Part shown: piece by piece, positions 1 through 64,000 of the stretch
How positions within the stretch are numbered: position 1 is the first letter of the stretch
Layout of the letters: the number at the start of each line of letters is the position of its first letter
NCBI GenBank assembly: GCA_043803385.1
Contig: JAZDKA010000041.1
Location: 19,799-83,798, forward strand
DNA length: 64,000 nucleotides
Direction: 5' to 3'
Source: Patescibacteria group bacterium
Lineage (GTDB): Bacteria > Patescibacteriota > Minisyncoccia > Moranbacterales > JAKLHP01
Made by a program: the position numbers and the translations under genes
Notes under the pieces: generated by a model
Told to the model about the DNA's origin: nothing
Databases searched by the model: none
What the model saw: the letters and a program-made list of their open reading frames with translations, nothing else

Positions 1-1231
1 GCAGCATGAAAAAGAAGCGCTTATTATTGCTAACGCCGGACAAAAAGGTTCAGTAACAATCGCAACCAATATGGCTGGCCGGGGAACCGATATTAAGCTC
101 GGAGAAGGCGTAAAAGGGCTTGAGGGGCTGTATATAATCGGTACAGAGCGCCATGAGGCCAGGCGCATTGATAATCAGCTTCGAGGACGCTCCGGACGAC
201 AGGGAGATCCGGGAGTTTCAGAATTTTATGTTTCTCTGGAAGACGAACTGATGCGAAGATTCGGCGGAGACAAAATGAAAAATATGATGGACAAGCTTGG
301 CCTTCCAGAAGACCAGCCGATTCAAAATGCTATTATTTCAAAAACGATCGAAAATGCCCAGAACAAAATAGAAGGATACAATTTTGATATCCGGAAGCAT
401 GTCTTGGATTATGATGACGTAATGAACAAGCAAAGGGAAGTTGTCTACAAAAAACGGAAAGAAATTTTGGAATCAAAAAATTTGAAAAGCGAAATCAACA
501 ATGATATTTCGGAAGAAATAGAAAGAATAGTTTCTTTTCACACGGCCGGAGATGAGTTTGATTGGAATTTTGATGATTTATTTTCCGAAGTTAATAATAT
601 TTTCCTAATTAGCGGAGATAATAAAAAACAAATCGAGCTGATAAAAAATGACAAATCAAAAAATGATATAGAGAAAAAGGGAATGCTTCATGATTACCTG
701 ATGGATTTGGCAAAAACTGCTTATGGCCAGAAGGAAAAGGAAATTGGCGAAGAAAATATGCGCCAGGTAGAAAAGATGATTACCCTTCAAACGATTGACA
801 CGCTTTGGATGAATCATTTGGAAGAAATCGATTATCTTCGGGAAGGAATCGGGCTTCGCGGATATGGGCAGAGAGACCCGCTAATTGAATACAAGCGCGA
901 AGCTTTCGATTTATTTTCCCACTTAATGGACAATGTCCGCTCAACTATTGTCCGCACGATTTTCCGGATTCAGGCCACTCCATTATCACAGGCTCAAATG
1001 GAAGATAATAAGAACCTGCAGTTCAAAGGCGCAGATGAAGGAGTGGGACAATTCTCCGCCTTCGCCGGAGCTTCGGCGGACAAGGGCGCCGCCAAACAAA
1101 TGCAATCTTCCGGCGGAGAAAAAAGCGAAGAAGTTAAGCAAAAACCGATAATCAATGCCAACAAAATCGGCCGAAATGACCCTTGCCCATGCGGAAGCGG
1201 GAAAAAATATAAAAAATGTTGCGGGAAATAA
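1..1231 (+). CDS. secA: Preprotein translocase SecA, C-terminal part (5' end lies outside the window)
   Basis: Frame-2 translation from nt 2 gives ...[17 protein letters not shown]...[15 protein letters not shown]... ending in the SEC-C zinc motif [15 protein letters not shown]. No start codon is present, so the gene is truncated by the window edge. Confidence 0.9.
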
Positions 1232-1240
1232 GAATATCAA

Positions 1241-1720
1241 ATGGTTAAAATAGTAAAAAATAGTAAGATGAAAGCAAAAAACAATTTTGTTAAAATTAAG
1301 AAAGCCGGTAAAAAGGGTATTGGATTATTTGCGGGAAAAAATTTCAAAAAAGGAGAAGCCGTATATTCTTTTCCAAGAGGCAAGATAATAAAGAAATCAG
1401 AAATAAAGAAATTAATTTCGAAGGAGAAAAAATATCTGGATTACTATAGGAAAGGCGAGTATGAAATCATGGAGCCACCGGCGCGATGTGTTAATCATTC
1501 ATGTGATCCCAATATTATCGAAAGAAATCGAATTGCCTATACTATAAAACCGATAAAAAAAGGAGATGAAATTACAATTGATTATCGTCCAATTGGCTAC
1601 AGGGAAAAACCATTTAAGTGTTATTGCGGGTCAAAAAAATGCGTGAAACTTATCATGGGCAATGATAATTTATGCTATTGTGAAAGCGGGAAAAAATACG
1701 AAAAATGTTGTGGAAAATAA
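1241..1720 (+). CDS. SET-domain protein (putative lysine methyltransferase) with post-SET Cys cluster and C-terminal SEC-C zinc motif
   Basis: Carries NHSCDPN and EITIDY SET motifs, a CYCGSKKC post-SET cluster, and a C-terminus CYCESGKKYEKCCGK nearly identical to the SecA tail. It starts 10 nt after the secA stop. Confidence 0.7.
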   Translation: MVKIVKNSKMKAKNNFVKIKKAGKKGIGLFAGKNFKKGEAVYSFPRGKIIKKSEIKKLISKEKKYLDYYRKGEYEIMEPPARCVNHSCDPNIIERNRIAYTIKPIKKGDEITIDYRPIGYREKPFKCYCGSKKCVKLIMGNDNLCYCESGKKYEKCCGK

Positions 1721-1726
1721 TTGTAA

Positions 1727-1850
1727 ATTAATTGCTACTACACAACTACATATAGTAGTAATAAAAAAATATTATACACATTACTCCGACTGCAGGAATG
1801 TGTATAAAAATTATATAACACTTAACTCCGATCGGACGTAAGTGTTATAT
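1727..1850 (+). repeat. Family H structured intergenic element (three hairpins), copy 1
   Basis: ~120-nt element repeated at 3576-3700. It contains hairpins tactac/gtagta, tatacacatt-N14-aatgtgtata and tataacactta...taagtgttata with an inner ccgatcgg palindrome. Confidence 0.7.
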
Positions 1851-2441
1851 AGCAAAAATATGACGGAAGTTGTTGTTTTAATTGATGGATATTTCAAGAA
1901 TTTATCGAAAACGAGATGTATTGCTGGACCAACCATTACCTTGATAAAGGATGAAGAAAGGAATATCTTAGTTGACACTGGCAATCCCAAAGATAAGGAA
2001 AAAATATTGAAAGCTTTGGCGAAGCATAATTTAGAACCTAAGGATATTGACATTGTAATTAATACCCATTTTCACCCGGATCATACGGGGTGCAATTATC
2101 TATTCAATAAATCTCGTTTTTTGACTCATGGGGTAGCTTTTTGGAATGATATTTTCGATCGGAGCAAAAAACTTCAGGAAATATCAAATAATGTGAAAAT
2201 AATTCCAACACCGGGACATTCTGAAGGCAGCATCACTATTTTAGTGAAAAAGGACAAAAAAATAATTGCAATAGTTGGCGATTTATTTTGGTCAGAGAAA
2301 GATGTTAAGATAGGATTATTGAAAGAAGATTGTACTGATAAAAAACTATTTGGCAAAAATCGTAATAAAATTTTGAAAATAGCAGAGTGGATCATTCCGG
2401 GTCATGGAAAAATGTTTAAAGTGAAAAAATATATAACATAA
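1842..2441 (+). CDS. Metallo-beta-lactamase fold hydrolase
   Basis: Has the HFHPDHTG (HxHxDH) zinc motif and a later TPGHSEGS motif. Length 199 aa. Confidence 0.75.
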   Translation: MLYSKNMTEVVVLIDGYFKNLSKTRCIAGPTITLIKDEERNILVDTGNPKDKEKILKALAKHNLEPKDIDIVINTHFHPDHTGCNYLFNKSRFLTHGVAFWNDIFDRSKKLQEISNNVKIIPTPGHSEGSITILVKKDKKIIAIVGDLFWSEKDVKIGLLKEDCTDKKLFGKNRNKILKIAEWIIPGHGKMFKVKKYIT

Positions 2442-2463
2442 TTCGTCGGTCGACAGAAAAATT

Positions 2464-3552
2464 ATGAAACAATTAAAGAAAATTGAATATAAAAAAATAA
2501 ATAGCCCGTCATTTTTTATTGGTAAGGGAAATAATGATTTGATTTCATTTGGTTCGGGGCAGCCCGATTTGCCGCCACCGCCAGAGATTTTTCACATTCT
2601 GCCAAATTACCGTGATTTCAAATATGGTTTAGTTCAAGGACAGGAAAATTTGCGCCAGGCATTAGCGAAGCAGTATGAAGATGCCAGCGCCGAAAGCTTT
2701 GTAATTACAAATGGTGCATCCGAGGCGCTAGATTTGGTTTTGCGGGCTTTATATGAACCGGGTGCAAAAATTCTTTTGCCTCGGCCTTATTATTATTCCT
2801 ATCCCCACAATGTCCAGCTGGCATTTATGAAACCAGTTTATTATAATTTGGTGCGGGGAAAAATTGATTTTGAAAATTTTTCTAAGCAAATTCAAGGTTG
2901 CCGAGCTGTTTTAATCAATTCTCCGGCCAATCCGACCGGCAGCATCCAGGATCTGGATGTCTTGAAAAAGATTGAAAAATTGGCGCACGACCTCAGCATT
3001 TACATAATTTCTGACGAGGTTTATAAAGACCTTATTTATGAGCGGGAAAATTATCTGTTCAAAGGCAAGAAAATAATCACTCTTAATTCTTTTTCCAAAA
3101 CCTTTGCTATGTGCGGTTTCAGGGTAGGCTATGTATACGCGCGGGAAAAATGGATTATTGAAAAAATTGTGGAGATGAAAACGCATACTTCCATGAACAC
3201 TAATATTTTAGGGCAGGAAATGGCTTTTGAAGCCATAAAAGTGCCGCGAAGTTATGTTGATGCGCAGGTCAAAACTTGGAAGGAGAGGCGAGATTTGATT
3301 TATCACGGCTTGCTGGATTTGGGGCTGGATTTATGGAAACCCGAAGGTGCTTTTTATGTTTTTCCCAGATTCAAAAATCCAAATAAAGTTGTAAATGATT
3401 TATACTATAAGTATAAGATGATTACTTACGACGGGACTTGGTTTGGCGATCCGGCCAGAGTCCGCTTTTCCTATGCACTGGATATTGAAAAAATTCAGGA
3501 GGGATTAAGAAGATTAAAAAAATATCTAAGCAAAGAATACAAAGAAAATTAA
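2464..3552 (+). CDS. PLP-dependent aminotransferase class I/II (aspartate aminotransferase family)
   Basis: Has NSPANPTG and the SFSKTFAMCGFRVGY lysine-region motif typical of fold-type I aminotransferases. Confidence 0.8.
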   Translation: MKQLKKIEYKKINSPSFFIGKGNNDLISFGSGQPDLPPPPEIFHILPNYRDFKYGLVQGQENLRQALAKQYEDASAESFVITNGASEALDLVLRALYEPGAKILLPRPYYYSYPHNVQLAFMKPVYYNLVRGKIDFENFSKQIQGCRAVLINSPANPTGSIQDLDVLKKIEKLAHDLSIYIISDEVYKDLIYERENYLFKGKKIITLNSFSKTFAMCGFRVGYVYAREKWIIEKIVEMKTHTSMNTNILGQEMAFEAIKVPRSYVDAQVKTWKERRDLIYHGLLDLGLDLWKPEGAFYVFPRFKNPNKVVNDLYYKYKMITYDGTWFGDPARVRFSYALDIEKIQEGLRRLKKYLSKEYKEN

Positions 3553-3575
3553 AAAATATTGCAGGAAATACCGGA

Positions 3576-3700
3576 AATTAATTGCTACTACACAATTACA
3601 TATAGTAGTAATAAAAAACATTCTACACATTACTCCGACTGCAGGATTGTGTAGAAAAATTCTACAACACTTAACTCCGGCCGGACGTAAGTGTTATATA
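3576..3700 (+). repeat. Family H structured intergenic element, copy 2
   Basis: Same three-hairpin architecture as 1727-1850. Stem substitutions are compensatory (tata..tata -> tcta..taga; ccgatcgg -> ccggccgg). Confidence 0.7.
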
Positions 3701-3721
3701 AAAATATTTAAAATGTAATTT

Positions 3722-4555
3722 ATGGCAAATAAAGCTAAAAGAAAATATTCGATTGGAGTTTTTGATTCAGGTTTTGGCGGGCTTCAGATTTTGAAACATA
3801 TTGTCAAGGAGCTTCCTGAATATAATTATATTTATCTCGGAGATACAGCCAGAATTCCATATGGAAGCCGATCTCAAGAAAGTATCCTTAATTTTGCCAC
3901 TCAAGCTGTGGATTTTCTTTTCAAAAAAGATTGCAAGCTAATAATTTTCGCCTGTAATACTGTCTCGGCAAAGGCTCTTCGTAAAATTCAGAGGGAATAT
4001 TTACCGAGACATTATCCTGATAGAAAAGTTTTGGGAGTAATTATTCCAGCCGTTGAGGAAGTGACCAGCAAGGGCCACAACGCAATCGGGATTATTGCTA
4101 CGCAAGGCAGCGTTTCTTCCAATGCATTTGTCGAAGAAATAAAGAAAATTAATCCCAATGCTAAAGTTTTTCAACAAGCTTGTCCGCTGCTGGTTCCAAT
4201 TGTGGAAGCAGGCGAGGAAAAATCAAAAGCAACAGGCATAATACTTGAAAAATATCTCAAGTCATTGCTCAAAAATAACATAGATGCTTTGATTTTGGGC
4301 TGCACGCATTACGGTTTTTTAGAGAATAAAATTAAAAAAATAATAGGAAAAAACATTGAAGTTATTAGCGAGGGGAAAATAGCAGCTAAGAAATTAAGAG
4401 AATATTTGTTAAAACATCCTGAAATAGAAAAAGCACTTGGTCAAAGTTCAAAAATAAATTTTTTTACAACTGATTTAACTGAAGAGTTTGAAATTATGGG
4501 AAGCAAATTTTTTGGCAAAAAAATTGTTCCACAGAAAGCAAAAATAGATAAATAA
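3722..4555 (+). CDS. murI: Glutamate racemase
   Basis: Has VFDSGFGGL, FACNTVSA and LGCTHY catalytic-cysteine motifs. Length 277 aa. Confidence 0.85.
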   Translation: MANKAKRKYSIGVFDSGFGGLQILKHIVKELPEYNYIYLGDTARIPYGSRSQESILNFATQAVDFLFKKDCKLIIFACNTVSAKALRKIQREYLPRHYPDRKVLGVIIPAVEEVTSKGHNAIGIIATQGSVSSNAFVEEIKKINPNAKVFQQACPLLVPIVEAGEEKSKATGIILEKYLKSLLKNNIDALILGCTHYGFLENKIKKIIGKNIEVISEGKIAAKKLREYLLKHPEIEKALGQSSKINFFTTDLTEEFEIMGSKFFGKKIVPQKAKIDK

Positions 4556-4629
4556 AAAATTATGTCTTGGAAAAAAATTTCTTCAAAGCAAATTTATAAA
4601 AATAATCAAAATATTTTGAATTTATTAAA

Positions 4630-4836
4630 ATGAAACTAGGAATTTATCAGCATTATAAGGGAAAGTTTTATAAAGTTATTGGTGTAGCAACCCATAGTGA
4701 AACTTTGGAAAAGCTAGTAATTTATCAAGCGATGTATGGAAAGAAAAAACTATGGGTAAGACCGCTAGGTATGTTTATGGAAAAAATAAAAATAAACGGA
4801 AAATTAGAAAAAAGATTTAAATATATTAAAAAATAA
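4630..4836 (+). CDS. DUF1653 family small protein
   Basis: A 68-aa protein with the YQHYKG...LVIYQAMYG...LWVRP pattern typical of DUF1653. Confidence 0.55.
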   Translation: MKLGIYQHYKGKFYKVIGVATHSETLEKLVIYQAMYGKKKLWVRPLGMFMEKIKINGKLEKRFKYIKK

Positions 4837-4841
4837 AAAGG

Positions 4842-4868
4842 ATCAGATTTTAACCTGATCCTGTGGCT
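4842..4868 (-). terminator. Rho-independent terminator for the 4850-5287 gene
   Basis: ggatcag/ctgatcc stem followed, on the minus strand, by a T-run (aaaaataaaaa on the plus strand). Confidence 0.5.
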
Positions 4869-5287
4869 ATAGATCCGAAAAATTTCGTGTAATAATCTCC
4901 ATATAGCCGTATAATGTTTTCGTCTAAGCCCAATCCCTTTCCATATTTCATAAAATCTTCTAATGAAGGAAAGTGGCTGAGATCAAGTTCCGAAAGAACA
5001 ACGGAGAACTCTACAAAACAATTTTGGCAGCTTCTGTATGTTCTCTTGAGTTCTGACTCAAAATTCTCGTGCCGATACTCGTAATCTATCGGCGATCTCT
5101 CCAGCGAATAAATTTCCGCTCCGTTTTTTATGAACCAGACCCTTTTCCAAAAACACATACCAGTTCTCCAGATTTCAATGGAAACTCCATGCCAGTTGCA
5201 ATCGTATAATTTTTGGGGAGTATCAGCTGCAAGCTTATTTGTTTCCTCTAAAGTTTTATGCATTTCTTCTATGACTCTGATATCCAT
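4850..5287 (-). CDS. Hypothetical protein, foreign-looking (strong SD, higher GC)
   Basis: A 145-aa ORF preceded by GAGGAGGTAAAA-ATG, whereas neighbouring genes lack SD. No recognisable domain. Confidence 0.5.
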   Translation of the reverse strand: MDIRVIEEMHKTLEETNKLAADTPQKLYDCNWHGVSIEIWRTGMCFWKRVWFIKNGAEIYSLERSPIDYEYRHENFESELKRTYRSCQNCFVEFSVVLSELDLSHFPSLEDFMKYGKGLGLDENIIRLYGDYYTKFFGSIATGSG

Positions 5288-5561
5288 TTTTACCTCCTCG
5301 AAATATTATATAATGAGTTTAACCTGAATAATTAATTGCTGTCAAGAAAGCTACAAAACTAAAAATAATTATTTTGATAACTTATAGAAATGAAAAAGAT
5401 TCAGACGCTTTGCATTGTTCATTTTGAATGCCATTATTTTTAAAAAATAAAAAGTTTAAAGGAAAATTTATTTTTGAAGGGATGAATAAAATTATTGATT
5501 ATAGTTTAAAAGAAATATAAAAAATACTTAATACAAAATACTTTATACTAGATACTAGTCT

Positions 5562-6017
5562 ATGATCGCATTTGAAAAATCAGTCGGAGCGGTGATTTTT
5601 AGGAGAGAAAATAATAAAATTTATTATCTCCTGCTTAAATATAGGAACGGTCATTGGGATTTTCCAAAAGGGCACGTAGAAAATGATGAAGTAGAGGAAG
5701 AAACAATGGCAAGAGAAGTCAAGGAAGAAACGGGAATTAATGATTTAAAAATAATTCCTGGATTTTCTGAAAAAATTCGTTTTTTTTATAGAGCTAAAGG
5801 TAATGAACGCGAAAGAAGAAAAGCAGAGAATAGAAAAACTATGATAACAAAAAGGGTCATATTTTATTTGGCCGAAACTTTTCAAAAAGAAATAAAATTG
5901 TCTATTGAGCAAACGGATTATATCTGGCTTGAATTCGATAAAGCTCTGGATAAAATTACCTACGAAAAACCCAAAAAAGTCCTTAAAAAAGCCAATAAAT
6001 TTCTTGAAAAATCTTAA
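5562..6017 (+). CDS. Nudix hydrolase
   Basis: Nudix box GHWDFPKGHVENDEVEEETMAREVKEETGI (GX5EX7REUXEEXGU). Confidence 0.8.
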   Translation: MIAFEKSVGAVIFRRENNKIYYLLLKYRNGHWDFPKGHVENDEVEEETMAREVKEETGINDLKIIPGFSEKIRFFYRAKGNERERRKAENRKTMITKRVIFYLAETFQKEIKLSIEQTDYIWLEFDKALDKITYEKPKKVLKKANKFLEKS

Positions 6018-6126
6018 AAATGGCTATTTTGACCTTAAGCTGATTTTAAGGTATTATTAACAGCATACAAATACAAAAATAAAATAGGGGTTTTTATAAA
6101 CCGTAATACGCTAGGTTAGTTTTTTT

Positions 6127-7209
6127 ATGTTTAAAAAATTTGAAAATTTTTCTAAAATGATAGGAGGATTATTCGGTAAAGTTTCCCAGGATATCGGAAT
6201 CGATCTTGGAACAGCCAACACTTTGGTATACGTTAAAGGAAAAGGGATTATGATCAATGAACCTTCTGTTGTAGCCGTTAACAAAAAAACCGGACAAATT
6301 TTAGCTATCGGGAAAGATGCCAAAAGAATGGTTGGAAAAACCCCGAGTCATATTGTGGCAACCAGGCCATTAGTTGACGGGGTAGTGAGCGACTTTGAAA
6401 TTACTGAACAAATGCTCCGCCATTTTATTAATAAAGTCGGAAAGCAATCCTTTTCTCTTATTCCTCGCCCAAGAGTGCTCATTGGAATTCCTTCAGGAAT
6501 AACAGAAGTCGAAAAGAAAGCAGTTGTTGATGCCGCAACCAATGCGGGAGCAAGAGAAGCTTTTCTTATTGATGAACCGATGGCGGCGGCAATTGGAGCG
6601 CGCCTTCCAGTAACGGAAGCAGCGGGGAATATGGTGGTAGATATCGGCGGAGGAACTTCAGAAATCGCGGTAATATCTCTGGGCGGAGTGGTAGTTTCAA
6701 GAAGTTTGCGTGTAGCCGGAGATGAAATGAATGAAGATATCGTGAGATATTGCCGGGACGAATTCAATCTGCTGATTGGAGAGAAAACAGCTGAGGATGT
6801 AAAAATAGCCATCGGAAGCGCTTATCCGATGAAAGAAAGCATGACTCTTCCTGTTCGAGGAAGAGATCTTATCAGCGGGCTTCCAAAAGAAGTTATCGCC
6901 AATGACGAGCAAATCAGGCAGGCATTATCAAGGTCAATCAGGATCATTGTTAATAATATCAAATCGGTAGTAGAAGATACTCCGCCGGAACTTTTGGCCG
7001 ATGTGATGCAAAGGGGGATAATATTGGCCGGGGGTGGAAGTTTGATCCGCGGAATGGATAAATTAGTTGCCAACCAAACTGAGATGCCGGTTAGAATGAT
7101 GGAAGATCCTTTGACAGCCGTAGTTCGCGGAACTGGAATAGTGCTTGAAGATCTTGAAAATCTTAAGGACGTCTTGGTTGAAAGCGAATACGGAAAATCC
7201 CTTATTTAA
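6127..7209 (+). CDS. mreB: Rod shape-determining protein MreB
   Basis: Has GIDLGTANT, EPSVVA and DIGGGTSE actin-fold motifs. Length 360 aa. Confidence 0.9.
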   Translation: MFKKFENFSKMIGGLFGKVSQDIGIDLGTANTLVYVKGKGIMINEPSVVAVNKKTGQILAIGKDAKRMVGKTPSHIVATRPLVDGVVSDFEITEQMLRHFINKVGKQSFSLIPRPRVLIGIPSGITEVEKKAVVDAATNAGAREAFLIDEPMAAAIGARLPVTEAAGNMVVDIGGGTSEIAVISLGGVVVSRSLRVAGDEMNEDIVRYCRDEFNLLIGEKTAEDVKIAIGSAYPMKESMTLPVRGRDLISGLPKEVIANDEQIRQALSRSIRIIVNNIKSVVEDTPPELLADVMQRGIILAGGGSLIRGMDKLVANQTEMPVRMMEDPLTAVVRGTGIVLEDLENLKDVLVESEYGKSLI

Positions 7210-7302
7210 CTACGAATTACGAATTTTATACAAATATACGAATGTACTAATATTTTTTAATTCGTATATTGGTATATTTGTACTTGATTAGTAATTCGTA
7301 GT
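7210..7302 (+). repeat. Family A MITE-like palindromic element (ctacgaattac...gtaattcgtag)
   Basis: Terminal inverted repeats ctacgaattac/gtaattcgtag with a nested inner palindrome tacaaatatacgaat/attcgtatatttgta. A near-identical reverse-complement copy is at 31114-31206. Confidence 0.8.
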
Positions 7303-7308
7303 CTATTT

Positions 7309-8121
7309 ATGTCTTTTAACTTTTTTCAAACAAAACTTTTCAAGGTGATTGCCGTATCTTCAATAGCATTTTTTTTCATAATTATAAATCCCTACAAGAT
7401 TTTTAATCCAGTTCGCTCGGTATTTTTAGTGATTTTTTCTCCAATTCAGAAAGTAGCTTATGGGCTGTCTTTTGAAATTAAACAAGTCAAAAATTTTCTT
7501 TCTTCCATAGGCCAGCTAAAAAACGAAAATGAAAAGCTTATAAAAGAAAACAGGGAACTTTTGTCTTTGAAAATAAGCCTTGAAGAAGCAGGAAGGGAAA
7601 ATGAAATTTTGCGCCGGGAACTAAAACTGCTTCCAATGGATAAATTTAATCTTGAAGGAGCTTCACTGGTAGGGAAAGATCCTCATGGAAAAGGCGATTG
7701 GATTGAGATTGACAAAGGGGGAAAGGATGGAATTGGCGAGGAAATGCCGGTTGTTGTCGGTTCAGGAATTTTAATAGGGAAAGTAAGCGAAGTTTTTCCG
7801 ACGACTTCGAAAATCGTCCTGCTTAGCAATCCAGGGAGCGCCATAAATGCCGTAGATTCGAAAACCGGTTCCAAGGGAGTAGTTCGAGGAGAATATGGCC
7901 TGGGAATAATAATGGATATGGTTCTCCAAAGCGAAGCCTTGAATCAAGGCGATGATGTGATTACTTCCGGAATAGGCAAGGAATTTCCCAGAGGACTCCT
8001 GATAGGAAAAGTGTCCGCGGTAAATCCTTCAGAAGATAGGCTTTTTCAAAAAGCGATAATTTCTTCTCCAGTGGATTTTAATAACTTGCAGTTCGTTTTT
8101 GTCGTTAAAAAAGGCATTTGA
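7309..8121 (+). CDS. mreC: Rod shape-determining protein MreC
   Basis: N-terminal TM segment, a coiled-coil region (ENEKLIKENRELLSLK), and a C-terminal beta domain. It sits between mreB and mreD. Confidence 0.75.
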   Translation: MSFNFFQTKLFKVIAVSSIAFFFIIINPYKIFNPVRSVFLVIFSPIQKVAYGLSFEIKQVKNFLSSIGQLKNENEKLIKENRELLSLKISLEEAGRENEILRRELKLLPMDKFNLEGASLVGKDPHGKGDWIEIDKGGKDGIGEEMPVVVGSGILIGKVSEVFPTTSKIVLLSNPGSAINAVDSKTGSKGVVRGEYGLGIIMDMVLQSEALNQGDDVITSGIGKEFPRGLLIGKVSAVNPSEDRLFQKAIISSPVDFNNLQFVFVVKKGI

Positions 8122-8130
8122 TAAAAAATA

Positions 8131-8682
8131 TTGCGGATGAGAAAAAAATTATTCATTTTTTTGGTTATCTTTTTAGCGGTTATTTTTCAAATAAGCGTTT
8201 TTCCGCTTTTCTTTTCAAGGAACAATATTCCCGATTTAGCACTGATTATCCTTGTTTCTTCTGTTGCCGTTCTCGGGTTTCAGCAGGTTTTGGTCTGGGC
8301 GGTAATTTCCGGATTTATTTTTGATATTTTTTCTTTTAGCAGGATAGGCGTGAACATTTTTTCTTTTGTACTGTTTTCTTACGCCATAAGTTTTTTTTCC
8401 CGAAGGATGATTTTGGGAGAAAAATCAGGGGGAATCCTTATGGGAGCCATCTTTGTTTCTTTCATGACTTTTTTCTACAGGCTATGGGCCATCTTTAATG
8501 AGTTAGGCCTTAATTTCCAAGAAATTTGGAAAATGAAAACAGAATTTTTGGAAGGAATGGGATGGAAAATTATTTTTAATCTCATCTTGTTTTTCCTTTC
8601 AATTTTATTTTTAAAAAGAATAAGGAACAAAATTTCTCCTAAAAATAATATTTACCCCTACACCAAAATTCCACCGTTATGA
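8131..8682 (+). CDS. mreD: Rod shape-determining protein MreD (polytopic membrane protein)
   Basis: A 183-aa multi-TM protein directly downstream of mreC. Its last ~10 codons are supplied by repeat family C. Confidence 0.6.
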   Translation: MRMRKKLFIFLVIFLAVIFQISVFPLFFSRNNIPDLALIILVSSVAVLGFQQVLVWAVISGFIFDIFSFSRIGVNIFSFVLFSYAISFFSRRMILGEKSGGILMGAIFVSFMTFFYRLWAIFNELGLNFQEIWKMKTEFLEGMGWKIIFNLILFFLSILFLKRIRNKISPKNNIYPYTKIPPL

Positions 8683-8757
8683 ATGCGTGGATGAATAAAT
8701 AGATGACACTGAATGTATTAATCCGATATCATGGCATAAGCCATTGGTGTGGGGTTA
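8652..8757 (+). repeat. Family C palindromic element copy C1 (acccctacacc ... ggtgtggggtt)
   Basis: Inverted repeats flank ~80 nt. The element spans the mreD 3' end and the mreD-mrdA spacer. Confidence 0.7.
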
Positions 8758-8771
8758 AACTGGCAAAATAA

Positions 8772-10658
8772 ATGTTCAAGAATAGCAAAACTAAAGCAAG
8801 GGCATCCAGAGGGATAGAGCTTGAAGACTATCTTTTTTCCGTTTCAAAAGAAGAATCGGCCAGGATTGAATTCCCGCTGGAAAAAAAGAAATTAGGAATA
8901 TTCTGGGCTATTATCGTAATATTCCTGGCAATTTTGGGAGGAAGAATTTTTTATCTTAATATTGTTAAAGGAAATTATTACAGGGAACTTGCTAATGGAA
9001 ACAGCATCAGGTCGGTTCCGATAAAAGCGCCCAGAGGGAAGATAATGGATCGCTTCGGGAATGTTCTGGTTAATAACGTTCCCAGCGTTGACGCGGTTGC
9101 CATACCTGCCGACCTCCCCAAAAATCCCGATGATATTAAAAAAATATCAGCTGATGTTTCAAAAATACTTTCGATCAGCGAGGAAGATTTTATTTCCAAA
9201 ATTACTTCAGCAGGCATGTCATCGCTTAATCCTATTCTGATAAAAGAAAATATTTCCCAGGATGAATATCTGTCTCTTGAGGAAAGAAGGCCGGATTTTC
9301 CCGGAGTAATGACTGAAAAAACAGCTATCCGCGAATATCCGGACAGCTCGATCTTTTCTCATATTCTCGGGTATGTCGGAAAAATAGACAAAAAAGAGCT
9401 GGAGGGAAGCGGCGGATATCTGCTTACCGATTATATCGGCAAGCAGGGAGTTGAAAAAACATACGAAAAATATCTGAAAGGAAAAAATGGCGCGGTCAAG
9501 GTCGAAGTTGATTCTATGGGAAAAATGAAACAAGAACGAGGAATTATTTCTCCTGAAGCCGGAAATGATTTAGTTTTGGGAATTGACTACGAACTCCAAA
9601 AAAAGATTTATGACGATTTGACCGACATGCTTTCAAAAACAAATACCAGGACTGCCGCAGCGGTGGCAATTGATCCAAAAAATGGAGAAGTGAGAGCGCT
9701 GATAAGCCTTCCGAGCTTTGACAATAATTTGTTTTCCGGAAAAATTTCTCAAGAGGATTATTCGAGATTGATTACTGATCCTGATAAGCCGTTGTTTAAC
9801 AGGGCTATTTCAGGCGAATATCCTCCCGGTTCGACTATTAAGCCATTGATCGCGTCGGCTGCTCTTTCGGAAGGAACGATTACTTCCGATACAACGGTAA
9901 ACGATAGCTCTGGCGCAATAAATATTGGAAGTTATCGTTTTGGGGATTGGAAAATCCACGGAGTGGTGAATATTAGAAAAGCCATAGCGGAAAGTTGCGA
10001 TGTGTTCTTTTATTCGGTAGGAGGAGGTTACGGAGATATAAAAGGTTTAGGAATGGATAGGATGGCGAAATATGAAAATATGTTTGGTTTGGGAAATATT
10101 ATAGGAATTGACATTCCGAGCGAGTCTAGCGGTTTTATCCCTAATACTGCCTGGAAATTGGATAAACTTGGAGAAAAATGGTATCTGGGAGATGATTATC
10201 ATGCGGCAATCGGCCAGGGTTTTTTAACAGCCACTCCGCTTCAAATAGTCAATTATATTGCGGCTATATCCAATGGAGGAACTTTATACCAGCCGAGAGT
10301 AGTATCTAAAATTGTTGATGAGGAAGGAAAAACTATCAATAATTCATCAGTTGCAATAAGAGATAAATTTATTTCTCCCGATATTTTGAAAATTGTGCAG
10401 GAAGGAATGAGAGAAGCAGTCGTTTCCGGATCAGCAAGGTCGCTAAACGATCTTCTAGTCCACGTGGCCGGAAAAACAGGAACATCCCAGTTTGGCAGTG
10501 AAAATAAAACCCATGCCTGGTTTGTTTCCTACGCGCCTTATGAAAATCCAGAACTCGCCATGATAATCCTGGTTGAAGGTGGGGGAGAGGGAAGCTCCAG
10601 CGCCGTTCCGGTGACAAGAGATGTTTACCAATGGTATTTTGGAGAAAGGAATAAATAA
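8772..10658 (+). CDS. mrdA: Penicillin-binding protein 2 (peptidoglycan D,D-transpeptidase)
   Basis: N-terminal TM segment, then SxxK (GSTIKP), SxN-like SCD and KTG (AGKTGT) motifs. Length 628 aa, following mreBCD. Confidence 0.85.
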   Translation: MFKNSKTKARASRGIELEDYLFSVSKEESARIEFPLEKKKLGIFWAIIVIFLAILGGRIFYLNIVKGNYYRELANGNSIRSVPIKAPRGKIMDRFGNVLVNNVPSVDAVAIPADLPKNPDDIKKISADVSKILSISEEDFISKITSAGMSSLNPILIKENISQDEYLSLEERRPDFPGVMTEKTAIREYPDSSIFSHILGYVGKIDKKELEGSGGYLLTDYIGKQGVEKTYEKYLKGKNGAVKVEVDSMGKMKQERGIISPEAGNDLVLGIDYELQKKIYDDLTDMLSKTNTRTAAAVAIDPKNGEVRALISLPSFDNNLFSGKISQEDYSRLITDPDKPLFNRAISGEYPPGSTIKPLIASAALSEGTITSDTTVNDSSGAINIGSYRFGDWKIHGVVNIRKAIAESCDVFFYSVGGGYGDIKGLGMDRMAKYENMFGLGNIIGIDIPSESSGFIPNTAWKLDKLGEKWYLGDDYHAAIGQGFLTATPLQIVNYIAAISNGGTLYQPRVVSKIVDEEGKTINNSSVAIRDKFISPDILKIVQEGMREAVVSGSARSLNDLLVHVAGKTGTSQFGSENKTHAWFVSYAPYENPELAMIILVEGGGEGSSSAVPVTRDVYQWYFGERNK

Positions 10659-10661
10659 TAA

Positions 10662-10688
10662 TTAGCAATCTTGACATCCGAGTGCTAA
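10662..10688 (+). promoter_or_regulatory. CIRCE (HrcA operator) inverted repeat upstream of groES
   Basis: TTAGCAATC-N9-GAGTGCTAA has one mismatch to the consensus TTAGCACTC-N9-GAGTGCTAA. Confidence 0.8.
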
Positions 10689-10699
10689 TAAGCTAAAAT
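10671..10699 (+). promoter_or_regulatory. Sigma70-type promoter for groES (-35 TTGACA, 17-nt spacer, -10 TAAAAT)
   Basis: TTGACA at 10671-10676 and TAAAAT at 10694-10699. The promoter overlaps CIRCE. Confidence 0.65.
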
Positions 10700-10731
10700 A
10701 AAAAAGCTAATAATTAATTTTTTAGTAGAAT

Positions 10732-11007
10732 ATGAAAAAATTAACAGTAAAACCACTAGGCGAAAACGTTTTGATTAAGCCGGAAAAATCCGATAAGAAA
10801 ACTGATTCCGGAATTTTTCTTCCCGAAAACGCTTCCGAAGAAAAACCCCAGCAAGGGAAAGTAATTGAAGTAGGGGATAGCAAAGAAATTAAAGTCAAAA
10901 AGAACCAAAAAGTCATTTTCAACCGCTACAGCGGAACAGAAGTAAAGATTGAAGGAGAAGAATATTTGATTGTGAAAAATGAAGATGTCCTGGCGGTGAT
11001 TGGTTAA
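10732..11007 (+). CDS. groES: Co-chaperonin GroES
   Basis: A 91-aa protein: MKKLTVKPLGENVLIKP...GKVIEVG...EYLIVKNEDVLAVI. Confidence 0.9.
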   Translation: MKKLTVKPLGENVLIKPEKSDKKTDSGIFLPENASEEKPQQGKVIEVGDSKEIKVKKNQKVIFNRYSGTEVKIEGEEYLIVKNEDVLAVIG

Positions 11008-11025
11008 AATTTTTAAGCGTTTTTA

Positions 11026-11068
11026 AAAGCCGAGCTTTAGGATTTTCCTAAAGCTCGGCTTGGTTTAT
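11026..11068 (+). terminator. Rho-independent terminator after groES
   Basis: 15-bp stem aagccgagctttagg/cctaaagctcggctt, followed by a T-rich tract. Confidence 0.75.
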
Positions 11069-11148
11069 AATTAAAAATAAAAAAACAGGGCAACACATTT
11101 ATGTGCGCCCCTTCGAACTTTCGAAATTTTGGTCAATCTCCTATTGAC

Positions 11149-11691
11149 CTACGTTCTCATTTTTTTGATGGTAATTATCGCTTTCTTGAGATTCTCCAGG
11201 TAGAGAGGGGTATTAATAGCTGCGAGAGCATCCATCGAAATATTCACGGCTACTATGCAAATAACGTTGAGAGCTTCACACTTTGCAGAGCTTTCGCTAC
11301 ACACTTTTAGTATCGAGCAGTTTTCGCATATATCATCGAAAACTGCATCGATGCCTTCCATACCCATCTTTTCCAGAGACGATGAGGTTGCTCGCCTTTT
11401 GTGTGTAGCTGGCTTTTCTTCCGGATTCTCGGCAGCTTCCTCAATCTGCTGATTAAGATTGTCAATGGCCTGTTGCACGGTTGATTTGAGATCGGGCATT
11501 TCAGCTTCGCGGTTGATCTTGCTTATCGCGTTGCTGAAAGTTTTAATGAGTCCGAGGATATCCTCGGGCGGAACTATTCCTCCTGCGGAATACACTTCTG
11601 CCCAATGGCTCAACTTAGACACCAGAGTTAAAGATTCCGAAAGTTCTTCCATACAAATCAAATGAACCGGTCTCCACTTTTTTTCGTCCAT
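11149..11691 (-). CDS. Hypothetical Cys-rich protein, foreign-looking
   Basis: A 180-aa ORF with AAAGGAGGATTCAAA-ATG SD and higher GC and codon bias than its neighbours. C-terminal CENCSILKVCSESSAKCEALNVIC cluster. Confidence 0.5.
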   Translation of the reverse strand: MDEKKWRPVHLICMEELSESLTLVSKLSHWAEVYSAGGIVPPEDILGLIKTFSNAISKINREAEMPDLKSTVQQAIDNLNQQIEEAAENPEEKPATHKRRATSSSLEKMGMEGIDAVFDDICENCSILKVCSESSAKCEALNVICIVAVNISMDALAAINTPLYLENLKKAIITIKKMRT

Positions 11692-11761
11692 TTTGAATCC
11701 TCCTTTTTGGCTTTATTGAACAACATAATAAGATAACACTCCTAGCGCTAGCTGTCAATAT

Positions 11762-12358
11762 TCAAATTTTAATTTCAGATATCGGGACATCAATTTGTTC
11801 CTGGATCTGTTTTTCTATATTTCTGCAGGCATCTAGCAATCTTTCAAAATTCGGACGGCTGGTATATTTTGGCATTCGTTTTCTGATATCATCAAATCTG
11901 TCATTTAATGTTCCCAATCCGGAAGGCAAAACTCTCAAATCAGAATAAAGAAGTATTTTCAAATACCAGTCATTACCGCCGGCAGTTTTAATTGAATTTC
12001 CAAAAGATTTTTTTAAAATTATATCAATTATTTTTTTGTCTATTTTTATTTCAGGAAGTATCTTTTTAGTTGCCTCGTGGTCATCTGATCCATATTTCTC
12101 TATCATTTTTTTCTGCACATTTTTCCAATAGCTGACATTATCTTTTTTGGTTCCCAATAAATCAGAGTATTTATCCAAATCGAATTTAACAATATTGCCA
12201 ATGTCATGAAGAAGAGCTGATTTCTGAATAATTTCCCAATCCAACCACGGTCCCTTCCAATGGATTTTGATAAAATTTGCAACTTCAGCCACTCTCTTCA
12301 TATGCTTCTGAAGATTGGGCGGGACTGAATATTTTTCGTATATTTTCTCAATGTTCAT
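11762..12358 (-). CDS. HD-domain phosphohydrolase family protein
   Basis: Has the H...LLHDIG metal-binding motif. Length 198 aa. Confidence 0.65.
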   Translation of the reverse strand: MNIEKIYEKYSVPPNLQKHMKRVAEVANFIKIHWKGPWLDWEIIQKSALLHDIGNIVKFDLDKYSDLLGTKKDNVSYWKNVQKKMIEKYGSDDHEATKKILPEIKIDKKIIDIILKKSFGNSIKTAGGNDWYLKILLYSDLRVLPSGLGTLNDRFDDIRKRMPKYTSRPNFERLLDACRNIEKQIQEQIDVPISEIKI

Positions 12359-12406
12359 ACTTTAAATATTTGTATATTTGTAATTAATTTGTAATTCGTA
12401 GAAGTT

Positions 12407-13204
12407 TTATTTTTTCACCGGAAATCCTTTTTCTTTCCATCCTGCGAAACCGCCCTGGAGGGATTGAGAAGCGAGGAAGCCGAGGTCGTAGAGGCGGACT
12501 CCGCCCTGAAATCCCTGGGTTTCCGTGTCTCCATAAACGAATATTTCTTTTCCGTAAGGTATTTTATCCTTGGATTTTTCAAGATCGTCGGCAAATATAT
12601 TTATGGCTCCGGGAATGTGGCCGTTATCAAAAGACTGTTTTCCTCTGATGTCAATTATAAATTTTTGGTAGTTGCTATTTTCAACAATTTCCTTGAGCTT
12701 TTCCGGCTCGATATAAGTGACTTTCGACTGATCGAAGAATGAACTCGGATTTCCGATGGATATCGTGTTTCCATTTGAATTTTTCCAAGCAGGAAATCCG
12801 CCAGTCAAGACAAGAACGCTCTTAGTTTGCTTGTTTTTTAAAAGTTTTATAATTCCTGAATATTCATCGCTTTCGCTGGAATTTCCGATGATAATTATCG
12901 TTTTTTCCGGATTTATTTCATTTGCCGATTCTTCCGAATTGATATTAAGGGAATCAACGATGTGTTCTATTTTAAATTCATCCTGGCTTCTGATGTCTAT
13001 GATTTGGATGTTTTCAGAATTCTTTATTTTGCTCTTTAAATCATCAGCTGATACTTGGGCATAGCTGATAACTTCCTTCGAGGCATTACTTTTTCCGGAA
13101 TCTTGCTTTTTAAATCCTGACCTGAAAAAGGTAAAAACAAAAACGAGGGCAATTAAGAGAAGGCCTATCAGCATCACTTTATTATTTTTTTTCTCGTCGT
13201 TCAT
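12407..13204 (-). CDS. Membrane-anchored tandem rhodanese-like domain protein (active-site Cys apparently absent)
   Basis: N-terminal TM segment and two rhodanese-like modules (IIDIRSQDEF..., IIDIRGKQSFDNGHIPGAINI). The loop positions carry S/D instead of Cys. Confidence 0.6.
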   Translation of the reverse strand: MNDEKKNNKVMLIGLLLIALVFVFTFFRSGFKKQDSGKSNASKEVISYAQVSADDLKSKIKNSENIQIIDIRSQDEFKIEHIVDSLNINSEESANEINPEKTIIIIGNSSESDEYSGIIKLLKNKQTKSVLVLTGGFPAWKNSNGNTISIGNPSSFFDQSKVTYIEPEKLKEIVENSNYQKFIIDIRGKQSFDNGHIPGAINIFADDLEKSKDKIPYGKEIFVYGDTETQGFQGGVRLYDLGFLASQSLQGGFAGWKEKGFPVKK

Positions 13205-14157
13205 TTTAATTTGCTTCCAATAAAGTTAGGATATCCATTGATAAAATCTTTTATCAAAACCAGTTTTTTGCCTTCAACTTGAACTTCTTCCATAATAATA
13301 GCTCCTTTGGATGCTTTCACACCAACGCTATCATTTATTTTTATGACTTCTCCGATTTGGCAGTTATTTTCAACATCTTTTTCCCATAGCTTTATTTTAG
13401 TAAGTTTTATTCTTATTATTATTTTTTCATTTCCCCAGACAGAAAAAATTCCCGGCCAAGAATAAAAAGCCCGATATTTATTATATATATCCTGCGCTTC
13501 TGAATCCCAAAAAATATGCCCGTCTTCTCTTTCGATAAGCTGGCAATAAGTGGCTTTTGAATTGTCTTGTTTTTGAGGCTTGATTTTTTTTTCTGTCCAG
13601 AGCGGAATAGTTTCTAAAAGCAGATAAGAACTAAGTTTTGCCAATTTTTCCGAAAGAGTTTCCGTAGTATCGTCCTCACTCATTTTTATGCTTTTTTGTG
13701 CGAGAATATCGCCATGGTCCATTTTTTCATCAACGAGCATTATCGTTGTTCCCGTTTCTTTTTCTCCGGCAAGTATCGCGTTTTGAATAGGCGATGGGCC
13801 ACGGAATTCTGGAAGAAGCGAGGGGTGGACATTTATGCTTTTGAATTTAGGATATTCAATAATTTCCTTCGGGATTATTTTTCCATACGCCGCAACAATT
13901 ATAAGATCCGGATGGGATCCTTTTATTTGAGAAATTACTTTCTCCGTTAATTTTTCCGGCTGAAGAAAAGGAATTTTTTGGGCTCTAGCTATTTCTTTTA
14001 TGGGGCTGGAAATTATCTTTCTTTCTCGTCCTGATTTTTTGTCAGGCTGGGTAACAACTCCCAAAATTTTATATTTATCCTCAATTAAAGAAGCCAGAAT
14101 TTCTTTGGCAAAATAGGAAGTGCCCATAAAGAGTATTTTTATATTTTCTTTTTCCAT
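13201..14157 (-). CDS. fmt: Methionyl-tRNA formyltransferase
   Basis: MGTSYFA... HPSLLPEFRGPSPIQNAIL. Length 318 aa; overlaps def as in the canonical def-fmt operon. Confidence 0.85.
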   Translation of the reverse strand: MEKENIKILFMGTSYFAKEILASLIEDKYKILGVVTQPDKKSGRERKIISSPIKEIARAQKIPFLQPEKLTEKVISQIKGSHPDLIIVAAYGKIIPKEIIEYPKFKSINVHPSLLPEFRGPSPIQNAILAGEKETGTTIMLVDEKMDHGDILAQKSIKMSEDDTTETLSEKLAKLSSYLLLETIPLWTEKKIKPQKQDNSKATYCQLIEREDGHIFWDSEAQDIYNKYRAFYSWPGIFSVWGNEKIIIRIKLTKIKLWEKDVENNCQIGEVIKINDSVGVKASKGAIIMEEVQVEGKKLVLIKDFINGYPNFIGSKLK

Positions 14158-14591
14158 TTTTTTGCTCTTTCAATGAATAAAATCCCGTCGAGATGATCGA
14201 TTTCATGCTGGATTATCCTAGCCAAAAGGCCATCGGTTTTCAATTTTGTCTCGACTCCTTTTTCATTCAAAAATCTCACTTTAACTTTTTTTGAACGTTT
14301 GATAAGCAAAAATTTTCCTGGAAAACTCAAGCAGCCTTCCTCGCCGATTTCTTTTTCTCGTGAATAGGAAGTGATTTTGGGGTTTATCAAAGCGAAAATT
14401 TCTCCGTCGTTTTGAATGACGCAGAGCCTTAATAATTTTCCAACTTGAGGCGCGGCCAGTCCGGCTCCGTCAGCTTCTTTTAAAATAGCCATCATATTTT
14501 TAGCAAGAGCTTGTATTTCCGGATCAAGAGCCTTTTTTATCTTTTTTGCCTTTTTCTCGAGTATTTTGTTGGGGTAAGTTAATATTTTCAT
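14139..14591 (-). CDS. def: Peptide deformylase
   Basis: Has GLAAPQVG, EGCLSFPG and HEIDHLDG motifs. Confidence 0.9.
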   Translation of the reverse strand: MKILTYPNKILEKKAKKIKKALDPEIQALAKNMMAILKEADGAGLAAPQVGKLLRLCVIQNDGEIFALINPKITSYSREKEIGEEGCLSFPGKFLLIKRSKKVKVRFLNEKGVETKLKTDGLLARIIQHEIDHLDGILFIERAKKWKKKI

Positions 14592-14745
14592 TTACCCTGT
14601 TAAATAAGATTTGAGTTTGTCTCAATGAATCTCTTATTTTTATAATTACTTAATTCAATTAATTTCTTTATTCACTCCCTGTGATTAGTTCAAATCTATT
14701 TTTTAAACTTATAGAAGTTTAAAAAATTTATTTAACAGGGTGAAT

Positions 14746-16776
14746 TTATATTAGACTTATCGGATCAACGTCGATTACCCAGTCGCTCGAAAGCATTTTT
14801 AAGTGGCGCTTTAGTTCTTGGGGGACATCATTTACCCCCACACCAATATTTTTATTATTGGCTAGAGGCATTAAATTATCGACATTGGTGTGGGGGTGTA
14901 TCTTTATTATAATCTGTTTTCGGAATTTGTCCCGTACTTTTGAAAGCTGGGGAGTAAACGGTTCAAAAATTGAAATATTTTTGTCTCTCTCGGATAATTT
15001 CCTGATTCTTTCAAAAACTGCTGCACTTTCCTTTTCTATTATTTTTTTATTGGCAGTCCGCAGGATCAATTTGATAATTTTGTAAAACGGCGGATATTTA
15101 AGTGTTTTTCTTTCCTCTATAATTTTTGCGTAAAAACCTTCCAGATCATTTTGAATTACATATTTAATTACGTAATTATCCGGATTATATGCCTGAATCA
15201 CAAGCTTTCCGTTGCTTGCTTTTCCTTTGATTTGCATTAACGCCTGAAAAGCTTTTTCATCTGAATTAAAATCGGAAAAATCCAGCAAATCGTCGGCATT
15301 TATAATACCAATTAAGCCAAGATAAGGCAATTCCCAGCCCTTAAGAACCGCTTGAGTTCCGATTAGGATATCGTGTTTTTTATCCCGGATATTTTCGAAT
15401 ATTTTTTGCTGGCCATCTTTGCTTTTCAGCGATTCGAAATCAACAAGCTTTGTTTTTGCTCCCGGAAAAATTTTCTTTATTTCCCGTTCAACTGTCTGAT
15501 TTCCGGTTCCAATATTTTTAAATTCCACCCCATTGCATTTTGGACAGTAGGGGAAAATATCCGTTTTGTATGAACAGTGGAAGCAGCGATAAATCCCGCT
15601 GCTATCATAGATTAAAGCTCTCTCGCATCGGGGACAGCGGAAAACTTCTTTGCAACTTGCGCAAATCGAAAAGGAGCTCATTCCCCGGCGATTAACGAAA
15701 AGAAATACTTGCTTGCCGTATTTAAGCGTAAATCCAATTTCCGATATTAACTTTTTACTAAATATGATATTATTATTTCTTTTTCTGCTATTATTATTCC
15801 ATCCCTCATTTCTCATGTCTACAATTTCTAAATCAAAATCCTTGATTCGTGATTTATGATTCATAATTCTTTCGTGCTTATAATACGAATCGACATTCGG
15901 TGCAATCGACCATAATACTAGCTTGCTATTATAAATTTTTGCCAATTCCTCAGCTACTTTAACCGCGCTATATCTCGGGTTCATATCCCATTGCTTGTAA
16001 GAAATATCCTGCTCCTCATCAACAATTATTAATCCCAAATTTTTAAATGGCGCGAAAACCGCCTGCCGGGTGCCGATGATAATTTTCGCTTCGCCGGATT
16101 TTATTTTAGTGTAATTTTCGTATAATTCGCTGCCCTTGAGCTGGCTATGGAAAAGAGCGATTGAATTCTCATCGAAATATTCTCTTAAAATTTCCAGAAC
16201 ATGATAGGCGAGTGGAATTTCTGGAACAAGTAGTAATGTTTGTTTTTTAGCTTTTAAATTTTTCTTTATTAACTCCAGACAAATTTGAACTCCTTCACTA
16301 CCGGCAATCAATAGATATTTTGTATCTTGTATTTCGTATTTAGTATTTTTTAATATCGCAGCTACTATTTTTTTCTGTTCTGCAGCTAATACTATTTTTT
16401 TAAATTTCTTGTTCCTTGTCTCTTGCTCCTTGTCTCTTGATTTTGTCTTTTTCACCACAAAAAACTTCAATACTATACCTAGCGGACATAAGTAATATTC
16501 CGACACAAATTTAGCCAGTTCCAACTGTTTTTCGGTCAAAAATTTTTCATCCAGGATTTTATTAATTTTTTTAAGCTTGATATGCCCGAACCGGAAAAAA
16601 TCATCCCGATTATTTATCACGATTCCGTTGATATTCCTTCGAAAGAGGGGAATGGAAACGAGCGAGCCAAAAGATACAGGGCTATCATTTAAATACGAAA
16701 AACTCTGCTGTCTGGTAAGCGGCAGGCGAGTGAGCGGGATAACGTCAATAATGGTGTTTTTTTCTTCTTTTTTCAT
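14746..16776 (-). CDS. priA: Primosomal protein N' (PriA helicase), Walker A apparently degenerate
   Basis: Has the DEEQ box, the 4-Cys zinc ribbons CASCKEVFRCPRCE...CFHCSYK...CPKCNG, and a C-terminal domain. The P-loop region reads IAGSEGVQ (no GKT). The C-terminus contains the in-frame family C insertion (HPHTNVDNLMPLANNKNIGVGV). Confidence 0.8.
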   Translation of the reverse strand: MKKEEKNTIIDVIPLTRLPLTRQQSFSYLNDSPVSFGSLVSIPLFRRNINGIVINNRDDFFRFGHIKLKKINKILDEKFLTEKQLELAKFVSEYYLCPLGIVLKFFVVKKTKSRDKEQETRNKKFKKIVLAAEQKKIVAAILKNTKYEIQDTKYLLIAGSEGVQICLELIKKNLKAKKQTLLLVPEIPLAYHVLEILREYFDENSIALFHSQLKGSELYENYTKIKSGEAKIIIGTRQAVFAPFKNLGLIIVDEEQDISYKQWDMNPRYSAVKVAEELAKIYNSKLVLWSIAPNVDSYYKHERIMNHKSRIKDFDLEIVDMRNEGWNNNSRKRNNNIIFSKKLISEIGFTLKYGKQVFLFVNRRGMSSFSICASCKEVFRCPRCERALIYDSSGIYRCFHCSYKTDIFPYCPKCNGVEFKNIGTGNQTVEREIKKIFPGAKTKLVDFESLKSKDGQQKIFENIRDKKHDILIGTQAVLKGWELPYLGLIGIINADDLLDFSDFNSDEKAFQALMQIKGKASNGKLVIQAYNPDNYVIKYVIQNDLEGFYAKIIEERKTLKYPPFYKIIKLILRTANKKIIEKESAAVFERIRKLSERDKNISIFEPFTPQLSKVRDKFRKQIIIKIHPHTNVDNLMPLANNKNIGVGVNDVPQELKRHLKMLSSDWVIDVDPISLI
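14833..14897 (-). repeat. Family C palindromic element copy C2, in-frame inside priA
   Basis: acccccacaccaat...attggtgtggggg. It is ~85% identical to the copy in ligT and is read in the same frame in both genes. Confidence 0.75.
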
Positions 16777-16849
16777 ATATTTATTCTAGCATTCGTTAGA
16801 ATAAAGGCAAAGTTTGAAAAATTGCTGTATTTAAGCTAGAATTAAATAT

Positions 16850-17458
16850 ATGCAAAGGAGAATTTTTATCGGCATTAGCTTGCCAGAGGATGTTAAAAAA
16901 AGGATAAATCAAAGGATTGAGAAATGGAAGGAGTTGCCAATCTGTCCCCACACCAATAGCGGGGATAATTTATCTTCAGCCAATAGTAAAAATATTGGTG
17001 TGGGGATAACATGGTCGCTTCCGGAGAATTTTCATATCACTTTGTCTTTCTTGGGTTTTGTGGGTGATGAAAGTCTGGCTGATATTTGTTTGGCTATTAA
17101 AAAAACTGCTCAAAATTTTGAGAGTTTTGATATTGATTTTGAAGGAATAAGATTGGGACCGGATCCGGAAGATCCAAGGATGGTCTGGCTTTTTGGCGGC
17201 GCCAGTAAGGAACTTCGAAAACTACAAACTGAAATTGAAAAATCTTTGGATATTTTTGTGAGTGAAAAAAAAGAATTTAAACCGCATGTGACACTGGGGA
17301 AAATAGACAGAGGGAAATGGAAAACTCTACCGGAAAAACCGAAAATAGAAGAGCGATATAAAGTTTCTATTCCGGTTGAAAGTGTGGATATTTTTGAAAG
17401 CAAGATTGAAAAAGGAAGAACAAGATACACGGTCTTGGAATCGTGCAAATTAAAATAA
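16850..17458 (+). CDS. ligT: 2H phosphoesterase (RNA 2',3'-cyclic phosphodiesterase LigT/ThpR-like)
   Basis: Two H-x-T/S-x motifs (FHITLSFLG and PHVTLGK). An inserted peptide CPHTNSGDNLSSANSKNIGVGI near the N-terminus is encoded by the family C element. Confidence 0.7.
   Translation: MQRRIFIGISLPEDVKKRINQRIEKWKELPICPHTNSGDNLSSANSKNIGVGITWSLPENFHITLSFLGFVGDESLADICLAIKKTAQNFESFDIDFEGIRLGPDPEDPRMVWLFGGASKELRKLQTEIEKSLDIFVSEKKEFKPHVTLGKIDRGKWKTLPEKPKIEERYKVSIPVESVDIFESKIEKGRTRYTVLESCKLK
16945..17007 (+). repeat. Family C palindromic element copy C3, in-frame inside ligT
   Basis: tccccacaccaatagc...aatattggtgtgggga. Confidence 0.75.
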
Positions 17459-17530
17459 CCAAATCGCAACAAAACTTAAATTATATGCTATAGCATTAAA
17501 TTTAAGTTTTGTTGCGGAGTTAATGAATAG

Positions 17531-18349
17531 ATGGATATCCTGGGAGTTAAAGTGGATAATTTGGATAGGGGAGAGATATTAGAAAAAATATCTCGTTTTT
17601 TGAGCGAAAATAATTTTAGGCAAATTGCGACAATTAATCAGGAAATTATCTTGAAGGCGCAAGAGGACGAGGAATTTAAAAATATATTAAATAGCTGTGA
17701 TTTAAATGTGGCTGATTCGATTGGAATAAAATTTGCATTTTGGTGGCTAGGAGGAAAATTAAAATGCCGGATGACTGGAATCGATTTGATGCAGGAAATT
17801 TTGAAAATAGCCGATGAAAGGAAATTAAAAGTATTTCTAGCAGCTAATAATAGGGGATTGAGCAGTTGGGAAGAGACAAAAGACGCAATTTTGAAAATTT
17901 ATCCAAGTCTGGAAATTAGTGGGGCGAATATGGATAAAAATAAAGTCGTTGGTCATCAGTTATTGGTCATTGGCGAGAATGATATAGTTTTCTGCAATTT
18001 CGGTGCGCCGTTTCAAGAAAAGTTCCTGAATAGCTTAAAATGTGATTTACCCCCACACCTTTTTAAAGAAAATAATAATATGGTTAAAAATAACTTAGAA
18101 AATAGTAATTTAAATGAAAATTATGGTTTGCATAATAAAAGGTGTGGGGGTAAAATAAAGCTAGCCGTCGGAGTAGGGGGTAGTTTTGATTATCTGACTG
18201 GTAAACTAAAAAGAGCACCAAAATGGATGCAATTTTTTGGCGTTGAATGGTTTTGGCGATTGCTATTGCAGCCGAAAAGAATTAAAAGGATTTTTAACGC
18301 GGTGATAATCTTTCCAATTAAATTAATTTTTTATAAAAAAACATTATGA
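17531..18349 (+). CDS. WecB/TagA/CpsF family glycosyltransferase
   Basis: MDILGVKVDNL..., ...GAPFQE..., ...VGVGGSFD...RAPKW...EW.WRLLLQPKR. A ~35-aa insertion between the QE and GVGG motifs is encoded by family C copy C4. Confidence 0.75.
   Translation: MDILGVKVDNLDRGEILEKISRFLSENNFRQIATINQEIILKAQEDEEFKNILNSCDLNVADSIGIKFAFWWLGGKLKCRMTGIDLMQEILKIADERKLKVFLAANNRGLSSWEETKDAILKIYPSLEISGANMDKNKVVGHQLLVIGENDIVFCNFGAPFQEKFLNSLKCDLPPHLFKENNNMVKNNLENSNLNENYGLHNKRCGGKIKLAVGVGGSFDYLTGKLKRAPKWMQFFGVEWFWRLLLQPKRIKRIFNAVIIFPIKLIFYKKTL
18047..18153 (+). repeat. Family C palindromic element copy C4, in-frame inside the WecB/TagA gene
   Basis: tacccccacacc ... ggtgtgggggta flanks ~80 nt. Confidence 0.7.
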
Positions 18350-18771
18350 CAACAAAATCAAAAATTATCCGGACAATTTATCTGTATGTGGCGGCGCTGG
18401 TGAGTCTGATTTTCGTCGCAGTTGGGACGGGAACAATTTTAAACACGGTTCTTAAAGCATATGTTTTTCCCAAAGCAGAGAAAGGAGGATTTAGCCGCTG
18501 TAATGGCCAGCCGCCAGTTTATGCCCTGGATAAAAACGCTTTGGCTGGAGCAGCAACAACTGATCAAAAGGTCCAGCTTGATAATTTGCTTCGGGATTAT
18601 GAACAGTGGAAAAAAGACAATACGGGAGAAGAATGTTATAGCCAGGAAAGGCAGAGTAATGTCGTGGACGCCATCACTATGATTATGATAGCCCTGCCGA
18701 TCTGCTTGTTTCATTGGAGATTAATCAAAAAAGATAAAGGAGAAAAAGAAGCGGAAAGTTCAGTCGTATAA
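18346..18771 (+). CDS. Hypothetical membrane protein (2 TM)
   Basis: A 141-aa protein with N- and C-terminal hydrophobic helices. ATGA overlap with the upstream gene. Confidence 0.45.
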   Translation: MTTKSKIIRTIYLYVAALVSLIFVAVGTGTILNTVLKAYVFPKAEKGGFSRCNGQPPVYALDKNALAGAATTDQKVQLDNLLRDYEQWKKDNTGEECYSQERQSNVVDAITMIMIALPICLFHWRLIKKDKGEKEAESSVV

Positions 18772-18783
18772 AAATTTACTGGA

Positions 18784-18801
18784 TTCCCGTTTTCACGGGA
18801 A
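18784..18801 (+). terminator. Putative terminator hairpin (ttcccg/cgggaa + T-run)
   Basis: ttcccgttttcacgggaa followed by tgacatatttatttt, just before gltX. Confidence 0.4.
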
Positions 18802-18816
18802 TGACATATTTATTTT

Positions 18817-20265
18817 ATGGAAAAAGTACGCGTCAGATTTGCGCCGTCGCCGACAGGGGAGCTTCATATTGGAGGGTTGAAAACAGCTCTTACTGATTTT
18901 TTGCTGGCCAAGAAAAATAACGGAACTTTTATTTTGCGCATTGAAGACACTGACAGGAAAAGATATGTCGAAGGCGCGGCAGAAAGAATAATAAAATCCT
19001 TAGAGTGGGCGGGAATCACAATCGACGAGGGTCCCTATATTCAATCAGAAAGGCTGGATATTTATAAAAAATATGTCGATCAGCTTATGGCGAAAGGAGA
19101 AGCTTATCTTTGTTTTTGCACGCCAGAGAGGCTAGAGGAAATGAGGAATCGGCAAATGGCTGAAAAAAAAGCGCCAATGTACGACCGATGCTGCCTTAAT
19201 CTTTCCAAAGAAGAAGCAGAAGAAAAAATTAAAAATGGAATTCCATATGCCGTGAGATTAAAAATTCCCGAAGGGAAAACTGAATTCGAGGATTTAGTTT
19301 TCGGGAAAATAACAGTTGAAAATTATGTTTTGGACGACCAGGTGATACTCAAATCTGACGGATTTCCCACTTATCATCTAGCGGTCGTGGTAGATGACGC
19401 GCTGATGGAAATAACGCATGTAGTCAGGGGCGCTGAATGGCTTCCCAGCACGCCAAAACATATTTTATTGTATAAAGCACTTGGATGGGATGACAAAATT
19501 CCGAAATTCTGCCATATGCCAAATATTCTCAATAAAAATCACAAGAAACTTTCCAAGCGGGAAGGGGATGTGAGCGTAGAAGATTTTAGGAAGCAAGGAT
19601 ATTCTCCGGAAGCGATTATTAATTTCATCGCGCTTCTAGGATGGAATCCAAAGACAGAACAAGAAATTTTTACCAAGGAAGAACTCATTGAGCAATTCGA
19701 TATTTCCAAAATGAACAAAGCCGGAGGAGTTTTCGATATGGATCGGCTCAATTGGATCAGCGCCCAGCATATCAAAAAAATGAGCGATAAGGAACTATAC
19801 AAAAAAACCATTGAATTTTTGAAAGAAAAAGAATTTTTCGAAAATGCGAAACCGGAAAGAAAAACGGAAGAATACGTAAAAAAAGTTTTATCCGTTGAAA
19901 AAGAGAGGCTTAGCAAATTTACCGAAGTAGGGGAGAGCAATTGGTTCTTTTTCAAAGATGATTTTGAAATCAAGAAAGATGATTTGAGATGGAAAAAAAT
20001 GTCCGATGAAGAACTTAAAAATTCCCTTGAAGCTTCCCTGTCGGTATTAAATGGAATAGGGGAGAGTGGATGGAAAAAAGAAAATATTGAAAAAGAATTA
20101 CTTGAAGCGGCGAGGGACAAAAGAGGGGATTTACTTTTCCCGCTCCGTTGGGTTTTGACCGGACAAAAATTTTCCCCGACACCATTTGAAGTAGCCTGGG
20201 TCTTAGGGAAGGAAGAGAGCGTAAGGAGAATAAATAATGCCCTAAAATTATTTAATGAAGAATAA
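18817..20265 (+). CDS. gltX: Glutamyl-tRNA synthetase
   Basis: HIGH-type motif PTGELHIGG and the KLSKR (KMSKS) motif. Length 482 aa. Confidence 0.9.
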   Translation: MEKVRVRFAPSPTGELHIGGLKTALTDFLLAKKNNGTFILRIEDTDRKRYVEGAAERIIKSLEWAGITIDEGPYIQSERLDIYKKYVDQLMAKGEAYLCFCTPERLEEMRNRQMAEKKAPMYDRCCLNLSKEEAEEKIKNGIPYAVRLKIPEGKTEFEDLVFGKITVENYVLDDQVILKSDGFPTYHLAVVVDDALMEITHVVRGAEWLPSTPKHILLYKALGWDDKIPKFCHMPNILNKNHKKLSKREGDVSVEDFRKQGYSPEAIINFIALLGWNPKTEQEIFTKEELIEQFDISKMNKAGGVFDMDRLNWISAQHIKKMSDKELYKKTIEFLKEKEFFENAKPERKTEEYVKKVLSVEKERLSKFTEVGESNWFFFKDDFEIKKDDLRWKKMSDEELKNSLEASLSVLNGIGESGWKKENIEKELLEAARDKRGDLLFPLRWVLTGQKFSPTPFEVAWVLGKEESVRRINNALKLFNEE

Positions 20266-21616
20266 AATAAAGACAAAAACAGCTGGAAATTTACCCCCAC
20301 TGGTTTATGTTTATAAAATAAAATATTTTTTTTCCAGAGTTTTTTCCTGCTGGAAATTTTGGTGTGGGGGTAAAAAAATAATCTTTCTCGGATTATCAAT
20401 TTTTATTTTGCTTGGATTTAGTTTTTTTCAAAAGACAAGTGCTGATGATACCGCCCAAAAAATAAAAGACCTTGAAGAAAAAGCCAAGATATACCAGCAA
20501 ATAATAGATATTAAACAGAAACAGCAGGATACTCTGGAAAATCAAACAGCCCTTCTGGAAGCTGAAGCCAGCAAGATCGAAAATGAAATAGAGCTCAAGA
20601 AAAGCGAGATTGACGAGCTGAATAGTAAGATTAATAGCCTGGAACAGCAAATAGAAGATACTGAAGTTTCTATCACGCTCCAAAAAAAGATTTTAGCTGA
20701 TCTTCTGCAGGCTTATTATGAAAACAAAGACCAGAATGTTGTGACTGCTTTTCTTAGCGACAAAAATCTTTCCGCGTTTATGTCCAAAGACGACCGATTT
20801 GTGCAGGTAGAAGACAAAACAAACGAGATCCTTAAAAATATAAAATCACTTAAGGAAGGATTGGAAAGTGAGAAAAAATCAGTCGAAGACAAGAAAAAGG
20901 AAATAACTGATTTGTTTTACCAGCTTCAGGAAAAAAGTTCTGAGCTTCAAGATAAAAAAGACCAAAAAGAAGCTTTGATAACGCAGACACAAGGAGAACA
21001 AAAAAAATATGAGGGACTTCTCGAAAGAGTAGAAGAGCAAAAACAGGAACTTTTGAATATTGATGAATTAGGAGGAAATTTGTCTGCTGATTCTTATCCT
21101 AAGCCTCCTTCATCAGCTTATGCTTCTGCTAGCTGGTATTATTCCCAGAGAGATTCACGTTGGGGAAATCAAACTATCGGAAACACAAAAACTTTAATGA
21201 AGAGTTATGGTTGCGCCGTTACGGCTGTTGCGATGGCTTTCACTTATCATGGCGATTCAATTACTCCCGGGTCAATGGCCAGGAAGAAAATATTCAGCTC
21301 GGATCTTATTGTTTGGCCAGCATCCTCATTTGGTAAAAAAGTTTCTTTGAGCGGAGGATATTCTCATGGAAACATAAATTGGAAAACTGTCGACAATGAG
21401 CTTAAAAATAAAAATCCTGTCATCGTTTACATTAAAAAAACTAAAGGAAGCGGAGGGCACTATGTCGTGATTCACACAAAAATGTCCAATGGAAAATATG
21501 TGGTCCATGATCCGTATTGGGGAGCAAATATTTATTTGGACACAACGCGTGCCCTAATGGGACAAATGGCTCCGCAAAGCGGCACTCAAATCGACCAGAT
21601 GATTATTTATAAGTAG
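20255..21616 (+). CDS. Secreted coiled-coil protein with C-terminal C39-like/CHAP-like cysteine peptidase domain (the true start probably lies after the family C element, near 20375)
   Basis: Signal peptide, a long coiled coil (EnvC-like), and a C-terminal WYYSQRDSRWG...GCAVTAVAMAF...GGHYVV (Cys/His papain-like fold). Confidence 0.6.
   Translation: MKNKIKTKTAGNLPPLVYVYKIKYFFSRVFSCWKFWCGGKKIIFLGLSIFILLGFSFFQKTSADDTAQKIKDLEEKAKIYQQIIDIKQKQQDTLENQTALLEAEASKIENEIELKKSEIDELNSKINSLEQQIEDTEVSITLQKKILADLLQAYYENKDQNVVTAFLSDKNLSAFMSKDDRFVQVEDKTNEILKNIKSLKEGLESEKKSVEDKKKEITDLFYQLQEKSSELQDKKDQKEALITQTQGEQKKYEGLLERVEEQKQELLNIDELGGNLSADSYPKPPSSAYASASWYYSQRDSRWGNQTIGNTKTLMKSYGCAVTAVAMAFTYHGDSITPGSMARKKIFSSDLIVWPASSFGKKVSLSGGYSHGNINWKTVDNELKNKNPVIVYIKKTKGSGGHYVVIHTKMSNGKYVVHDPYWGANIYLDTTRALMGQMAPQSGTQIDQMIIYK
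20290..20373 (+). repeat. Family C palindromic element copy C5 at the 5' end of the peptidase gene
   Basis: tacccccactgg...ggtgtgggggta. Confidence 0.6.
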
Positions 21617-21631
21617 AAATAAAATTCTCCT

Positions 21632-22285
21632 ATGCCCAAGATAAAATGGAATCTTGAAAAAGTAAGAGAAGGATTTAAAAAGTTTCATGAAGAGTATGGC
21701 AGATATCCAACATCAAATGAGATTGATGATTTTAAACATCTTCCGTCAGCAAGACAAATACAAAGAAGTCTCGGTGGATTAGTCTCTTTGCGTAAAGAAA
21801 TCGGATTGTCTGTAGAAAATTATAGTAGTGGAGAGGAAAGATCCAAAATTTCTACAGATTTAGGAAAAAGAGGAAAGAATTGTGAATATTTGGTTTATGA
21901 TTTTCTAAAGGGAATATTTAAAGAATCATTTGTGCATGTTGAAAGGCCTATTAGCATATGTTCTGATATGAATTCTGAAGATTGGGGTCGCAATAGATTT
22001 GATTTTTATGTTTATGCAAAACCGAACAATTTTGCTGTTGATGTTTTTGGTACGCGTGATTTCAGATGTTTTCTCAAGGTAATGAATATCAAAGAGGGTA
22101 AATATAAAATGACGAAAAAGATGAAAAGAGGGGAGTGGCTGTACTTTGTATATTTCAGCGATTTTAATTTAAAGGACAGAATAAATTTATGGCTGTCAAG
22201 AAAGAGGGAATTAATGCCAGCGAATTGGAAGATATTAAATTTTGATGAGTTTAAAGAGGAGATAAGAAGCTACAAAAGTTTTTGA
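21632..22285 (+). CDS. Hypothetical protein with N-terminal HEAR-like (homing-endonuclease-associated repeat) motif and possible nuclease-like C-terminal domain
   Basis: The N-terminus WNLEKVREGFKKFHEEYGRYPTSNEIDD...LPSARQIQRSLGGLVSLRKEIGL resembles the HEAR pattern. This is a free-standing gene with its own terminator. Confidence 0.4.
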   Translation: MPKIKWNLEKVREGFKKFHEEYGRYPTSNEIDDFKHLPSARQIQRSLGGLVSLRKEIGLSVENYSSGEERSKISTDLGKRGKNCEYLVYDFLKGIFKESFVHVERPISICSDMNSEDWGRNRFDFYVYAKPNNFAVDVFGTRDFRCFLKVMNIKEGKYKMTKKMKRGEWLYFVYFSDFNLKDRINLWLSRKRELMPANWKILNFDEFKEEIRSYKSF

Positions 22286-22371
22286 TAGATTTTGCTAAAG
22301 CAAGCTTCACTAGTAGTTAATTAAACTTGTAGGGTCGCAAAATCTATAATGTGCGACGTTCTCGATATAAA

Positions 22372-22400
22372 GACAAAAGCCCTAAATAAGGGCTTTTGTC
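22372..22400. terminator. Bidirectional terminator hairpin between convergent genes
   Basis: gacaaaagccc-taaataa-gggcttttgtc, flanked by T/A runs. Confidence 0.6.
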
Positions 22401-22414
22401 TTTATCCTCTCTCT

Positions 22415-22828
22415 TTACAGCTCTAACCTAAATACGCCTGTATCATAAAGCTCAAATCCCAAAGATTCATATAAACTTCTCGCCTCTACTCTCTTCGGAT
22501 TGCTGGTCAGATTTATTTTTTTGATTTTTTTCTTTTTAGCAATTTTAATCAATTCTTCCATCATTTTTCTTCCATAACCTTTGCCTCTCTGGTTTTGGTC
22601 AATGATGACATCTTCTATCCTTGCAACAAATCCTTCACAAGGAATTTGATGGATTATTAATGACCCGAAACCTATAATTTTCCCATTCTCTTCCAAAACA
22701 AGGCAGTCAGCGCCCTCATCTTTGATTAAAGACTTCATATCAACCTTAACTTTTTTCCCCGTAAGCTGGATTAAAAGTTTTTCAATTTCTTTTTTATCTG
22801 TTAATTTTATTTTTCTAAATTTAAGCAT
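22415..22828 (-). CDS. GNAT family N-acetyltransferase
   Basis: Has Q/RxxGxG/A-like QNQRGKGYGRKMMEEL. The start is taken at MLKFRK (the upstream extension in the ORF track overlaps iscU). Confidence 0.7.
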   Translation of the reverse strand: MLKFRKIKLTDKKEIEKLLIQLTGKKVKVDMKSLIKDEGADCLVLEENGKIIGFGSLIIHQIPCEGFVARIEDVIIDQNQRGKGYGRKMMEELIKIAKKKKIKKINLTSNPKRVEARSLYESLGFELYDTGVFRLEL

Positions 22829-22862
22829 AATTTTAAAACCCAGTGTAATTATATGATAGTAA

Positions 22863-23255
22863 TCATTTTTCTGCGTCAGTCCGCGTCTTGTAATCTTCAA
22901 TCGCTTTTTGGAGCGCTTCGGCAGCAAGGTTTGAACAATGCATTTTGGTTGGCGGGAGGCCTTCAAGCTCGTCGGCGACATTCTGGCGGGTGATTTTTCC
23001 TGCCTCTTCCAATGTTTTTCCCTTAGCTAAATCAGTTATCATTGACGAAGTTGCGATAGCCGCTCCACAGCCTAGAGTTTCAAATTTAACGTCTTTGATG
23101 TATTCCTCGCCTTCTTTATTTTTAGAAACTTTAATGTAAAGTTTCATAATATCTCCACAAACGGGATTGCCGACGGTACCAACACCGCTGGCATTCTTAA
23201 TTATACCCTGGTTATGGGGCTTGGTAAAATACTGGATTACTTTTTTTGAATACAT
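22863..23255 (-). CDS. iscU: Fe-S cluster assembly scaffold IscU/NifU-like
   Basis: Conserved Cys in NPVCGD, LGCGAAIA and KMHCSNLAAEAL. Confidence 0.85.
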   Translation of the reverse strand: MYSKKVIQYFTKPHNQGIIKNASGVGTVGNPVCGDIMKLYIKVSKNKEGEEYIKDVKFETLGCGAAIATSSMITDLAKGKTLEEAGKITRQNVADELEGLPPTKMHCSNLAAEALQKAIEDYKTRTDAEK

Positions 23256-23351
23256 AGTAAACTCGCGAATAGAAAGCTAATATTGGCAAATGAGTGCTAA
23301 TTTTATTTAGCATTCGTGTCCATTAGCTTTTATTCGCTAATAATTAGCGAG

Positions 23352-24572
23352 TTATTTAAATTCTTTTAGTACATTTCCCGATATACTCCTTAATCTATCC
23401 GCTATTTCTTTTAACTTATCAATGGTATAATCTATTTCCTCTTTCGTTGTATCTTTGCCTAGTGTTAATCTTAAGCTTCCGTGGGCTTGTTCCGGCTTGA
23501 GCCCAAGCGCTAGAAGCACATGGGACGGTTTCAGGTCTCCCGAGGAGCAAGCCGAGCCGGTAGAAGCGGCGATTCCTTCCTGATCAAGGGCGATAACTAA
23601 ACTCTCCCCTTCTACATTATCAAATCTAAAGTTGATATTGTTCGGCGATCTTTTTTCTTTTGAACCGTTTAAATATGAATCCGGAATTTCCTTCAAAACC
23701 CTATCGATAAAATAATTTCTTAATTCCAAAATGCTTTTGACTTTTGACTTTTGACTTTTGACTTGTCGGATAGCTTCAGCTAATCCGACTATTCCCGTCA
23801 CATTATGCGTTCCAGCGCGTTTTCCGAATTCCTGGTCTCCCCCATCCTGGATTCTGGAAATCGGCGTTCCTTTTTTAATATACAATGCGCCGATTCCTTT
23901 CGGCCCATAAATTTTGTGTCCGGAAAGTGAGAGCATATCAACACCTAACTTGTCCACATTGCAGTCGAAATAATTCACTGCTTGAGTCGCATCCGAATGA
24001 AAGATAATTTTGTTATGGGTTATGGGTTGTGAGTTATGAGTTGAAGTCAGCTTGCTAATTTCTTGAATCGGCTGGACGGTTCCAATTTCATTATTGACAT
24101 ACATTACGGAAACTAGGATCGTATTCGGCTTGATAGCTTTTTTTACATCTTCAACCCCAACTATGCCGTCTTTATTTACCGGAAGATAAGTTATTTCCGC
24201 TCTTCCGGATTTTTCTATAAATTTGGCCGTGTCTGAAATACAATGGTGCTCAATGGAAGAAGTTATTATGTGGGGAATAATATTTTTGTTGCAAAATCCG
24301 TTGTCGTAGTATTTCTTTACTACTCCTTTAATCGCCAGATTATTGCTCTCGGTGGCTCCGGAAGTGAAAATTATTTCAGTTGTTTCACAATTTAAAAAAT
24401 CAGCCACTTGTTTTCTAGCTTTATCAACTGCTTCCATTGCTTCTTGTCCAAAACTATGAATGGACATCGGATTGCCAAATTTTTCGGAAAAATATGGAAG
24501 CATCGCCTTCAAAACCTCCGGATCAATGGGAGTAGTAGCGGCATTATCTAAATATACTTTTTTCATTTTCAT
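23352..24572 (-). CDS. iscS: Cysteine desulfurase (IscS/NifS)
   Basis: Has SSIEHH and the PLP-lysine region SLSGHKIYGPKGIGALY. Contains two in-frame heptanucleotide tandem-repeat inserts. Confidence 0.9.
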   Translation of the reverse strand: MKMKKVYLDNAATTPIDPEVLKAMLPYFSEKFGNPMSIHSFGQEAMEAVDKARKQVADFLNCETTEIIFTSGATESNNLAIKGVVKKYYDNGFCNKNIIPHIITSSIEHHCISDTAKFIEKSGRAEITYLPVNKDGIVGVEDVKKAIKPNTILVSVMYVNNEIGTVQPIQEISKLTSTHNSQPITHNKIIFHSDATQAVNYFDCNVDKLGVDMLSLSGHKIYGPKGIGALYIKKGTPISRIQDGGDQEFGKRAGTHNVTGIVGLAEAIRQVKSQKSKVKSILELRNYFIDRVLKEIPDSYLNGSKEKRSPNNINFRFDNVEGESLVIALDQEGIAASTGSACSSGDLKPSHVLLALGLKPEQAHGSLRLTLGKDTTKEEIDYTIDKLKEIADRLRSISGNVLKEFK

Positions 24573-24629
24573 ATTTTTAAAATTTTTAAAAACTTAAATT
24601 TTATGCCATAGCAATGAATTTAAGTTTTG

Positions 24630-25019
24630 TTATCTTGTTAAATCTTTTAATTTTATTGAATACAAAGTTTTCTTTATCTGTTCCTGAAGTTTTGTCCAGA
24701 CGATACTGGAGGCGCAAGAACATTTGGCGTCGCATTTTCCGCTGGCGCATTCCATCGGCACGATTGGTCCTTCAAGAATTTCGATAATTTCTCCAACTTT
24801 AATATTTTTCGGATTCTGGGAAAGCGTATATCCGCCCTCTCTCCCCTTCTGGCTGGATACCAGTTTATTTTTTTTCAAAGCTCTGAATAATTGTTCCAAA
24901 TACTTCAAGGATATCCCCTCTTCTTTGGAGATTTCCTGGAGACTTTTTTGATTGGGATAATTTTTCGCCAGATTAACTGTAGCGCGAAGCCCGTATCCAG
25001 CGCGGGTAGAAAAACGCAT
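24630..25019 (-). CDS. iscR: Rrf2 family transcriptional regulator (IscR-like)
   Basis: N-terminal wHTH (MRFSTRAGYGLRA...) and a C-terminal Cys cluster (CASGKCDAKCSC). It sits upstream of iscS-iscU. Confidence 0.75.
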   Translation of the reverse strand: MRFSTRAGYGLRATVNLAKNYPNQKSLQEISKEEGISLKYLEQLFRALKKNKLVSSQKGREGGYTLSQNPKNIKVGEIIEILEGPIVPMECASGKCDAKCSCASSIVWTKLQEQIKKTLYSIKLKDLTR

Positions 25020-25145
25020 AAATTAAGTCCTACCAATTTACTATGCTTTAATGATACAAAATATTTCAAAGGGTGTCAAATTTAAACAAAAAAATAAGAG
25101 GGTTAACTCTTTTCGCTCACGCGTTTTTAGAGTCAACCCTCATTT

Positions 25146-25487
25146 TCATATCCCGAGTGTTTTTTTTACTGCATCCGACAATTCATATTCCGAGCAACTA
25201 TGGGCGTTGTCTCTTACTTTTCTAAATGAGAATCCCCAGCTAGGAATATTGGTTATGCCAAAAATTGGTGTTTCTTCCTCGATTGACCTTATAAATTTCT
25301 CAATCTCAGAAAAATCGTGGGTAAGAAGTATCGCCACGGCATCGACTACTTCATTCTTAAGGATCTTTATTGCTTCCTCAATCGAATTAGACTGAAGCAG
25401 ATTTACCTCTCCAATGAATTCCAGAGCCAGTCTTCTGAGAAAACAGAGGTCCGGATGAATCAAAAGCAAGTTCTTTTCATTAGCCAT
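25146..25487 (-). CDS. Hypothetical protein (degenerate receiver-like fold?), foreign-looking with strong SD
   Basis: A 113-aa ORF preceded by AAGGAGGGACAGCA-ATG. No conserved Asp pocket is recognisable. Confidence 0.4.
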   Translation of the reverse strand: MANEKNLLLIHPDLCFLRRLALEFIGEVNLLQSNSIEEAIKILKNEVVDAVAILLTHDFSEIEKFIRSIEEETPIFGITNIPSWGFSFRKVRDNAHSCSEYELSDAVKKTLGI

Positions 25488-25613
25488 TGCTGTCCCTCCT
25501 TATTTATTTTTCATTTCATACTGCGTTGGTAGATATTATCTGATAAATCGGAAATAGTCAAGCGGCGGCTTGATACTTCATACTTTCTACTTTATACTTA
25601 AAAGTAGATACTA

Positions 25614-25784
25614 TCCCAGCACCAATTCCGAGATAGTCTTTAATAAATTTGATAGTTTATTCTTGGAATCGCCTCGCCTGAGGCAGGCTTGGCTTTAGCT
25701 GGTTATGGTATGAAATTCACATTGCGAATTAGTGCGGGATGCTCAATTTTATAGCTACTCGCTCTGCTCGCAGACAAAATTGGC
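25614..25784 (-). repeat. Family B MITE-like element copy B1, abutting the start codon of the PD-(D/E)XK nuclease gene
   Basis: TIRs atcccagcaccaattcc / gaattagtgcgggatgc and the conserved core aggcgattcc. It ends ...cgcagacaaaattggc-ATG. Confidence 0.75.
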
Positions 25785-26900
25785 ATGCGAATCTCTTATT
25801 CCGCTCTGGAAACTTACAAAACCTGTCCTCTGAAGTACAAATTTCAGGAAATTGACAGGATAAAGACTCCCAAATCCAAGGAGGCAGTTTTTGGTACGAT
25901 TTTGCATTCCACGCTTAATTTTATCCATACTCCGAGCATGCTTTCCCCCACTTTGGAGCAGGCGCTGGATTATTTTTCCCGCAATTGGAATAGTGATGTT
26001 TTTGAGAATGAATTAGAAGAAAGATCAGCATTTTCCCAAGGAGTTTCAATGATTCAGGATTATTACAAAAAAAATGATCCGACAAAAACAAATGTAGTTG
26101 ATTTAGAAAGCAGATTTACAATAGAACTAGGCGACCATATCGTTTCCGGAATTATTGACCGGATCGATAAGACCGAAGATGGCTATGAAATCGTTGACTA
26201 TAAGACGACCAAAAAAATGCCTTCTCAAAATAAGGTTGATAATGATTTGCAATTATCCATTTATCTCCAGGCGTTTCTTAAAAGATATCCTAAGGAAATC
26301 GAAAACATTGATAAAATAAAAGTAAGTTTGTATTATCTCAAGCATGGAGTGAAGCTTACTTCCACTAGAACAGTTGATCAGCTCAAAAAAATCGATGATT
26401 TATTTTTGGATGTTATCAAGCAGATCGAAGAAGGAAAATTTGACGCGCAAATTAATCCCCTTTGCGACTGGTGCGGATACCAGAATGCCTGTCCGATGTG
26501 GAAACACAAGTTCAAGGAAAAGAGAAAAATTGACACGGAAGAGGTGAATAAAATTATTGCCGAGTACATTGCCAGTAAATCCCAAATCACAACTCTCAAA
26601 TCACAACTCTTGAATCTGGAAGATAAAATCTCGGAATATATGGATCAAGAAAGCGTGGAAAGAGTTTTTGGAGAAAACGGAATTATTGCCAGGACATTGC
26701 GAAAAACTTATAAATACGATGAAAAAAAGATTAGGGAAATACTCGAACCACTCGACAAATGGGAAGATGTTTTGAAAGTCGACGGAATCGCGCTCAAAAA
26801 TATATTAGCCGTCTTGCCTTTTAACGCCAAAAAAGAAATTGAAAAAGCGAAAGTGGTGGATAAGGAAAGCAAGAGCTTTAGCGTGAAAAAATCAAGTTAA
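25785..26900 (+). CDS. PD-(D/E)XK nuclease superfamily protein (Cas4/AddB-like, C-terminal 3-4 Cys cluster)
   Basis: N-terminal SYSALETYKTCPLKYKF, ...IDRID...YEIVDYKT (D..E.K motif), and C-terminal CDWCGYQNACPMW. Confidence 0.7.
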   Translation: MRISYSALETYKTCPLKYKFQEIDRIKTPKSKEAVFGTILHSTLNFIHTPSMLSPTLEQALDYFSRNWNSDVFENELEERSAFSQGVSMIQDYYKKNDPTKTNVVDLESRFTIELGDHIVSGIIDRIDKTEDGYEIVDYKTTKKMPSQNKVDNDLQLSIYLQAFLKRYPKEIENIDKIKVSLYYLKHGVKLTSTRTVDQLKKIDDLFLDVIKQIEEGKFDAQINPLCDWCGYQNACPMWKHKFKEKRKIDTEEVNKIIAEYIASKSQITTLKSQLLNLEDKISEYMDQESVERVFGENGIIARTLRKTYKYDEKKIREILEPLDKWEDVLKVDGIALKNILAVLPFNAKKEIEKAKVVDKESKSFSVKKSS

Positions 26901-26905
26901 TGATA

Positions 26906-27016
26906 AATTACCAATTTCCAATGTCAAATCAATATCAAAAACCAAAATCCAAATTTTTTGACATTTAGTCATTTAGGCTTGATTGGAAATTTGACATTTG
27001 ATATTTGGATTTTCAG
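26906..27016 (+). repeat. Family D palindromic element copy D1
   Basis: attaccaatttccaa...ttgacatttagtcatttaggcttgattggaaatttgacatttg. A reverse-complement copy lies at 29708-29790. Confidence 0.7.
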
Positions 27017-27042
27017 GCTATTTTTTAAATAAGATATTTCTA

Positions 27043-27528
27043 ATGAAAAACAAATTTAAGAATTTAATTAAACAGTTTTTTCTCATTAACGATACTCCTC
27101 AAAAGATTTCCGGTGGCGCGGCTCTCGGAATTTTTTTGGGTATTTTTCCCGGAGAAGGAGTATTCTCTACTTTATTTTTTGCGGCTGTTTTCAGATTAAA
27201 CAAATTAGCAGCTACTGCCGGAGTGCTGGCGACCAATATGTGGATGACAGCGGTAGCGCTTCCCGCAGCTGCTTTTGTCGGCGGATTTTTATTCAATGAA
27301 AAATATTCTGACCTGATCCGTCAATTTCAGAATTACCGGCATACGGATACGATAAAAGAGGTCTTTCTTTTCAGCCTCTCTATTTTTTCCCAAACTTTTC
27401 TTCCGCTTCTGGTCGGTTTTTTTGTCGTCGCCGGAGCAATTTCACTAGGCTTTTATTTTCTTTTACTTTTTATTTTAAAGCGAAAGCATATCGAACATCT
27501 GAAAGACGCGATACGGATTAGAAAATAA
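27043..27528 (+). CDS. DUF2062 family membrane protein
   Basis: The start is taken at MKNKFKNL, because the ORF-track start lies inside repeat D1. Has the ...ISGGAALGIFLGIFPGEGVFSTLFFAAVFRLNKLAA... signature. Confidence 0.55.
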   Translation: MKNKFKNLIKQFFLINDTPQKISGGAALGIFLGIFPGEGVFSTLFFAAVFRLNKLAATAGVLATNMWMTAVALPAAAFVGGFLFNEKYSDLIRQFQNYRHTDTIKEVFLFSLSIFSQTFLPLLVGFFVVAGAISLGFYFLLLFILKRKHIEHLKDAIRIRK

Positions 27529-27624
27529 GCATTACCATAATGCTTGAAATTCCGTCACTCGTCTTAAATAAAAGCAAGCTTTTATTTATAAACTCGCTAG
27601 GAATTATAAAAAATCCGGATAGCT

Positions 27625-27652
27625 CTCTCAAGAACTATCCGGTTTATTTCTC
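27625..27652 (+). terminator. Rho-independent terminator
   Basis: ccggatag-ctctctcaagaa-ctatccgg followed by tttatttct. Confidence 0.6.
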
Positions 27653-27669
27653 GTTGTCCCCCCTTCCCG

Positions 27670-28779
27670 TTAGGTGTTGAATTCCAGGAGTATTTTCTCC
27701 CACCTCTCTGGAAATAAATCGGGACCCGTGCATGAGGTAACTGTATCAGCTCCCATATCGAGGGATTCCGTGACATCATCCTTATCCATTATCCCACCAC
27801 CTTTGATTAGCCAAAGGTTTACTTTTTTTCTCAACCCAGAAAAATAATCGTTACCCAACTTCTTAATTATCTTTCCAGAAACCGCTCCACCTCCGACTTT
27901 TTGCAATGGCGATCTTTGGCTATCTCCATATACAATCGAGAATGGGACAGCATTAATAGCATGAATAGCTTTCACGCCAATAAGCTCCGCTTCCTGGCAA
28001 AAATCATAAGTGTGCAGAAAACCGACTTTTGCTATAATATCCACGCCCTTTCGTTTGGCATTGGGGGCTATTAACCGTAAAAACATCAGAGATTTTTCCA
28101 TGGCCTTGTCTATGTCCTTATTCGTGTCTTCCTGCCTATTCGGGCAATACATAGCCAGTTCTATTTTACTGAATTTTCCCCCCATCGTCAGCTTTAGCTG
28201 ATTGATGACATCGGTGAATTGCAGAACAAGAACGTAAATGTTTTTAGAAAGATCGGGAAAAAAGTTGGGAATAGCCCAAATACCTTTTTTTGAGGATTTT
28301 CCGATTCTTTCGATGCTCTTTTTTGCTCCAGGACCAGTGTGATTATAGGAGTTTAATAATCCCATTTTGTTTCTTGTTCCAAAAAACTTCCAGAATTCAT
28401 ACGGGCTTATTATTTCTCCATTTTTGTGGATTCTCTGGATATACTTCCATGTCCACGGCCACCATATGTGAAAGTTTCCGTTCCATTTCGGGTAAGTAAA
28501 TGACTTTCCCTCAATGGGAGTCCGCGTGTCAATCGCAGTTTTGAGAAGCCCATTATACGAAGATTTCAAAATGCTGGGGAAAATTCCGTCACAATAAATC
28601 CCGAAAAGCGAATTTAAAGATATTTTTGGCATCCAATCCATTTTTTCACCTCTTTGAGTTATTTTTGAAACTTTATTCAATTCTCTTTGGAAACAATAGT
28701 TTCTCACCGTTCCAGGGATTTTTGACGATGCCATTGTTGTAGATAATATCGTCAATCTTTTCCTCCAGTTCATATCCAA
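27670..28779 (-). CDS. Dihydroorotate dehydrogenase family (FMN TIM-barrel) protein, divergent (TTG start)
   Basis: Has a YCPN active-site motif, GGGAVSGK (GGLSG-like), and LIKGGGIMDKDDVTESLDMGADTV (GGI..G.DA...GA). An unusual N-terminal insert (W-rich). Confidence 0.5.
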   Translation of the reverse strand: MDMNWRKRLTILSTTMASSKIPGTVRNYCFQRELNKVSKITQRGEKMDWMPKISLNSLFGIYCDGIFPSILKSSYNGLLKTAIDTRTPIEGKSFTYPKWNGNFHIWWPWTWKYIQRIHKNGEIISPYEFWKFFGTRNKMGLLNSYNHTGPGAKKSIERIGKSSKKGIWAIPNFFPDLSKNIYVLVLQFTDVINQLKLTMGGKFSKIELAMYCPNRQEDTNKDIDKAMEKSLMFLRLIAPNAKRKGVDIIAKVGFLHTYDFCQEAELIGVKAIHAINAVPFSIVYGDSQRSPLQKVGGGAVSGKIIKKLGNDYFSGLRKKVNLWLIKGGGIMDKDDVTESLDMGADTVTSCTGPDLFPERWEKILLEFNT

Positions 28780-28901
28780 CTGTTTTTCTGGAAATATTTA
28801 AGCCGAAGAAATCGGCTACGTTCCATGAGATAAGCTGGCAAACTTGTTCGTCCGAAATTTCAAGCTTTTTGGCAAAGTTAATTGTTAATGAACTGCCTCC
28901 A
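28676..28901 (-). pseudogene. Possible remnant of an amidohydrolase (dihydroorotase-like) C-terminus: ~75 codons, no start, +1 frame relative to the downstream gene
   Basis: Manual translation gives ...GGSSLTINFAKKLEISDEQVCQLISWNVADFFGLNISRKTVGYELEEKIDDIIYNNG..., which resembles the amidohydrolase C-terminal consensus (..ea....T.NPA...GL). There is no ATG and it overlaps the DHOD-like start. Confidence 0.3.
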
Positions 28902-28988
28902 AATTTAACTCATATTACCAATTTACAATAAATAAATCAAGTCAAAGCAAGGCTTTTGACCTTGCTTTTAAGACTGTACTAATATTGA

Positions 28989-29696
28989 TTAAAACCTCAA
29001 ATAATCTCTCCAATATCTATATAATTCTCTCGTCGCTTTGATATCACCAACATTATATTTGGCAATTTCCAGATATTTTTTTTCTTTAAATAACTTTCCA
29101 ACATCATCTCCGGTTATGCCTTCCGCTTTGGGGCTTTTGATCCCAAATGCCCGGCACCAGAGATGCAAATTTCCACGCCTTCGCATGGCGCCGTAAAAGC
29201 TTAATTGATCTAGCAAATCTATATGCTTTGAATCATATTTTTGACTGCCTATATATTTATGGGACATCAAATTCTTTGAAGGCCGAATATTGTGGATAGC
29301 CGAACGAACCATCAAGAACGGCACATCAAATCCCATTCCATTGAAACTTACAAATTCCTGATATTTTTCGCACAGCTTCCAAAATTGCTCCAGCATTTCT
29401 TTTTCTGACATCGGCTTGAGTTTTATTCCCCCTTCATCCGATTCTTCCTTTTTTTCTCCCGGTGATTGATAATAAACTCCGCCTTTGTCTTCCTCGCTGT
29501 CTAAAACTCCAATAGCAACAATTTCACCAGTTAAAGGAGAAAATCCTAATCCATTTTTCAAATCTTCCAGGGCAGTTTCATATTCTTTCTCATTCTGGGT
29601 TTCTCTTTTTATCCAGCGTGTCAAAGAATCCTTCGTTGTGCTATCTAATTTATCGTAATTTTCTCCCACTGTTTCTATATCAAAGATAAGTGCCAT
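28989..29696 (-). CDS. RNase H-fold 3'-5' exonuclease (DnaQ/PolB-exo-like)
   Basis: Exo I motif FDIET near the N-terminus, further acidic motifs (GFDVPFL), and YxxxD near the C-terminus. Confidence 0.65.
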   Translation of the reverse strand: MALIFDIETVGENYDKLDSTTKDSLTRWIKRETQNEKEYETALEDLKNGLGFSPLTGEIVAIGVLDSEEDKGGVYYQSPGEKKEESDEGGIKLKPMSEKEMLEQFWKLCEKYQEFVSFNGMGFDVPFLMVRSAIHNIRPSKNLMSHKYIGSQKYDSKHIDLLDQLSFYGAMRRRGNLHLWCRAFGIKSPKAEGITGDDVGKLFKEKKYLEIAKYNVGDIKATRELYRYWRDYLRF

Positions 29697-29707
29697 ATAG
29701 TTAGTCT

Positions 29708-29790
29708 TTAATTTCAAAATCCAAATGACAAATTTCCAATCAAGCCCAAATGACTAAATGTCAACTATTTGGAAATTGGTAATTTGAAAT
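29708..29790 (-). repeat. Family D palindromic element copy D2
   Basis: Reverse complement of D1 but lacking D1's ~35-nt internal segment. Confidence 0.7.
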
Positions 29791-30488
29791 TATTTAATGA
29801 TCGTTCCTTTAAACTTCTTCCCATCCATATAATTTCCCAGATTCATTAAATCTCGGCCGTTCATAATTGCCACCTCGATATTTTCTTCCTGGGCGATTTT
29901 GGAAGCAATTGGGTCGAAGGGCGCGTTCATCCCGGGATCCCACTTATCCCCCACTATTTTTCGGAAATCTTTCCAGGAAATTTTTTCTATTTTCTTAGCA
30001 TCGGGAAATTTTCGGGGATCCTTAGTGTAAACGTAATCAATATTGGATAGATTAACCACTCGCTTGATATCCATATATTTTGCCAGAATTACCGCGTCGT
30101 AATCAGAAGAAAAGCCCGGTCTCCAGCCAGCTCCAATTAAAATAGATTCTTTGAAGTTATAGAAATCTTCCAGATCGTGAGGATTGGTATTTATTCTTGG
30201 ATGGGCATAATTTCTGAAAATTGTTCTTAGAAAATGTCCATTCATTCTGGTCGCGTGAATTCCCAACCAATCTTTGTCATCATTGGTGACAGAGCTATCG
30301 CCTACCTTGACTGAAGCCTCGATATATTTTCTGGCTGTTTTTCCTCCTCCGGTAATTAAGATAAATTTATAACCTTTTTTGATGTAGCCAACAATTAATT
30401 TCTTGAAGTTTTTTACAAATTGAGCATCGATTTCATCGGGAACGATGAGCGATCCTCCAAGAGAGATTACGATGGTTTTTTTTGCCAT
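29790..30488 (-). CDS. pyrH: UMP kinase (amino-acid kinase family)
   Basis: Start taken at MAKKTIVISLGGSL. Has ITGGGKTARKYI and ILIGAGWRPGFSSDYDA...YTKDPRKFPDAKK. Confidence 0.75.
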   Translation of the reverse strand: MAKKTIVISLGGSLIVPDEIDAQFVKNFKKLIVGYIKKGYKFILITGGGKTARKYIEASVKVGDSSVTNDDKDWLGIHATRMNGHFLRTIFRNYAHPRINTNPHDLEDFYNFKESILIGAGWRPGFSSDYDAVILAKYMDIKRVVNLSNIDYVYTKDPRKFPDAKKIEKISWKDFRKIVGDKWDPGMNAPFDPIASKIAQEENIEVAIMNGRDLMNLGNYMDGKKFKGTIIK

Positions 30489-30655
30489 TTTTGTCTGCGA
30501 GGTACGAGCAGCTACAAAAATGAGCATCCCGCACCAATTCTATTAGTTAACTTTTTATTATTTAAAATTAAGCCGCACTTGCCTAAAGTAAGGCGATTCC
30601 GTGAATAAAACTATAAATTTACTCAAGGATATATTCGGAATTGGTGCGGGAAGGC
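30489..30655 (-). repeat. Family B MITE-like element copy B2, filling the whole HIT-pyrH spacer
   Basis: TIRs gagcatcccgcaccaattc / gaattggtgcgggaag and the core aggcgattccgtgaataaaa. It ends ...cgcagacaaaa-ATG. Confidence 0.8.
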
Positions 30656-31105
30656 TTACTTGTTTAATTTAATTATTCTAGCGATTTTTTGGAGTTCTTT
30701 TATATCGGCTTGCTGACCTAATTGAGTTGTCAAATAGCCTTGATATTTTTTCAAAAATACTTTTTCTTTTGCCCAAACTGCTTTAAATTCCGGTCCGACG
30801 CCATGAAGTGGATATAATTTTATATGCGCGTGATTAACTCCCATTCCTTCCATTACTATTGCTACCCTGTTCACTTTTAATCCTTTCTTGAGGAGCTTAG
30901 CCACTTTCTTGGCGGCCAGAAAAAAATCTTTGTAAATTTTGTCATCCATCTCAATCGCATCAGAATCGTAATGCTTTTTCAGCATCACCAGCGCCATTCC
31001 CTTGGTATTGGGAAACGCATCTAAAATGGCGAGAAAATTTTTGTCTTCCCAGATTTTTACTGATGGAATTTCTCCTTTGATAATTTTACAAAAAATACAA
31101 GACAT
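30656..31105 (-). CDS. HIT family (histidine triad) protein
   Basis: CIFCKII...; the histidine motif is GVNHAHIKLYP. Confidence 0.85.
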   Translation of the reverse strand: MSCIFCKIIKGEIPSVKIWEDKNFLAILDAFPNTKGMALVMLKKHYDSDAIEMDDKIYKDFFLAAKKVAKLLKKGLKVNRVAIVMEGMGVNHAHIKLYPLHGVGPEFKAVWAKEKVFLKKYQGYLTTQLGQQADIKELQKIARIIKLNK

Positions 31106-31113
31106 AAATACTG

Positions 31114-31206
31114 ACTACGAATTACTAATCAAGTACAAATATACCAATATACGAATTAAAAAATATTAGTACATTCGTATATTTGTATTAAATTCGTAGT
31201 TCGTAG
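31114..31206 (-). repeat. Family A MITE-like palindromic element, reverse-complement copy
   Basis: >90% identical to the reverse complement of 7210-7302. Confidence 0.8.
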
Positions 31207-31212
31207 AGAAAA

Positions 31213-31656
31213 TCATTTAAAACAACTCGCCGCTCTCTGGTATCCTTTCTTTTGCGCTTCTGCTTCGCTTCCGAAGCAAACCTTATTTTCCGGCTTTATG
31301 CGCTTGGCATATGAACAGCTGGGAGGATAATATTTGTCGGAATTTTTACTACCTACGAAAGAGCAGCTTGTTGAGGTTTTCGGGGCTTCCTCCCCTATCT
31401 TAGTAGAAACCTCGCCTAACGTCAAATTTTGCGTTTTTTGGCTGTCTTGGGGGCTACTTGGAGTATTTGCATATTGGGCTGGTTTTTCAATAATTAGGGC
31501 TGGTTTTTGCCATTTTTCACCTTTCAGGATCCCAAATTGAAAGGAAATGGCAGCTACCAAAATTAGACCGAAAAGCAGCACTATTTTTTGCTCATATTTA
31601 AGCCAAACTTGCTTGATTTTCAGAAAATGCTTATTCTTGGGTTTTTCAGTTGACAT
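31213..31656 (-). CDS. Membrane-anchored protein with C-terminal Cys-rich putative metal-binding domain
   Basis: N-terminal TM segment and C-terminal CSFVGSKNSDKYYPPSCSYAKRIKPENKVCFGSEAEAQKKGYQRAASC. Confidence 0.45.
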   Translation of the reverse strand: MSTEKPKNKHFLKIKQVWLKYEQKIVLLFGLILVAAISFQFGILKGEKWQKPALIIEKPAQYANTPSSPQDSQKTQNLTLGEVSTKIGEEAPKTSTSCSFVGSKNSDKYYPPSCSYAKRIKPENKVCFGSEAEAQKKGYQRAASCFK

Positions 31657-31687
31657 AATTGATTTTTCTCGCTATATTTATGAAGTT

Positions 31688-31734
31688 AAATCACTAATCA
31701 ACGCGAATTAACTCTCGAATGCTCACGAATAGTC
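31688..31734 (+). repeat. Family G short repeat (aaatcactaatcNacgcNaattaactNtcgaat..tcacgaata)
   Basis: A second copy is at 38688-38735. Confidence 0.55.
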
Positions 31735-31794
31735 TAAAAATTATTAGTGATAATTTGTGATTAAAATTAGAGTAGATTCGCGATTTATATCATT

Positions 31795-32067
31795 ATGGCT
31801 CACAGAAAGGCTGGTGGCTCTACAACATTAGGACGAGATTCGATTTCCAAAAGGCTGGGCGTTAAAGTTTTTGGCGATCAAAAAGTTAAAAAAGGAAATA
31901 TTATTATCCGCCAAAGAGGAACCAAATGGCATCCGGGAAAAAATGTGAAACGCGGTGAAGACGATACTTTATTCTCTCTCAAAGACGGAATCGTGAAATT
32001 CAAGACAAAAAAAGTCAAAAACTTTACCGGCAAACTGGTGCAGAGAAGATTTGTGAGCGTAGTATAG
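31795..32067 (+). CDS. rpmA: 50S ribosomal protein L27
   Basis: [23 protein letters not shown]...[16 protein letters not shown]. Confidence 0.9.
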
Positions 32068-32089
32068 ATTATCAAAAAAACTTTTATAA

Positions 32090-32114
32090 AAGAGCGACAC
32101 ACTGGCGCTCTTTT
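32090..32114. terminator. Terminator hairpin between rpmA and convergent pyrG
   Basis: aagagcg-acacactg-gcgctctt followed by a T-run. Confidence 0.6.
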
Positions 32115-32145
32115 ATTTTATCATAAATATTCTTAATTCGTAATT

Positions 32146-33780
32146 CTATTTCTCAAGCCCTGCTTTTACGAATTCCAAAAACAGCGGATGGGATTTGATT
32201 GGAGAAGATGTAAATTCCGGATGGAATTGGGTTCCCAGAAAGAATGGATGGATATTTCTCGGAAGCTCGGCGATTTCCATTAATTTTCGATTAGGAGACT
32301 TTCCGGAAAATACTAACCCGCCTTTTTCCAATTTTTCAATATATTCCGGATTCACTTCCCATCGGTGCCTGTGCCTTTCGGAAATTTTGGTTTTTCCGTA
32401 AGCGTCAAACGCGATAGTGCCTCTTTTGAGATTGGCGGGATAAGTACCAAGCCTCATCGTGGCTCCATAATTTTTGTCTTCCAGATTTTTCTTTTGTTCC
32501 GGCATAATATCGATTACCGGATTTTTTGTATCGCGGTCAACCTCGGTTGTATTAGCATCTTTTAAATCTAAAACATTTCTGGCAAATTCGATAACCGCCA
32601 ATTGCATTCCGTAGCAAAGCCCGAAATACGGAATTTTATTAACCCGGCAATATTCGATTACTTTAATTTTTCCTTCAATGCCTCTTGAACCGAATCCTCC
32701 CGGAACTAGGATACCGTTATAATCCTTGAGTATTTCTATTTTATGAGGCTCTTTTTCGAACAGCTCGCTGTTTATCCAATCGACTTCCGGTTTGGCTCCA
32801 AGCTGGTAGCAAGCGTGCTTGATGGCCTCGATAACGCTGATATAGGAATCACTTAAAATAAAATCTCCCGTTCCGAAATATTTTCCCACAATTCCAATTT
32901 TAACTTTTTCCTTGGCTGATTTTATTTTTTCAACTAGCTCGTACCATTTTTGCAGATCTGTCTTTTGGGGTTTGAGCCCTAATTTTTTAAGGATTAGCCG
33001 GCTCAAGTCATCTCTTTCAAAATTAAGCGGAACCTCGTAAATGCTATCAATGTCCGGAGCTGAAATAACATAGCGTTCGGGAATATTGCAAAACATTCCC
33101 AGTTTCTCTTTTCTTTTAGCATCAAGGAAGGTTTCACTTCTGGCGATTATAAAATCAGGCTGAATTCCAGTACCATTTAAAGTTCTTACCGCATATTGAG
33201 TCGGCTTGGTTTTCATTTCTCCTATTTTAGAAGGTACGGGCAAGTAGCTTACCATCACAAAAATAACGTCTTCAGGATTTTTTATTTTCATCATTCTGGC
33301 TGCCTCCAGGAAAAGAATATTTTGATATTCCCCGATCGTTCCGCCTATTTCAACAATAGTAATATCAGATTTAGTTTTGTTGGATGCTTTTTCTATCCTG
33401 GAGATAACTTCCAGTGGAATATGAGGAACGACTTCAACGCATTTTCCGTTATATTCAAGATTTCTTTCCTTGTGGATTACAGTTTCATAAACTCTTCCGG
33501 TGGTCATATAGTTAGTTCGGGAAAGGGTAATATCCATAAATCTTTCGTAATTTCCCATATCCTGGTCGGTTTCGTCGCCGTCATCCAAAACAAAGACTTC
33601 TCCGTGTTCAGTCGGATTCATTGTTCCAGCATCCATATTGATGTATGGATCTATTTTTAGCGCAGTAACATTGAATCCCCTGGCTTTTAGAATCGTGCCG
33701 ATTGACGAAGTAGTTATTCCTTTTCCCACTCCGCTCATTACTCCCCCTACGACGAAAATGTATTTTCTGGTCTTTTTCAT
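32146..33780 (-). CDS. pyrG: CTP synthase
   Basis: N-terminal synthetase domain (VVGGVMSGVGKG) and C-terminal glutamine amidotransferase domain (GLCYGMQ). Length 544 aa. Confidence 0.95.
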   Translation of the reverse strand: MKKTRKYIFVVGGVMSGVGKGITTSSIGTILKARGFNVTALKIDPYINMDAGTMNPTEHGEVFVLDDGDETDQDMGNYERFMDITLSRTNYMTTGRVYETVIHKERNLEYNGKCVEVVPHIPLEVISRIEKASNKTKSDITIVEIGGTIGEYQNILFLEAARMMKIKNPEDVIFVMVSYLPVPSKIGEMKTKPTQYAVRTLNGTGIQPDFIIARSETFLDAKRKEKLGMFCNIPERYVISAPDIDSIYEVPLNFERDDLSRLILKKLGLKPQKTDLQKWYELVEKIKSAKEKVKIGIVGKYFGTGDFILSDSYISVIEAIKHACYQLGAKPEVDWINSELFEKEPHKIEILKDYNGILVPGGFGSRGIEGKIKVIEYCRVNKIPYFGLCYGMQLAVIEFARNVLDLKDANTTEVDRDTKNPVIDIMPEQKKNLEDKNYGATMRLGTYPANLKRGTIAFDAYGKTKISERHRHRWEVNPEYIEKLEKGGLVFSGKSPNRKLMEIAELPRNIHPFFLGTQFHPEFTSSPIKSHPLFLEFVKAGLEK

Positions 33781-33840
33781 AAATATGATTAAAAGCCGCG
33801 CCCCCCCGCGACTTAATTAATTCCTGTGTATATTATAAAT

Positions 33841-34302
33841 TTATTTTTCCTGAATGTCCAGAGCGACCTCCGTTTTGATGTTTTTTCCAAAGTCGATGGT
33901 TATTTTTCTTTCTCCGATGCTTTTTATTGGCTCTTTTAGGATGATGTTCTTCTCGCTTATCTCAAAATCTTGATTTTTGATCTCGTTGGCAATATCTTTA
34001 GTGGTTATCGAGCCGAATAATTTTCCTTTTTCGGCTTTTGCTTTGATTATTATCTTTTTATTTTGGATGTTAAAAGCAGCTTTCATGAGTCTTTCTTCCT
34101 CGTTCTTGTTTTTCTGCTGAATTGTTTCCTGCTCTTTTTTTAGCCTCTGAATTGCTTCCGGAGTAGCGATTTCCGCCAGTTTTTTGGGAAGCAAGAAATT
34201 CATTGCATAACCTTCGGCTACGTCTTTAAGCTCCCCTTTTCTTCCCAAGTTTTTTGCGTCGCTTAACAAAATAATTTTCATAGATAATTTTTTCTTGAGC
34301 AA
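33841..34302 (-). CDS. rplI: 50S ribosomal protein L9
   Basis: MKIILLSDAKNLGRKGELKDVAEGYAMNFLLP... Confidence 0.9.
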   Translation of the reverse strand: MLKKKLSMKIILLSDAKNLGRKGELKDVAEGYAMNFLLPKKLAEIATPEAIQRLKKEQETIQQKNKNEEERLMKAAFNIQNKKIIIKAKAEKGKLFGSITTKDIANEIKNQDFEISEKNIILKEPIKSIGERKITIDFGKNIKTEVALDIQEK

Positions 34303-34976
34303 TTATACAAAAACAATGAATGGGATGCCAAAGCTTTTAGCATTTCCGGATCGTCGATTTTTTGCTGGCGGTTATTTTTTGCTATTATTATGGCTGAAAT
34401 TATTCCATCTATTTCTTTTGGAGAAGTTATAATGAAATGATAGTCGTCTTCGAAAAAACTTCTGTTGCTTTCGAAGAGATTTCTTATTATTTCTTCATTG
34501 CTTACTTTCAAAAAAACTCTTTTTTTACTTTTTACCTCGCGTCCCGTTTCTCCATTTTTTATATTTATGAACCGCACCGAGAATTTTTTTGACTTTGCCA
34601 GAATATAGATTGATTCCATTAAAATATCAAAAAATTTTCTTTCTTCCCCAGCGTTCATCTTCGGAATTTCCAGAAGATTCATTGAAACGCTTTTCATTAT
34701 GTCCAATTTCCTGTTGGTTTCTCCGATATATGAATAAGTATCAGTAAGGCTTTTCGATATTACGCTGGTTTCTTTTTGCATTTTTATCTTGTCAGCCAGA
34801 TACCTATTTGACTGCTTTTCTTCCCATCTGAAAATAATAAAGCCGGTGAGTCCCAAAAGGAAAATCAAAACTTCCTCAATCTGCTCTTCCTGTAGAAAGA
34901 AGAATTTCCGATCGTGAGTAATTATATCTGGCACCAATACTGCCAGAACGAATAACGCCAGGTATATCCAATACAT
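34278..34976 (-). CDS. Hypothetical membrane protein (2 N-terminal TM)
   Basis: A 232-aa ORF upstream of rplI. No recognisable catalytic motifs. Confidence 0.45.
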   Translation of the reverse strand: MYWIYLALFVLAVLVPDIITHDRKFFFLQEEQIEEVLIFLLGLTGFIIFRWEEKQSNRYLADKIKMQKETSVISKSLTDTYSYIGETNRKLDIMKSVSMNLLEIPKMNAGEERKFFDILMESIYILAKSKKFSVRFINIKNGETGREVKSKKRVFLKVSNEEIIRNLFESNRSFFEDDYHFIITSPKEIDGIISAIIIAKNNRQQKIDDPEMLKALASHSLFLYNCSRKNYL

Positions 34977-35846
34977 CTATTCTTTTTTACAAAGCAGCTC
35001 GTTTATATATTTCTTTAAATCTTCTCCGATATCCTTTCTTTCAAATGCGTAGGACAGCATAGCTTTCATATAGTTAAGGGGATCTCCTGTTGTGAGCCAT
35101 TCTCCGTCTTCAATTTTTTTCGCTATAAATTTTCCGCCATTTTTAACATATGTCCTAATGGCATCGACAATCCAGAGCTCGTTGCCTTTTCCCAGGGCGG
35201 TATCCTTTAAAATATTGATGAATTCCTGATCCAAAATCATTCTTCCAAAGTCAGCCAAATTAGAAGGGGCTTTTTCAATAGGGGGTTTTTCGATAATATC
35301 CTCAATTTCCATCGTTCCTTCTTTTAGCTTCACTATTCCGTATCGATTTAAGACTTCTTTTGGCATTTCCTGGACTCCAATCATAAGATTGCCATTTTTT
35401 TCATATTCATCAACCATTTGCTTAGTGAAAGAAACTTTTGATTTAACTAAATCATCGCCGAAGGCGAAAACAAAAGGCTCATCATCAACCAGGCTAGCGG
35501 CAGATAAAACCGGAGTCCCATTTCCGTAGGGTCCTTTTTGGCGAACATAAATAAAATTTGCCATATCTGCTATATTTTTTACCATGTTTGCCAACTCGGT
35601 TTTTCCGTTTTTTTCAAGATCGTCCTCCAGCGCGATACTGTGGTCAAAATGATCCTCCAATGGTTTTTTGTCCCATTTTGTAACCATTATTATATCTTCT
35701 ATCCCGGCTTCTACCATTTCTTCAACGAGTAATTGTATTATCGGTTTATCGACAATCGGAATCATTTCCTTAGGCATTGATTTGGTGGCTGGAAGAAGTC
35801 TTGTTCCTGAACCGGCGACTGCAATTACCGCTTTTTTGATCTTCAT
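34977..35846 (-). CDS. galU: UTP--glucose-1-phosphate uridylyltransferase
   Basis: AVIAVAGSGTRLLPATKSMPKEMIPIVDKPIIQ... Confidence 0.85.
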   Translation of the reverse strand: MKIKKAVIAVAGSGTRLLPATKSMPKEMIPIVDKPIIQLLVEEMVEAGIEDIIMVTKWDKKPLEDHFDHSIALEDDLEKNGKTELANMVKNIADMANFIYVRQKGPYGNGTPVLSAASLVDDEPFVFAFGDDLVKSKVSFTKQMVDEYEKNGNLMIGVQEMPKEVLNRYGIVKLKEGTMEIEDIIEKPPIEKAPSNLADFGRMILDQEFINILKDTALGKGNELWIVDAIRTYVKNGGKFIAKKIEDGEWLTTGDPLNYMKAMLSYAFERKDIGEDLKKYINELLCKKE

Positions 35847-35849
35847 AAA

Positions 35850-35941
35850 TTCTAACCGATTCGAAATTACGAAAAATTATGCGAATCTGCAAAATTTTTG
35901 TTCGTAGATTCGCATTCAATTCGTAGTTTCGCATCGGGTCT
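35850..35941. repeat. Degenerate family A-related repeat (tacgaa/ttcgtag motifs)
   Basis: cgaaattacgaa...ttcgtagattcgcat...aattcgtag. Confidence 0.45.
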
Positions 35942-36739
35942 TTATAATAATTTCTTCTTGGCTATATTTTTTAATTCCTCATTGAATTCAGCGATTGCTT
36001 TTTCAATGAGCGGATCGAATTTTTTGTAAATTTCTTTTTTCTTGACAATATTCCCCGCTTCAAGAAGCGAATCGAATGTTCCGGCATCCAGCCATTCGCC
36101 TTTCACAATGCCTACTTCCAGCTCGCCTTTTTCCAAATAATAATTATGGAGAGAGGTAATTTCTATTTCTCCCCTATCGGAAGGCTTTACTTCTTTAGCT
36201 ACTTTCAAAACCTGATTGTCATAAATATAAAGTCCGGGAATGGCATAATCACTTATCCATTCTTTTGGTTTTTCTACTATTTTAATGGCTTTATTATTTT
36301 CATCGAATTTCACAACGCCGGATCTTTCCGGATCATTCACCTTTTTGGCGAATATTTTTCCTCCAGACTTAAAATTCTTAATATCCTCGGAAAAATCATC
36401 TTCAAAAATATTATCTCCCAGGATCATTGTTACGTTGTCATTGTCAATAAAATTTTCTCCGACAATAAAAGCGTCAGCCAAACCTCTCGGAGTTTTTTGC
36501 ACTTCAAAAAACAAATCGATGCCGTAATTTTTAAAAATTGATCCCAGAAGATTAAGGAATTGCCCGCTGTGTTCCGGCGCGACAATGACTAAAATTTCTT
36601 TAATCCCGGCTTTAATTAAGGTATTCAACGGATAGAAAATCATCTGCCGATCATAAACCGGTAAAAGCTGCTTGGATGTCGTAGCGGTGAGAGGGAGTAA
36701 ACGCGTGGCTGTCCCTCCGGCGAGAATAATGCCTTTCAT
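35942..36739 (-). CDS. rmlA: Glucose-1-phosphate thymidylyltransferase-like nucleotidyltransferase
   Basis: MKGIILAGGTATRLLPLT..SKQLLPVYD..MIFYPL. Confidence 0.75.
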   Translation of the reverse strand: MKGIILAGGTATRLLPLTATTSKQLLPVYDRQMIFYPLNTLIKAGIKEILVIVAPEHSGQFLNLLGSIFKNYGIDLFFEVQKTPRGLADAFIVGENFIDNDNVTMILGDNIFEDDFSEDIKNFKSGGKIFAKKVNDPERSGVVKFDENNKAIKIVEKPKEWISDYAIPGLYIYDNQVLKVAKEVKPSDRGEIEITSLHNYYLEKGELEVGIVKGEWLDAGTFDSLLEAGNIVKKKEIYKKFDPLIEKAIAEFNEELKNIAKKKLL

Positions 36740-36912
36740 GCAATTTTTATCTGCGAGCGTAGCGAGCAGCTATAAAAATTAGCATCCCGCACCAATTCGC
36801 AGTTTATATTTTAATTTTTTTGAAATTTGAGCCGCAGCCTGCCTCAGGCGAGGCGATTCCGTGAATAAAATTATAAATTACCCGTAGCTTTATTCGGAAT
36901 TGGTGCTGGACA
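36740..36912 (-). repeat. Family B MITE-like element copy B3 (its right TIR supplies the last codons and stop of rmlD)
   Basis: ttagcatcccgcaccaattc ... gcctgcctcaggcgaggcgattccgtgaataaaa ... cggaattggtgctgg. Confidence 0.8.
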
Positions 36913-37825
36913 AGTATTCCTTTAATGCTTCTTTCCAGCTTCGAAGTGGGTTTAGTTTGGTATTTATCAAAACTGAAATTTCCGGTCTTTTGGCTGGCCT
37001 TTTGAGGTCTTTCGAAGCTATCGGAATAACTTTAGTTTTGACTTTCTTTAACTTATATAATTCTAACGCGGCTTGGTGCCATGTGCAAGCGCCGGAATTG
37101 GTAACGTGATAAATTCCAAAAGGTTTTTTGGCTTCAACTATTTCTTTAGTTTTTCGCGCCAAATCCGGCGCGTAAGTATAGCAGCTTATTTCATCGTTAA
37201 CTATTTTTACAGATTTATTTTTTCCCCCTAATTCTAGCATTACATCAAAAAAACTTTTTTTTGCTCCTTCGGCTTTGGCAGGTTTTCCGAATAATTTTGA
37301 AGTTCGGATAATATAATACTTCTTAGTGTTCTTTTGAACTTCTATTTCTCCCAAAAGTTTTGTTTTTCCGTATTTATTTATTGGTTTCGGCTTGTCGCTT
37401 TCCTTAAATCCTATTTCCGGCTGAAAATTAGCGTGAAGCATGCAGGAATGACAAGAATGAGCGCATCCCTCCGGCTCTTCTATTTTTGGCTTTCCGTCAA
37501 AAACATAATCAGTTGAATAATGAATGAACATTGCTCCGATTTTTTTGGCGATTTTAGCGAGATATCCTAGAGCCAATCCGTTTATTTTTTTGGCAATTTC
37601 AAACTCTTTTTTTTCTTCGCATTTATCCACAGCATTGTAAGCGGCGGAATTGATAATAATTTTAGGATTTATCACTTTAATTTTTTTGTGAACGGCCACT
37701 TCATTGGCAATATCCAAATCATCTTTGTCCCAAGCGATAACTTTGTAATCCTTATCAGACTTAAAGACAGAAACCAATTCCTGTCCCAGCATTCCTTTCG
37801 CGCCGATTATTAGTATCTTTGCCAT
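36890..37825 (-). CDS. rmlD: dTDP-4-dehydrorhamnose reductase
   Basis: Start taken at MAKILIIGAKGMLGQEL (Rossmann fold). Has YGKTKLLGE (YxxxK). The ORF-track N-terminal extension MVRDAH... is read-through into repeat B4. Confidence 0.75.
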   Translation of the reverse strand: MAKILIIGAKGMLGQELVSVFKSDKDYKVIAWDKDDLDIANEVAVHKKIKVINPKIIINSAAYNAVDKCEEKKEFEIAKKINGLALGYLAKIAKKIGAMFIHYSTDYVFDGKPKIEEPEGCAHSCHSCMLHANFQPEIGFKESDKPKPINKYGKTKLLGEIEVQKNTKKYYIIRTSKLFGKPAKAEGAKKSFFDVMLELGGKNKSVKIVNDEISCYTYAPDLARKTKEIVEAKKPFGIYHVTNSGACTWHQAALELYKLKKVKTKVIPIASKDLKRPAKRPEISVLINTKLNPLRSWKEALKEYLSSTNSE

Positions 37826-37984
37826 TTTTATCTTCGAGTGAAACGAGAAGCTATAAAAATGAGCATCCCGCACCAATTCTTTAAATTAAACTTTTTTATT
37901 ATTTGAGATTAAGCTGCAGGCGATTCCGCGGATATAGATTTTTAATATTGCATATATCTATATTCGGAATTTGGTGCGGGATTT
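37826..37984 (-). repeat. Family B MITE-like element copy B4
   Basis: gagcatcccgcaccaattc ... aggcgattccgcggata ... cggaatttggtgcggga. Confidence 0.8.
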
Positions 37985-37986
37985 CA

Positions 37987-38694
37987 TTATTCATTTATTA
38001 TTTTTTCTAAATATTCTTTAATTTTCAATTGCTCTTCGAATGAATTTTCCAGTTCAATGCTGATAATATCAGGCATATATTTCAGGTATTTTTTGATGTA
38101 GTTTAATTCTTTTAAATCATTCAGAGTGTGGATATCATATGATGGCTCACAATAAGTATATGGAAATAATTCTTTTGATACTCCAGATATATGGCAACAG
38201 CCAATCGGATATTTTTGTATTAGTTTCTCAAAATCAGCGTATTTTTTATTGTTCTTTTTAATTCCATTTTCCCAATGCGAGAAATCAATGCATAATCCAT
38301 TTCCCAGTGATGATATTTCATCTGAAATTGGCACAAAATCCGTATTTTCTAAATAAATTATATTTTTGTATTTAGAATAATCATAATTTACAGGAAATTC
38401 TTTGGGGGAATGAATATTGAAAACCGCTGTCTTAAATTTACTTACGAAATAATTTAATTCATCAACCGGCATATCATCTGGTCTTAAGTGCACATGCGGG
38501 ATTGATTCAATGCCGGTTTTTTCGAGTAAATTATATAGTTCTTTTCTTTCCTCGTTTTTTAAAAAAGTTGGAAAAAGAGCAAGTTCTTTAATATTAAATT
38601 TATCTATTTCTTTGATTTTTTCTCTCCAGTCCGATCCGGGAGTGGTCGTTAGCCCTAATAAAATTTTCTTTTGAGGCATAATAATATAAATCAC
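37987..38694 (-). CDS. Hypothetical protein inside the rml cluster
   Basis: A 235-aa ORF with no recognisable motif. Confidence 0.45.
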   Translation of the reverse strand: MIYIIMPQKKILLGLTTTPGSDWREKIKEIDKFNIKELALFPTFLKNEERKELYNLLEKTGIESIPHVHLRPDDMPVDELNYFVSKFKTAVFNIHSPKEFPVNYDYSKYKNIIYLENTDFVPISDEISSLGNGLCIDFSHWENGIKKNNKKYADFEKLIQKYPIGCCHISGVSKELFPYTYCEPSYDIHTLNDLKELNYIKKYLKYMPDIISIELENSFEEQLKIKEYLEKIINE

Positions 38695-38735
38695 TAATCT
38701 ACGCTAATTAACTTTCGAATTATCACGAATAATTT
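38688..38735 (+). repeat. Family G short repeat copy 2, followed by a perfect 14-bp palindrome ttattcagtatact/agtatactgaataa
   Basis: aaatcactaatctacgctaattaactttcgaattatcacgaataat. Confidence 0.55.
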
Positions 38736-38764
38736 ATTCAGTATACTAGTATACTGAATAAACA

Positions 38765-39775
38765 TTATCTGCTTACTTTTTCGTAATTCTCGACAAATCC
38801 TTTTCCGAGAAGTGGCCGCCACCAAAATTCATTATTTTTATACCATTCAACTATTTCGTCCATTCCTTTTTCAAAATCAATTTCCGGTTTCCATCCCAGT
38901 TCCTCTTGCATTTTTGTCGTATCAAGAAGATATCTCCTGTCGTGTCCCGGACGGTCTTCAATGTAAGTCTTTAGGCTTTCCGGCTTATTAAGTCTTTTCA
39001 ATACTGCTTCGGAAATTTCTTCTATGCTTTTTTCAATTCCGCTTCCAATATTATATGCCTCGCCTGCTTTTCCTTTGTGAATAATCAAATCTATCGCCCG
39101 GCAATGATCTTCCGTGTGAAGCCATTCCCTTCTGTTTAAACTGCTCTTGAATAATGGCAATTCCTTATTATCTATCGCGTTAGTAATGAAACGAGGGATT
39201 ATTTTTTCCGGAAATTGGTATGGCCCGTAATTATTTGAACAATGGCTGATAGTAACCGGAAGTTTAAATGTGTGAAAATACGCCATTACTTCGTGATTAG
39301 CTCCGGCTTTCGAAGAATTATAGGGAGTTTTTGGCATATATGGATCTGTTTCTTTAAATGCTCTGTTTTCATCCAGCGCTAAATCGCCAAAAACTTCGCA
39401 AGTGGAAATGTGATGAAATTTTTTGACTCCAACTTCTTTTGCGGCTTCAAGCAGCATTTGGGTTCCCAGCACATTTGTTTTAACAAAAATATCCGGCTCA
39501 ACCATCGCGCGGCCATTATGTGATTCAGCGGCAAAATTAACAATCACATCAATTTTTTCTTCCTTCAGTAAATTTTTATTATTTTCCAAATCTCCAATAT
39601 CCCCTTTCACGAATTTATAGTTCGGATTATTCTCGATATCTCTCAAATTTTCCAAATTTCCGGCGTAGGTCAAAATGTCAAGATTAACAACTTGGTAATC
39701 AGGGTATTTCTTGAGAATGTAATGGATAAAATTACTTCCAATAAAACCTGCGCCTCCGGTTATTAATAATTTCAT
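38765..39775 (-). CDS. rmlB: dTDP-glucose 4,6-dehydratase
   Basis: MKLLITGGAGFIGSNF and the YNSSKAGANHEV (YxxxK) motif. Confidence 0.85.
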   Translation of the reverse strand: MKLLITGGAGFIGSNFIHYILKKYPDYQVVNLDILTYAGNLENLRDIENNPNYKFVKGDIGDLENNKNLLKEEKIDVIVNFAAESHNGRAMVEPDIFVKTNVLGTQMLLEAAKEVGVKKFHHISTCEVFGDLALDENRAFKETDPYMPKTPYNSSKAGANHEVMAYFHTFKLPVTISHCSNNYGPYQFPEKIIPRFITNAIDNKELPLFKSSLNRREWLHTEDHCRAIDLIIHKGKAGEAYNIGSGIEKSIEEISEAVLKRLNKPESLKTYIEDRPGHDRRYLLDTTKMQEELGWKPEIDFEKGMDEIVEWYKNNEFWWRPLLGKGFVENYEKVSR

Positions 39776-39834
39776 GAAGCATGGAACATAGAGCATGGAA
39801 CATTTTTATTTTGTTTCATGTTTTATGCTATGTG

Positions 39835-40284
39835 TTATATAATTTTGAATGGCGAATTAGGATCTTTTTCCCATCTGATTTCATCCACTTCTTCTTTTTT
39901 GCTCCTGCCTTTGTATAATTTGTCAGGAAAATTGACGCAATAGCCGGGAGTTTCGGAAACGCATTTGTAGCCGTGGACAACTCCGGGCGGAACAATAGCC
40001 AGAGTAGGATTATTTTCTCCCACTTCTATTTTCACATATTCTCCTTTAGTCGGGCTATTTTCGCGGTTATCCCAAAGATGAAGTTCGAAATTTCCCGGTC
40101 CGGCAAAAGCGAAACAATCGGATTGCTTTTTGTGTTCGTGCGGCCCGCGATACATTCCCGGATTAGTCATGCTCACATAACTCATTACGGGTGCATATTC
40201 CGCTTCATCGCTTCGAAAAATTTCCGAAAGCCAGCCTCTCTTATCTTCGAATTTTGTTAATTTTTTTATTATTAGTCCTTTCAT
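39835..40284 (-). CDS. rmlC: dTDP-4-dehydrorhamnose 3,5-epimerase-like cupin
   Basis: FEDKRGWLSEIFR... and a conserved His/Tyr region HGYKCVSETP. Length 149 aa. Confidence 0.65.
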   Translation of the reverse strand: MKGLIIKKLTKFEDKRGWLSEIFRSDEAEYAPVMSYVSMTNPGMYRGPHEHKKQSDCFAFAGPGNFELHLWDNRENSPTKGEYVKIEVGENNPTLAIVPPGVVHGYKCVSETPGYCVNFPDKLYKGRSKKEEVDEIRWEKDPNSPFKII

Positions 40285-40499
40285 ATTGGCATGGTTAGCA
40301 TAATTATACAGTAATGTTAATATAATTTAGCCAAAAAGGCAAAATTTAAGAAAATTAAACAAAAAATTAATAGTGAACATTTATTGCGTACGCAATAAAA
40401 ATACGGTATCTTATAAAATATGTGTAGGATAAAAAAAGTGGGCAGGTTCGAGTTAGTTTTCGAAACTGTCCGCATTTTCTCCCTTTTTCGAGTATCTTA

Positions 40500-40862
40500 T
40501 CACGGAATATGGACAAACTGAATGTGATAAGCGTATTCTTTGTCTCCTTTTCGGATGATGGTCAGATCTTTTTGCCTGGATAGTAACTCGATATTATAAC
40601 GAGGATCACTATGCCCCACGAGAAAAATGTACTCCTCATCTACAAAATCAACCATCATGAACAGCCTTTTGGGATGAAGCTTTATTAAATCTCCTCTCGA
40701 GAGCTGTTTTAGCGTATTTGCCAGTTGAGTTGCTTGAGTTTTTTCTTCTGCAGTCGCCTTTTCTTTCCAATTTGGAATAGTGAACTGTAAGACTACAATA
40801 CCAACCAAAAGAATACCAAGAATTACTAAAAGAACAGTAGACATTACTTTCTTTGTGTTCAT
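40500..40862 (-). CDS. Hypothetical membrane-anchored small protein
   Basis: A 120-aa protein with a single N-terminal TM segment. Confidence 0.45.
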   Translation of the reverse strand: MNTKKVMSTVLLVILGILLVGIVVLQFTIPNWKEKATAEEKTQATQLANTLKQLSRGDLIKLHPKRLFMMVDFVDEEYIFLVGHSDPRYNIELLSRQKDLTIIRKGDKEYAYHIQFVHIP

Positions 40863-40930
40863 ACTAAACCTCCTCGCATTGTATTTTTTATTTTATTTCA
40901 CCTGAAACTATATCTAAAATCATTATAAAT

Positions 40931-41926
40931 CTATAATTCACCTTTTAAAAGCTGATTTAATCTTTTCTTTAATTCCTCCTGTGTCGGTTCACGGTGAAAA
41001 TTAACAGATTCTTTCTTGCTTGCCGCAGTTTGTTTTTCGGGCTTTATTTCTTCTTTAATTTCTCGTTGTTCAGCAATACTTTCCTTAACAGGCTTTGCGT
41101 TTTTAATTATGTTATTTCTAAAATATTCTTCATCAATAAAGGGCAAGTTTCCCGGAACATTGGAAACTCCCGGAAGATTTTCTGGCGCGGAAGAAATTTT
41201 GGCCGGAATTTTAGGTTTTGTTTCTTCCGGCTTTTTTTCTTGAGTTTCAGGAAGTTTTTCAAGCTCTTTGAAATAGTTTTCTTCCACCGGAATTTCTATT
41301 TTCGGCTTTTTCCCAAAATCAAATTTAGGAAAACTAATTTTTATTTCCCGGCTTTTTTGCAGGAAATAGCTTGAGATAAAACCTAAAATAAAAGAAATCC
41401 CGGTTCCGATGGCAAGGCTTATTAAAATTGCCAAAACCCAGTTATCAAATGCCGGCCGGACAGCCGGCTCTTCAATTATTCGAAGGTCAACATCATTTTT
41501 AATGTCATAATAAAAACTCACAACGCTGAAAAGCGTAGAAACAGTTGCGTTGGAAATTAATTTAGCCTCGCCGGGACTCTGGGAAACGGCGGTTATTTTT
41601 ACTATCGAACTTTTCTTTTCCTTTTTGGCTTTAATCATTTCGTCCCATAACTTTTTTCTTTTATTATCAGAAAGGCCGGAAAATTTGTCCTCCAGTTTGT
41701 TATCCTTTATCAGTTTTTCATAGAAAGACAGCTTTGTCGGGAAAACTTCCAAATTTCCAATTATATTTCCCGAATCTGAAGCAGCCTTTTCGCTTTTAGG
41801 AATGAAAATAATTGAAATTTCCGATTCATAATTCCGGTAATTTCCCAGAATAAAAAGAAAGGCAACCGCTGAAAGTATCAAGGATATCAGTATTAATGAT
41901 AATTTATTTCTAAACATAAGATTCAA
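40931..41926 (-). CDS. Wzz-like polysaccharide co-polymerase (chain-length determinant) with Lys/Pro/Glu-rich C-terminal tail
   Basis: Two TM segments flank a soluble domain. Has the EPAVRPAFDNW...AILISLAIGTGISF proline/glycine motif before TM2. Confidence 0.5.
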   Translation of the reverse strand: MNLMFRNKLSLILISLILSAVAFLFILGNYRNYESEISIIFIPKSEKAASDSGNIIGNLEVFPTKLSFYEKLIKDNKLEDKFSGLSDNKRKKLWDEMIKAKKEKKSSIVKITAVSQSPGEAKLISNATVSTLFSVVSFYYDIKNDVDLRIIEEPAVRPAFDNWVLAILISLAIGTGISFILGFISSYFLQKSREIKISFPKFDFGKKPKIEIPVEENYFKELEKLPETQEKKPEETKPKIPAKISSAPENLPGVSNVPGNLPFIDEEYFRNNIIKNAKPVKESIAEQREIKEEIKPEKQTAASKKESVNFHREPTQEELKKRLNQLLKGEL

Positions 41927-43088
41927 CTTTTTTACTTAATGCATTTAATTTTTTCTTTTCTTTGCTTTCCGCTGCCAGTTCGTATATCCGGAGAGTTTTT
42001 CTGGTAATTGAATCCCAGCTGAATTGCTTTTGGATTCTTTCCCTGGCCATTCTTCCCATTTTTTGGGTCTCAAGAGGCTTGTTTAAAATATATGACATTA
42101 CTTCTTTGGTATTTTCGAGGCTGCTGGAATTAAAAACGAATCCGCATTTTCCAACAGTTTCCAGATTGCTATGGCTTCCGCAAACCAATGGCGCCGTTTT
42201 CGAGTTCATTGCTTCGATAAGCCTCATAGGAATTTCCTCGCTGCTGGAAGGCTGGATGAAAAGATAGGCATGGGACAGAAGCTGTTCTGCTGAAGAGCGG
42301 TTTTGTTTTTCGGTAAAAATAATGCTATTTCTTCCCTTGATTATTTTTTTGATAAAAGTTTTTTGTTTGCTGTTTAGAAGCGCGTCCCCCAAAAGCAAAA
42401 GCTTGAATCCGTTGGCAATTTTACTGGTGTCTTCTATTTTCTTGAAAGCGCTGATTATCTTTTCTACTGCTTCGCTGACTTCCGGCTTTATTTCCATCAC
42501 TATATATTTTTTCTCCTTGAGTTCCCAGCGTTCCAGCGACTTTGTTCCGGCGTCATATTTCAAAGATGGTCCGGTTGGGATATGGATGATGTTTCTTCTG
42601 TATTGGCTAAGCGCGTATCTTTTCAAAACTTTACTAGTAGTGATGATCCTTTCTGAAATGTCAAAAAATATTTTTTCCGATAACTTGATAATTTTTTTCT
42701 CAAGCCGCCCCCTATTTTCCTGGAGATAATTCCGGCTGTGAAAAGTCGAAATGAAAGCTGTTTTTCTTTTTAGCAGTTTTAGGATAATTCCAAAAAAAGA
42801 AGATTCAATTCCCTGAAAATGGATAACATCGTATTTTTTGAAAATAATTTTGAAAGTAGTGAACAGAAAATGGCTGGCTCTTTTCATTTTTCTTGATCCA
42901 AATCCGGAAACGCGGACGAACTTTACTCCTTCTGATTCAAAAAAATCTTTGCCATTGTGGCATTTTTCGACATAGGAAAAAACGTCGTGTCCCCTTTCGG
43001 CGAGGCGAATCGCCAGTTCTTCAATATATCTGTCGATTTCCCGGCTAGTGGCGGGAAATTCCTTTTGTCCGATAAAGGCAATGCGCAT
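41910..43088 (-). CDS. Glycosyltransferase family 4 (GT1 fold)
   Basis: MRIAFIGQKEFPATSREIDRYIEELAIRLAERGHDV (GT4 N-terminus) and a C-terminal E..E motif region. Confidence 0.75.
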   Translation of the reverse strand: MRIAFIGQKEFPATSREIDRYIEELAIRLAERGHDVFSYVEKCHNGKDFFESEGVKFVRVSGFGSRKMKRASHFLFTTFKIIFKKYDVIHFQGIESSFFGIILKLLKRKTAFISTFHSRNYLQENRGRLEKKIIKLSEKIFFDISERIITTSKVLKRYALSQYRRNIIHIPTGPSLKYDAGTKSLERWELKEKKYIVMEIKPEVSEAVEKIISAFKKIEDTSKIANGFKLLLLGDALLNSKQKTFIKKIIKGRNSIIFTEKQNRSSAEQLLSHAYLFIQPSSSEEIPMRLIEAMNSKTAPLVCGSHSNLETVGKCGFVFNSSSLENTKEVMSYILNKPLETQKMGRMARERIQKQFSWDSITRKTLRIYELAAESKEKKKLNALSKKVESYV

Positions 43089-43239
43089 AAAACCGATGCG
43101 AATCTACGAATTAAATGCGAATCTACGAAATGTATGAATCGCGAAGTTGACTTAGTAATCTAGCAAAGATGAGTTATATTGTCAATGTTTTTAGGCTTCA
43201 ATAATATTCGGATAGTTTTAATTTATAAATTTCATAAAT

Positions 43240-43284
43240 CAGACAATTACTTTGATACTTTCGAGTATCAAAGTAATTGTCTGA
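43240..43284. repeat. Perfect 20-bp-stem hairpin (cagacaattactttgatact-ttcg-agtatcaaagtaattgtctg)
   Basis: Seen directly in sequence. Tetraloop ttcg. Confidence 0.8.
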
Positions 43285-43625
43285 TAGTGATAAAATAGAT
43301 TTGAAAGGTTAGCTTAGGATAAATTAAAATTTCGTGGAGTATGCATAAATTAAAAGCGGGTAGTGCTCGATGGCTCTACCCGCGGTATTTCTATGACTTT
43401 CACCTCTCGTTTGAAAGGATTTTTTTCGAGTTTAAGTTTTGAATCTTTGAATTTTGATAAAAATCTAAACTAACTGCAATACTTTCTGCCCACGGATGTG
43501 GAATAGATTGTATATCAGACCTCCTAAGGGAGAATCTAGTGCATGCTTGAAAACTCCAAGGAGTATTTCAAGATATCACCTACCAAGGTAGAGTGATATT
43601 AAGCTAGAAGAACTTAAGATATTGG

Positions 43626-43660
43626 GGAATCCAGACTGTTTTCAATCTGGACTCCCCCTT
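43626..43660. terminator. Hairpin ggggaatccagact...atctggactcccc + T-run, at the junction with the foreign-like island
   Basis: On the plus strand it is followed by tttctgttt. It lies immediately 3' of the minus-strand gene 43666-44664. Confidence 0.5.
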
Positions 43661-43665
43661 TCTGT

Positions 43666-44664
43666 TTAACCGATGATCTGAACTTCCGCATCATGACCGC
43701 CTGCCAGATGTGAGAAAAGTGCCTGTTGCTGACGGGAATGCAGGTCTGCCTTGCCCTCATATTCACCCATGAGGAACTTCATGGCAGTGGTTCTGCAATC
43801 GTTGTACGCCTTTGTGAAATTGTCCGTATGCTTCCGTTCTATTTCCGACGGAAACGGAACTTCGGCAATACCTTCACTGGGCACATAGGTTGTGATGTAA
43901 TATCCGTCTATAATGCGTGGCCGTACAATTGCTGTGCGACCATTGTAGCTTACCCTTACCGTAAGCGGTTTGAGTCTTTTTACTTCCTCTGCCGTTTTTG
44001 ACGGCAGCGTATTCACGGTATAAATTGTTTCGGCATGATTCTGAGCGATTTGTTCGCCCAGTCCGGTAATCGCGGTCTGGATTTCTCCCAAATTACGATT
44101 AGTCGCTTGCTGTCGTCTTTCCCCGTCCTGCCTGCGTCTTTCGTCCTGGCGCCGGTTATAAAGAATATATGCGCCGAGACCAAGGAAGCCGAAGATCAAA
44201 ATTGCTGCCATTATCCGGAAGTTTTTGACAATCATGTCGGATACGTTTCCGAGTCTTTCGTAGAGCCAATCAATGTTGCTCGCATTGACTCTATTGGCTT
44301 CCGTATTTTTGATAACAGCGTCTGCGAGCTTATCCACTGATTTCATCGCAGACTTGTGTACCTCCAGGGCAGCTGCATTCGCTCCTTCGACGGCAACTTT
44401 TATTTTTTTGTCGAGAGCATTAAACGCTCCCTCAACCTTGCCGTCCTTGCTTCCGAGGAGTTTCTTCTCGAGACCGTAGACGCTCCCGACTTTCTTCTGG
44501 ACCGCTTTCGCAATCCCCTCCTCGGTAATCTGAGCCGGCTGAGCCGACTGTCCGGCAACGGACGTGTTGCTGTCAACCTGCGGTACTTTAATTTCCGCTT
44601 GTGCCGTGAAAGACACAAGCACCAATGTCAAGATGGCCATAATGGCCAGAATTTTTGTTCTCAT
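43666..44664 (-). CDS. Hypothetical secreted/membrane protein, foreign-looking (GC ~50%, strong SD)
   Basis: Signal peptide, a central TM segment, and an RRQDERRRQDGERRQ stretch. Preceded by AAGGAGGCATCG-ATG. Confidence 0.55.
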   Translation of the reverse strand: MRTKILAIMAILTLVLVSFTAQAEIKVPQVDSNTSVAGQSAQPAQITEEGIAKAVQKKVGSVYGLEKKLLGSKDGKVEGAFNALDKKIKVAVEGANAAALEVHKSAMKSVDKLADAVIKNTEANRVNASNIDWLYERLGNVSDMIVKNFRIMAAILIFGFLGLGAYILYNRRQDERRRQDGERRQQATNRNLGEIQTAITGLGEQIAQNHAETIYTVNTLPSKTAEEVKRLKPLTVRVSYNGRTAIVRPRIIDGYYITTYVPSEGIAEVPFPSEIERKHTDNFTKAYNDCRTTAMKFLMGEYEGKADLHSRQQQALFSHLAGGHDAEVQIIG

Positions 44665-44674
44665 CGATGCCTCC

Positions 44675-46087
44675 TTATCGTTTGAGTTCTTCGTATTTAT
44701 CAGGAATAGAATCTAGCTTCTTCTCCTGCCCGTGCCTTATCGCTATCTCTTTCCCTTTGAGTTCGAGAATGGCCAAAGCCCAGTTGTAGCGGACCTTGTA
44801 AATGACATTCTGCGCCCCACTCAGGGTTGAGGTTTTGATGTGCTTCTTGGTTTTGGGGTCTTTCTTTGACTCATGGCCATTATTGAAATCCCGTTCGGCA
44901 ATCTCATACTGTTTGATTGCTTTTTCAAGAAGCTCCTTGTTGGTTCTGCCAGTGCAGAAATACCAATCAAGGTAAGCATCTCCGTATTCCTTCCGGAGCC
45001 GTTCGTTGTTATAGGAAGGTGTATCGCAGAATAGCGTACCTTCCTCCATTTCCTTGATCTTTTCGATATAAATTGATGGATTGCAGACTGGCTTCGGTGG
45101 CTCGACTTTCGGTGGCGGACATGGTTCCGGCTTTTTTTCCACAATCACTACTTTAGTTTTTGGTGGAGGAGGCGGACTGCAAATATCCACACCGTTTGGC
45201 GGCGTAGTCGGTCCATCATTAAGAGCTAGAACCATCCAGTCATATGCCGTATCGACATATGCTTCGGTCGTTCCGATTAATCCGCCGAGTGACATAGCTA
45301 CTGCCGTGTCGTCCGGCGAACCAAACAGTTTTGCTCCGGCTGCTCCAGATCCAATTGAGAACCCGGAATTTTTCGGGTCTCTGCGCATCCTGTAGAATGC
45401 AAAGACCCGGCTGGTATTGGTCGTCGCCTTAGCTTCCGCCAAGCAACGTCCCAATGCCGCTCCTTTCGGCCACCCATAGTAACCCTCGCATTCGAACTCA
45501 CCTAAGAGTTGGTCACTCGGATAAATCATAGATGAATCCCAATTCAGGATCACCACAGGTTTGTTATCCGAGTTTCCATTGAATGGCACATGAATAACTT
45601 TTTTCACTTCACCTGAAAAGAGCTTGTGAAAAAATCCGCCTTTCCGGTCCGAGAACGAACCGGAACTTCCTGTGTTGCTAAGTCGCTCTTTGGTATAAAT
45701 CCGATAGAGCGGCTGGCATAAGAAAGGTTTCCAACCGTCAACAGTCGGAAAGAGTGGAGCTCCGACGAAACTTCCTACGGGACCAGGTAACGCAGTGATA
45801 TGTTCCCGCTTATCTTCACTGACATATGTGTTAGTCAGCGAATTATCTGCGGAAGAATTTCCGCTGGTGGCATTTGCGTTGCCACCCTTTCCACCAATAC
45901 CAATAGCAGTCTGTTTCTGCTGTTGGTCTTGATTTTGCTTTTGATTCTGATCCTGCGTGGCGTTTCCGCCGGTTGATGTCGCAGTATTCGAGTTTGAATT
46001 ATCAACATTCGTGCTGACGTCTGCCAACACTGGTCCTGTAAAAATCAGGACCGCCAATGCCATAAATACTACAAAAACTGTCTTCAT
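44675..46087 (-). CDS. Hypothetical secreted protein, foreign-looking. Its N-terminal module matches that of the LPXTG protein at 47450-47995.
   Basis: Signal peptide. ADVSTNVDNSNSNTATSTGGNATQ matches ADVNVSVKNTNKNTATATGGTATQ. A proline-rich PPPPKTKVV...PEPCPPPKVEPPKP segment. Preceded by GGAGGTGCAAT-ATG. Confidence 0.55.
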   Translation of the reverse strand: MKTVFVVFMALAVLIFTGPVLADVSTNVDNSNSNTATSTGGNATQDQNQKQNQDQQQKQTAIGIGGKGGNANATSGNSSADNSLTNTYVSEDKREHITALPGPVGSFVGAPLFPTVDGWKPFLCQPLYRIYTKERLSNTGSSGSFSDRKGGFFHKLFSGEVKKVIHVPFNGNSDNKPVVILNWDSSMIYPSDQLLGEFECEGYYGWPKGAALGRCLAEAKATTNTSRVFAFYRMRRDPKNSGFSIGSGAAGAKLFGSPDDTAVAMSLGGLIGTTEAYVDTAYDWMVLALNDGPTTPPNGVDICSPPPPPKTKVVIVEKKPEPCPPPKVEPPKPVCNPSIYIEKIKEMEEGTLFCDTPSYNNERLRKEYGDAYLDWYFCTGRTNKELLEKAIKQYEIAERDFNNGHESKKDPKTKKHIKTSTLSGAQNVIYKVRYNWALAILELKGKEIAIRHGQEKKLDSIPDKYEELKR

Positions 46088-46283
46088 ATTGCACCTCCGT
46101 GCTGTATTTTTTGATTCTTTTTCCCTATATGAAACCGACTAGGTCGGTTATCTAAATTGTTAAAAAACATTCTTATCTATATTTTTATCCTCCTCCCATT
46201 TTAAGCAAAGTGTTAAGTAAACTATTACTTAAAACGGCAGAGGGACAATGGAATCAATCAGCGCCAGGCGCTGAACATGATTT

Positions 46284-46433
46284 TTATTGAGCCTCTAAAC
46301 TTAGAATATTTTCCTCTAATCTTTTTATCTCATTTTCAGCTAAATCAGCCTCTTTCCAATCCCCATTAAGGAACTGATTGGCTTGAAAAGCTATAAGATA
46401 TTCCAGTTTTTTCAGTAATTCAAATTTAGACAT
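46284..46433 (-). CDS. Possible small protein (49 aa) MSKFELLKKLEYLIAFQANQFLNGDWKEADLAENEIKRLEENILSLEAQ
   Basis: An ATG-initiated ORF below the ORF-track size cutoff, with host-like composition. Confidence 0.25.
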   Translation of the reverse strand: MSKFELLKKLEYLIAFQANQFLNGDWKEADLAENEIKRLEENILSLEAQ

Positions 46434-46492
46434 ATATTTAGGGTTAATTTTTATGGTATTTTCAGAACCTCGTATTCTAGCAGATAACTACA

Positions 46493-46575
46493 GTTCTGTC
46501 AACCCCGCACTAACTTTTTGCTGGCGTAGCCGATTTAGCGCTTTGCGCTTGCAAAAAGTTAGTGCGGGGCAAGTC
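46493..46575. repeat. Family E long-stem hairpin repeat (tgtcaaCCCCGCACTAACTTT...AAAGTTAGTGCGGGGcaag), copy 1; likely bidirectional terminator
   Basis: A 19-bp stem, T-rich on both sides. It is 3' of the sortase gene. Copy 2 is at 55381-55466. Confidence 0.75.
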
Positions 46576-46578
46576 TTT

Positions 46579-47433
46579 TTATTTCACCATTTCTGCTTTG
46601 ACGACAATCCTCCGAAGAGCTGTTCCTAGCGGCCAGCAAGTGGATAATGTTAGCGTCGGTTCGGATGTTTCGGCAAATATTCTTTCATCATCCGGAGCAT
46701 CAATATATTTTCCGGAAACTTTGTACTGGTAAATGACAACTGCTCCATTGTATTGGATAGTTTTTACGGAAATCAGATCTCCGGCTTCAAGATTATTCAA
46801 ATCTTTGAAGATATAATTATAATCTCCCTTCACCCAAACGTAATTGCTTGAATGTCCGGAAATTACCATATTTCCATTCTGTCCGGGCGAAGCAGTTTTT
46901 GGATAATGGGCAATCCCGCTTTTCAAATCTTCCAGCATATTTTTTTCATCTTCGCTCACTGACCAAATCATTGGAGCATTCACCGATATTTTTTCTATAG
47001 ACAGTTCCACTTTCATTTTTCTGTCTCCCGGAAAACTTGGGTCGTAGCCGTTAGCTATTTCATTCTTGTCAGAATATCCGTCTCCGTCCGTGTCGGCTTT
47101 TCGCGGATCAGTCCCGTGGACATATTCCAAAAAATTAGGAAGCCCGTCTCCATCCGGATCGCCGTCATATTTTTCGCTTCCTGCGCCCAAATTATGCTGT
47201 TCCGCCCATCCGTCATAATCCAGGGAAGCAATAGAACTCGAACCCATTCTTTTTTTGAGTTCCTGGTTGCTATTGTCGCTGGAAACGTTTAAAGAAGCGG
47301 GTAATTTTTGGTTGCTCGGTTTGATGTCCAAATTGGACAGATAAAAAAGAATAAAAAATATGGCCAATAAAAAACAGCTGAAAAGAATAGAATTAATCCA
47401 ACTGCCTCTTATTTTTCGCCAAAAATTGTTCAT
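46579..47433 (-). CDS. Sortase family transpeptidase with thrombospondin-type-3-like Ca-binding repeats
   Basis: Has the TLSTCWP catalytic motif (TLxTC) and DPDGDGLPN / DTDGDGYSD repeats. N-terminal TM segment. Confidence 0.75.
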   Translation of the reverse strand: MNNFWRKIRGSWINSILFSCFLLAIFFILFYLSNLDIKPSNQKLPASLNVSSDNSNQELKKRMGSSSIASLDYDGWAEQHNLGAGSEKYDGDPDGDGLPNFLEYVHGTDPRKADTDGDGYSDKNEIANGYDPSFPGDRKMKVELSIEKISVNAPMIWSVSEDEKNMLEDLKSGIAHYPKTASPGQNGNMVISGHSSNYVWVKGDYNYIFKDLNNLEAGDLISVKTIQYNGAVVIYQYKVSGKYIDAPDDERIFAETSEPTLTLSTCWPLGTALRRIVVKAEMVK

Positions 47434-47449
47434 GATTTTAATTCAAAAA

Positions 47450-47995
47450 CTATTTTGCGTATCTTTTGTAAGTTTTTACAGAACCTGCAGCTACTAATCC
47501 TGAAGCGGCTAAAATTCCAAGCAGTCCCGGAATTCCTGCTCCCGTAGCTGGCAATACTTTCTTGGTTATATAAACTTTTTTTCCGTCTTTATTATGAGTG
47601 TAATAAACCTTCTTTCCGTTTTTGTATTCGTAATGATCATTATTATGATCCTTATTTCCGTTATCTTTATCAACGTCTACCTCCACCTTTGTTTTTGAAG
47701 TTTGGCTAACAGAAGCGCTACCGCCAGTAGTTGACCGCGACTGGCTTTGAGATTGCGACTGTGATTGCGATTGTGATGATTGCGCAAGCTGTGAAGACGA
47801 AGATTGTTTCTGGCCTTGAGATTGCGACTGTGATTGTGATTGCGTTGCAGTTCCTCCTGTCGCAGTTGCCGTGTTTTTGTTAGTATTTTTCACGCTAACG
47901 TTTACGTCAGCGAATGCCAAATTTACAGCCAAAAAACACAAGGCTACGGCTGAAATAGCAAGCATTGACGCATAGATTATTCCCCTTTTTGCCAT
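47450..47995 (-). CDS. LPXTG-motif cell-surface protein (sortase substrate) with Ser-Gln repeats
   Basis: Signal peptide, (SQ)n low complexity, and a C-terminal LPATGAG + hydrophobic stretch + KTYKRYAK sorting signal. Confidence 0.65.
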   Translation of the reverse strand: MAKRGIIYASMLAISAVALCFLAVNLAFADVNVSVKNTNKNTATATGGTATQSQSQSQSQGQKQSSSSQLAQSSQSQSQSQSQSQSRSTTGGSASVSQTSKTKVEVDVDKDNGNKDHNNDHYEYKNGKKVYYTHNKDGKKVYITKKVLPATGAGIPGLLGILAASGLVAAGSVKTYKRYAK

Positions 47996-48122
47996 ATTGA
48001 TTAAGTATATTAATAATTATTACCCGATAAGGGATTTTGTAGGCTAACAGATATCCGGTTTTTTGTCAAGTAAAAATGCCGACAGTTAGCCGGCAAGTAT
48101 AAATCTTTTTAAATATGATTTT

Positions 48123-49298
48123 TTATAACTGCACTTTCACTTTCATCTCTTGCCCGTCTCTAATTACGGTAAGTTCAATGGAATCCCCCTTTTTATATTG
48201 GCTCAAAAGATTAGATAATGGATTATCGAGATTAACTTCCTTATCGCCCACTGAAATTATAATGTCGTTTATTTTTAGCCCTGCTTTTTCCGCCGGAGAT
48301 CCGGAAAGTATAGCCAGTCCTTGCTTTCCAGATGAGGAATAAATTAGCGCGCCCTTATCGCGATTCAAATTATTAGCAATCGCATAAGCTTTGCTTATGG
48401 GCAAATAATAAATTCCAAGATACGGCCTTTTGCTGAATTCATTTCCAGTTGCCAAATTCATTGAGTTCTTGACTATATTGGAAGGAATTTCGAAAAATTT
48501 TTCTTGGTTATCGGTAGTGAGCGATCCGATAATTCCAACTAGCTCGCCGTTATAATTAATAATTGGTCCGCCTAAGTAATCTTTTTTGTCCAAAAAATCC
48601 GTTTCAAAAACTCCTTCCATTTTTTCCGAAGAAGAAAGAGTTTTTCCGGAAATATTGAAAGTTTTGTCGATATTACTCAAAAGTCCCGAAGAATATCTGT
48701 TTTGATAATCCTCAAATGAATTTCCGATAGCGATAAGTTTTTTTCCCGGATAGAAATCATCTGAATTTGAAAACGGGATAGGAGAAAAGTTTCCCGCCTC
48801 GATTTTTAAAAATGCAAGATTGGTAAATTCATCTATTCCGACCAATTTCGCTTCATGCGAAGAACCGTTGAAGGGCAAAATTTGGTATCTGGCATCGCTT
48901 TCGGTTATAGCGGTTCGATATGTTGCAATAAGCCCGTCTGAAGTTATGATCACTCCAGTCCCATTTCTGATTCCTCCTAGCGGATTTAAAGCAGTTTTAT
49001 CTTTGTCTGAAATTGAAATTATGTTTACTACGGAAGCTCCGGCCTGTGAGGCAATCTTATTCACTGAATCTTCTTCTTTGATGGTTACTTGCTCGGTTTT
49101 GCTTATGATGGTCGTGTTTTCGATAGCTTTTTTAAATAATTTTAATTTTGATAATGTCGGAGAACTGCTGGCTTTTGGCAAAATATACGCATTGAAAACG
49201 ACGGATCCGAATCCACCGACTATGAACATAAACAATGCTAACAATAATATCCTGGTAAACTTCCTCATCTTATTTTTTATTATACCGCCAATTGCCAC
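48123..49298 (-). CDS. HtrA/DegP-like trypsin-fold + PDZ protein with all three catalytic residues substituted (pseudo-protease)
   Basis: Alignment to the neighbouring htrA shows His->Thr (LIATYRTAI vs LVATNKHVV), Asp->Asn (NLAFLKIE vs DIAIIKVE) and Ser->Leu (DYLGGP vs GNSGGP). The PDZ region is retained. Confidence 0.7.
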   Translation of the reverse strand: MAIGGIIKNKMRKFTRILLLALFMFIVGGFGSVVFNAYILPKASSSPTLSKLKLFKKAIENTTIISKTEQVTIKEEDSVNKIASQAGASVVNIISISDKDKTALNPLGGIRNGTGVIITSDGLIATYRTAITESDARYQILPFNGSSHEAKLVGIDEFTNLAFLKIEAGNFSPIPFSNSDDFYPGKKLIAIGNSFEDYQNRYSSGLLSNIDKTFNISGKTLSSSEKMEGVFETDFLDKKDYLGGPIINYNGELVGIIGSLTTDNQEKFFEIPSNIVKNSMNLATGNEFSKRPYLGIYYLPISKAYAIANNLNRDKGALIYSSSGKQGLAILSGSPAEKAGLKINDIIISVGDKEVNLDNPLSNLLSQYKKGDSIELTVIRDGQEMKVKVQL

Positions 49299-50017
49299 CT
49301 TGAGCTGGTTAATATCAGCCCGATTATTATGCTGAATACGATTAAATTTACAATTATCCTTTTTTTGGAAAGCTTTCTTGAAAAGTAGCTGTTAGCCATA
49401 TCCCAAAACACATAATAGAAAATAAGGGCTATTACTCCGGTTGTCAAGTATCCGAACGGCCAGAAATTTATTACCCATGAAAGTTCCGCCATAGCCATGG
49501 AGAGTATCAAACTATAATTCAGGATTTTCTTTTTGTCTTTGGAAATAACGCTGAAATAATGATAGCTTAAAATAAAAGTAATAGCCAGAAAAGCAAACAT
49601 CAGTATAGTTAGCGGAATGGAAAAATTTATGTAAATTCCGTAAAATCCGGCATAGAAAAAGAAAGCCGATGCCATTATCGCTCCCGCGTAAACTCCGGCA
49701 GCTGTCTGATCTTTGGAATAATTTTTGAGCCGATATATTCCAAGAAGAATAAAATAGAATACAGTAGAAGAAAAAATAATAAATATCTGTTTTTCTAATG
49801 GAAAGTCTATAAGATAAAATAGAACTATCGATGACAGGGAAAATAGCATCGGAATAACGGAAAAAGAATATTTTTCCCCCAGCCTTTTTCCCGCAAAGAA
49901 TGAAAAAAACAAAAAAAATGCCGCCAAAAACCAAACGAGATTTTCATTGAGATAAATAAGTTCAAAAGCAGATAAAAACAATACGGAATAAAATAGAGAT
50001 TTAAGGTGAAAAAACAT
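49280..50017 (-). CDS. Hypothetical polytopic membrane protein
   Basis: A 245-aa protein with ~7 predicted TM helices. Confidence 0.45.
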   Translation of the reverse strand: MFFHLKSLFYSVLFLSAFELIYLNENLVWFLAAFFLFFSFFAGKRLGEKYSFSVIPMLFSLSSIVLFYLIDFPLEKQIFIIFSSTVFYFILLGIYRLKNYSKDQTAAGVYAGAIMASAFFFYAGFYGIYINFSIPLTILMFAFLAITFILSYHYFSVISKDKKKILNYSLILSMAMAELSWVINFWPFGYLTTGVIALIFYYVFWDMANSYFSRKLSKKRIIVNLIVFSIIIGLILTSSRWQLAV

Positions 50018-50137
50018 ATACCGGAAATTACTAATTTCTAATTATTCTAATTTCTAATCAAATCCCAATTACTAAATTTTCTAATTTAAAAAATTAGAAA
50101 TTAGGTTAATTAGGTCAATTAGAAATTTTATTTTATT

Positions 50138-51364
50138 TTATTTTATTTCCTCCAACGTGGCTTTTACGTCATTCGTACTTCCTTTATGCCAGACTTTTAA
50201 CGTTATTGTGTCTCCGACATTGTAATTAGCAATAAGATCGCTAAGCTGGTTGCTGTCATTTACTTTGGTTCCATTTACTTCCAGTATTATATCATTTTCA
50301 ACTATTCCGGCTTTGTCAGCTGGAGAATTGGGCATTACTGCCAGATCTGTCGGCTTTGATCCCCTCAAGACAAGTGCGCCGTAGCCAAAAGGAAGATTAT
50401 TGTCGGACTGAATCTGCTTGTCTATAATAACGCTTCTTACTCCCAGATAAGGAGTTGATATTTTTCCCGTAGCATTCACTTGGTCCACTATTTTTTTTAT
50501 CTGGTTGGAAGGAATCGCGAATCCTATATTTTGAGCGCCTTGAGCTATGGCTACGTTTATGCCTATAACATTACCGCTGATGTCCAAAAGCGGACCGCCT
50601 GAATTTCCGGGATTTATGGCGGCATCCGTCTGAATTATATTGGAAAGCTGCTCGGTTTGTCCAAGGCCTGATCCGGCAGTCAGATTCCGGCTTAGGCCGG
50701 AGATAATGCCCTTGCTCACTGTATTATAAAACTCTCCTAAAGAATTTCCAATGGCGATAACAGTTTGTCCCACTTTCAAATTGTTCGAATCCCCAAAACT
50801 CAAAGTGGGAAAATTATTTCCTTCGACTTTGATTATTGCGATATCCTTAACTGGATCTCTGGCTAGAACTTTGGCTGGATATTCTTTTCCGTCATTTGCT
50901 ATAACGGTGTAATCAGCGTTTGCGTCGCTTACCACATGCTTATTGGTTGCTACTAATCCATTTTGATTTACCAGAAATCCTGATCCGGCGCCCACTGTTT
51001 GCTTCTCGGTGCCGCTACTTTGATTTTCTTCGAGGTCATTGAAAAACCCGAAAGGATCTTGGAAAAAGCTCCTGTATTTTGGCACATCCTTTGAAATAAC
51101 GATGCTAACAACTGCCGGAGTAGATTTGTTTACTGTTTCTATCACAGTCGATTCTTCCTCGGTGATATTTTGATTTACTGCTTGATTCGATTGGTCCGTT
51201 TTCTTTCCTATGGAAATTTTTCCACCCATAAATCCAAATACTGCTCCAAAAAAAGATGAAAGCAGGATCGAAAGTATGATTGCTGTTGTGAATATTGATT
51301 TTGAAGCACTCTTGACGCTATCTTGTTTTGGAATTTCTTGTTCTCGATTAGTTATATTTTCCAT
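50138..51364 (-). CDS. htrA: Serine protease HtrA/DegP (active triad) with PDZ domain
   Basis: Has TNKHVV (His), DIAIIKV (Asp) and GNSGGPLLD (Ser), plus a C-terminal PDZ domain. ATG start chosen at MENITNREQ; the ORF track used an upstream TTG. Confidence 0.85.
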   Translation of the reverse strand: MENITNREQEIPKQDSVKSASKSIFTTAIILSILLSSFFGAVFGFMGGKISIGKKTDQSNQAVNQNITEEESTVIETVNKSTPAVVSIVISKDVPKYRSFFQDPFGFFNDLEENQSSGTEKQTVGAGSGFLVNQNGLVATNKHVVSDANADYTVIANDGKEYPAKVLARDPVKDIAIIKVEGNNFPTLSFGDSNNLKVGQTVIAIGNSLGEFYNTVSKGIISGLSRNLTAGSGLGQTEQLSNIIQTDAAINPGNSGGPLLDISGNVIGINVAIAQGAQNIGFAIPSNQIKKIVDQVNATGKISTPYLGVRSVIIDKQIQSDNNLPFGYGALVLRGSKPTDLAVMPNSPADKAGIVENDIILEVNGTKVNDSNQLSDLIANYNVGDTITLKVWHKGSTNDVKATLEEIK

Positions 51365-51574
51365 ATTGGGAATAGATTTTAATTTTGGTTTTATATTTAA
51401 GACTTGCGCATTTGCCTCTGTCAAAGCCGTAGCTCCGGCGCGATGACGGACAATTTTGTAATCGCGCCTCCGAAAACGGCTTGTCATAGTCAAATACGCA
51501 AGCTTCGCTTTTTTTATCAAATTATTGCTTAAATGTCCGCATTAGTCTGCGTTAAGTCCGCGTAGGTCGGCGGA

Positions 51575-51757
51575 CTATTCTTCCATTGAAACAGCACTTA
51601 CTGGACAGCTGTTAATAACTTCTTCGCAGTTGCATTCCCCGCATTCGTCTGCGATCACTTTTGATTTCCCATTTTCAACTTTAAAAACATCGGGGCATGT
51701 TGACTCGCATGTTCCGCATCCAATGCAAGTATCCTCATCTACTTTTGGTTTTGGCAT
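51575..51757 (-). CDS. 4Fe-4S ferredoxin
   Basis: CIGCGTCESTCP and CGECNCEEVINSCP cysteine motifs. Length 60 aa. Confidence 0.8.
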   Translation of the reverse strand: MPKPKVDEDTCIGCGTCESTCPDVFKVENGKSKVIADECGECNCEEVINSCPVSAVSMEE

Positions 51758-51765
51758 AAAAAATT

Positions 51766-52810
51766 TTAAAATAATACTGATGCATCTCCCTGGGAGTTGT
51801 TTATTATTTCCTTTTCGAAATTTTTCATTGGTTCATCTTTGAAATCAACGGTTTCTTCTTCTTTGTTCCAGGAATAATCTTTGGAAAATACCATGATTTT
51901 CATTTTTTTCATTTCTTCGTAAAGAAATTCTCCGAAAGTTTTTTTGGGCAGAAAAATCTGCCTTATTCTTATAAGTTCGGAATCATTTTCTGTTTTTTTG
52001 TCTTCCACTTCAATAATATGGAATCCAAGGGAGCTTTCAATAATGTCGCTTATTTTCCCCTTGTCTGAAGCAAAGACTGCCTTCGATACTTCTTCAATGA
52101 GCTGGTCTTTTTTGAACCACCCAAGCTCTCCCCCATCTTGGGCAGTTGATCCTTTTGAATATTCCATGGCGACATCGGCAAAAACTTTCTTCTTATTGAG
52201 TTCGGCTTTTGCTTTTTCTATTTGTTCTTTTCCTTTCTTGACCGAACTATCTCTGGATGCAAATATTTTTTCAAGCTCCTGGCGGTATAGATCCGGTTTC
52301 ACGACTTTTTCCTTAAAATCATCAATTGACCAGCCGTATAGTTTTTCCAGGTTATTATTCAAATTATCTCCCGTTCCGTATTCTTCCATTTTTCTGCTTA
52401 AATTTTGGCTGACCATCGCATCCGTTATCTTCATACCTTCTTTTCGGGCTAAAATTTCAATCGCTTTGTCTTCGATCATTCTTTCGAGTACTTCTTTCTC
52501 TTTCATCTTCAGCCTTTTTTTTCCATTTTCAGTGGAAAAATCCACCCGCAAATCAACTTTCGAAAAATCCTGGTTTTCATAAAATTTCTTCACTGATTCA
52601 AGATTGTTATTGAGATTTTTAAATGTGATAAAATTATAATTATTCAAAACCGCAACCGGATATGGGATTATTTTTTCCATTTTTTTAACAGCCTTATAAT
52701 CTTTTCCAAATCCGTAAATAAGAATGCCAAAAACAACGATAATAGCTACAGCTACTATCAAACTAGAGTAAACAATAGTTGATATTTTTACTTCATTATC
52801 TTTTGCCATA
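51766..52810 (-). CDS. PpiC-type (parvulin) peptidyl-prolyl cis-trans isomerase, SurA/PrsA-like
   Basis: Start taken at MAKDNEV. N-terminal TM segment. The parvulin domain carries GGELGWFKKDQL...GFHIIEV. Confidence 0.75.
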
Positions 52811-52952
52811 ATTGTCTTTGAGCGTAGCGAGAAGCTACAATTATGAGCATCCCGCATCAATTTTTTAACTGATATTTATATTTATCCAGGTAAGCCGTAG
52901 GCGATTCCGTGGATAAAACTAGCTTTTGTTTTAAATTTTATTCGAAATTGAT
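52811..52952 (-). repeat. Family B MITE-like element copy B5
   Basis: gagcatcccgcatcaattt ... aggcgattccgtggataaaa ... gaaattgattgcggga. The TIRs show co-varying substitutions. Confidence 0.75.
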
Positions 52953-52971
52953 TGCGGGATTATACATATTT

Positions 52972-53361
52972 TTAATATCTAAAGAAATAATCCCACCATC
53001 TCACATAATTGGGCCGGCTGTCAGTTTCCGCGACAACATTTTTTGTTTCCTGGCTTTCGGCATTTCCTCCCCTCAAGACCGGGCTGGGTTTTATTACTGC
53101 CACATTTTCATTTTCTTTCTGGAGATTGAGTTTTTCTTTGGCAATCCGTTCTTGGAATTCCGGAGTTTCAAAATAGGTTATTTTTTCCTTCATATCGCCG
53201 TTGTTCTGGCGAAGCTTATCTGCTTCCTGGCGCAGAGAACTTATCTCATTTTCAATTTGCTTGTTTCTTCGGTTTTCTTTAAAAGCAAAATAGGAAATCC
53301 ATCCGGCAATAATAATTCCGAAAATTATGAAAATTATTGAAAAAAATGATCTTTTCCCCAT
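52972..53361 (-). CDS. ftsB: Septum formation initiator family protein (FtsB/DivIC-like)
   Basis: N-terminal TM segment and a coiled coil (EISSLRQEADKLRQNNGDMKEKI). Length 129 aa. Confidence 0.6.
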   Translation of the reverse strand: MGKRSFFSIIFIIFGIIIAGWISYFAFKENRRNKQIENEISSLRQEADKLRQNNGDMKEKITYFETPEFQERIAKEKLNLQKENENVAVIKPSPVLRGGNAESQETKNVVAETDSRPNYVRWWDYFFRY

Positions 53362-53363
53362 TT

Positions 53364-53477
53364 TTATTGGGTTCTGATTAGAGGAGCCAATTCAAAAGCA
53401 ATCATAGAAATTACTCCCAAAAGAGTAATTACTATCCAAATAACGCGCAACTTCTTTTTTCTTCGATTATTATGCAT
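53364..53477 (-). CDS. Possible 37-aa small membrane protein MHNNRRKKKLRVIWIVITLLGVISMIAFELAPLIRTQ
   Basis: An ATG-initiated ORF whose stop lies 2 nt before the ftsB start. Basic N-terminus plus one TM segment (FtsL-like layout). Confidence 0.3.
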   Translation of the reverse strand: MHNNRRKKKLRVIWIVITLLGVISMIAFELAPLIRTQ

Positions 53478-53687
53478 GATAATAAAATCAAAAATCAAAA
53501 TTATTTAATTTTATCCTTATTATATCCTATTTTTTTAGACCTGACAAATGCAATAAAAAAAACCGCCATTGGGCCATGAATTAAAGAAAAATGGCAATAA
53601 TATCAATGAGAGAGCAAAGATACTTCTTGCCAATTATATTTTCTTTAAATTCACAGCCCGCTAGCGGCTTAGATTTGCGATTTACCC

Positions 53688-53765
53688 CATTTAAATCCAC
53701 AAACAATTTCTGAATTTGAATCGGAAGGGAAATAAAATTGGTGTTGCAACTACTTCCCTGAAAAA
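53688..53765. repeat. Family F element copy 1 (cccatttaaatccacaaacaatttctgaatttgaatcggaagggaa...gttgcaac...ttccc)
   Basis: ~85% identical over ~50 nt to 54305-54392. It lies 3' of the gene 53886-54248. Confidence 0.65.
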
Positions 53766-53885
53766 GAACTTGGGTTCGGATTTGTAGTCATCATATCCGC
53801 AACTTCGCATATTCACTTTAGGACAATATGCTATCCCATGTATCTAGTTTAGGATGATACGTTATCCTTTATCATAAATATAAAT

Positions 53886-54248
53886 CTATAAAATTTTTTC
53901 GATTGTTTCATCAAGGAAATGATCCCAATCCGGCGCATGTCCGTTTGATTTTGCAGATTGCAAAACCTCAATCGATTTGTCTTTTTCAAGCCTCGTGGCT
54001 TTATCCATTGCGAACTCATCGTTAGTTCTGAATGGAATCTGCCAGATCGTAAAATCTTCTTTCATCCAGTACTCGCCAGCTACTCTCCCATATCTGCCAG
54101 TATACTGGTAAAGAGAAACGAATTTCTCTTTAGTGTGATACGTAGTTGTTCTTTTTGACCAGACATAATCTTTAGGTTGTCCACCTTCGATTATGCCTCC
54201 TTCAAAAATTGTAGACCTACTCCAAGGCATTTCTTTAAAAAATTTCAT
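53886..54248 (-). CDS. Hypothetical protein, foreign-looking (strong SD), cassette-like
   Basis: A 120-aa ORF preceded by AAAGGAGGATGT-ATG and followed by the family F element. Confidence 0.5.
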   Translation of the reverse strand: MKFFKEMPWSRSTIFEGGIIEGGQPKDYVWSKRTTTYHTKEKFVSLYQYTGRYGRVAGEYWMKEDFTIWQIPFRTNDEFAMDKATRLEKDKSIEVLQSAKSNGHAPDWDHFLDETIEKIL

Positions 54249-54304
54249 ACATCCTCCTTTGCGTTTTAAGCCCGCATGGCTTTAAGTTTTTTGAAACGAA
54301 CTAT

Positions 54305-54392
54305 GGGATTTTTCCCATTCAAACCCACAAAATAATTTATGAATTTGAATGGAGAGGGAATACTTGCGATGTTGCGTTGCAAGCATTCCCCG
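54305..54392. repeat. Family F element copy 2, contains hairpin gggaatacttgc/gcaagcattccc
   Basis: It lies 3' of the gene 54399-54941. Confidence 0.65.
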
Positions 54393-54398
54393 AAATTT

Positions 54399-54941
54399 CT
54401 ACTCCTCATGGATAAATTTCAGTAGCTTAATAACTGCTGGAATATCCTTGGGATGCTTGCGCAGGTTGTCTTCAACTCTCCTGCGGGCCTTCGCCAGTTC
54501 TTCTTCTGTCGGAAGAGCCTTGGCAAGTTCCCAATCTCTGACCAGCTCTAACTCAGCTTCTTCAAGTTTTTTCAGAAGCTCATTCCGAAGAGCCATGACA
54601 ACCTCCTTGGCCGTTGCTGGCCTAGAAAAAGAGTCTTTTTCTATTTCGCAATCCGAATCGCACTCCTCAGTATGCTCATGAGGCATCAACCAGCATACTT
54701 CAATGTCAAACCAACCCCCCGTGTGCTTATTTTTTCCCTCAAAGTAATAGCTCTGTATACTTACCCTGAGGATCTCCCCTTCTCTTAGGGGGAAATGATC
54801 AACTTTCATAAGGCTTTCATGGGTGAGTCCTAGAGATGCCAGTCTCTGGGCAAACTCATTTCTTGCTTCAACTTGACCCGCAAGCGAAGCGTCAAGAAGC
54901 GCCTTAATTTCCGCTAAATCTTTTTCTAATAAATCTTTCAT
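54399..54941 (-). CDS. Hypothetical protein, foreign-looking (strong SD, GC ~48%), cassette-like
   Basis: A 180-aa ORF preceded by AAAGGAGAAAAG-ATG. Acidic Cys/His patch HEHTEECDSDCE. Confidence 0.5.
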   Translation of the reverse strand: MKDLLEKDLAEIKALLDASLAGQVEARNEFAQRLASLGLTHESLMKVDHFPLREGEILRVSIQSYYFEGKNKHTGGWFDIEVCWLMPHEHTEECDSDCEIEKDSFSRPATAKEVVMALRNELLKKLEEAELELVRDWELAKALPTEEELAKARRRVEDNLRKHPKDIPAVIKLLKFIHEE

Positions 54942-55380
54942 CTTTTCTCCTTTGCTTCCAGGACTGAGCCCTAGAGCCTTGGATCACTTATATCTGTTTC
55001 TCTGCCATTACTGGTTCAGAGTGCCTAAAGCGAGGGATCTCGGTTTTCGCCGCCCGATTTCGATTTCAAATCGGGAAATATTTATTTTTTAAAACGAAAT
55101 TTCTCTTCTTTGCGAAGAGAGTGATGAAAAAGAATTTTTTTGATGGAAGTTTTGAAGGTTATATAATTGTTTAAAGCCTTAAACTATCCACCCCTCCTTT
55201 TCATCACTTTTTCCACAAAAATAAAAGCGACTAAGAAATTTTTCCGAAAAATTATTCGAGGAAGATTTCTCAATCGCTTTGGTAAATTTTTGAGTCTCTC
55301 TCCTCAATAATTTTTTTGAATTTTGATGAACTGTCATCTGATTTCAGCGTAACGGTCAAGCATATCATACAAAAAAGAAC

Positions 55381-55466
55381 CTGTCAACCCCGCACTAACT
55401 TTATACTGATTATTACAGGCTTTTAGCACCAAAGGTGCTGGTATAAAGTTAGTGCGGGGTCAAGCA
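55381..55466. repeat. Family E long-stem hairpin repeat copy 2 (3' of lepA)
   Basis: ctgtcaaccccgcactaacttt...aaagttagtgcggggtcaag, with a nested inner hairpin agcacc-aaa-ggtgct. Confidence 0.75.
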
Positions 55467-55504
55467 CAGATTCCTATTTTAGGCTTAGATAAAGGATAAT
55501 ATTT

Positions 55505-57304
55505 CTATTTCTTGAGAACCGCCAAGAAGGCTTCGGAAGGGATTTCTACTTTTCCGATGTTTCGCATTTTTTTCTTGCCTTTTTTCTGTTTTTCCAGCAG
55601 TTTTTTCTTGCGGGAAACGTCCCCGCCGTATAATTTTGCAATAACATCTTTACGGAAAGCTTTGATAGTTTCCCTGGCAATCACTTTAGCTCCGATTGCC
55701 GCTTGAAGCGCTACGGAAAAATTTTGCCGGGGAATAGATTCTTTTAATTTTTCAACAGTAGCCTTTCCTTCGCTGAAAGCTTTTTCTTTGGGAACGATCC
55801 GGGAAAAAGCTTCCACTTTTTCTCCAGCGACCAAAATATCAAGCCTTATTAAATCATAAGGCCGGTATCCGATCAGTTCATAACTCATCGAGGCAAAACC
55901 GGAAGTGGCGCTTTTAAGATTGTCATGGAAATTTATAATAACGTCGGCTAGCGGAGCTTCAAAGGCCAGAAGTACTCGTTCTTCGTCAAGGTATTCCGTA
56001 TTTTTATAAATTGAGCGGATAGTTCCCACGAGTTCCATTATTTGCCCGAGATAAGCCGATGGAGTGATAATATCCAGTTTTACGAATGGTTCAGAAATTT
56101 CTTCAATTACGGAAGGATCGGGCATGTCGGATGCCGAGTAAATATTTTCTATCTTGCCGGTATTTTGTATCTTTACTTCATAAACAACGCTCGGAGTAGT
56201 GATGGTCGGAAAAATATTGAATTCTCTTTTTAATCTTTCATGGATAATTTCCAGATGAAGCAATCCCAAAAATCCGCAGCGGAATCCTCTTCCCAGCGCT
56301 TTATTGCTTTCCGGCTCAAAAACAAAAGCGGCGTCATTAAGTTTAAGCTTATCCAAAGCGTCCCGCATAAAATTATAATTATCTCCTTCAATCGGATAGA
56401 AGCTGGCATAAACCATAGGTTTCACTTCTTTGTATCCGGGAAGGCTTGAGACTTGCCCTTTGAATTTCGTCAAAGTTATGGTATCTCCCACTCTTGAGTG
56501 CTCTACACTTTTGAATCCGGTGGCAATATATCCGATATCGCCAGCCTTTAAAATTTCAGAAGTTTCAAATTGCGGCTTGAAATATCCGACTTCAATTACC
56601 GTGCTTTCGTTTTTATTTTCAGTCATAAATATCTCGTTGTCTCTTTTGACTTTTCCGTCGACAATTCGAACATAAGCCACAACGCCTTTATAGGAATCAT
56701 ATTTGGAATCAAAAATAAGCGCCCGGAGCGGTTTTTCTTCATCGCCTGCCGGAGCTGGTATTTTTTCTATTATAGCTTCCAGTATTTTTTCCACGCCTTC
56801 ACCGGTTTTTCCGGAAGCCAGAAGGATTTCCTCTTCCTTGCATCCCAGAATATGAATTATTTCTTTTTTAGTTTTGGAAACATCGGCATTGGCAAGATCA
56901 ATCTTATTCACCACCGGAATTATTTCCAGCCCTTGCTCGATGGCAAGATATAAATTAGATAAAGTTTGCGCTTGGACGCCTTTGGTGGCGTCAACCAGAA
57001 GAATTGCGCCTTCAACCGCTGCCAGCGACCGCGAAACTTCATAATTAAAATCAACATGGCCGGGAGTGTCAATTAGATTCAGAATGTACTCCGCGTTAGT
57101 CCGCGATCGGTAGATGATTCTGACCGGCTGCAATTTAATGGTGATTCCTCTTTCTCTCTCTAAGTCCATCTGATCCAAAATCTGGTCTTTCATTTTCCTC
57201 TTTTCAATAGTATTGGTAAATTCCAAAAGCCGGTCGGCCAAAGTCGACTTCCCGTGATCAATATGGGCGATTATTACGAAATTTCGAACATTATTTTGAG
57301 CCAT
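55505..57304 (-). CDS. lepA: Elongation factor 4 (LepA)
   Basis: G-domain motifs AHIDHGKST, DTPGHVDF and NKID, plus the LepA C-terminal domain. Length 599 aa. Confidence 0.95.
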   Translation of the reverse strand: MAQNNVRNFVIIAHIDHGKSTLADRLLEFTNTIEKRKMKDQILDQMDLERERGITIKLQPVRIIYRSRTNAEYILNLIDTPGHVDFNYEVSRSLAAVEGAILLVDATKGVQAQTLSNLYLAIEQGLEIIPVVNKIDLANADVSKTKKEIIHILGCKEEEILLASGKTGEGVEKILEAIIEKIPAPAGDEEKPLRALIFDSKYDSYKGVVAYVRIVDGKVKRDNEIFMTENKNESTVIEVGYFKPQFETSEILKAGDIGYIATGFKSVEHSRVGDTITLTKFKGQVSSLPGYKEVKPMVYASFYPIEGDNYNFMRDALDKLKLNDAAFVFEPESNKALGRGFRCGFLGLLHLEIIHERLKREFNIFPTITTPSVVYEVKIQNTGKIENIYSASDMPDPSVIEEISEPFVKLDIITPSAYLGQIMELVGTIRSIYKNTEYLDEERVLLAFEAPLADVIINFHDNLKSATSGFASMSYELIGYRPYDLIRLDILVAGEKVEAFSRIVPKEKAFSEGKATVEKLKESIPRQNFSVALQAAIGAKVIARETIKAFRKDVIAKLYGGDVSRKKKLLEKQKKGKKKMRNIGKVEIPSEAFLAVLKK

Positions 57305-57366
57305 ATGTTCCTTATTCTATATTAAAAAAAGCCTTTTTTCAATAGGCATGGAATTTTATAAAAAAA

Positions 57367-57398
57367 TCGCCGTGGGTTCCAGTATGGGTCCCACGGCG
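57367..57398 (-). terminator. Rho-independent terminator after the purE-purC gene
   Basis: gccgtggg-ttccagtatgggt-cccacggc followed, on the minus strand, by a T-run. Confidence 0.65.
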
Positions 57399-57425
57399 GT
57401 GGTGTAAACTTATGCTTTTGTAGTG

Positions 57426-58988
57426 CTACTTTATGCTGTTACCGGTGAGTATCGTGAATATCTTCCGGTATCTATACGCCGTTTGTTCTGACACAAATGT
57501 GGGCAACTCCGGTCCTGGATAGGTTTTATCCCAGCTTAGAGTTTCGAGGTAGTCGCGGACAGGTTGCTTGTCAAGGCTATCCTGTCCTCTTCCCACTTCG
57601 TATTTTTCCATAGACCAGAACCGGGATGAATCGGGCGTAAGCATTTCATCTATGACTATGATCTCATTATTGAGCATTCCGAACTCAAGCTTTGTGTCGG
57701 CGACGATAATTCCCCTTTCCTCGGCAAACTTCGAAGCCTCGATGTATATCTTTAAGCTCAATTCCCTTATCCTTCGCGATGTCTCGGGACATATAAGCTC
57801 GCAGAGTTCAGAAAAGGTTTTGCTTTCATCATGACCTTCTTCTACTTTCGTCGTAGGAGTAAAAATCGGCTTCGAAAGCTTTTGGGATTCTTGCAATCCT
57901 GCGGGTAATTGTATTCCGCATATCATTCCAGTCTCCTGGTAGTCCTTCCATCCGGAGCCCGCCAAATATCCACGCACGACACATTCGGCGAGAATAGGCT
58001 TTGCTTTCCATACCAGCATACTACGACCTCTTAATATATCTCGATATGAATCGCAAATCTCAGGATATTTAAAAACATCCATGGAGATAAGGTGACTGCG
58101 GATGAGATCCCTGAAAAACCAGAACCAGAAGCCCGACAACTGATTCAGGACTTTCCCTTTACTCACAATTCCTGTCGGCAATACGACATCAAATGCCGAC
58201 AGGCGATCGGTGACAACTATAAGTAACTTGTCACCGAGGTCGTAAACATCCCGCACCTTTCCTCTTTTGGGAATCCCGATATCTGTGAAATTCGTTTCTC
58301 TTAATATCTCTTCTTGTATCATATCACGCCTCCTCGCGTTTTGTTGTACATATCTGTTTTCGAGAAAGTTCGTTAGTCCTTTCTTCCTGGCTATTTCAAT
58401 GGCCATTGCCAGTGCGTCCGGAAACTTCAAGCGCATTTGGGGCTTGATTGGTTTAAGTTCAATTACCGGAAGATCTTCTTCTCTATCGTTTACAGCGTGT
58501 ATGCATGCCCGAAGAAAACCCTCAGCACCAACGTAATCCCTGAAAATAACTCTGGTTCCGGGAACGTGAATTATGCTACTGATTGCCGCTTTCGTCTTTT
58601 CAGGATCCTCATCCTCAAAAGCCACTGCATAAACTCTGATATGTGAATCTTGCAGGACGTTCCGAAGAAATGCATCATCACAGCCCGAAAGATGATTCGC
58701 CCAACCTGCGCCGACGATGAGTCTGTCAACATTAGGCACAGAAGGACGATTCTGATTTCCATTGCCGCGACCAAAAATCCTGCCACAATAGCTTCTTAGG
58801 CGATGCTGCACAGCAAGTGTATGTCTATGCTGGCTGTTTATATCGAACCACCTAAGGGATATGGAGCCTTCCATTTCTTTACTGGTTAGATAATCCAGAC
58901 CCCAAATGCATTGCGGCAAATCAGAGTCCGAACCTGTCGCCGCACCGATCCGTAATTTTTGAGGTGCTAATTGCAAGTTTGTCGCCAT
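57426..58988 (-). CDS. purEC: Fusion protein: N5-CAIR mutase (PurE-like) N-terminal domain + SAICAR synthetase (PurC) C-terminal domain
   Basis: N-terminus has GAATGSDSDLP, SQHRH and LIVGAGWANHLSG (PurE signatures). C-terminal half has GKVRDVYDLGDKLLIVVTDRLSAFD (PurC signature). GC ~50%; preceded by GGAAGAGGAGAGATC-ATG. Confidence 0.7.
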   Translation of the reverse strand: MATNLQLAPQKLRIGAATGSDSDLPQCIWGLDYLTSKEMEGSISLRWFDINSQHRHTLAVQHRLRSYCGRIFGRGNGNQNRPSVPNVDRLIVGAGWANHLSGCDDAFLRNVLQDSHIRVYAVAFEDEDPEKTKAAISSIIHVPGTRVIFRDYVGAEGFLRACIHAVNDREEDLPVIELKPIKPQMRLKFPDALAMAIEIARKKGLTNFLENRYVQQNARRRDMIQEEILRETNFTDIGIPKRGKVRDVYDLGDKLLIVVTDRLSAFDVVLPTGIVSKGKVLNQLSGFWFWFFRDLIRSHLISMDVFKYPEICDSYRDILRGRSMLVWKAKPILAECVVRGYLAGSGWKDYQETGMICGIQLPAGLQESQKLSKPIFTPTTKVEEGHDESKTFSELCELICPETSRRIRELSLKIYIEASKFAEERGIIVADTKLEFGMLNNEIIVIDEMLTPDSSRFWSMEKYEVGRGQDSLDKQPVRDYLETLSWDKTYPGPELPTFVSEQTAYRYRKIFTILTGNSIK

Positions 58989-59036
58989 GATCTCTCCTCT
59001 TCCTTTTATAGTTTATTTTCGGCTTCGCGCCGAGTT

Positions 59037-60368
59037 TTATGCGACCTTGTTAAATCTTTCGAATATTTCGTCCACATACTTCAGATTCATCTCCGGATTA
59101 AAACATTCTTCGATTTCTGTGGTTGACAGCAGATTGGAGATTTCAGGGTGACTTTTGACCAGATCGCGGAAACTTTCGTCCTTAGCATTAACAAAGATTC
59201 CGCGCTGGACTGATTTTGCCAGTCCCTCCAGCAGATCATAAGCTATATCCCTGGGCATTGCCTTTTTGGTAAGAGCGATCATAAGTTGCTGGGCAAAAAC
59301 AATGCCGCCGGTTTTCCAAAGATTTCTATTCATTTGTTCAGGAAAGACCTCTAGTTTTTCCATAACAGTTGAAAAACGATCAAGCATGAAATCCAGCAGA
59401 GTTGTAGAATCCGGAATAAAGATTCTTTCCAGAGCGGAATTATCCAAAGATCTTTCGCACCAGAGATTTTCATCCTCGTTTGCCATAACGAGATAACCTC
59501 TCATTGCTTTAGCTAGTCCGCAAGTATTCTCGCTCTTAATGGGATTACGGAGAAAACTTTTTCCAGGCATGGCTGAAGAACCCTTAGCTGTATCCTTTTT
59601 ATATTCGGCAACTTCGCTTAAATCCGTTCCAGCCAAATGTCTTATTTCTGTGGCGAATCTATCCAACGAATTGGAAACACCGACCAGGCAGCTTATATAT
59701 CTGACCAGTAGATCGCGGCTTATAACTTGGTTGGAAATTTTGGCTGGTTTCAATCCGAGGAGTTTGCAAGCAATCCTTTCAATCTCGGGATTTAATGAAT
59801 ATTTTCCTACGGCTCCGGAAATCTTGCCAACTCTGATTTCTTCTCTGGCTGATCGCATTCTAGCCAGATGACGGTCCAATACATCAACCCAGTTGATTAG
59901 CTTTAAACCGAAGGTGATTGGCTCGGCATGGATAAAATGTGTCCGGCCTATCATAATTGTGTGCTTGTGCTCAAGTGCTCGGTGAAATACGACGGTCCGG
60001 AGTCTTTTGACTTGTTCGATCAGTATATCCATAGCCTCGACTAGAAGCATGGCCAATGCCGTGTCTTCAATGTCAAAAGAAGTAACTCCAGTGTGGTAAT
60101 AGATTTTGGTCGATTCATCCAGCAGTTCGGAAACTGCAAGTATAAAGGCGATCATGTCGTGGTCGCCCAATGCCTCGAGTTCATCTGCTCGCTGTAAGAT
60201 TTCCGAAGTGATGACTATTCTTTGTGCGTTTTTATAAACTATCGCGGGTATATTTTCACGCCGTGTCCTAGCCATGAGAATAGCAACCTCAACATTATGC
60301 CAGTAAGTTTTCTTTTTTAACTCTTCCCAAAGTTCCCCCATCGGTTTTCTAGTGTATCTTTCAATCAT
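59037..60368 (-). CDS. purB: Adenylosuccinate lyase
   Basis: A 443-aa fumarase/aspartase-fold protein; the conserved region includes ...GSSAMPGK... Strong SD (AAGGAGGTTATT-ATG). Confidence 0.85.
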   Translation of the reverse strand: MIERYTRKPMGELWEELKKKTYWHNVEVAILMARTRRENIPAIVYKNAQRIVITSEILQRADELEALGDHDMIAFILAVSELLDESTKIYYHTGVTSFDIEDTALAMLLVEAMDILIEQVKRLRTVVFHRALEHKHTIMIGRTHFIHAEPITFGLKLINWVDVLDRHLARMRSAREEIRVGKISGAVGKYSLNPEIERIACKLLGLKPAKISNQVISRDLLVRYISCLVGVSNSLDRFATEIRHLAGTDLSEVAEYKKDTAKGSSAMPGKSFLRNPIKSENTCGLAKAMRGYLVMANEDENLWCERSLDNSALERIFIPDSTTLLDFMLDRFSTVMEKLEVFPEQMNRNLWKTGGIVFAQQLMIALTKKAMPRDIAYDLLEGLAKSVQRGIFVNAKDESFRDLVKSHPEISNLLSTTEIEECFNPEMNLKYVDEIFERFNKVA

Positions 60369-60530
60369 AATAACCTCCTTATGTCCTTAAGATTAAAGGC
60401 CGAAAAGCCTTTTTGAAACAAATCTATATTGTCAAAGGACCAAAAAACCAAGCAAAAACTTGGTCCTCCTCGATAATTTAAAGATAGCAAATGTTGATAA
60501 AAAAGCAAGGAATTTTTATAGCTGTATCGT

Positions 60531-60564
60531 ATAACATATTCCGTCGGTTGACGGAATATGTTAT
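60531..60564. promoter_or_regulatory. 15-bp-stem perfect palindrome ataacatattccgtc-ggtt-gacggaatatgttat upstream of purB (candidate operator)
   Basis: Seen in sequence. No adjacent T-run, so it is not a canonical terminator. Confidence 0.35.
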
Positions 60565-60650
60565 AAAAAAATCTTTACTTATTGCTAATCGGCATTAAAT
60601 GAAGAATAAAATATTTAGATAATTTTGATTTTTGCACTTTGCATTTTCTA

Positions 60651-62294
60651 TTACATTCCGTCCGTTTCCTCGGTGATTTCAGAGATCGGCTCCTTAACTC
60701 TGAAAAGTTTTCTGGAAATTGAGTTTTTGAAGTGGAAAAATTCTTCGACTTTAAAAACCCAGCTCATAAAAAGAAATACGATAATTCCCATTCCTCCGGA
60801 AATGACAAGTTGTGAAAAAATTCCGATAAAGGTGTCGATGTTGGCAACTCTATTTATCGCGTATTTTAGCATCTGGGTAATAAATCCGGCAATAATCGCA
60901 GCCAAAAGTATTCTCGAGATTGAATTCAAGATATGTTTTTCATCCAAATTACCTATCTTTTTTCGAAGTATCGCAAAAAGGAGCGCCATATTAATTATGC
61001 TGGCTGCTGAAAAAGCAATTGCCAGTCCTGATACGGCGTAATTCTTTATTAAGATTATCACTAAAATAATATTTACCGCTTCGCTGGCGAGCGCTACATA
61101 AAAAGGAGTTTTGGTATTATGAATAGCATAAAAAGCTCTGGCCAGAAGCGGGATGAGGCACTGGGCAAACAAGCTCGCGGTGAGGAATCCCAAAGTTTCA
61201 AAAGTAAGTACTGTATCTTCCCAATTAAATTGTCCTGCTCCCAAAATAACACGCACAAGCTGGGCTCTTAGCAACAGCATCAGGATGCTTAATGGAATAA
61301 TAAAAAACAATATCCTTCGAAAAACTTTGGAAAAATTTTGTATGAATTCATCATTCATTCCTTTTGCATAAGCGGCGCTTAGGGTCGGAAAAACCGCTAC
61401 GGCAAAAGAAACTCCAAAAAGGCCCAGCGGGAAGCTCTGGATATTATTGGCAAAATTAAAAATCGCCAGGCTTCCTGAAGCCAAAGTGGAAGCAAAAATA
61501 GTTATCACCAGAAAATTTACCTGGCTTACCGCGATTCCCATCGTCCTGGGAATCATTAATCGCGCTATTCTTCTGATATTTTCATTTCTGAAAACTCCGA
61601 AGAGAACGGGCTTGAATTTAAAACCGGAGAATTTGACTGCCGGATACTGGATAAGCATATGCATAAAAGCTCCGAGAACTACTCCGACAGCCAGTCCTGC
61701 GGGTCCCATAAGCTTTACAAAAAACAGAGCCCCGATAATTATTCCGACATTATACATTATCGGCGCGATGGAATAGATGAGAAAATTTTTGAGTGAAACT
61801 AAAACCCCGCCAAAAATAGCGCTGATTCCCAAAAATACGGGACTTAGAAACATTATCCGCGTAAGCGTTATTGCCAAATCTATTTTTTCCCCTGAAAATC
61901 CGGGAGTAATAAGGTGCATAATAAAAGGAGCAAATATCGCCAAGATTCCCGCTACGATAATCAAAGCAAGAATGATAATATTCATCATTCCGGAAACTAG
62001 CTCCCATGCCTCATCTTTTTTTTCATTAGAAACAAGACTAGTAAAAACAGGAATAAAAGCGGCGCTTAAAGCCCCGAGGATTAATAAGTTATATAATAGA
62101 TCCGGAATTCTGAATGCGGCATAATAAGCATCAAGAGTATCTCCGGCTCCAAACTGGGAAGCTAAAATTCTGTCTCGGAATAATCCCAAGAATCGGCTGG
62201 CAAAACCAGAAACGGCAATAATAAAAGCCGCAGCGGTAATTGACTCCGTGGGTTTGCCGTTGAATATTTTGTTATTAGTTAGTTTTTGTATCAT
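60651..62294 (-). CDS. murJ: Lipid II flippase MurJ/MviN
   Basis: A 547-aa protein with ~14 TM helices. N-terminus ...GFASRFLGLFRDRILASQFGAGDTLDAYYAAFRIPD is typical of MurJ. Confidence 0.85.
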   Translation of the reverse strand: MIQKLTNNKIFNGKPTESITAAAFIIAVSGFASRFLGLFRDRILASQFGAGDTLDAYYAAFRIPDLLYNLLILGALSAAFIPVFTSLVSNEKKDEAWELVSGMMNIIILALIIVAGILAIFAPFIMHLITPGFSGEKIDLAITLTRIMFLSPVFLGISAIFGGVLVSLKNFLIYSIAPIMYNVGIIIGALFFVKLMGPAGLAVGVVLGAFMHMLIQYPAVKFSGFKFKPVLFGVFRNENIRRIARLMIPRTMGIAVSQVNFLVITIFASTLASGSLAIFNFANNIQSFPLGLFGVSFAVAVFPTLSAAYAKGMNDEFIQNFSKVFRRILFFIIPLSILMLLLRAQLVRVILGAGQFNWEDTVLTFETLGFLTASLFAQCLIPLLARAFYAIHNTKTPFYVALASEAVNIILVIILIKNYAVSGLAIAFSAASIINMALLFAILRKKIGNLDEKHILNSISRILLAAIIAGFITQMLKYAINRVANIDTFIGIFSQLVISGGMGIIVFLFMSWVFKVEEFFHFKNSISRKLFRVKEPISEITEETDGM

Positions 62295-62338
62295 CTCTAC
62301 GAATTACGAATCTGTACAAATATACGAATGTACGAATT
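62295..62338. repeat. Partial family A repeat (tctacgaattacgaatctgtacaaatatacgaatgtacgaatt)
   Basis: Matches the left half of 7210-7302. Confidence 0.6.
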
Positions 62339-64000
62339 TTAGTTGTTTATTATCACATTACTTTTCGTAAAAACCAATCCAATAAATCTGTCTACATCTA
62401 ACTTTGTCTCTAGTCTCAAACTGCTATCTCCTTTCTCAATATTATTTTCCGGATAATTCCAGATATCTTTATAATTTTTTGGAAATTTTATGTCCGAGAT
62501 AAAATTGCTTCCAATACTTCCTGACTGTTTTTGAACAAGCAAAGAATAAGAATCAGCTTCAGTTTTTTCGCTGTTCAAATTTATTTTGAAAGGAAGGAGA
62601 TATTTATACCTTAAAACCATTGTTTCTTTAGGACTCACATAGGTCCAGTTGGCAAAAACTGTTTTTCCCGAATCTTCATAAATTCTTGTTCCTGAATTTT
62701 CATCAATTAGCACATTTCCTTCTTCTTTTTGCACCAGGGGATCTTTTTTGAATCCCAGGCTATCATAATCAAGCGGAGGATTGACTGTCTCTCTGGTTTG
62801 CCCTTCTGCTTCAAGGAGTTTTGCGCCAAGCGGCACATAAACTCTCATATAATCAGCGTTCACCTTATTCCACCATTCATAATCAGTGTCGCCTCCATTA
62901 TGATGCCGTGTAATCGTTACTGTGTCAATGATTGTTCCGTCGTTTTGAATCTCCGCTATGTGTTCTATTTTTTCATCTATCACCCCGTCAGTTTTAAAAC
63001 CGTTAATGTTAGTATTTATTACGCTCAAATAATCTTTTTGCGTGTCTAAAATTTCTCCCGACCATCCTTTTTCTGAAATTATTTTTTGGAGATCTTCGTT
63101 TTGGGAATAAAAAAGGACGTGCTTTTGTGCTAGCCCTTCAGAAAAAGCCTCAAAAATGCCTGCTATGCTTTTTGCATCGCGGGCGTTGAAAATTCTGTCC
63201 AAAATAATTGGAGCAAGGTCTGATAATATTTTTTTCGGCTTATTCTCTTCTTTGTCATAATCAACTTCTACTTCGTACTGCGTTTTTTCAATGAAATTTT
63301 CGGAATCGATGGTAACATCATAATCTTTCATTTCGATTGGTCCGGTTATTTTTAGAAGTTCCTGCATTATTGTCGGAGTGAGGGTTATTACTCCGTCTGC
63401 TGTTGGTCCGCCTGTTTTTTCGTAAAAATCCATTGCCTTTTTAGCTGAAGTTGGGAAGTCGGGAAACCAGTTGCTGTCATGAAGGCTCCAAGCCGCGCTG
63501 ATTTTTTGGATTGGTTTTGGAGGAACTATTTTTTCCTGGAGCTGCCCATCGGGATTAAAAATTCCGTCAATGAAAAAATTACGGATTCTTCCTTCCGAAA
63601 TATCCATAATCCCGTAGCTTCCGATAAATCCTCCGGTAGCTCTCATTTCCTGATTGTTCTGAAAGAGAAAAAGATATTTTCTCGGCCCGTTTCCTCCCAG
63701 AAGATCGGAAAATATTTCGCTATTGCCCAGAAAATTTTTGACAAACTGCCTGATCGAGGGCAGTTTTTCTTTTATAGCTGAAAATTGTTCGCGCTTGTCT
63801 TCAGGAAGGTCGTCAACATTTATTTTATCGATATTTTCTTGGATCTGGTCTAATTCCGCACTCACTATTTTAATGTCTTTTTCCGAGGACTTGAAAATTT
63901 CAAGGAAAGAAATATTATTGTTGCCTTTTTCGCCGAGCGGATTTTGAAGATAACTCACTTTTTTTATTATTTCATTCAGCGATTGTCCAGCAATAGCAAT
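62339..64000 (-). CDS. DUF4012 domain protein (5' end outside the window)
   Basis: YLFLFQNNQEMRATGGFIGSYG signature. The reading frame stays open upstream of the GTG chosen by the ORF track, all the way to the window edge. Confidence 0.6.
   Translation of the reverse strand: MAIAGQSLNEIIKKVSYLQNPLGEKGNNNISFLEIFKSSEKDIKIVSAELDQIQENIDKINVDDLPEDKREQFSAIKEKLPSIRQFVKNFLGNSEIFSDLLGGNGPRKYLFLFQNNQEMRATGGFIGSYGIMDISEGRIRNFFIDGIFNPDGQLQEKIVPPKPIQKISAAWSLHDSNWFPDFPTSAKKAMDFYEKTGGPTADGVITLTPTIMQELLKITGPIEMKDYDVTIDSENFIEKTQYEVEVDYDKEENKPKKILSDLAPIILDRIFNARDAKSIAGIFEAFSEGLAQKHVLFYSQNEDLQKIISEKGWSGEILDTQKDYLSVINTNINGFKTDGVIDEKIEHIAEIQNDGTIIDTVTITRHHNGGDTDYEWWNKVNADYMRVYVPLGAKLLEAEGQTRETVNPPLDYDSLGFKKDPLVQKEEGNVLIDENSGTRIYEDSGKTVFANWTYVSPKETMVLRYKYLLPFKINLNSEKTEADSYSLLVQKQSGSIGSNFISDIKFPKNYKDIWNYPENNIEKGDSSLRLETKLDVDRFIGLVFTKSNVIINN

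Follow-up and report, generated by a model that had tools for sequence, protein, structure and literature searches.

What kind of element is the palindrome of about 93 bp in the mreB-mreC spacer of this Patescibacteria contig, given that a nearly identical copy lies next to a HIT-family gene in the same 64,000-nucleotide stretch of DNA (the window)? The first copy, at about 7210-7302 on the forward strand, consists of a left arm (7210-7251), an 8-nt loop and a right arm (7260-7301), with nhmmer arm matches of 44.6 and 42.5 bits. The second occupies 31115-31206 on the reverse strand, in the spacer that separates the HIT-family gene from a 147-aa ORF of unknown function, with arm matches of 45.9 and 43.3 bits. 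Aligned in reverse complement, the two are identical at 91 of 93 positions (98%), closer than the >90% proposed in the first-pass annotation. Their left flanks are unrelated, the likeness stopping at the element's left edge, and on the right it runs only 14-16 nt further, through the downstream start codon. This shared right-hand stretch (TC..TATTTATGTCTT) covers 7302-7315 on the forward strand, including the mreC start codon at 7309, and 31099-31114 on the reverse strand, including the HIT start codon at 31105-31103. Given this divergence of the flanks, segmental duplication was rejected as the origin of the two copies. The core 23-mer matched five times in the window against 0 expected, and CTACGAATTAC with at most one mismatch was found seven times against 0.76 expected. 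Hairpins of about 40 bp were predicted for both copies, with RNA folding energies of -38 kcal/mol (z -8.1) for the first and -32.4 kcal/mol (z -5.6) for the second; in neither case was any of 200 shuffles as stable.

The palindrome had originally been drawn as an inner palindrome enclosed by terminal inverted repeats. A more accurate picture is a pair of inverted arms, about 45 nt in length, each made of five TACNAAT heptads (TACNAAT-TACNAAT-N3-4-TACNAAT-N-TACNAAT-N-TACNAAT) and a purine-rich outer tip (RRGA), and this arm is the unit of what we refer to as Family A. Two of the sites initially listed as partial relatives proved to be Family A single arms. One of these, at 62295-62338 (51.5 bits, no fold), fills the whole spacer between a DUF4012 gene and murJ; its consensus reads on the forward strand, so that the outer tip adjoins the murJ start codon (...ATTCGTAGAG-ATG on the reverse strand). 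The other, at 12367-12403 on the reverse strand, is degenerate (TACGAAT TACAAAT .. TACAAAT A TACAAAT; 24.2 bits, E 1e-5, no fold) and lies between a rhodanese and an HD-domain gene, its outer tip 3 nt past the upstream stop codon. The remaining two listed sites are built of GCGAAT/TACGAAT units and represent a sister dialect: a complete palindrome at 35850-35941 on the reverse strand, between two nucleotidyl-transferase genes (-33.6 kcal/mol, z -5.9), and a single arm at 43093-43139 on the forward strand, which is 95% complementary to 35901-35937 and scores just 9.3 bits with the Family A model. The latter forms the end of a 577-nt non-coding stretch, adjoining a glycosyltransferase start (43088) downstream of a promoter-like TTGACA-17-TAGATT (43157-43185, reverse strand). 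Like architecture in other dialects, not Family A proper, was present in a palindrome of TTCTAAT/ACCTAAT units at 50018-50137 (z -3.8) and in inverted arrays of CCAAT/CAAAT units at 26901-27007 and, as a partner copy, 29718-29789. Every copy in the window is intergenic with both neighbours on the same strand, as the first-pass annotation had stated; its further claim that copies are oriented with gene flow is true of the full copies alone, and the two single arms point opposite ways. With about six sites in 64 kb, all intergenic, the family does not have the distribution of DNA uptake sequences (DUS/USS), which occur at very high density (about 1 per kb) and also within genes.

Searching beyond the window for additional copies returned hundreds from other Patescibacteria genomes and metagenomes, with the same arm consensus present in many Patescibacteria (Moranbacteria-like) metagenome-assembled genomes (MAGs) and more than 120 metagenome contigs. 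Most of these loci were chosen by the motif itself and their genes are crude ORF calls. Copies were intergenic throughout; TACNAAT density was 2.70 per kb of non-coding against 0.25 per kb of coding DNA, with phased arrays in spacers only. Placement within spacers was tight, with outer tips about 3-10 nt off the nearest stop or start codon. In co-directional spacers the median distance from outer tip to gene boundary was 3 nt, and it was at most 10 nt in 56 of 73 single arms. Among 305 distinct tips, 109 adjoined start codons (mode 5-10 nt) and 72 adjoined stop codons (mode 4 nt), with RRGA tips alike in both groups. Of 134 single arms, 62 had two or more inverted heptads within 90 nt past the inner end, and none had them past the outer end. 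Host operons included mreBCD and the ribosomal protein and str operons.

Comparison of orthologous spacers between MAGs 88-94% identical indicated that copies are gained and lost. L028:1672-1777 was filled and its counterpart in L033 empty, and the same held for L052:7699-7806 and for a single arm at L052:6427, each relative to L028. Within the mreB-mreC spacer, the element was absent from the nearest relative examined and replaced by a different palindrome in a second relative. Loop and linker sequences, which are neutral positions, were common to copies at unrelated loci, which argues for copying and not convergence. Exact insertion junctions could not be drawn because the whole spacer differs in filled and empty pairs, and no duplication was seen in the comparisons of L028 with L033 and of L052 with L028. 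As neither a duplication nor a defined excision product was found, presence/absence and copy similarity are the whole of the case for mobility. The palindromes themselves host other elements, namely, in L132, an IS256-like element that brings its own inverted repeats and an 8-bp duplication and, in L028, a GC-rich 44-nt hairpin.

A longer form of the element with like arms carries a gene in the loop, encoding a GxxExxY protein of about 128 aa (PF13366/TIGR04256, PD-(D/E)XK) in place of a transposase. This gene was found exactly between the arms in five relatives (L097, L110, L048, L164 and L043) and between arms of other dialects in L191, L062 and L192; in L192 the cassette of arms plus nuclease gene is inserted in frame into lepA. 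The arrangement was also recovered from the protein side. In L200, fetched by protein homology, the Family A model matched on either side of the gene (28 and 38 bits) and nowhere else in 5.4 kb. Like arrangements occurred in other loci fetched by protein homology alone (L194, L209, L219, L204, L207 and the viral L212, L213 and L216) and in plasmid records of cultured Bacteroides finegoldii and Bernardetia. In Bacteroides, Bernardetia and Verrucomicrobia, short repeats peculiar to each lineage form inverted arrays on both sides of the gene. Clear paired arms were absent from L215, L217, L218 and L221, and a Treponema locus (L222) had just an 11-bp inverted repeat. In the small sample of 14-17 loci not chosen by the motif, flank inverted-complementarity scores of at least 15 were obtained for nine of 14 homology-chosen loci, compared with 4.9% of 688 control genes. 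A structure model of the protein (pLDDT 92) gave Cas4, lambda exonuclease, splicing endonucleases and Hjc as best structural matches, with modest TM-scores of 0.4-0.58; D72, E82 and K84 are invariant and the D..ExK motif is intact. From fold and catalytic motif together, the GxxExxY protein is predicted to be a minimal PD-(D/E)XK nuclease. The window itself contains no GxxExxY gene by six-frame hmmsearch (best E 1.2), and gene-less copies greatly outnumber gene-bearing ones in the collection (73 pairs vs about 6). The shared arms suggest that the longer relatives represent an undescribed kind of mobile cassette, and taken as a whole the data are best explained, we think probably, by Family A being the gene-less, non-autonomous miniature of a nuclease-bearing cassette widespread in Patescibacteria.

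Other readings begin from the hairpin or from the heptads. The first-pass annotation had suggested an attenuator or promoter hairpin, and a structured RNA selected as an RNase III site, a 3'-exonuclease barrier or an intercistronic attenuator would suit the very stable folds and the location of copies within operons. Yet stem mismatches comprised 26 G.U, 26 A.C and 95 transversions, with no RNA-type bias, complementarity at heptad N positions and linkers was no more than chance, with variable positions lacking covariation, and many copies consist of one arm that does not fold. A consensus scan of both full copies, whose stems of about 40 bp are A/T-rich, found no intrinsic (Rho-independent) terminator, that is, no G+C-rich stem followed by a T run, and Rfam 15 covariance models gave no match at gathering thresholds across the whole window. 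In a search for -35 and -10 hexamers 16-18 nt apart, promoter-like sites totalled two for the first copy against 2.1 in shuffles, and six for the second against 1.7 expected, with only a weak antisense sigma-70-type match (TTAAAA-16-TATATT) and nothing above shuffles within the element. Together with the absence of the mreB-mreC copy from a relative, these results speak against the attenuator/promoter proposal, and we regard selection for RNA structure as improbable. The same grade covers a minor variant, a REP/BIME-like element with a RAYT (Y1) transposase, to which the GTAG/GTAA termini and a Y1_Tnp-like gene in relative L066 would point. A REP must itself be a hairpin, whereas the single arm is a direct-repeat array with no fold (z about 0); L066 lacks a Family A copy in 20 kb. 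A tblastn search with its Y1-like protein gave no match in the window or in the part of the locus collection that it covered. The heptad cores are constrained and the stem is not, a pattern that would suit a host cis-regulatory array in which a conserved protein, either a ribbon-helix-helix-repressor-like binder of heptad operators or an RNA-binding regulator, controls the adjacent gene at the level of transcription or translation and copies arise by regulatory-site turnover. That the cores are shared across species might just as well be due to such a DNA- or RNA-binding host protein. One consensus is indeed common to many species, tips with SD-like purines stand 5-10 nt from start codons, and the arm at 43093-43139 is part of a 5' leader that follows a sigma-70-like site. 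We nevertheless find host regulation unlikely in view of the presence/absence of copies at orthologous spacers of close MAGs, the absence of the element from the mreB-mreC spacer of the nearest relative examined, the sharing of neutral loops and linkers between unrelated loci, the identical tip type beside stop and start codons, and the functionally unrelated genes that adjoin copies. Both orientations occur, and occupancy looks unselective, with co-directional spacers accounting for 71%, convergent for 16.5% and divergent for 12.6%, percentages that carry no computed baseline.

Among explanations that accept mobility, a classical MITE would be a deletion derivative of an insertion sequence whose DDE transposase recognises the arms as terminal inverted repeats. 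Family A has the inverted terminal repeats, small size, lack of coding sequence, many dispersed copies and presence/absence polymorphism of a MITE, and the ends of Tn7, Mu and hAT elements carry repeated sub-terminal motifs as transposase-binding sites, of which the heptads would be typical. The target-site-duplication analysis proposed with the original observation, run on 82 distinct pairs (offsets 0-6, lengths 2-8), found no duplication above shuffled partners, and no arm-bounded transposase gene was present in 1.37 Mb of loci, the sole transposase being that of the nested IS256-like element of L132, which has different ends of its own. The earlier MITE label is thus apt for a dispersed element gained and lost at orthologous spacers and fails on duplication and transposase, leaving a classical MITE quite improbable. 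A different possibility is that the heptad palindromes form an autonomous class of repeats and that GxxExxY genes are separate selfish ORFs, which might simply favour palindrome loops as safe insertion sites. The IS256-like element and the 44-nt hairpin do insert into these palindromes, and the excess of gene-less copies points the same way. Such independence is doubtful given that the layout of a gene between inverted arrays recurs across phyla with different units, that arms and gene moved together into lepA in L192, and that the arms flanking the gene in L200 are the only ones in 5.4 kb.

Under the favoured reading of a miniature derived from a nuclease-bearing cassette, the heptads would be putative binding sites of the GxxExxY nuclease, with several protomers per arm. 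Cleavage by the nuclease, followed by host repair, may copy the cassette into short intergenic spacers with no target-site duplication, and deletion derivatives may be copied likewise with the nuclease acting in trans. The copies in the window would then be operon passengers that take up all of the spacer between one gene's stop codon and the next gene's start codon. Because the purine tip faces outward and lies 5-10 nt upstream of that start codon, the downstream gene could keep a usable initiation region. When transcribed, complete copies could form the A/U-rich hairpin of about 40 bp, a plausible RNase III or decay-barrier site, and any such effect on RNA would be a side effect and not a selected function.

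Several known systems share parts of this arrangement. One likeness is to proteobacterial REP/BIME sequences and their RAYT (TnpA-REP, HUH Y1) partners, which are also short intergenic palindromes, often in operons, at high copy and with no duplication, and in which a small dedicated nuclease-type gene lies between inverted copies of a lineage-dependent repeat. Here, in contrast, the partner is a PD-(D/E)XK protein in place of an HUH Y1 transposase, five direct heptads make up the arm where a REP has one hairpin with 5' GTAG, and the Family A arm consensus is common to many species. Neisseria Correia, enterobacterial ERIC/IRU and pneumococcal RUP elements are comparable in size (90-150 bp), inverted ends, co-transcription, long RNA hairpins and presence/absence polymorphism, and Correia transcripts are RNase III substrates; Family A differs in lacking a TA or other duplication and a DDE transposase partner, and in having ends of phased heptads. 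Intervening sequences of 23S rRNA with small ORFs, and homing endonuclease genes, likewise place a selfish ORF within a long inverted-repeat stem inside a host transcription unit, and homing endonucleases include a PD-(D/E)XK enzyme of the same superfamily fold (I-Ssp6803I; free-standing or intron-borne). The elements described here, unlike these, lie mainly between protein-coding genes and once in frame (L192), show no intron or intein hallmarks, and multiply alone as gene-less copies. Rickettsia palindromic elements are palindromic repeats of reduced genomes that can sit in frame in genes, as in the lepA case, but they have neither a gene nor heptad arrays, and the window copies of Family A are all intergenic. 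Cyanobacterial STRR heptamers and the heptad operators of the omega repressor (pSM19035) are direct and inverted arrays of 7-nt units in intergenic DNA; set beside them by description, Family A shares this layout of 7-nt arrays.

The literature searched contained no account of repeats or MITE-like elements in Patescibacteria and no published definition of a GxxExxY-nuclease cassette. These genomes are tiny and gene-dense, and a dynamic repeat occupies a sizeable fraction of their short spacers; its presence inside conserved operons has consequences for how MAGs are assembled and binned, how operons and promoters are predicted and how strains are typed. GxxExxY is a widespread family listed as 'unknown' (PMC3424549), and its physical link to the repeat provides a first testable function, that of a mobile-element nuclease. 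Extending this, we tentatively propose that the GxxExxY proteins (PF13366/TIGR04256), a large orphan PD-(D/E)XK family across bacteria and viruses, might be the enzymes behind a class of mobile cassettes not recognised before. Such cassettes, with inverted arrays of 7-9-nt direct repeats specific to each lineage at their ends, would insert without duplication in operon spacers, occasionally in frame in genes, and would give rise to miniature palindromes without a gene, Family A among them, which may account for much of the intergenic DNA of Patescibacteria.

The two full palindromes of Family A, described in the first-pass annotation as more than 90 % identical, were confirmed, with mismatches at just 2 of 93 aligned positions. 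Copy 1 (7210-7301, + strand) lies between the genes for MreB and MreC and copy 2 (31115-31206, - strand) between an unknown 147-aa ORF and a HIT protein gene, as had been annotated. RNA folding yielded -38 and -32.4 kcal/mol for copies 1 and 2, respectively, with none of 200 shuffles as good. Within the window, the core 23-mer had 5 matches at three or fewer mismatches vs 0 expected, and CTACGAATTAC had 7 matches at no more than one mismatch vs 0.76 expected. Flank comparison ruled out a segmental duplication including flanks as the source of the two copies, since their left flanks were unrelated on alignment and the likeness of their right flanks continued for just 14-16 nt, across the start codon (TC..TATTTATGTCTT).

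Scanning one genome per species with an exact pattern identified 65 loci, approximately 35 of which were from Patescibacteria (Moranbacteria/Moraniibacteriota, Parcubacteria and Paceibacterota MAGs). In these Patescibacteria loci, the positions surrounding the 19-mer, which the search pattern left free, formed a single consensus, (T)CTY-TACGAAT-TACGAAT-N3-4-TACAAAT-A-TACGAAT-G-TACGAAT. The Family A unit is therefore an arm of about 45 nt comprising five TACNAAT heptads, and the palindrome consists of two such arms, inverted, with a loop of 4-42 nt. Conservation past heptad 1 extended for 4 nt (TCTY, or RRGA reading outward) before falling to background. Five viral records matched the 19-mer; the sole match inspected (L069; fetched loci from other genomes, metagenomes, viral or plasmid records carry L numbers) was a tandem octamer array and not Family A.

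An arm-profile search of the window returned five strong arms, namely both pairs and 62294-62338; the match at 12367-12403 was weaker and that at 43104-43139 marginal. The proposed partial relatives therefore held in part: 62294-62338 and 12367-12403 are Family A arms, whereas 35850-35941 (a complete palindrome) and 43093-43139 (a lone arm) are built of GCGAAT/TACGAAT units, a sister dialect with the same array architecture, and are mutually 95 % complementary. Palindromes of the same build were also present at 50018-50137 (CTAAT units) and at 26901-27007 and 29718-29789 (CCAAT/CAAAT units). Phased CNAAT arrays in the window occurred in spacers only, and TACNAAT density was 11-fold higher in non-coding DNA. 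A 50-nt repeat with CGAAT-containing units (CACTAATCAACGCGAATTAACTCTCGAATGCTCACGAAT; 31687-31736 and 38687-38736, 86 % identical) is possibly another heptad-array dialect. A 577-nt non-coding stretch without Rfam match (43089-43665) contained a good match to a sigma-70-like site, TTGACA-17-TAGATT (43157-43185, - strand), with which the sister-dialect arm would fall within the 5' leader of a glycosyltransferase gene.

The window displayed several other repeats. One, a second dispersed family of about 150 nt (CCCGCACCAATTCCGAATA ... TTATTCACGGAATCGCC ... GAATTGGTGCGGGATGCTCA, followed by a hairpin), also without Rfam match, was found at 25616-25800 (+ strand) and at 30479-30655, 36737-36889, 37818-37986 and 52802-52927 (- strand), directly upstream of five unrelated genes and overlapping their called starts; these encode a PDDEXK_1 nuclease, an amino-acid kinase, a nucleotidyl transferase, an RmlD-like reductase and a PPIase. 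The spacers at 1721-1841 and 3553-3721 shared runs of 91-98 % identity with three small hairpins and conserved loops (…ACTCCGACTGCAGGA…, …ACTCCGATCGGACG…), which may represent a repeated leader or a protein-binding RNA. In two further spacers (17468-17513 and 24589-24631), a 43-nt perfect-type hairpin, AAAACTTAAATT..AATTTAAGTTTT, was repeated in inverted orientation at 88-91 %. A long hairpin (CCCCGCACTAACTTT ... AAAGTTAGTGCGGGG) was present in two copies (46496-46569 and 55381-55459, - strand), abutting a TTGACAG -35-like hexamer ahead of two genes; its sole Rfam signal, mir-208, was dismissed as spurious.

Beyond the window, a stricter gapped pattern matched at least 120 metagenome contigs, whilst a pattern specific to the loop of the window copies had no match in metagenomes. 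The 1.37 Mb of fetched loci contained 309 arm matches, comprising 73 pairs and 163 apparent single arms, and none of the called ORFs contained an arm. Family A arms also occurred on contigs binned as 'uncultured Bdellovibrionales' (L013 and L059), which may be mis-binned Patescibacteria contigs or reflect transfer. Strong single arms fell in co-directional (71 %), convergent (16.5 %) and divergent (12.6 %) spacers, a spread that looks unselective on the raw proportions; orientation was mixed (49 forward and 24 reverse). Median distances were 3 nt between the outer tip and a gene boundary and 54 nt between the inner end and the other gene. Among 305 distinct tips, 109 lay beside start codons, most often at 5-10 nt, and 72 beside stop codons, most often at 4 nt, with AAGA, GAGA and GGAG common to both groups, indicating that the purine tip is part of the element. 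A recognisable Shine-Dalgarno sequence preceded just a quarter or so of window genes, so its absence beside the element is unremarkable. Two or more inverted heptads were present within 90 nt past the inner end in 62/134 'single' arms and past the outer end in 0/134, indicating that many single arms are pairs with a decayed partner.

Gain and loss were assessed in three orthologous spacers of MAGs 88-94 % identical in the flanking genes. A copy at L028:1672-1777 corresponded to an empty 12-nt spacer in L033, another at L052:7699-7806 to an empty 20-nt spacer in L028, and a single arm at L052:6427 to an empty orthologous spacer in L028. The whole spacer differed within these pairs, such that exact junctions were not definable. 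Loop and linker sequences were common to copies at unrelated loci and in different genomes, which, with the 98 % identity of the window copies, indicates that the gene-less form multiplies as such. MreC identity with the window was only 65-73 % in its nearest relatives. The mreB-mreC spacer of one comprised 48 nt without Family A, and that of another carried a different 120-nt palindrome of TTCTAAT/TTGCAAT-type units (L068:9881-10000); this position attracts palindromes of several dialects. The palindromes also serve other elements as landing sites. In L028 (2342-2386), a 44-nt GC-rich hairpin, CCCGCCTCG...CGAGGCGGG, was precisely inserted after TTA(C) in heptad 2 of a Family A arm, as judged by comparison with the orthologous L033 copy; this hairpin, also seen in L062 near 3470-3510, resembles an independent, very small mobile element that targets TTAC-type sites. 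A transposase accompanied far-apart inverted arms in one locus only (L132), which was considered as an autonomous, transposase-bearing Family A and rejected: an IS256/Mutator-like IS (668-1757; 326-aa transposase, PF00872, 22.9 bits) had inserted into a palindrome there, with inverted ends of its own, GGGnAnnnGGAAATATTTCTGTTGATA, and a duplication of 8 bp, CGAATTTA.

The earlier proposal that the element could be an attenuator or promoter hairpin found no support. Consensus scans detected no terminator in the elements, promoter matches within them were weak and antisense only, region totals were unconvincing against shuffles, and Rfam returned no match. Stem mismatches in 14 pairs oriented with gene flow comprised 26 G.U, 26 A.C and 95 transversions, with most of the transversions at the TACNAAT N. 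Among 11 pairs that were parsed strictly, complementarity at the N positions and linker was not above chance (heptad 2 N, 0/11 vs 4.1 expected; linker, 0/11). Neither sign of RNA-level selection was thus seen: G.U and A.C mismatches were not asymmetric, and variable positions did not covary. These data indicate that the sequence of the heptad cores is conserved and not the hairpin, which argues for protein recognition over RNA-structure selection. The alternative suggestion of a MITE stood in part: filled/empty polymorphism and gene-less multiplication are MITE-like, but the defining transposase was not found between arms in the 1.37 Mb of fetched loci, nor was a target-site duplication in 82 pairs. 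The closest known systems are REP/BIME with RAYT genes, bacterial MITEs (Correia, ERIC, RUP), ORF-bearing intervening sequences, homing endonuclease genes and Rickettsia palindromic elements. Family A lacks the hairpin unit that defines REP. In L066, a relative of the window with 71 % identical MreC, the place held by groES in the window is taken by a 212-aa Y1_Tnp-like (RAYT-like) gene (13323-13961), immediately after the PBP2 gene; this lead was dropped, as the gene had no homologue near any copy in the window or the loci compared and the 20-kb L066 locus contained no Family A copies. TIGR-Tas arrays, which are tandem arrays of longer units with variable guide segments, were rejected, Family A units being dispersed with only 1 variable nt.

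When ORFs adjoining elements were clustered, most were ribosomal-protein genes from orthologous operons, and one small protein recurred, PF13366 PDDEXK_3 (TIGR04256, 'GxxExxY protein'). A 128-aa GxxExxY gene sat exactly in the loop between Family A-type arms in L097, L110, L048, L164 and L043, the first two in the rpsG-fusA spacer, and between arms of other units in L191, L062 and L192 (GCTAAT, CTCTAAT and GCGGAT). In L192 (4252-6510), arms and nuclease were inserted in frame in lepA, giving a 752-aa open reading frame in which some 150 aa, comprising the GxxExxY domain and translated GCGGAT-repeat arms, lie between the conserved stretches ...VRMTY and LNLIDTPGH. GxxExxY homologues were also fetched by protein sequence alone to remove motif-selection bias. 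In L200, Family A model matches of 28 and 38 bits immediately flanked the gene, with none elsewhere in 5.4 kb. Other GxxExxY genes were accompanied by TACTAAT/TACGAAA arms (L194 and L219), CGCGAAT/CGCTAAT arms (L209), full palindromes adjoining the gene in L204 and in L207, a Verrucomicrobia MAG (units CACGAAT or CGCGAAATA), and, on viral contigs, CGCAGAAAT, ACGGAATAA and CCGGTTCAT arrays. Annotated GxxExxY genes on RefSeq plasmids of Bernardetia (L223) and Bacteroides finegoldii (L224, NZ_OY725952.1, 15222-15596) lay between co-directional housekeeping genes with inverted CACAGAGGA-type 8-9-mer arrays on both sides, which shows that the cassette layout of arms plus gene exists in cultured organisms. 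Flank inverted-complementarity scores of at least 15 were obtained for 9/14 homology-selected loci vs 4.9 % of 688 control genes. The window itself contained no GxxExxY gene.

Residues D72, E82 and K84 are invariant in the GxxExxY family, and the structure model (pLDDT 92) has the fold of a predicted minimal PD-(D/E)XK nuclease. Its closest structures were Cas4, lambda exonuclease/MGME1, archaeal splicing endonucleases and Hjc resolvase, at TM-scores of only 0.4-0.58, and the family profile had no significant match among sequences of solved structures. A PD-(D/E)XK survey lists PF13366 as of unknown function with multiple transfers (PMC3424549). Searches of the accessible literature on the motif, on Patescibacteria/CPR repeats and MITEs, and on GxxExxY, PDDEXK_3 and PF13366 found no account of Family A and no role assigned to GxxExxY proteins. 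The putative link to the nuclease is the newest part of the finding.

Family A copies are proposed to be non-autonomous miniatures of a GxxExxY cassette, whose nuclease would bind the repeated heptads as multi-site arrays. The copies would spread without target duplication, through break and repair or through excision of a structured intermediate, and co-conversion would fit the 14-16 nt of right flank common to the window copies. The association may, less probably, be read in reverse, with the GxxExxY gene merely targeting palindrome loops. Full copies would introduce a hairpin of about 40 bp into the operon transcript. The host probably tolerates the copies as passengers; where insertions have survived, stop codon, purine-rich stretch and start codon all remain undisturbed.

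Follow-up and report, generated by a model that had tools for sequence, protein, structure and literature searches.

Palindromic insertions in genes of a Patescibacteria genome share their terminal repeats with a ~300-bp unit encoding a GIY-YIG nuclease

In a 64-kb stretch of DNA from a Patescibacteria-group MAG (the window), several genes contain short segments bounded by inverted repeats. What are these segments, how did they come to lie within coding sequences, and what could have moved them? A preliminary description had likened them to Rickettsia palindromic elements (RPEs) and had taken the host to be CPR-like, which agrees with the origin of the genome. Here we describe the five copies in the window, the wider family to which they belong, and a longer form that may explain their mobility.

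Five palindromic elements in the window

Each of the five elements is bounded by CCCCCACACC...GGTGTGGGGG, and the coordinates below run from the A of ACCCCCACACC to the T of GGTGTGGGGGT. The terminal inverted repeats are 10–11 nt long, perfect or near-perfect in all five copies, and extended inward by 2–8 further pairing bases. The elements are 64–103 nt long, have no ORF of their own, and occur at a density of five per 64 kb. Eight half-sites were seen at no more than one mismatch (0.11 expected from shuffles) and five inverted pairs at no more than two mismatches (0.02 expected); a chance origin of the repeat pairs is excluded. All five copies had been located beforehand to within 1–3 nt, and their palindromic symmetry and copy number proved to be far above chance and to extend to a large family.

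Copy 1 (8654–8756, no strand assigned, 103 nt) has one mismatch in each end (ACCCCTACACC...GGTGTGGGGTT) and overlaps the 3' end of the mreD ORF (8131–8682), whose last ~10 codons (YPYTKIPPL) and stop come from the element. The PBP2 gene (8772–10658) begins 16 nt after the element. The other four copies lie in frame and stop-free inside genes, with inserted lengths of 66, 66, 105 and 81 nt. Copy 2 (14834–14897, minus strand, 64 nt, perfect 11-nt ends) is inside priA (14746–16776, minus strand) and encodes PriA residues 628–648 (PHTNVDNLMPLANNKNIGVGV). Copy 3 (16944–17007, plus strand, 64 nt, two mismatches in one end and one in the other) is inside ligT/thpR (16850–17458) and encodes LigT residues 32–53. 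Copies 2 and 3 are of equal length and clearly belong to the same subfamily; the figure of ~85% identity given earlier is plausible, but an ungapped comparison gave 77%. The peptides quoted for them, HPHTNVDNLMPLANNKNIGVGV in PriA and CPHTNSGDNLSSANSKNIGVGI in LigT, are exact and in the same register, the 22-residue PriA peptide taking in H627 besides the residues listed above. Copy 4 (18049–18151, plus strand, 103 nt, perfect ends) is inside a wecG/tagA-family glycosyltransferase gene (17531–18349), where it adds 35 codons (residues 173–207) between conserved blocks of WecG, from ...FQEKFLNSLKCD to KIKLAVGVGG, matching an earlier estimate of ~35 residues. Copy 5 (20293–20371, plus strand, 79 nt) is in the 5' part of a C39-like peptidase gene (20255–21616) and adds 27 codons (residues 13–39) ahead of the membrane anchor; its left end is partly decayed (8/11, ACCCCCACTGG) and its right end is perfect. 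The host identities first assigned to these genes hold, with Pfam matches to PriA domains, LigT_PEase, Glyco_tran_WecG and Peptidase_C39_2.

The flanking 4-mers are TTTA and TAAA in copies 1, 4 and 5, an inverted rather than a direct repeat, and TTTA/TGTA and TCTG/TAAC in the other two; none of the five window copies has a perfect direct 4-bp flank repeat. All five fold into long hairpins as RNA (z-scores of -3.2 to -6.2) and as DNA (-3.1 to -5.4), and the base of the stem-loop coincides with the insertion boundaries in each copy. A search of the whole window with Rfam 15 covariance models gave no match at gathering thresholds, ribozyme and intron models included, and only sub-threshold noise in the region 8000–21000.

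The in-gene copies are insertions rather than ancestral sequence, because they are missing from syntenic loci and from orthologues, in line with what had been supposed. Two syntenic loci, L122 and L120 (the latter covering ligT and priA only), have no in-gene inserts and show high identity on the flanking sides. An alignment of 26 PriA orthologues (58–70% identity) has a gap of ~20–22 residues exactly at the insert, and LigT, 202 aa long here, has 180 aa in more than 50 orthologues. Copy 3 is also present in a lineage whose ligT is 81% identical, and is the oldest of the five. Both of its repeat halves are 24/24 identical between the two lineages, synonymous positions included, and its outermost base pair has undergone a compensatory change from C..G to T..A. 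At orthologous empty sites, the left flanking 4-mer of the window copies is not a copy of the target.

A family with shared ends and a nuclease-bearing long form

At least 119 genome stretches contain the exact termini, and most of these come from Patescibacteria, of many classes. Among the matches listed, further carriers are MAGs labelled Phycisphaerae/Planctomycetota, Omnitrophota, Nitrospinota, Stahlbacteria and Bdellovibrionales, these being the depositors' labels, so that binning errors could inflate the apparent breadth. Short forms are 30–130 nt long, with a 10-bp terminal core that is identical across phyla, sub-terminal variants that are lineage-specific, and interiors that are unrelated. 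Among 263 non-redundant copies, the left and right flanking 4-mers are identical in 43% (less than 2% by chance) and imperfect in the remaining 57%. Agreement per position across these copies is 0.88, 0.60, 0.62 and 0.91, against 0.22–0.31 in the next four bases outward. Perfect 4-bp repeats of varied sequence (TTCG, CTTG, CAAA, CTCA, TAAT) are found in copies on which the search pattern placed no constraint. The 4-bp flanking repeats of the family are real.

Metagenomic repeat pairs spaced 258–318 nt revealed a longer form. GIY-YIG similarity is held by 103 of the 122 pairs (over at least 75 residues in 95), and the others are mostly pairs of neighbouring short copies or chance matches in GC-rich sequence, which argues strongly for a tie between the repeat ends and a GIY-YIG nuclease gene. 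The long form is ~285–315 bp and contains a single ORF of 84–90 aa that fills the interior exactly, encoding a stand-alone GIY-YIG nuclease of the UPF0213 type. Its domain is Pfam PF01541 (E = 1e-15 to 1e-19, best 1.5e-19), and the nearest solved structures are UPF0213 proteins (PDB 1zg2 and 1ywl, E = 6e-8). In an alignment of 40 long-form proteins, residues Y3, Y5, Y16, G18, R26, H30 and E62 are invariant and mean column identity is 79%. Between L125 and L136 the element is 96% identical while the flanks are unrelated; because such nearly identical copies sit at unrelated loci, the ~300-bp unit moves as a repeat-bounded whole. The protein family comprises 1972 clusters, and the best 120 (73–88% identical to the query) come mostly from very short contigs with Patescibacteria and Omnitrophica labels, the pattern of what is probably a mobile gene. 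Some members of the clade (L246, L248, L100) have diverged repeats or none. We found no GIY-YIG gene in the 64-kb window, and no description of a link between the palindromes and a GIY-YIG element in the searchable literature.

The apparent relationship between long and short forms consists only of the 10-bp core, shared sub-terminal variants, the flank pattern and co-occurrence, with 14 short copies counted in 0.71 Mb of sequence around long copies. Where both forms reside together, their sequences immediately inside the core are often different, though this comparison is a weak one (n = 11). Beyond the ends, the interiors of short copies, including those in the window, have no detectable similarity to the sampled long elements, so that a descent of the short forms by deletion is conjectural.

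We consider it likely, at roughly 70%, that the window copies are MITE-like and non-coding, that they are related to a very small mobile element equipped with a nuclease gene, and that their hosts tolerate them as loop insertions in the manner of RPEs. The family would be defined by its 10-bp terminal inverted repeats and 4-bp repeats of flanking DNA, and its short forms would behave like MITEs. Like MITEs, they are non-coding and multicopy, have terminal inverted repeats, vary in presence between relatives and now and then insert in frame into genes, as in the in-frame-fusing Coxiella QMITE, intragenic ERIC and Anabaena MITEs (PMC10969869, PMC5896051); their 4-bp flank repeats may correspond to the flanking duplications of MITEs. 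MITEs described so far are linked to a DDE or IS200/IS605-type transposase and confined to a single species or genus, whereas here the GIY-YIG gene is the sole coding partner found and the termini stay the same from phylum to phylum.

Under this reading, a full-length copy elsewhere in the genome would supply the GIY-YIG protein in trans. The protein would recognise the conserved ends and make the breaks that mobilise both forms. Joining might then proceed via 4-nt staggered ends, one 4-nt flank at times travelling with the element, a step to which we attach low confidence; the usual products of GIY-YIG enzymes are 2-nt 3' overhangs, not 4-nt staggers, which counts against this reading. More tentatively, at somewhat less than even odds, the unit made up of a 4-bp flank repeat, the left repeat, an 84-aa GIY-YIG ORF, the right repeat and a second 4-bp flank repeat may be an autonomous transposon whose sole protein is a bare GIY-YIG domain. 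It would then represent a new enzymatic class and the smallest autonomous transposon known (IS200 is roughly 700 bp, more than twice as long), with non-coding derivatives that spread over phyla and remodel essential CPR proteins by in-frame loop insertion.

Two other systems resemble parts of this arrangement. In REPIN-RAYT systems, where a single-copy HUH transposase mobilises REP doublets, non-coding hairpin repeats likewise far outnumber the small gene whose protein is presumed to mobilise them in trans. The protein here is GIY-YIG rather than HUH/Y1, and its gene lies between the repeats, is multicopy and is mobile. We rejected a REP/REPIN-RAYT assignment on the nature of this protein and on a flank logo that has no GTAG. 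GIY-YIG homing genes (I-TevI, Seg proteins) and UPF0213/YhbQ proteins share the PF01541 catalytic domain, and the homing genes are also small, selfish-looking and spread across phyla. A homing endonuclease has a DNA-binding domain and a single cognate target site, whereas the long-form protein is a bare ~84-aa domain and its gene, set between inverted repeats with 4-bp flank repeats outside them, occupies many unrelated sites. Homing into one cognate allele was rejected, as near-identical copies lie at unrelated loci with different flanks and the elements occupy many different genes and spacers.

To our knowledge no GIY-YIG enzyme has been described as a transposase, which favours a different engine: the short copies could be conventional MITEs that an unlinked IS1380/piggyBac-type DDE transposase mobilises in trans, with the GIY-YIG gene a frequent passenger or a homing gene that invaded a MITE interior. 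In the piggyBac mechanism, excision carries flanking overhangs along, and flank 4-mers that differ beside perfect terminal repeats would fit this. A 4-bp flanking repeat and CCC...GGG termini are piggyBac-type hallmarks, shared with its prokaryotic relatives of the IS1380 type (PMC10813416), and T/A-rich tetranucleotides (TTTA, TAAA, TATA, TTGA) are preferred in both cases. The target here is not restricted to TTAA, however, and the whole autonomous candidate is ~300 bp rather than at least 1.5 kb. No DDE/DDD transposase was found between or near the ends in ~1.6 Mb of loci around the 263 non-redundant copies, nor any good-ended pair spaced 0.6–4 kb; the scans of the collection span up to 600 nt, rare large copies lying beyond their reach. 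The GIY-YIG ORF is the only recurrent cargo and fills the interior exactly, and the strong conservation of its protein, with catalytic residues intact, is as expected if the element depends on it. We regard a DDE engine as unlikely.

It is more doubtful still that the hairpins serve the host, as structural or regulatory modules (for RNA processing, termination or as DNA-structure sites) that selection maintains at each locus, instead of being selfish mobile DNA. The cross-phylum identity of the 10-nt ends, the preserved halves and compensatory pair of the old LigT copy, and a hairpin stability well above that of shuffles all suit such a role. Conserved ends are equally expected if mobility requires recognition by a protein. 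Transposition, moreover, leaves the kind of traces seen here: the elements sit in genes and spacers unrelated to one another, are present in some relatives and absent from others, have 4-bp repeats in their flanks, and recur as near-identical copies at separate loci. The elements are also depleted in genes, and none matched an Rfam family.

Copies inside genes

Elements land mostly between genes. By a strict test, 20 of 126 family copies (~16%) are clearly inside genes; 36 of the 126 are in open spans of at least 150 codons, compared with 74% of random positions. Copies that persist inside genes almost always add whole codons and bring no stop into the host frame: among those passing the strict test, 18/20 add a multiple of three and all are stop-free in the host frame, and 30 of the 36 in open spans preserve the frame. 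Copies outside such spans have no comparable bias (30/48/28 over the three length classes). The average number of open frames, out of six, is 2.75 for in-gene and 1.75 for intergenic copies. The terminal repeats themselves are stop-free in all six frames because one arm contains no T and the other no A. In-gene copies have thus been filtered by frame, and these frame and stop statistics suggest that the inserts are translated as tolerated loop extensions.

AlphaFold models place the 21–22 residues added to PriA and LigT in predicted loops of low confidence within folds that are confident elsewhere, as had been anticipated. In PriA, residues 630–648 have pLDDT below 50 and lie between a strand (617–626) and a helix (653–660). 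In LigT, residues 31–48 have pLDDT below 50 and lie between a helix (13–27) and a strand (53–55), the remaining fold scoring 84–97. That in-gene copies are instead cut out of the mRNA or skipped by the ribosome, in an intron-like or hop-like manner, is highly improbable: each copy is a strong stem-loop based at the insertion boundaries and a LigT/ThpR-type RNA-end-processing enzyme is encoded nearby, yet removal or bypass would lift the constraints on length, stops and open frames seen above, no ribozyme or intron model matched, and deleting out-of-frame copies restored long ORFs in only ~10 cases, which we judge compatible with chance juxtaposition of adjacent genes.

The likeness to RPEs, of which RPE-1 to RPE-10 are known (Ogata et al. 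2000, as summarised in PMC10969869), is thus supported as one of behaviour and not of family membership. Going by that summary, both are short palindromic repeats scattered over a reduced genome, with many copies in frame in unrelated housekeeping genes at fold-compatible positions, where they add a peptide and leave conserved motifs intact. The hosts are Patescibacteria and other phyla instead of Rickettsia, making the present elements at most analogues, and their length is 30–130 nt compared with ~100–150 for RPEs as summarised there. Further differences from the RPEs of that account are the sharp 10-bp terminal repeats identical across phyla, with unrelated interiors and 4-bp flank repeats, the low fraction of copies inside genes (only ~16–29%), and ends shared with a protein-coding element.

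Implications for CPR genomes and proteins

Discussion of in-frame selfish palindromes has centred on Rickettsia, and the same phenomenon is seen here in the Candidate Phyla Radiation. The inserts affect essential genes, among them those for replication restart (PriA), RNA repair (LigT) and the cell envelope, in a genome with very little slack. The ~300-bp unit is common in metagenomes from groundwater and sediment, is conserved from phylum to phylum and is demonstrably mobile, and no description of it came up in the literature that could be searched. The repeats probably break assemblies, carrier contigs being mostly very short, and inflate or split gene calls in MAGs. Should the nuclease prove to be the mobility enzyme, DNA transposition would gain a new catalytic class; the many orphan 'GIY-YIG nuclease family protein' genes of CPR genomes would be explained, and the enzyme might provide a very small sequence-specific DNA-cutting module. 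With an older, shared insert in LigT and younger, lineage-specific inserts as dated examples, the family offers a clean system for studying how proteins tolerate or exploit inserted loops.

Palindromic insertions in the window and their host genes

Half-sites matching ACCCCCACACC with at most one mismatch occur eight times in the window, compared to 0.11 expected from shuffled sequences, and inverted pairs with at most two mismatches per arm occur five times, compared to 0.02 expected. These shuffles exclude a chance origin of the arm motif. The five pairs are located at 8654-8756 (103 nt, overlapping the 3' end of mreD), 14834-14897 (64 nt, inside priA), 16944-17007 (64 nt, inside ligT), 18049-18151 (103 nt, inside wecG), and 20293-20371 (79 nt, in a C39-like peptidase gene, with a partly decayed left arm), and their C/G-rich arms are conspicuous against the 37.7% G+C content of the window. 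All five copies are predicted to fold into long hairpins beyond those of shuffled controls (z-scores of -3.2 to -6.2 for RNA and -3.1 to -5.4 for DNA). The two 64-nt copies form one subfamily and the interiors of the other copies are mutually unrelated. An additional half-site at 20173 was rejected as conserved GltX coding sequence that is also found in an orthologue. The pair ATCCCCACAAT...GGTGCGGGGAA at 2801-2860 (60 nt) has three mismatches per arm, which is not above chance, and may be a decayed sixth copy. The five copies are confined to 11.6 kb (8654-20371) of the window's 64 kb, a clustering with P of about 0.005 in simulations, which suggests local hopping or a permissive region.

The host genes were assigned using Pfam as MreD (8131-8682), PriA (14746-16776, minus strand), a LigT/ThpR 2H phosphoesterase (16850-17458), a WecG/TagA-family glycosyltransferase (17531-18349), and a C39-like peptidase with an N-terminal anchor (20255-21616). 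There is no stop codon within the host frame in the four in-gene copies (priA, ligT, wecG, and the peptidase gene), and conceptual translation of these inserts gives peptide stretches such as IKIHPHTNVDNLMPLANNK and ELPICPHTNSGDNLSSANSK. The final codons and stop of mreD come from the copy at 8654. One arm lacks T and the other lacks A, so that a stop codon cannot arise within the repeats, whichever of the six frames is read. The arm is read as xAC CCC CAC ACC in priA, ligT, and mreD but as TTA CCC CCA CAC C in wecG and the peptidase gene, indicating that conservation acts on the nucleotide sequence and not on the peptide. A motif driven by coding is excluded by the occurrence of arms in two reading frames and outside genes.

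The inserts fall in predicted loops of PriA and LigT. In an AlphaFold2 model of PriA (27-sequence alignment, mean pLDDT 76), residues 628-648 are modelled as coil between a strand (617-626) and a helix (653-660), with pLDDT below 50 at residues 630-648. In a LigT model built from 53 sequences (mean pLDDT 85.8), helix 13-27 precedes the insert (residues 32-53), after which come the strands that lead to the first HxTx motif, and pLDDT is below 50 at residues 31-48 and 84-97 from residue 51 on (10-residue block means). The WecG insert splits the Pfam match in two, with residues 208-254 downstream corresponding to profile positions 121-167.

The host proteins come from a Patescibacteria-group MAG, whose PriA is recorded on an NCBI contig of 87 kb, and their orthologues lack these segments. 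The PriA insert corresponds to a gap in 23 of 26 orthologues (48-70% identity), and the other three (P0011, P0012, and P0017) have different, shorter inserts in the alignment columns of window residues 627-650 (e.g., NTKSI...DKTDGN). Insertion into this loop may recur, or the three inserts may be what remains of older copies. A syntenic locus from a related genome (L122) keeps the window's order of ligT, wecG, gltX, peptidase gene, and priA and has high identity to the window on both sides of each insert. Its proteins are shorter than those of the window (LigT, 180 aa vs 202 aa; WecG, 239 aa vs 272 aa; C39 peptidase, 429 aa vs 453 aa) and its PriA loop is short. The LigT and PriA inserts are absent from a second locus, L120, as well. 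The preliminary description was therefore correct that the PriA, LigT, WecG, and C39 segments are insertions and not ancestral sequence, and the placement in loops that it anticipated is borne out for PriA and LigT, as are the five copies themselves.

Nearly all of 55 LigT homologues are 180-183 aa in length, and the 202 aa form with the insert was found only in the window and in P0242, which is 80% identical to the window's LigT. The lineage carrying P0242 (loci L250-L252) has a PriA of 661 aa and a WecG without the window's insert. The ligT copy is thus older and shared, and the other copies are specific to the lineage of the window. Arm preservation matches this age order: the arms are perfect in the priA and wecG copies, and the outermost pair of the ligT copy has changed from C..G to T..A. 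The two lineages have 81% nucleotide identity across ligT and the insert interior has diverged, but none of the 24 positions in the arm halves CCCCACACCAAT and ATTGGTGTGGGG differs, even at third codon positions.

Flanking repeats and retention of the reading frame

With the element defined as CCCCCACACC...GGTGTGGGGG, the left and right flanking 4-mers agree completely in 43% of the 263 non-redundant copies. Position by position, the agreement is 0.88/0.60/0.62/0.91, compared to 0.22-0.31 in the next four bases outward. Most repeats read TNNA because the search pattern forced A on the left and T on the right, and copies whose flanks are free of this constraint show perfect TTCG, CTTG, CAAA, CTCA, and TAAT repeats. 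A 2-bp duplication beside a preferred T..A target was rejected on the same grounds, since the T and A are imposed by the search pattern and the repeat is 4 bp.

A 4-bp flank repeat on this definition means that insertion adds the arm-to-arm length plus 2 nt, and this sum is divisible by three for 66 of the 126 copies. Only 36 of the 126 are within open spans of at least 150 codons, compared to 74% of random positions, and the frame is kept in 30 of these 36. Under a stricter criterion (at least 40 open codons on each side), it is kept in 18 of 20 copies. Outside such spans there is no comparable frame bias (30/48/28 across the three length classes). Open frames, out of six, numbered 2.75 for in-gene copies vs 1.75 for intergenic ones. 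These elements thus seem to insert widely and to be purged from genes unless the frame happens to stay open.

The inner two flank positions disagree far more often than the outer ones, despite perfect arms. Orthologous empty sites read GA|TAAA|ATT (wecG) and AA|TAAG|AAA (peptidase gene) and the filled sites read TTTA[element]TAAA, which indicates that the left 4-mer was not copied from the target. TTTA (read outside in) is present at one or both ends of four of the five window copies. An element excised with 4-nt staggered ends could carry one old flank to its new site, or the ends could be joined by microhomology. The behaviour of piggyBac-type elements resembles staggered excision that carries an old flank. 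GIY-YIG enzymes usually leave 2-nt 3' overhangs.

A widespread family and its GIY-YIG long form

Scanning one genome per species for exact 11-nt arms at a spacing of 59-118 nt recovered pairs in at least 119 genome stretches, so that the copies are not confined to the five loci of the preliminary description. Most of the stretches listed are from Patescibacteria of many classes. Among the matches listed, the labels, which are the depositors' own, include Saccharibacteria, Paceibacterota, Moranbacteria, Doudnabacteria, Nealsonbacteria, Yonathbacteria, Woesebacteria, and Berkelbacteria, together with Phycisphaerae/Planctomycetaceae, Omnitrophota, Stahlbacteria, Nitrospinota, Bdellovibrionales, and Proteobacteria. 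Groups outside the CPR carry sub-terminal variants of their own (e.g., TATTTGCA...TGCAAATA, from three Phycisphaerae-type MAGs, and AACTTTTG...CAAAAGTT, from Omnitrophota), which argues against simple mis-binning. Short copies range from 30 to 132 nt and their interiors are otherwise unrelated. We also observed tandem elements sharing a single 4-mer (GGGGG-TTTA-CCCCC), clusters of three within 1.2 kb, and duplicated arm fragments (L050 1542-1690, L009 5900-7114, and L176 181-499), which shows that elements insert beside or into each other. Phage carriage was rejected, as 2.9 million viral contigs contained no long-form match and one GC-rich, chance-like short match. No Rfam family matches the element, and we found no description of it or of the approximately 300-bp unit in the searchable literature.

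The same arms at a spacing of 258-318 nt were found at 120 or more metagenome loci. Similarity to GIY-YIG proteins was detected in 103 of 122 such pairs among the matches listed (over at least 75 residues in 95), and most of the other listed pairs are either neighbouring short copies or GC-rich matches due to chance. One such long element, in L106, has 288 nt with perfect 20-bp arms, a perfect TAAA repeat, and an interior consisting wholly of one 85-codon GIY-YIG ORF. The long-form proteins match Pfam PF01541 (E = 1e-15 to 1e-19), their closest solved structures are the UPF0213 proteins BH0048 and EF2693, and no curated NCBIfam family scored above cut-off. An alignment of 40 nucleases has 79% mean column identity and invariant Y3, Y5, Y16, G18, R26, H30, and E62. 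A wider protein database contains 1972 clusters at E < 1e-5, and the best 120 of these are 73-88% identical to the query, have names from Patescibacteria and Omnitrophica, and are mostly on very short contigs. The long form separates pstA from pstB in an Omnitrophica MAG (L245), where its arms are 16 bp long and its TAAT repeat is perfect, and the nuclease of another long copy (L246) has diverged arms, TCCTAACACC.... One study (PMC12455944) lists a GIY-YIG protein in its set of genes that other bacteria acquired from Patescibacteria.

Two long copies, L125 and L136, are 96% identical over 305 nt with unrelated flanks, and further long copies are 91-97% identical in other loci, several with a common nonsense mutation. 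Such near-identical copies in unrelated flanks indicate that the arm-bounded unit is what moves. GIY-YIG genes of the same clade were also observed beside tRNA genes, without recognisable arms in L100 (7708-7930) and L248 (4001-4252) and as an armed element abutting the tRNA 3' end in L132 (9265-9570). Such copies may have decayed or been domesticated, or the vicinity of tRNA genes may be preferred.

Long and short forms have sub-terminal variants in common (e.g., ACACC-A(T/A)AACGAG, -AATTA, -TAAT, -TAT, and -AAAT), and the 0.71 Mb surrounding long copies contains 14 short ones. Co-resident copies of the two forms resemble each other weakly in the bases immediately inside the core (4.8 vs 3.7 matches of 8, n = 11). 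Across the family, the interiors of short and long copies show a small shift (11.35 vs 10.36 matches of 20) that we attribute mainly to the sub-terminal variants. The interiors of the window's copies, like those of short copies in general, have no similarity to the sampled long copies beyond the arms, and deletion of long copies is therefore not supported as their source. The 64-kb window contains no GIY-YIG gene. A search of all fetched loci for a transposase-sized copy yielded nothing convincing, and a three-mismatch scan returned noise. We infer that the nuclease is the mobility enzyme, because the association is exclusive, the unit is compact, the protein is conserved, and no other candidate appeared in the roughly 1.6 Mb of context covered.

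Other repeats and comparison with known elements

A second family of repeats, about 110-135 nt long and with the ends ATCCCGCACCAATTC...GAATTGGTGCGGGA(T), is present at 25607-25741 (minus strand), 30527-30651, 36785-36909, 37866-37982, and 52848-52958. Each copy directly precedes a gene start, and after it comes a conserved leader of about 45 nt ending in ATG; the downstream genes include RfbA-like and RfbD-like genes. Its arm resembles CCCCCACACCAATT of the main family and the diverged arm of the L246 element, and it may be a sister family carrying a promoter or 5' UTR. AT-rich palindromic intergenic repeats of TACGAAT/TATACAAATA units are found at 7205-7326, 12366-12415, 31090-31211, 35901-35937, 43093-43129, and 62313-62361, including one 122-nt inverted pair at 89%, and in metagenome loci the GIY-YIG elements are often within similar AT-rich tandem motifs (e.g., TTGAAAATTG). 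An AT-rich palindrome with a perfect stem (43 nt, AAAACTTAAATT...AATTTAAGTTTT) occurs directly after ligT (17468-17513) and at 24589-24631 with about 90% identity, and may be a shared terminator or another small repeat family. An intergenic duplication of about 130 nt with two hairpins (1725-1851 and 3575-3701, 1850 nt apart, 91-98% identity) and a 42-nt coding repeat encoding a C-terminal 11-residue motif (1190-1231 and 1679-1720, 86% identity) suggest tandem paralogous genes with conserved downstream structures.

The elements of the window behave as do Rickettsia palindromic elements (RPEs) and MITEs that make in-frame fusions (PMC10969869), and the RPE-like reading first proposed for them stands in this sense. 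Membership of the RPE families themselves is unlikely given the host and the anatomy. The family is set apart from RPEs and MITEs by 10-bp ends that are invariant across phyla around free interiors, by the 4-bp flank rule, and by its pairing with a bare GIY-YIG domain in a unit of about 300 bp. It has a 4-bp duplication and CCC termini in common with piggyBac-type elements (PMC10813416), but no DDE gene was found here. The family could mark a new enzymatic class of minimal transposon, a tentative reading to which we assign a probability of roughly 0.4.

Follow-up and report, generated by a model that had tools for sequence, protein, structure and literature searches.

A strongly folded insertion element of about 170 bases between the stop and start codons of Moranbacteria genes

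In a stretch of 64,000 nucleotides from a Patescibacteria contig (the window, at its full length), five copies of a repeat lie precisely in the gap from the stop codon of one gene to the start codon of the next, which raises the question of what such a sequence is and what it could do there. This repeat, family B, is an undescribed, strongly folded insertion element of Moranbacteria of about 170 bases. A covariance model (R1) run over the whole window gave five strong matches of 110–160 bits, so the five copies reported by a first-pass annotation are real, and otherwise yielded only weak reverse-strand echoes; nhmmer over the window found no additional copies. The sequence GCATCCCGCACCAATTC occurs six times at up to 3 mismatches against 0.14 expected, and a core 20-mer four times against 0.01 expected. 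Pfam agrees with the gene names proposed earlier for the neighbours, namely PD-(D/E)XK nuclease, amino-acid kinase (PyrH-like), HIT, RmlA-type nucleotidyltransferase, RmlD and PpiC. The copies and their parts lie at the following positions:

25570–25598, plus strand: promoter, sigma-70-like (TTGATA-17-TATACT), directly upstream of B1
25609–25792, plus strand: B1, whole element (R1 match 110 bits), upstream of the PD-(D/E)XK nuclease gene (ATG 25785)
25614–25628, plus strand: B1, 5′ arm of stem P1, TCCCAGCACCAATTC
25726–25739, plus strand: B1, 3′ arm of P1, GAATTAGTGCGGGA
25740–25785, plus strand: B1, hairpin 2, TGCTCAATTTTAT / inner AGCT..CAG / ACAAAATTGGCA; stem triplet AUU, real ATG from 25785
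30476–30656, minus strand: B2, whole element (147 bits), from HIT (stop 30656–30658) to a pyrH-like gene (ATG 30488–30486)
30638–30651, minus strand: B2, 5′ arm of P1
30571–30601, minus strand: B2, conserved junction CGGAAUCGCC and P3, carrying a private hairpin insert
30527–30540, minus strand: B2, 3′ arm of P1
30483–30526, minus strand: B2, hairpin 2, whose 3′ arm holds the start codon AUG and codon 2 (GCA)
36732–36915, minus strand: B3, whole element (132 bits), between rmlD and rmlA
36739–36784, minus strand: B3, hairpin 2; stem triplet AUU with compensating AAU in the 5′ arm, rmlA ATG 36739–36737
37813–37986, minus strand: B4, whole element (160 bits), from a hypothetical gene (stop 37987–37989) to rmlD (ATG 37825–37823)
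37820–37865, minus strand: B4, hairpin 2, including the rmlD start codon
52797–52964, minus strand: B5, whole element (151 bits), from a DivIC-like gene (stop 52972–52974) to the PpiC-type isomerase gene (ATG 52809–52807)
52804–52849, minus strand: B5, hairpin 2, variant CAUAAUUGU / ACAAUUAUG, a compensated double change
55386–55459, minus strand: P1-like hairpin standing on its own, related to the element, CCCCGCAC...GUGCGGGG, beyond the stop of gene 55505–57304

The earlier description, in which each copy abuts or supplies the upstream stop and is directly followed by an ATG, holds in part. The HIT stop is 4 nt away and the rmlD stop lies within B3, but B1 has no abutting upstream gene; in B2, B4 and B5 the ATG is inside the conserved 3′ arm (ACAAAAAUGGCA) rather than after it, and in B1 and B3, where the stem triplet is AUU, the real ATG begins 5–6 nt further on (GC-AUG). 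B3 provides the final 6 codons of rmlD (SSTNSE) and its stop (TAA 36890–36892; CCGAAUAA). An identical NCBI protein was found for this rmlD (P0001), and its C-terminus is derived, KEYLSSTNSE before the stop versus KEYLKN or KK in relatives. B1 would be part of a 5′ UTR, since the promoter-like site at 25570–25598 adjoins it upstream, and the same promoter-then-element arrangement recurs in L039, L048, L069, L070 and L031.

The element was inserted, because the closest sister genomes, with RmlD 80–85% identical and the same gene order, have empty rml sites with bare spacers of 6 nt (B4 site) and 10 nt (B3 site). This bears out the proposal that a non-coding element, dispersed and polymorphic for insertion, occupies stop-to-start gaps. 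In a further relative (L038) the element is missing from pyrH and from the nuclease gene, and its presence varies at nusG, rplK, rplD, rpsC, rpsN, pyrH and the nuclease gene. Insertions share one orientation and fall within the few bases that separate a stop from the next start. At the two clean junctions, rmlD and rmlA, where an empty locus (L072) was compared with the filled window, a short spacer has been replaced and target-site duplication is absent; a partial GGCU / AUGGC repeat is weakly conserved. Within genomes the element is dispersed among non-homologous loci: the paralogues B1–B3 have a P3 insert in common, an identical P2 is common to L017 and L050, at three different genes, and P1-type hairpins are nested within the hairpin 2 apex of L008 and L056. 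The name MITE, given to it earlier, fits a short, non-coding, multi-copy sequence with empty sites, but not one whose inverted repeat is not terminal and which has no target-site duplication at two junctions.

Covariance-model and pattern searches of genomes and metagenomes recovered about 150 distinct Moranbacteria copies, 165–190 nt long, with no conserved ORF and with 1–7 exact-pattern matches per genome. Rfam gave no match at gathering scores anywhere in the window, and at E<10 nothing meaningful emerged; nor did anything similar appear in the searched literature or in viral contigs. We regard family B as a lineage-specific non-coding insertion cassette whose host is one Candidatus Moranbacteria clade. 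Moranbacteria belong to the candidate-phyla-radiation bacteria, whose genomes are tiny and densely packed and whose expression signals and mobile DNA are almost unknown. Here, operon gaps of 6–10 nt are open to colonisation by a structured cassette of 170 nt that rebuilds the stop and start signals.

The RNA has two modules, with a folding energy of -58 kcal/mol (z = -6.5). In domain 1 a closing stem of 13–19 bp, P1, encloses helices P2 and P3 and an AU-rich linker; in hairpin 2 a U-rich arm pairs with the A-rich initiation region, including AUG GCA. The arms of P1 are the “terminal inverted repeats” of the first-pass annotation; the left one does lie within about 5 nt of the 5′ boundary, but some 45 conserved nt, those of hairpin 2, follow the right one. 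Hairpin 2 (12 bp, a 2-nt bulge, 4 bp, a 2x2 loop and 2 bp) has a predicted geometry compatible with an RNase III processing site of the T7 R1.1 type. In these folds the AUG is unpaired with a probability of 0.20, against 0.37 for the genome background, a predicted start-codon occlusion that exceeds the background modestly. As for alternative pairings, AAUUCC is able to pair into P1 or P2, and GCUCAU with the 5′ flank (GGCU) or with AUGGCA.

Several observations suggest a modular, terminator-like origin. Short forms (L011, L033, L035, L055, L067) consist of a plain GC hairpin, a U-rich run and then hairpin 2, and they fit an intrinsic terminator well (L055: GCAUCCCGCAguaCUGCGGGAUGC UCAAUUUU). 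P1 also occurs alone after a stop codon, with a promoter next, in L031 and at 55386–55459 of the window, where TTGACA-17-TATGCT follows; the latter shows the P1 module in solo use as a terminator-like hairpin. Full-length copies have about 100 nt inside the stem, and their U-run begins 2 nt past it; since about one copy in three has a broken run (CAUAAUUGU and the like), P1 is not an efficient terminator everywhere, and a simple terminator scan did not call the full-length copies.

Both sides change in 29 of 42 pairs, a count reached by none of 500 shuffles, which answers the call for a structural covariation check, and 90.9% of alignment cells are paired. P1 and hairpin 2 are thus preserved as RNA-level helices through compensatory change in place. 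Orthologous nusG and rplK copies carry compensated differences such as UUUU/AAAA, AAUU/AAUU, AUUU/AAAU and GUUU/AAAC, and the outermost pair of hairpin 2 changes in step with the codon-2 wobble base (U-A 70, C-G 13); once inserted, the element and the host gene's first two codons evolve together. P3 and the junction lack covariation and so offer no test of a binding pocket. With empty sites in sister genomes and a covarying structure, both outcomes that the earlier proposal had set against itself, among them an ordinary conserved spacer, are excluded.

The stem AUG serves as the start codon in 113 copies, and the next GC-AUG does so in 29. The stem AUG is lost in 21 of these 29, with compensation in the opposite arm in 20 of the 21, and in L002 it opens a 4-codon ORF that overlaps the L24 start, a pattern which argues that ribosomes read the stem AUG. 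The gene arrangement likewise indicates that the element is transcribed in sense together with the flanking genes: a co-directional gene precedes 57 of 77 copies, its stop typically 0–20 nt upstream, and the remaining copies have canonical TGnTATAAT or TTGnnn-17-TAnnnT promoters 10–25 nt upstream of the element, which is therefore a transcribed leader and not a promoter.

Our best reading, for which we claim somewhat less than an even chance, is an intercistronic cassette that is mobile, is transcribed together with its neighbours, brings stop and start signals with it and gates the translation of the downstream gene. Its 5′ end would bring stop codons for the upstream gene, while its 3′ end would bring or match the A-rich initiation region with AUG GCA; being “expression-complete” in this sense, the element would be tolerated and probably kept. 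Domain 1, an enlarged hairpin of the terminator type with a U-rich run behind it, may act as a transcript boundary, through partial termination and/or as a 3′-end stabiliser of the upstream message. In read-through RNA the U-rich run would fold back onto the start region as hairpin 2, so that downstream translation would require this hairpin to be opened or cut, and the gene would thus be uncoupled from its upstream neighbour. This logic combines the fold-back inhibition of IS10, IS50 and IS200 with the RNase III sites that separate genes of phage T7. All three activities, termination, processing and translational gating, are proposed here from sequence; if gating or processing is real, family B would be a natural intercistronic insulator. 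However, the genes after the element include nusG, rplK, rplC, groL and tsf, which are expected to be highly expressed; this is odd for a repressive hairpin and counts against gating.

Such a cassette has parallels. In IS10, IS50 and IS200, an inverted repeat behind a terminator or outside sequence pairs with the translation start, and outside read-through transcripts are poorly translated; there the device lies inside the element and protects the transposase gene, whereas family B stands before ordinary host genes, and no internal promoter bypassing the 5′ arm of hairpin 2 was found in it. The RNase III hairpins of phage T7 (e.g., R1.1) and of the lambda N leader are intercistronic hairpins too; they are equivalent to about 20 bp, and their internal loops or bulges are conserved. 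Once cut, they leave the upstream message with a protective 3′ hairpin and may free the downstream initiation region. The T7 hairpins, however, are not mobile repeats and hold no start codon. The Rickettsia palindromic elements (RPE) are mobile palindromes of about 100–150 bp that keep reading frames usable, much as B3 rewrites the last codons of RmlD, but they lie in frame within coding regions and are fully translated, whereas family B fills the intercistronic gap and grazes coding ends.

The possibility of a purely selfish palindromic element (MITE-, REPIN- or PATE-like) is unlikely but carries serious weight. Its hairpins would serve a trans-acting transposase or recombinase, possibly recognised as bottom-strand single-stranded DNA, and effects on host expression would be tolerated side effects. 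Empty sites, quick gain and loss, different hairpin families at one orthologous spot, spread within genomes and nested insertions all speak for it. The Correia (NEMIS) elements of Neisseria are MITE-like, 100–155 bp long, with terminal 26-bp inverted repeats and a TA target duplication; they occur in hundreds of copies in either orientation, are co-transcribed, form long mRNA hairpins, alter adjacent expression and vary in presence between strains. Family B is likewise a short, non-coding, palindromic intergenic insertion, co-transcribed, hairpin-forming and polymorphic, but its inverted repeat is sub-terminal, it shows no duplication at two junctions, its copies are few per genome and in one orientation, and its 3′ arm contains a start codon. 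The ERIC/IRU and REP/BIME/REPIN families of proteobacteria are imperfect palindromes in transcribed intergenic regions near stop codons, where they act as mRNA 3′-end stabilisers or decay modulators, and REPINs, like P1, place two inverted arms around a spacer. Start-codon registration and a second, unrelated hairpin set family B apart from these families, and its arms lack the REP-type short palindrome: membership of REP/REPIN, with imperfect palindromes of 20–40 nt and a GTAG head, was rejected, as the P1 arms (AUCCCGCACCAAUUC) are not self-complementary.

The lack of target duplication and the strict orientation recall the single-strand transposition of IS200/IS605. The derived PATE have no terminal inverted repeats and no duplication, insert in orientation 3′ of a fixed target of 4–5 nt, and carry similar sub-terminal hairpins. 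Family B agrees in the absence of duplication, the fixed orientation and one hairpin with a strand-specific signature, but disagrees in its dissimilar hairpins, where IS200/IS605 ends are alike, and in having no fixed target word (ATGGC only partly). No TnpA, RAYT, other transposase or recombinase gene, or autonomous partner was noticed beside the copies in about 200 loci viewed non-systematically, with patterns unable to span a transposase-sized gap. The structured strand would moreover be the leading-strand template if genes run with replication, opposite to the preference of IS608. Against selfishness also stand the low copy number and the persistence of orthologous copies across species, with compensated stems that follow changes at the wobble position of codon 2 and cases where the stem AUG is lost, which points to selection at each locus and not only to a master copy. 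Integron attC sites were rejected as well: neither arm has the AAC/GTT boxes expected of R″/R′ (RYYYAAC ... GTTRRRY), and instead of cassette arrays next to an integrase, core housekeeping genes in conserved synteny flank the element.

One anomaly of hairpin 2 is left unexplained by a purely mRNA-level model. At two adjacent inner pairs, mismatches are of the A.C type in the mRNA sense, which is G.U on the complementary strand (49 A.C-type versus 3 G.U-type cells, and 18 versus 0 in an independent sample). The paired fraction of hairpin 2 is higher on the non-mRNA strand (99.6%) than on the mRNA strand (96.1%), a point which also favours the selfish explanation. The conserved 2x2 loop, which lies outside the search patterns, is GA/AG when read from the template strand, where a GNA triloop accompanies it (compare GCGAAGC); this triloop with tandem G.A is typical of stable DNA hairpins. 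This strand-asymmetric helix is open to testing. It could be joined to the cassette in a distinctly unlikely version, a new kind of mobile “gene-start cassette”, aimed at the gap from stop to start and recognised as a folded single strand, the non-coding one, of the DNA, in which the inner helix (tandem G.A, GNA triloop) would serve strand recognition and the weaker mRNA hairpin would be a shared translational gate for nusG, rplK, ribosomal proteins, groL, recA and other housekeeping genes; if true, transposition would have spread a bacterial counterpart of the common leader regulon.

Quite improbable is a DNA-level signal. Here a protein would recognise hairpin 2 once extruded, either as a cruciform or on the template strand, and use it, for example, as an operator or as a structure-dependent promoter such as those of phage N4. 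The mismatch asymmetry, the loop and an apex about 17 nt before the AUG would suit it, but the asymmetry is limited to those two pairs, the outer stem (5 versus 3) and P1 (18 versus 15) being symmetric. The central loop base of N4 promoters is restricted to purines and that of hairpin 2 is not, we know of no single-subunit RNA polymerase in Moranbacteria genomes with the element, and the stem AUG is lost with compensation, so the region is in mRNA.

Very improbable is a ligand- or protein-sensing leader (riboswitch, ribosomal-protein leader or antitermination site) of a shared regulon. A domain built on a conserved three-way junction (CGGAAUCGCC..GGCUUAG) and, after it, a hairpin that sequesters the start codon would fit, as would the element's recurrence before nusG, rplK and other translation genes and the sequence UGCUCAUUU, which we take to resemble boxA (UGCUCUUUA). 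However, the downstream genes are unrelated (rml, nuclease, PpiC, pilus, hydrogenase maturation, recA, gyrB and others), sister species lack the element at the same genes, a P1 of 13–19 bp is too stable for a switch, the boxA-like bases are exactly those that covary freely, and neither the junction, without covariation to test a pocket, nor Rfam lends support.

Hardly credible, finally, and as far as the letters go already contradicted, is the original model of an outward sigma-70 promoter (TATAGC as its -10) with a leader and attenuator-like alternative folds: the divergent copy L031 (847–1000) does have a canonical TTGACA-17-TAAATT promoter directly after domain 1, replacing hairpin 2, and chance -10-like words such as TAGAAT occur in the AU-rich linker of about 40% of copies, but TATAGC is a minority variant of UGUAGC, without the -7 T, whose variable second base pairs and covaries with the 3′ arm (G-C 66, A-U 5), a consensus promoter scan found none there, the linker has no conserved hexamers, a -35/-10 pair is conserved nowhere in the element, and the real promoters lie upstream of it.

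With about 150 sequences and strong covariation, the motif is defined well enough to enter RNA-family libraries, to sharpen the calling of gene starts in Moranbacteria, and to guide searches of metatranscriptomes for how SD-poor bacteria initiate translation. In line with the lack of Shine-Dalgarno motifs noted earlier, their use in the window is weak: an SD-like 4-mer precedes 13 of 62 genes, compared with 11% of random positions.

Family B is a mobile, lineage-specific, structured and co-transcribed cassette, whose helices are kept in place and interlocked with the host start codon. The five repeats in the window are real, with common words far commoner than in shuffled sequence, and they align over ~170 nt once each is oriented by its downstream gene; the gene names of the first-pass annotation are upheld by Pfam. 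The covariance model of the family (R1) recovers these five, and no others, as strong matches in the window, the remainder being weak reverse-strand echoes of the palindromic stem, and nhmmer is concordant.

Family B copies in the window, each a strong R1 match
B1, 25609-25792, plus strand, before the nuclease gene
B2, 30476-30656, minus strand, before the pyrH-like gene
B3, 36732-36915, minus strand, in the rmlD/rmlA gap
B4, 37813-37986, minus strand, before rmlD
B5, 52797-52964, minus strand, before the PpiC gene

The exact fit between one stop codon and the next ATG, as originally described, holds in part. The conserved 3′ end (ACAAAAAUGGCA) already contains the start codon at B2, B4 and B5; at B1 and B3 it has AUU in that position, with the true AUG 5-6 nt farther on. 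No upstream gene abuts B1, which is preceded by a promoter-like site. The supposed lack of SD motifs in host genes corresponds to a weak SD use in the window (21% vs 11% background), and a clear AAGGAGG follows some divergent copies (L060, L031).

The fold comprises two modules: domain 1, in which the closing stem P1 surrounds P2, P3 and an AU-rich linker, and hairpin 2, with the start codon in its 3′ arm. For B2, the folding energy is -58 kcal/mol (z = -6.5).

Parts of Family B from 5′ to 3′, in gene sense
Lead: short GGCU-A at the 5′ end
P1 5′ arm: UCCCGCACCAAUUC
P2: CCGA...hairpin...UCGG, or a CCA...UGG variant
Conserved junction after P2: GGAAUCGCC
P3: GCC-loop-GGC, with a private hairpin insert in some loops
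After P3: UUAG and an AU-rich linker, ~35 nt
P1 3′ arm: GAAUUGGUGCGGGA
Hairpin 2: UGC-U-CAUUUUUGU / AG bulge / CUnC / UC / GC-triloop-GC / UC / GnAG / ACAAAAAUG-GCA

More distant genomes carry short forms (L011, L033, L035, L055, L067), where a simple GC hairpin (AUCCCGC-loop-GCGGGAU) with a U-rich run after it precedes hairpin 2, so that domain 1 resembles an expanded terminator hairpin. The L055 form (4506-4643) is reversed and lies directly 3′ of a tRNA-Asp gene, its “start-codon” arm overlapping the CCA end of the tRNA. Lone P1-like hairpins also occur after a stop codon and are followed by a canonical promoter (window 55386-55459; L031 847-1000). The one in the window is perfect (CCCCGCACUAACUUUAUAC...GUAUAAAGUUAGUGCGGGG) and sits 45 nt past the stop of gene 55505-57304 (minus strand); 3′ of it, on the minus strand, come TTGACA-17-TATGCT and a 560-nt ORF-free stretch (region 54942-55504) for which Rfam gives no match.

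A 24-nt pattern matched 70 loci in ~35 species-level genomes, nearly all of them Candidatus Moranbacteria/Moraniibacteriota MAGs (a few are otherwise labelled in the records), and none in viral contigs. A second, independent scan of metagenomes, anchored solely on the hairpin 2 core, gave at least 120 matches from groundwater, sediments, lakes and activated sludge; the P1 3′ arm lies directly upstream in 88 of the 110 distinct matches listed, and the remaining 22 mainly show variant arms or hairpin inserts. Positions fixed by a pattern are invariant by construction, and conservation was judged solely from positions outside the respective pattern. Exact-pattern copies are few per genome (1-7), and the window, with five in 64 kb, is unusually rich. 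Rfam searches at gathering and permissive thresholds returned noise alone, such as miRNA models, and nothing resembling Family B is described in the searchable literature on repeats and motifs of Moranbacteria, Parcubacteria, CPR or Patescibacteria.

Insertion of these repeats, first described as MITE-like, is confirmed by orthologous empty sites. The window RmlD is identical to P0001, a protein from an 87-kb contig of an NCBI Patescibacteria MAG. Relatives with 80-85% identical RmlD and the same gene order are without the element (R1 search negative), showing a 6-nt spacer upstream of rmlD (TAA TTTGTT ATGGCAAAGATACT) and, at locus L072, a 10-nt rmlD-rmlA spacer. Since ATGGCAAAG already opens the empty site, neither the start codon nor codon 2 comes from the element, which brought in the A-run that precedes them. 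RmlD ends in KEYLSSTNSE* in the window vs KEYLKN*, KEYLKK* and DHLK* in three relatives, a derived C-terminus indicating that the B3 insertion replaced the last codons, stop and spacer. No target duplication is visible at either rml junction (empty vs filled); ATGGC, considered as one, shows weak conservation on the left side and is missing from B1-B3, and an attC site is ruled out by the absence of R boxes. Two sister rml loci (L071 3437-3775 and L074 3467-3853) hold extra small genes in the rmlD-rmlA gap, a 112-aa ORF and a 128-aa PDDEXK_3 protein, which makes this gap a hot spot for different insertions.

Among the fetched loci, orthologous genes carry Family B, another long-hairpin repeat family or a bare spacer, a three-way occupancy seen at nusG, rplK, rplD, rplX, rpsC, rpsN, rpsQ, secY, pyrH, the nuclease gene, rpmA and nifU. 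Sequence comparison offers evidence for within-genome spread or gene conversion, alongside vertical inheritance. Some features are private to paralogues, such as the P3 insert found solely in B1-B3 or the identical P2 at three genes in L017 and L050, and some orthologous copies are mutually nearest (L006/L045/L042 at nusG; L061/L023 at rplK). Nesting occurs as well: L008 and L056 contain a P1-type hairpin within the hairpin 2 apex, and a 20-nt GC mini-hairpin (CCTGCCTRCCGGCAGGCAGG) in the P3 loop or at the hairpin 2 AG bulge looks like a very small palindromic insertion, nested in the element and moving independently.

Carriers of the mini-hairpin
L042, 5562-5746
L059, 4109-4296
L097, L103, L121, L128 and L141

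The main rival explanation is a purely selfish element. Structural covariation is clear: 90.9% of cells are paired in 75 distinct copies aligned to the model (33-47% in slid controls), both sides change in 29 of 42 pairs, and none of 500 shuffles reaches the observed values. Seven covarying pairs fall in P1 and 14 in hairpin 2; P3 is invariant throughout the aligned copies and supplies no covariation either way, and the P2 extension fits the model poorly (62% paired). At nusG and rplK, orthologous copies from different species have arms that differ yet match (UUUU/AAAA, AAUU/AAUU, AUUU/AAAU, GUUU/AAAC, UUUC/GAAA). Among the matches listed for the independent sample, hairpin 2 closes with U-A in 70 copies and with C-G in 13; on the 3′ side this outermost pair uses the wobble position of codon 2, an alanine codon either way (GCA or GCG). 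The stem AUG is the start codon in 113 of the 149 distinct copies listed; in 29 copies the adjacent GC-AUG is the start, 21 of which have lost the stem AUG (AUU, GUC, AUA...), with a matching change on the opposite arm in 20 of these 21. Such compensated losses indicate that ribosomes can see the stem AUG, and the maintenance of the helix despite them argues for selection at each locus, beyond a master copy. At L002 (4227-4398), the stem AUG starts a 4-codon ORF (MAKL*); its stop and the start codon of the gene for ribosomal protein L24 overlap as AUGA, an arrangement that suggests termination-reinitiation coupling.

A DNA-level hairpin signal is a further, less likely reading. In mRNA sense, hairpin 2 has 49 A.C/C.A cells vs 3 G.U; 99.6% of its cells pair on the complementary strand vs 96.1% in sense, and the complement has the better folding energy in 65 of 66 copies. 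The unconstrained pair of the independent sample (matches listed) is A.C in 18, G.U in 0 and Watson-Crick in 66. This excess is confined to two adjacent pairs beside the conserved 2x2 loop and triloop; P1 and the outer stem are symmetric between strands. On the complement, the 2x2 loop becomes G.A/A.G in tandem and the triloop a GNA loop (GCGAAGC-like), both of them motifs of DNA hairpins with very high stability. The inner helix may be selected on the template strand or in an antisense RNA; alternatively, the mRNA may prefer a widened internal loop there, e.g., a putative processing site. Folding energies had made domain 1 look sense-specific, a reading dropped on the model-based count (P1 18 A.C vs 15 G.U; P2 poorly aligned). 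Other hairpin families in the window have no consistent strand bias.

The outward promoter suspected at TATAGC does not survive: most copies read UGUAGC, the base that varies is paired to the 3′ arm (G-C 66, A-U 5, A.C 4), the -7 T is missing, and a promoter scan makes no call there. No -35/-10 pair is conserved in the AU-rich linker. The invariance of GGGAUGCU, another -10 candidate, is imposed by the search pattern, unbiased copies having GGGGUGCU or GGGACGCU; a sigma-54-like TGG-N8-GC is, by inspection, wrongly spaced, the matching bases of a boxA-like UGCUCAUUU covary freely, and a leader peptide from the upstream AUGGCU is discarded, with ATG in <40% of copies and a frame unconserved because of 1-nt indels. 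A co-directional gene precedes 57 of 77 copies, its stop typically 0-20 nt upstream (two copies overlap its last codons), and elsewhere canonical promoters, either TGnTATAAT or TTGnnn-17-TAnnnT, are found 10-25 nt before the element; it therefore belongs to the transcript. Downstream stand what we take, mostly from N-terminal sequences, to be nusG, nusB, rplK, rplC, rplD, rplX, rpsC, rpsQ, rpsN, rpmA, tsf, groL, recA, gyrB, secY, pyk, nrd, mreB, smc, uvrA, trpS, fmt, pilus and hydrogenase-maturation genes, besides the five window genes, a set so ordinary and diverse that a metabolite-specific regulon is ruled out.

Family B could persist by giving the upstream gene a stop and the downstream gene a start region. 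Domain 1 would act as a transcript boundary, and hairpin 2 would make downstream translation contingent on its opening or cleavage, a logic similar to that of IS10/IS50/IS200 fold-back inhibition and T7 RNase III sites. The boundary role has its weak point in the U-run after P1, often interrupted; gating has two, a weak accessibility contrast (predicted start-codon occlusion is modestly above background) and the presence of Family B at highly expressed genes. Nearest in behaviour are the Correia/NEMIS and ERIC elements, and Family B belongs among co-transcribed palindromic intergenic insertion elements, a known kind; its start-codon embedding, co-evolution with codon 2 and strand-asymmetric helix are unusual.

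The window also has further long AT-rich hairpins, a second repeat set with TACGAAT/ATTCGTA words that stops ~10 nt short of start codons; at the orthologous positions, other Moranbacteria have these hairpins, Family B or a bare spacer.

TACGAAT/ATTCGTA hairpins
7194-7326
12366-12410
31090-31215
35850-35940
43090-43135
62313-62361

A separate family of CACTAATC / GATTAGTG words occurs at 31687-31790 and 38687-38736, one copy being a long hairpin upstream of rpmA (L27), where the relative L038 has Family B. A three-hairpin block is duplicated at 1725-1851 and 3575-3701 (91-98% identity), each upstream of a plus-strand gene, and near-identical, terminator-like 43-nt palindromes (AAAACTTAAATT..AATTTAAGTTTT) lie at gene ends (17468-17513 and 24589-24631). 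The adjacent genes 71-1231 and 1241-1720 end in the same tail (1190-1231 and 1679-1720), presumably SEC-C-like, and tandem GATTGCGACTGTGATTG-type repeats are found at 47741-47847, within ORF 47450-47995.
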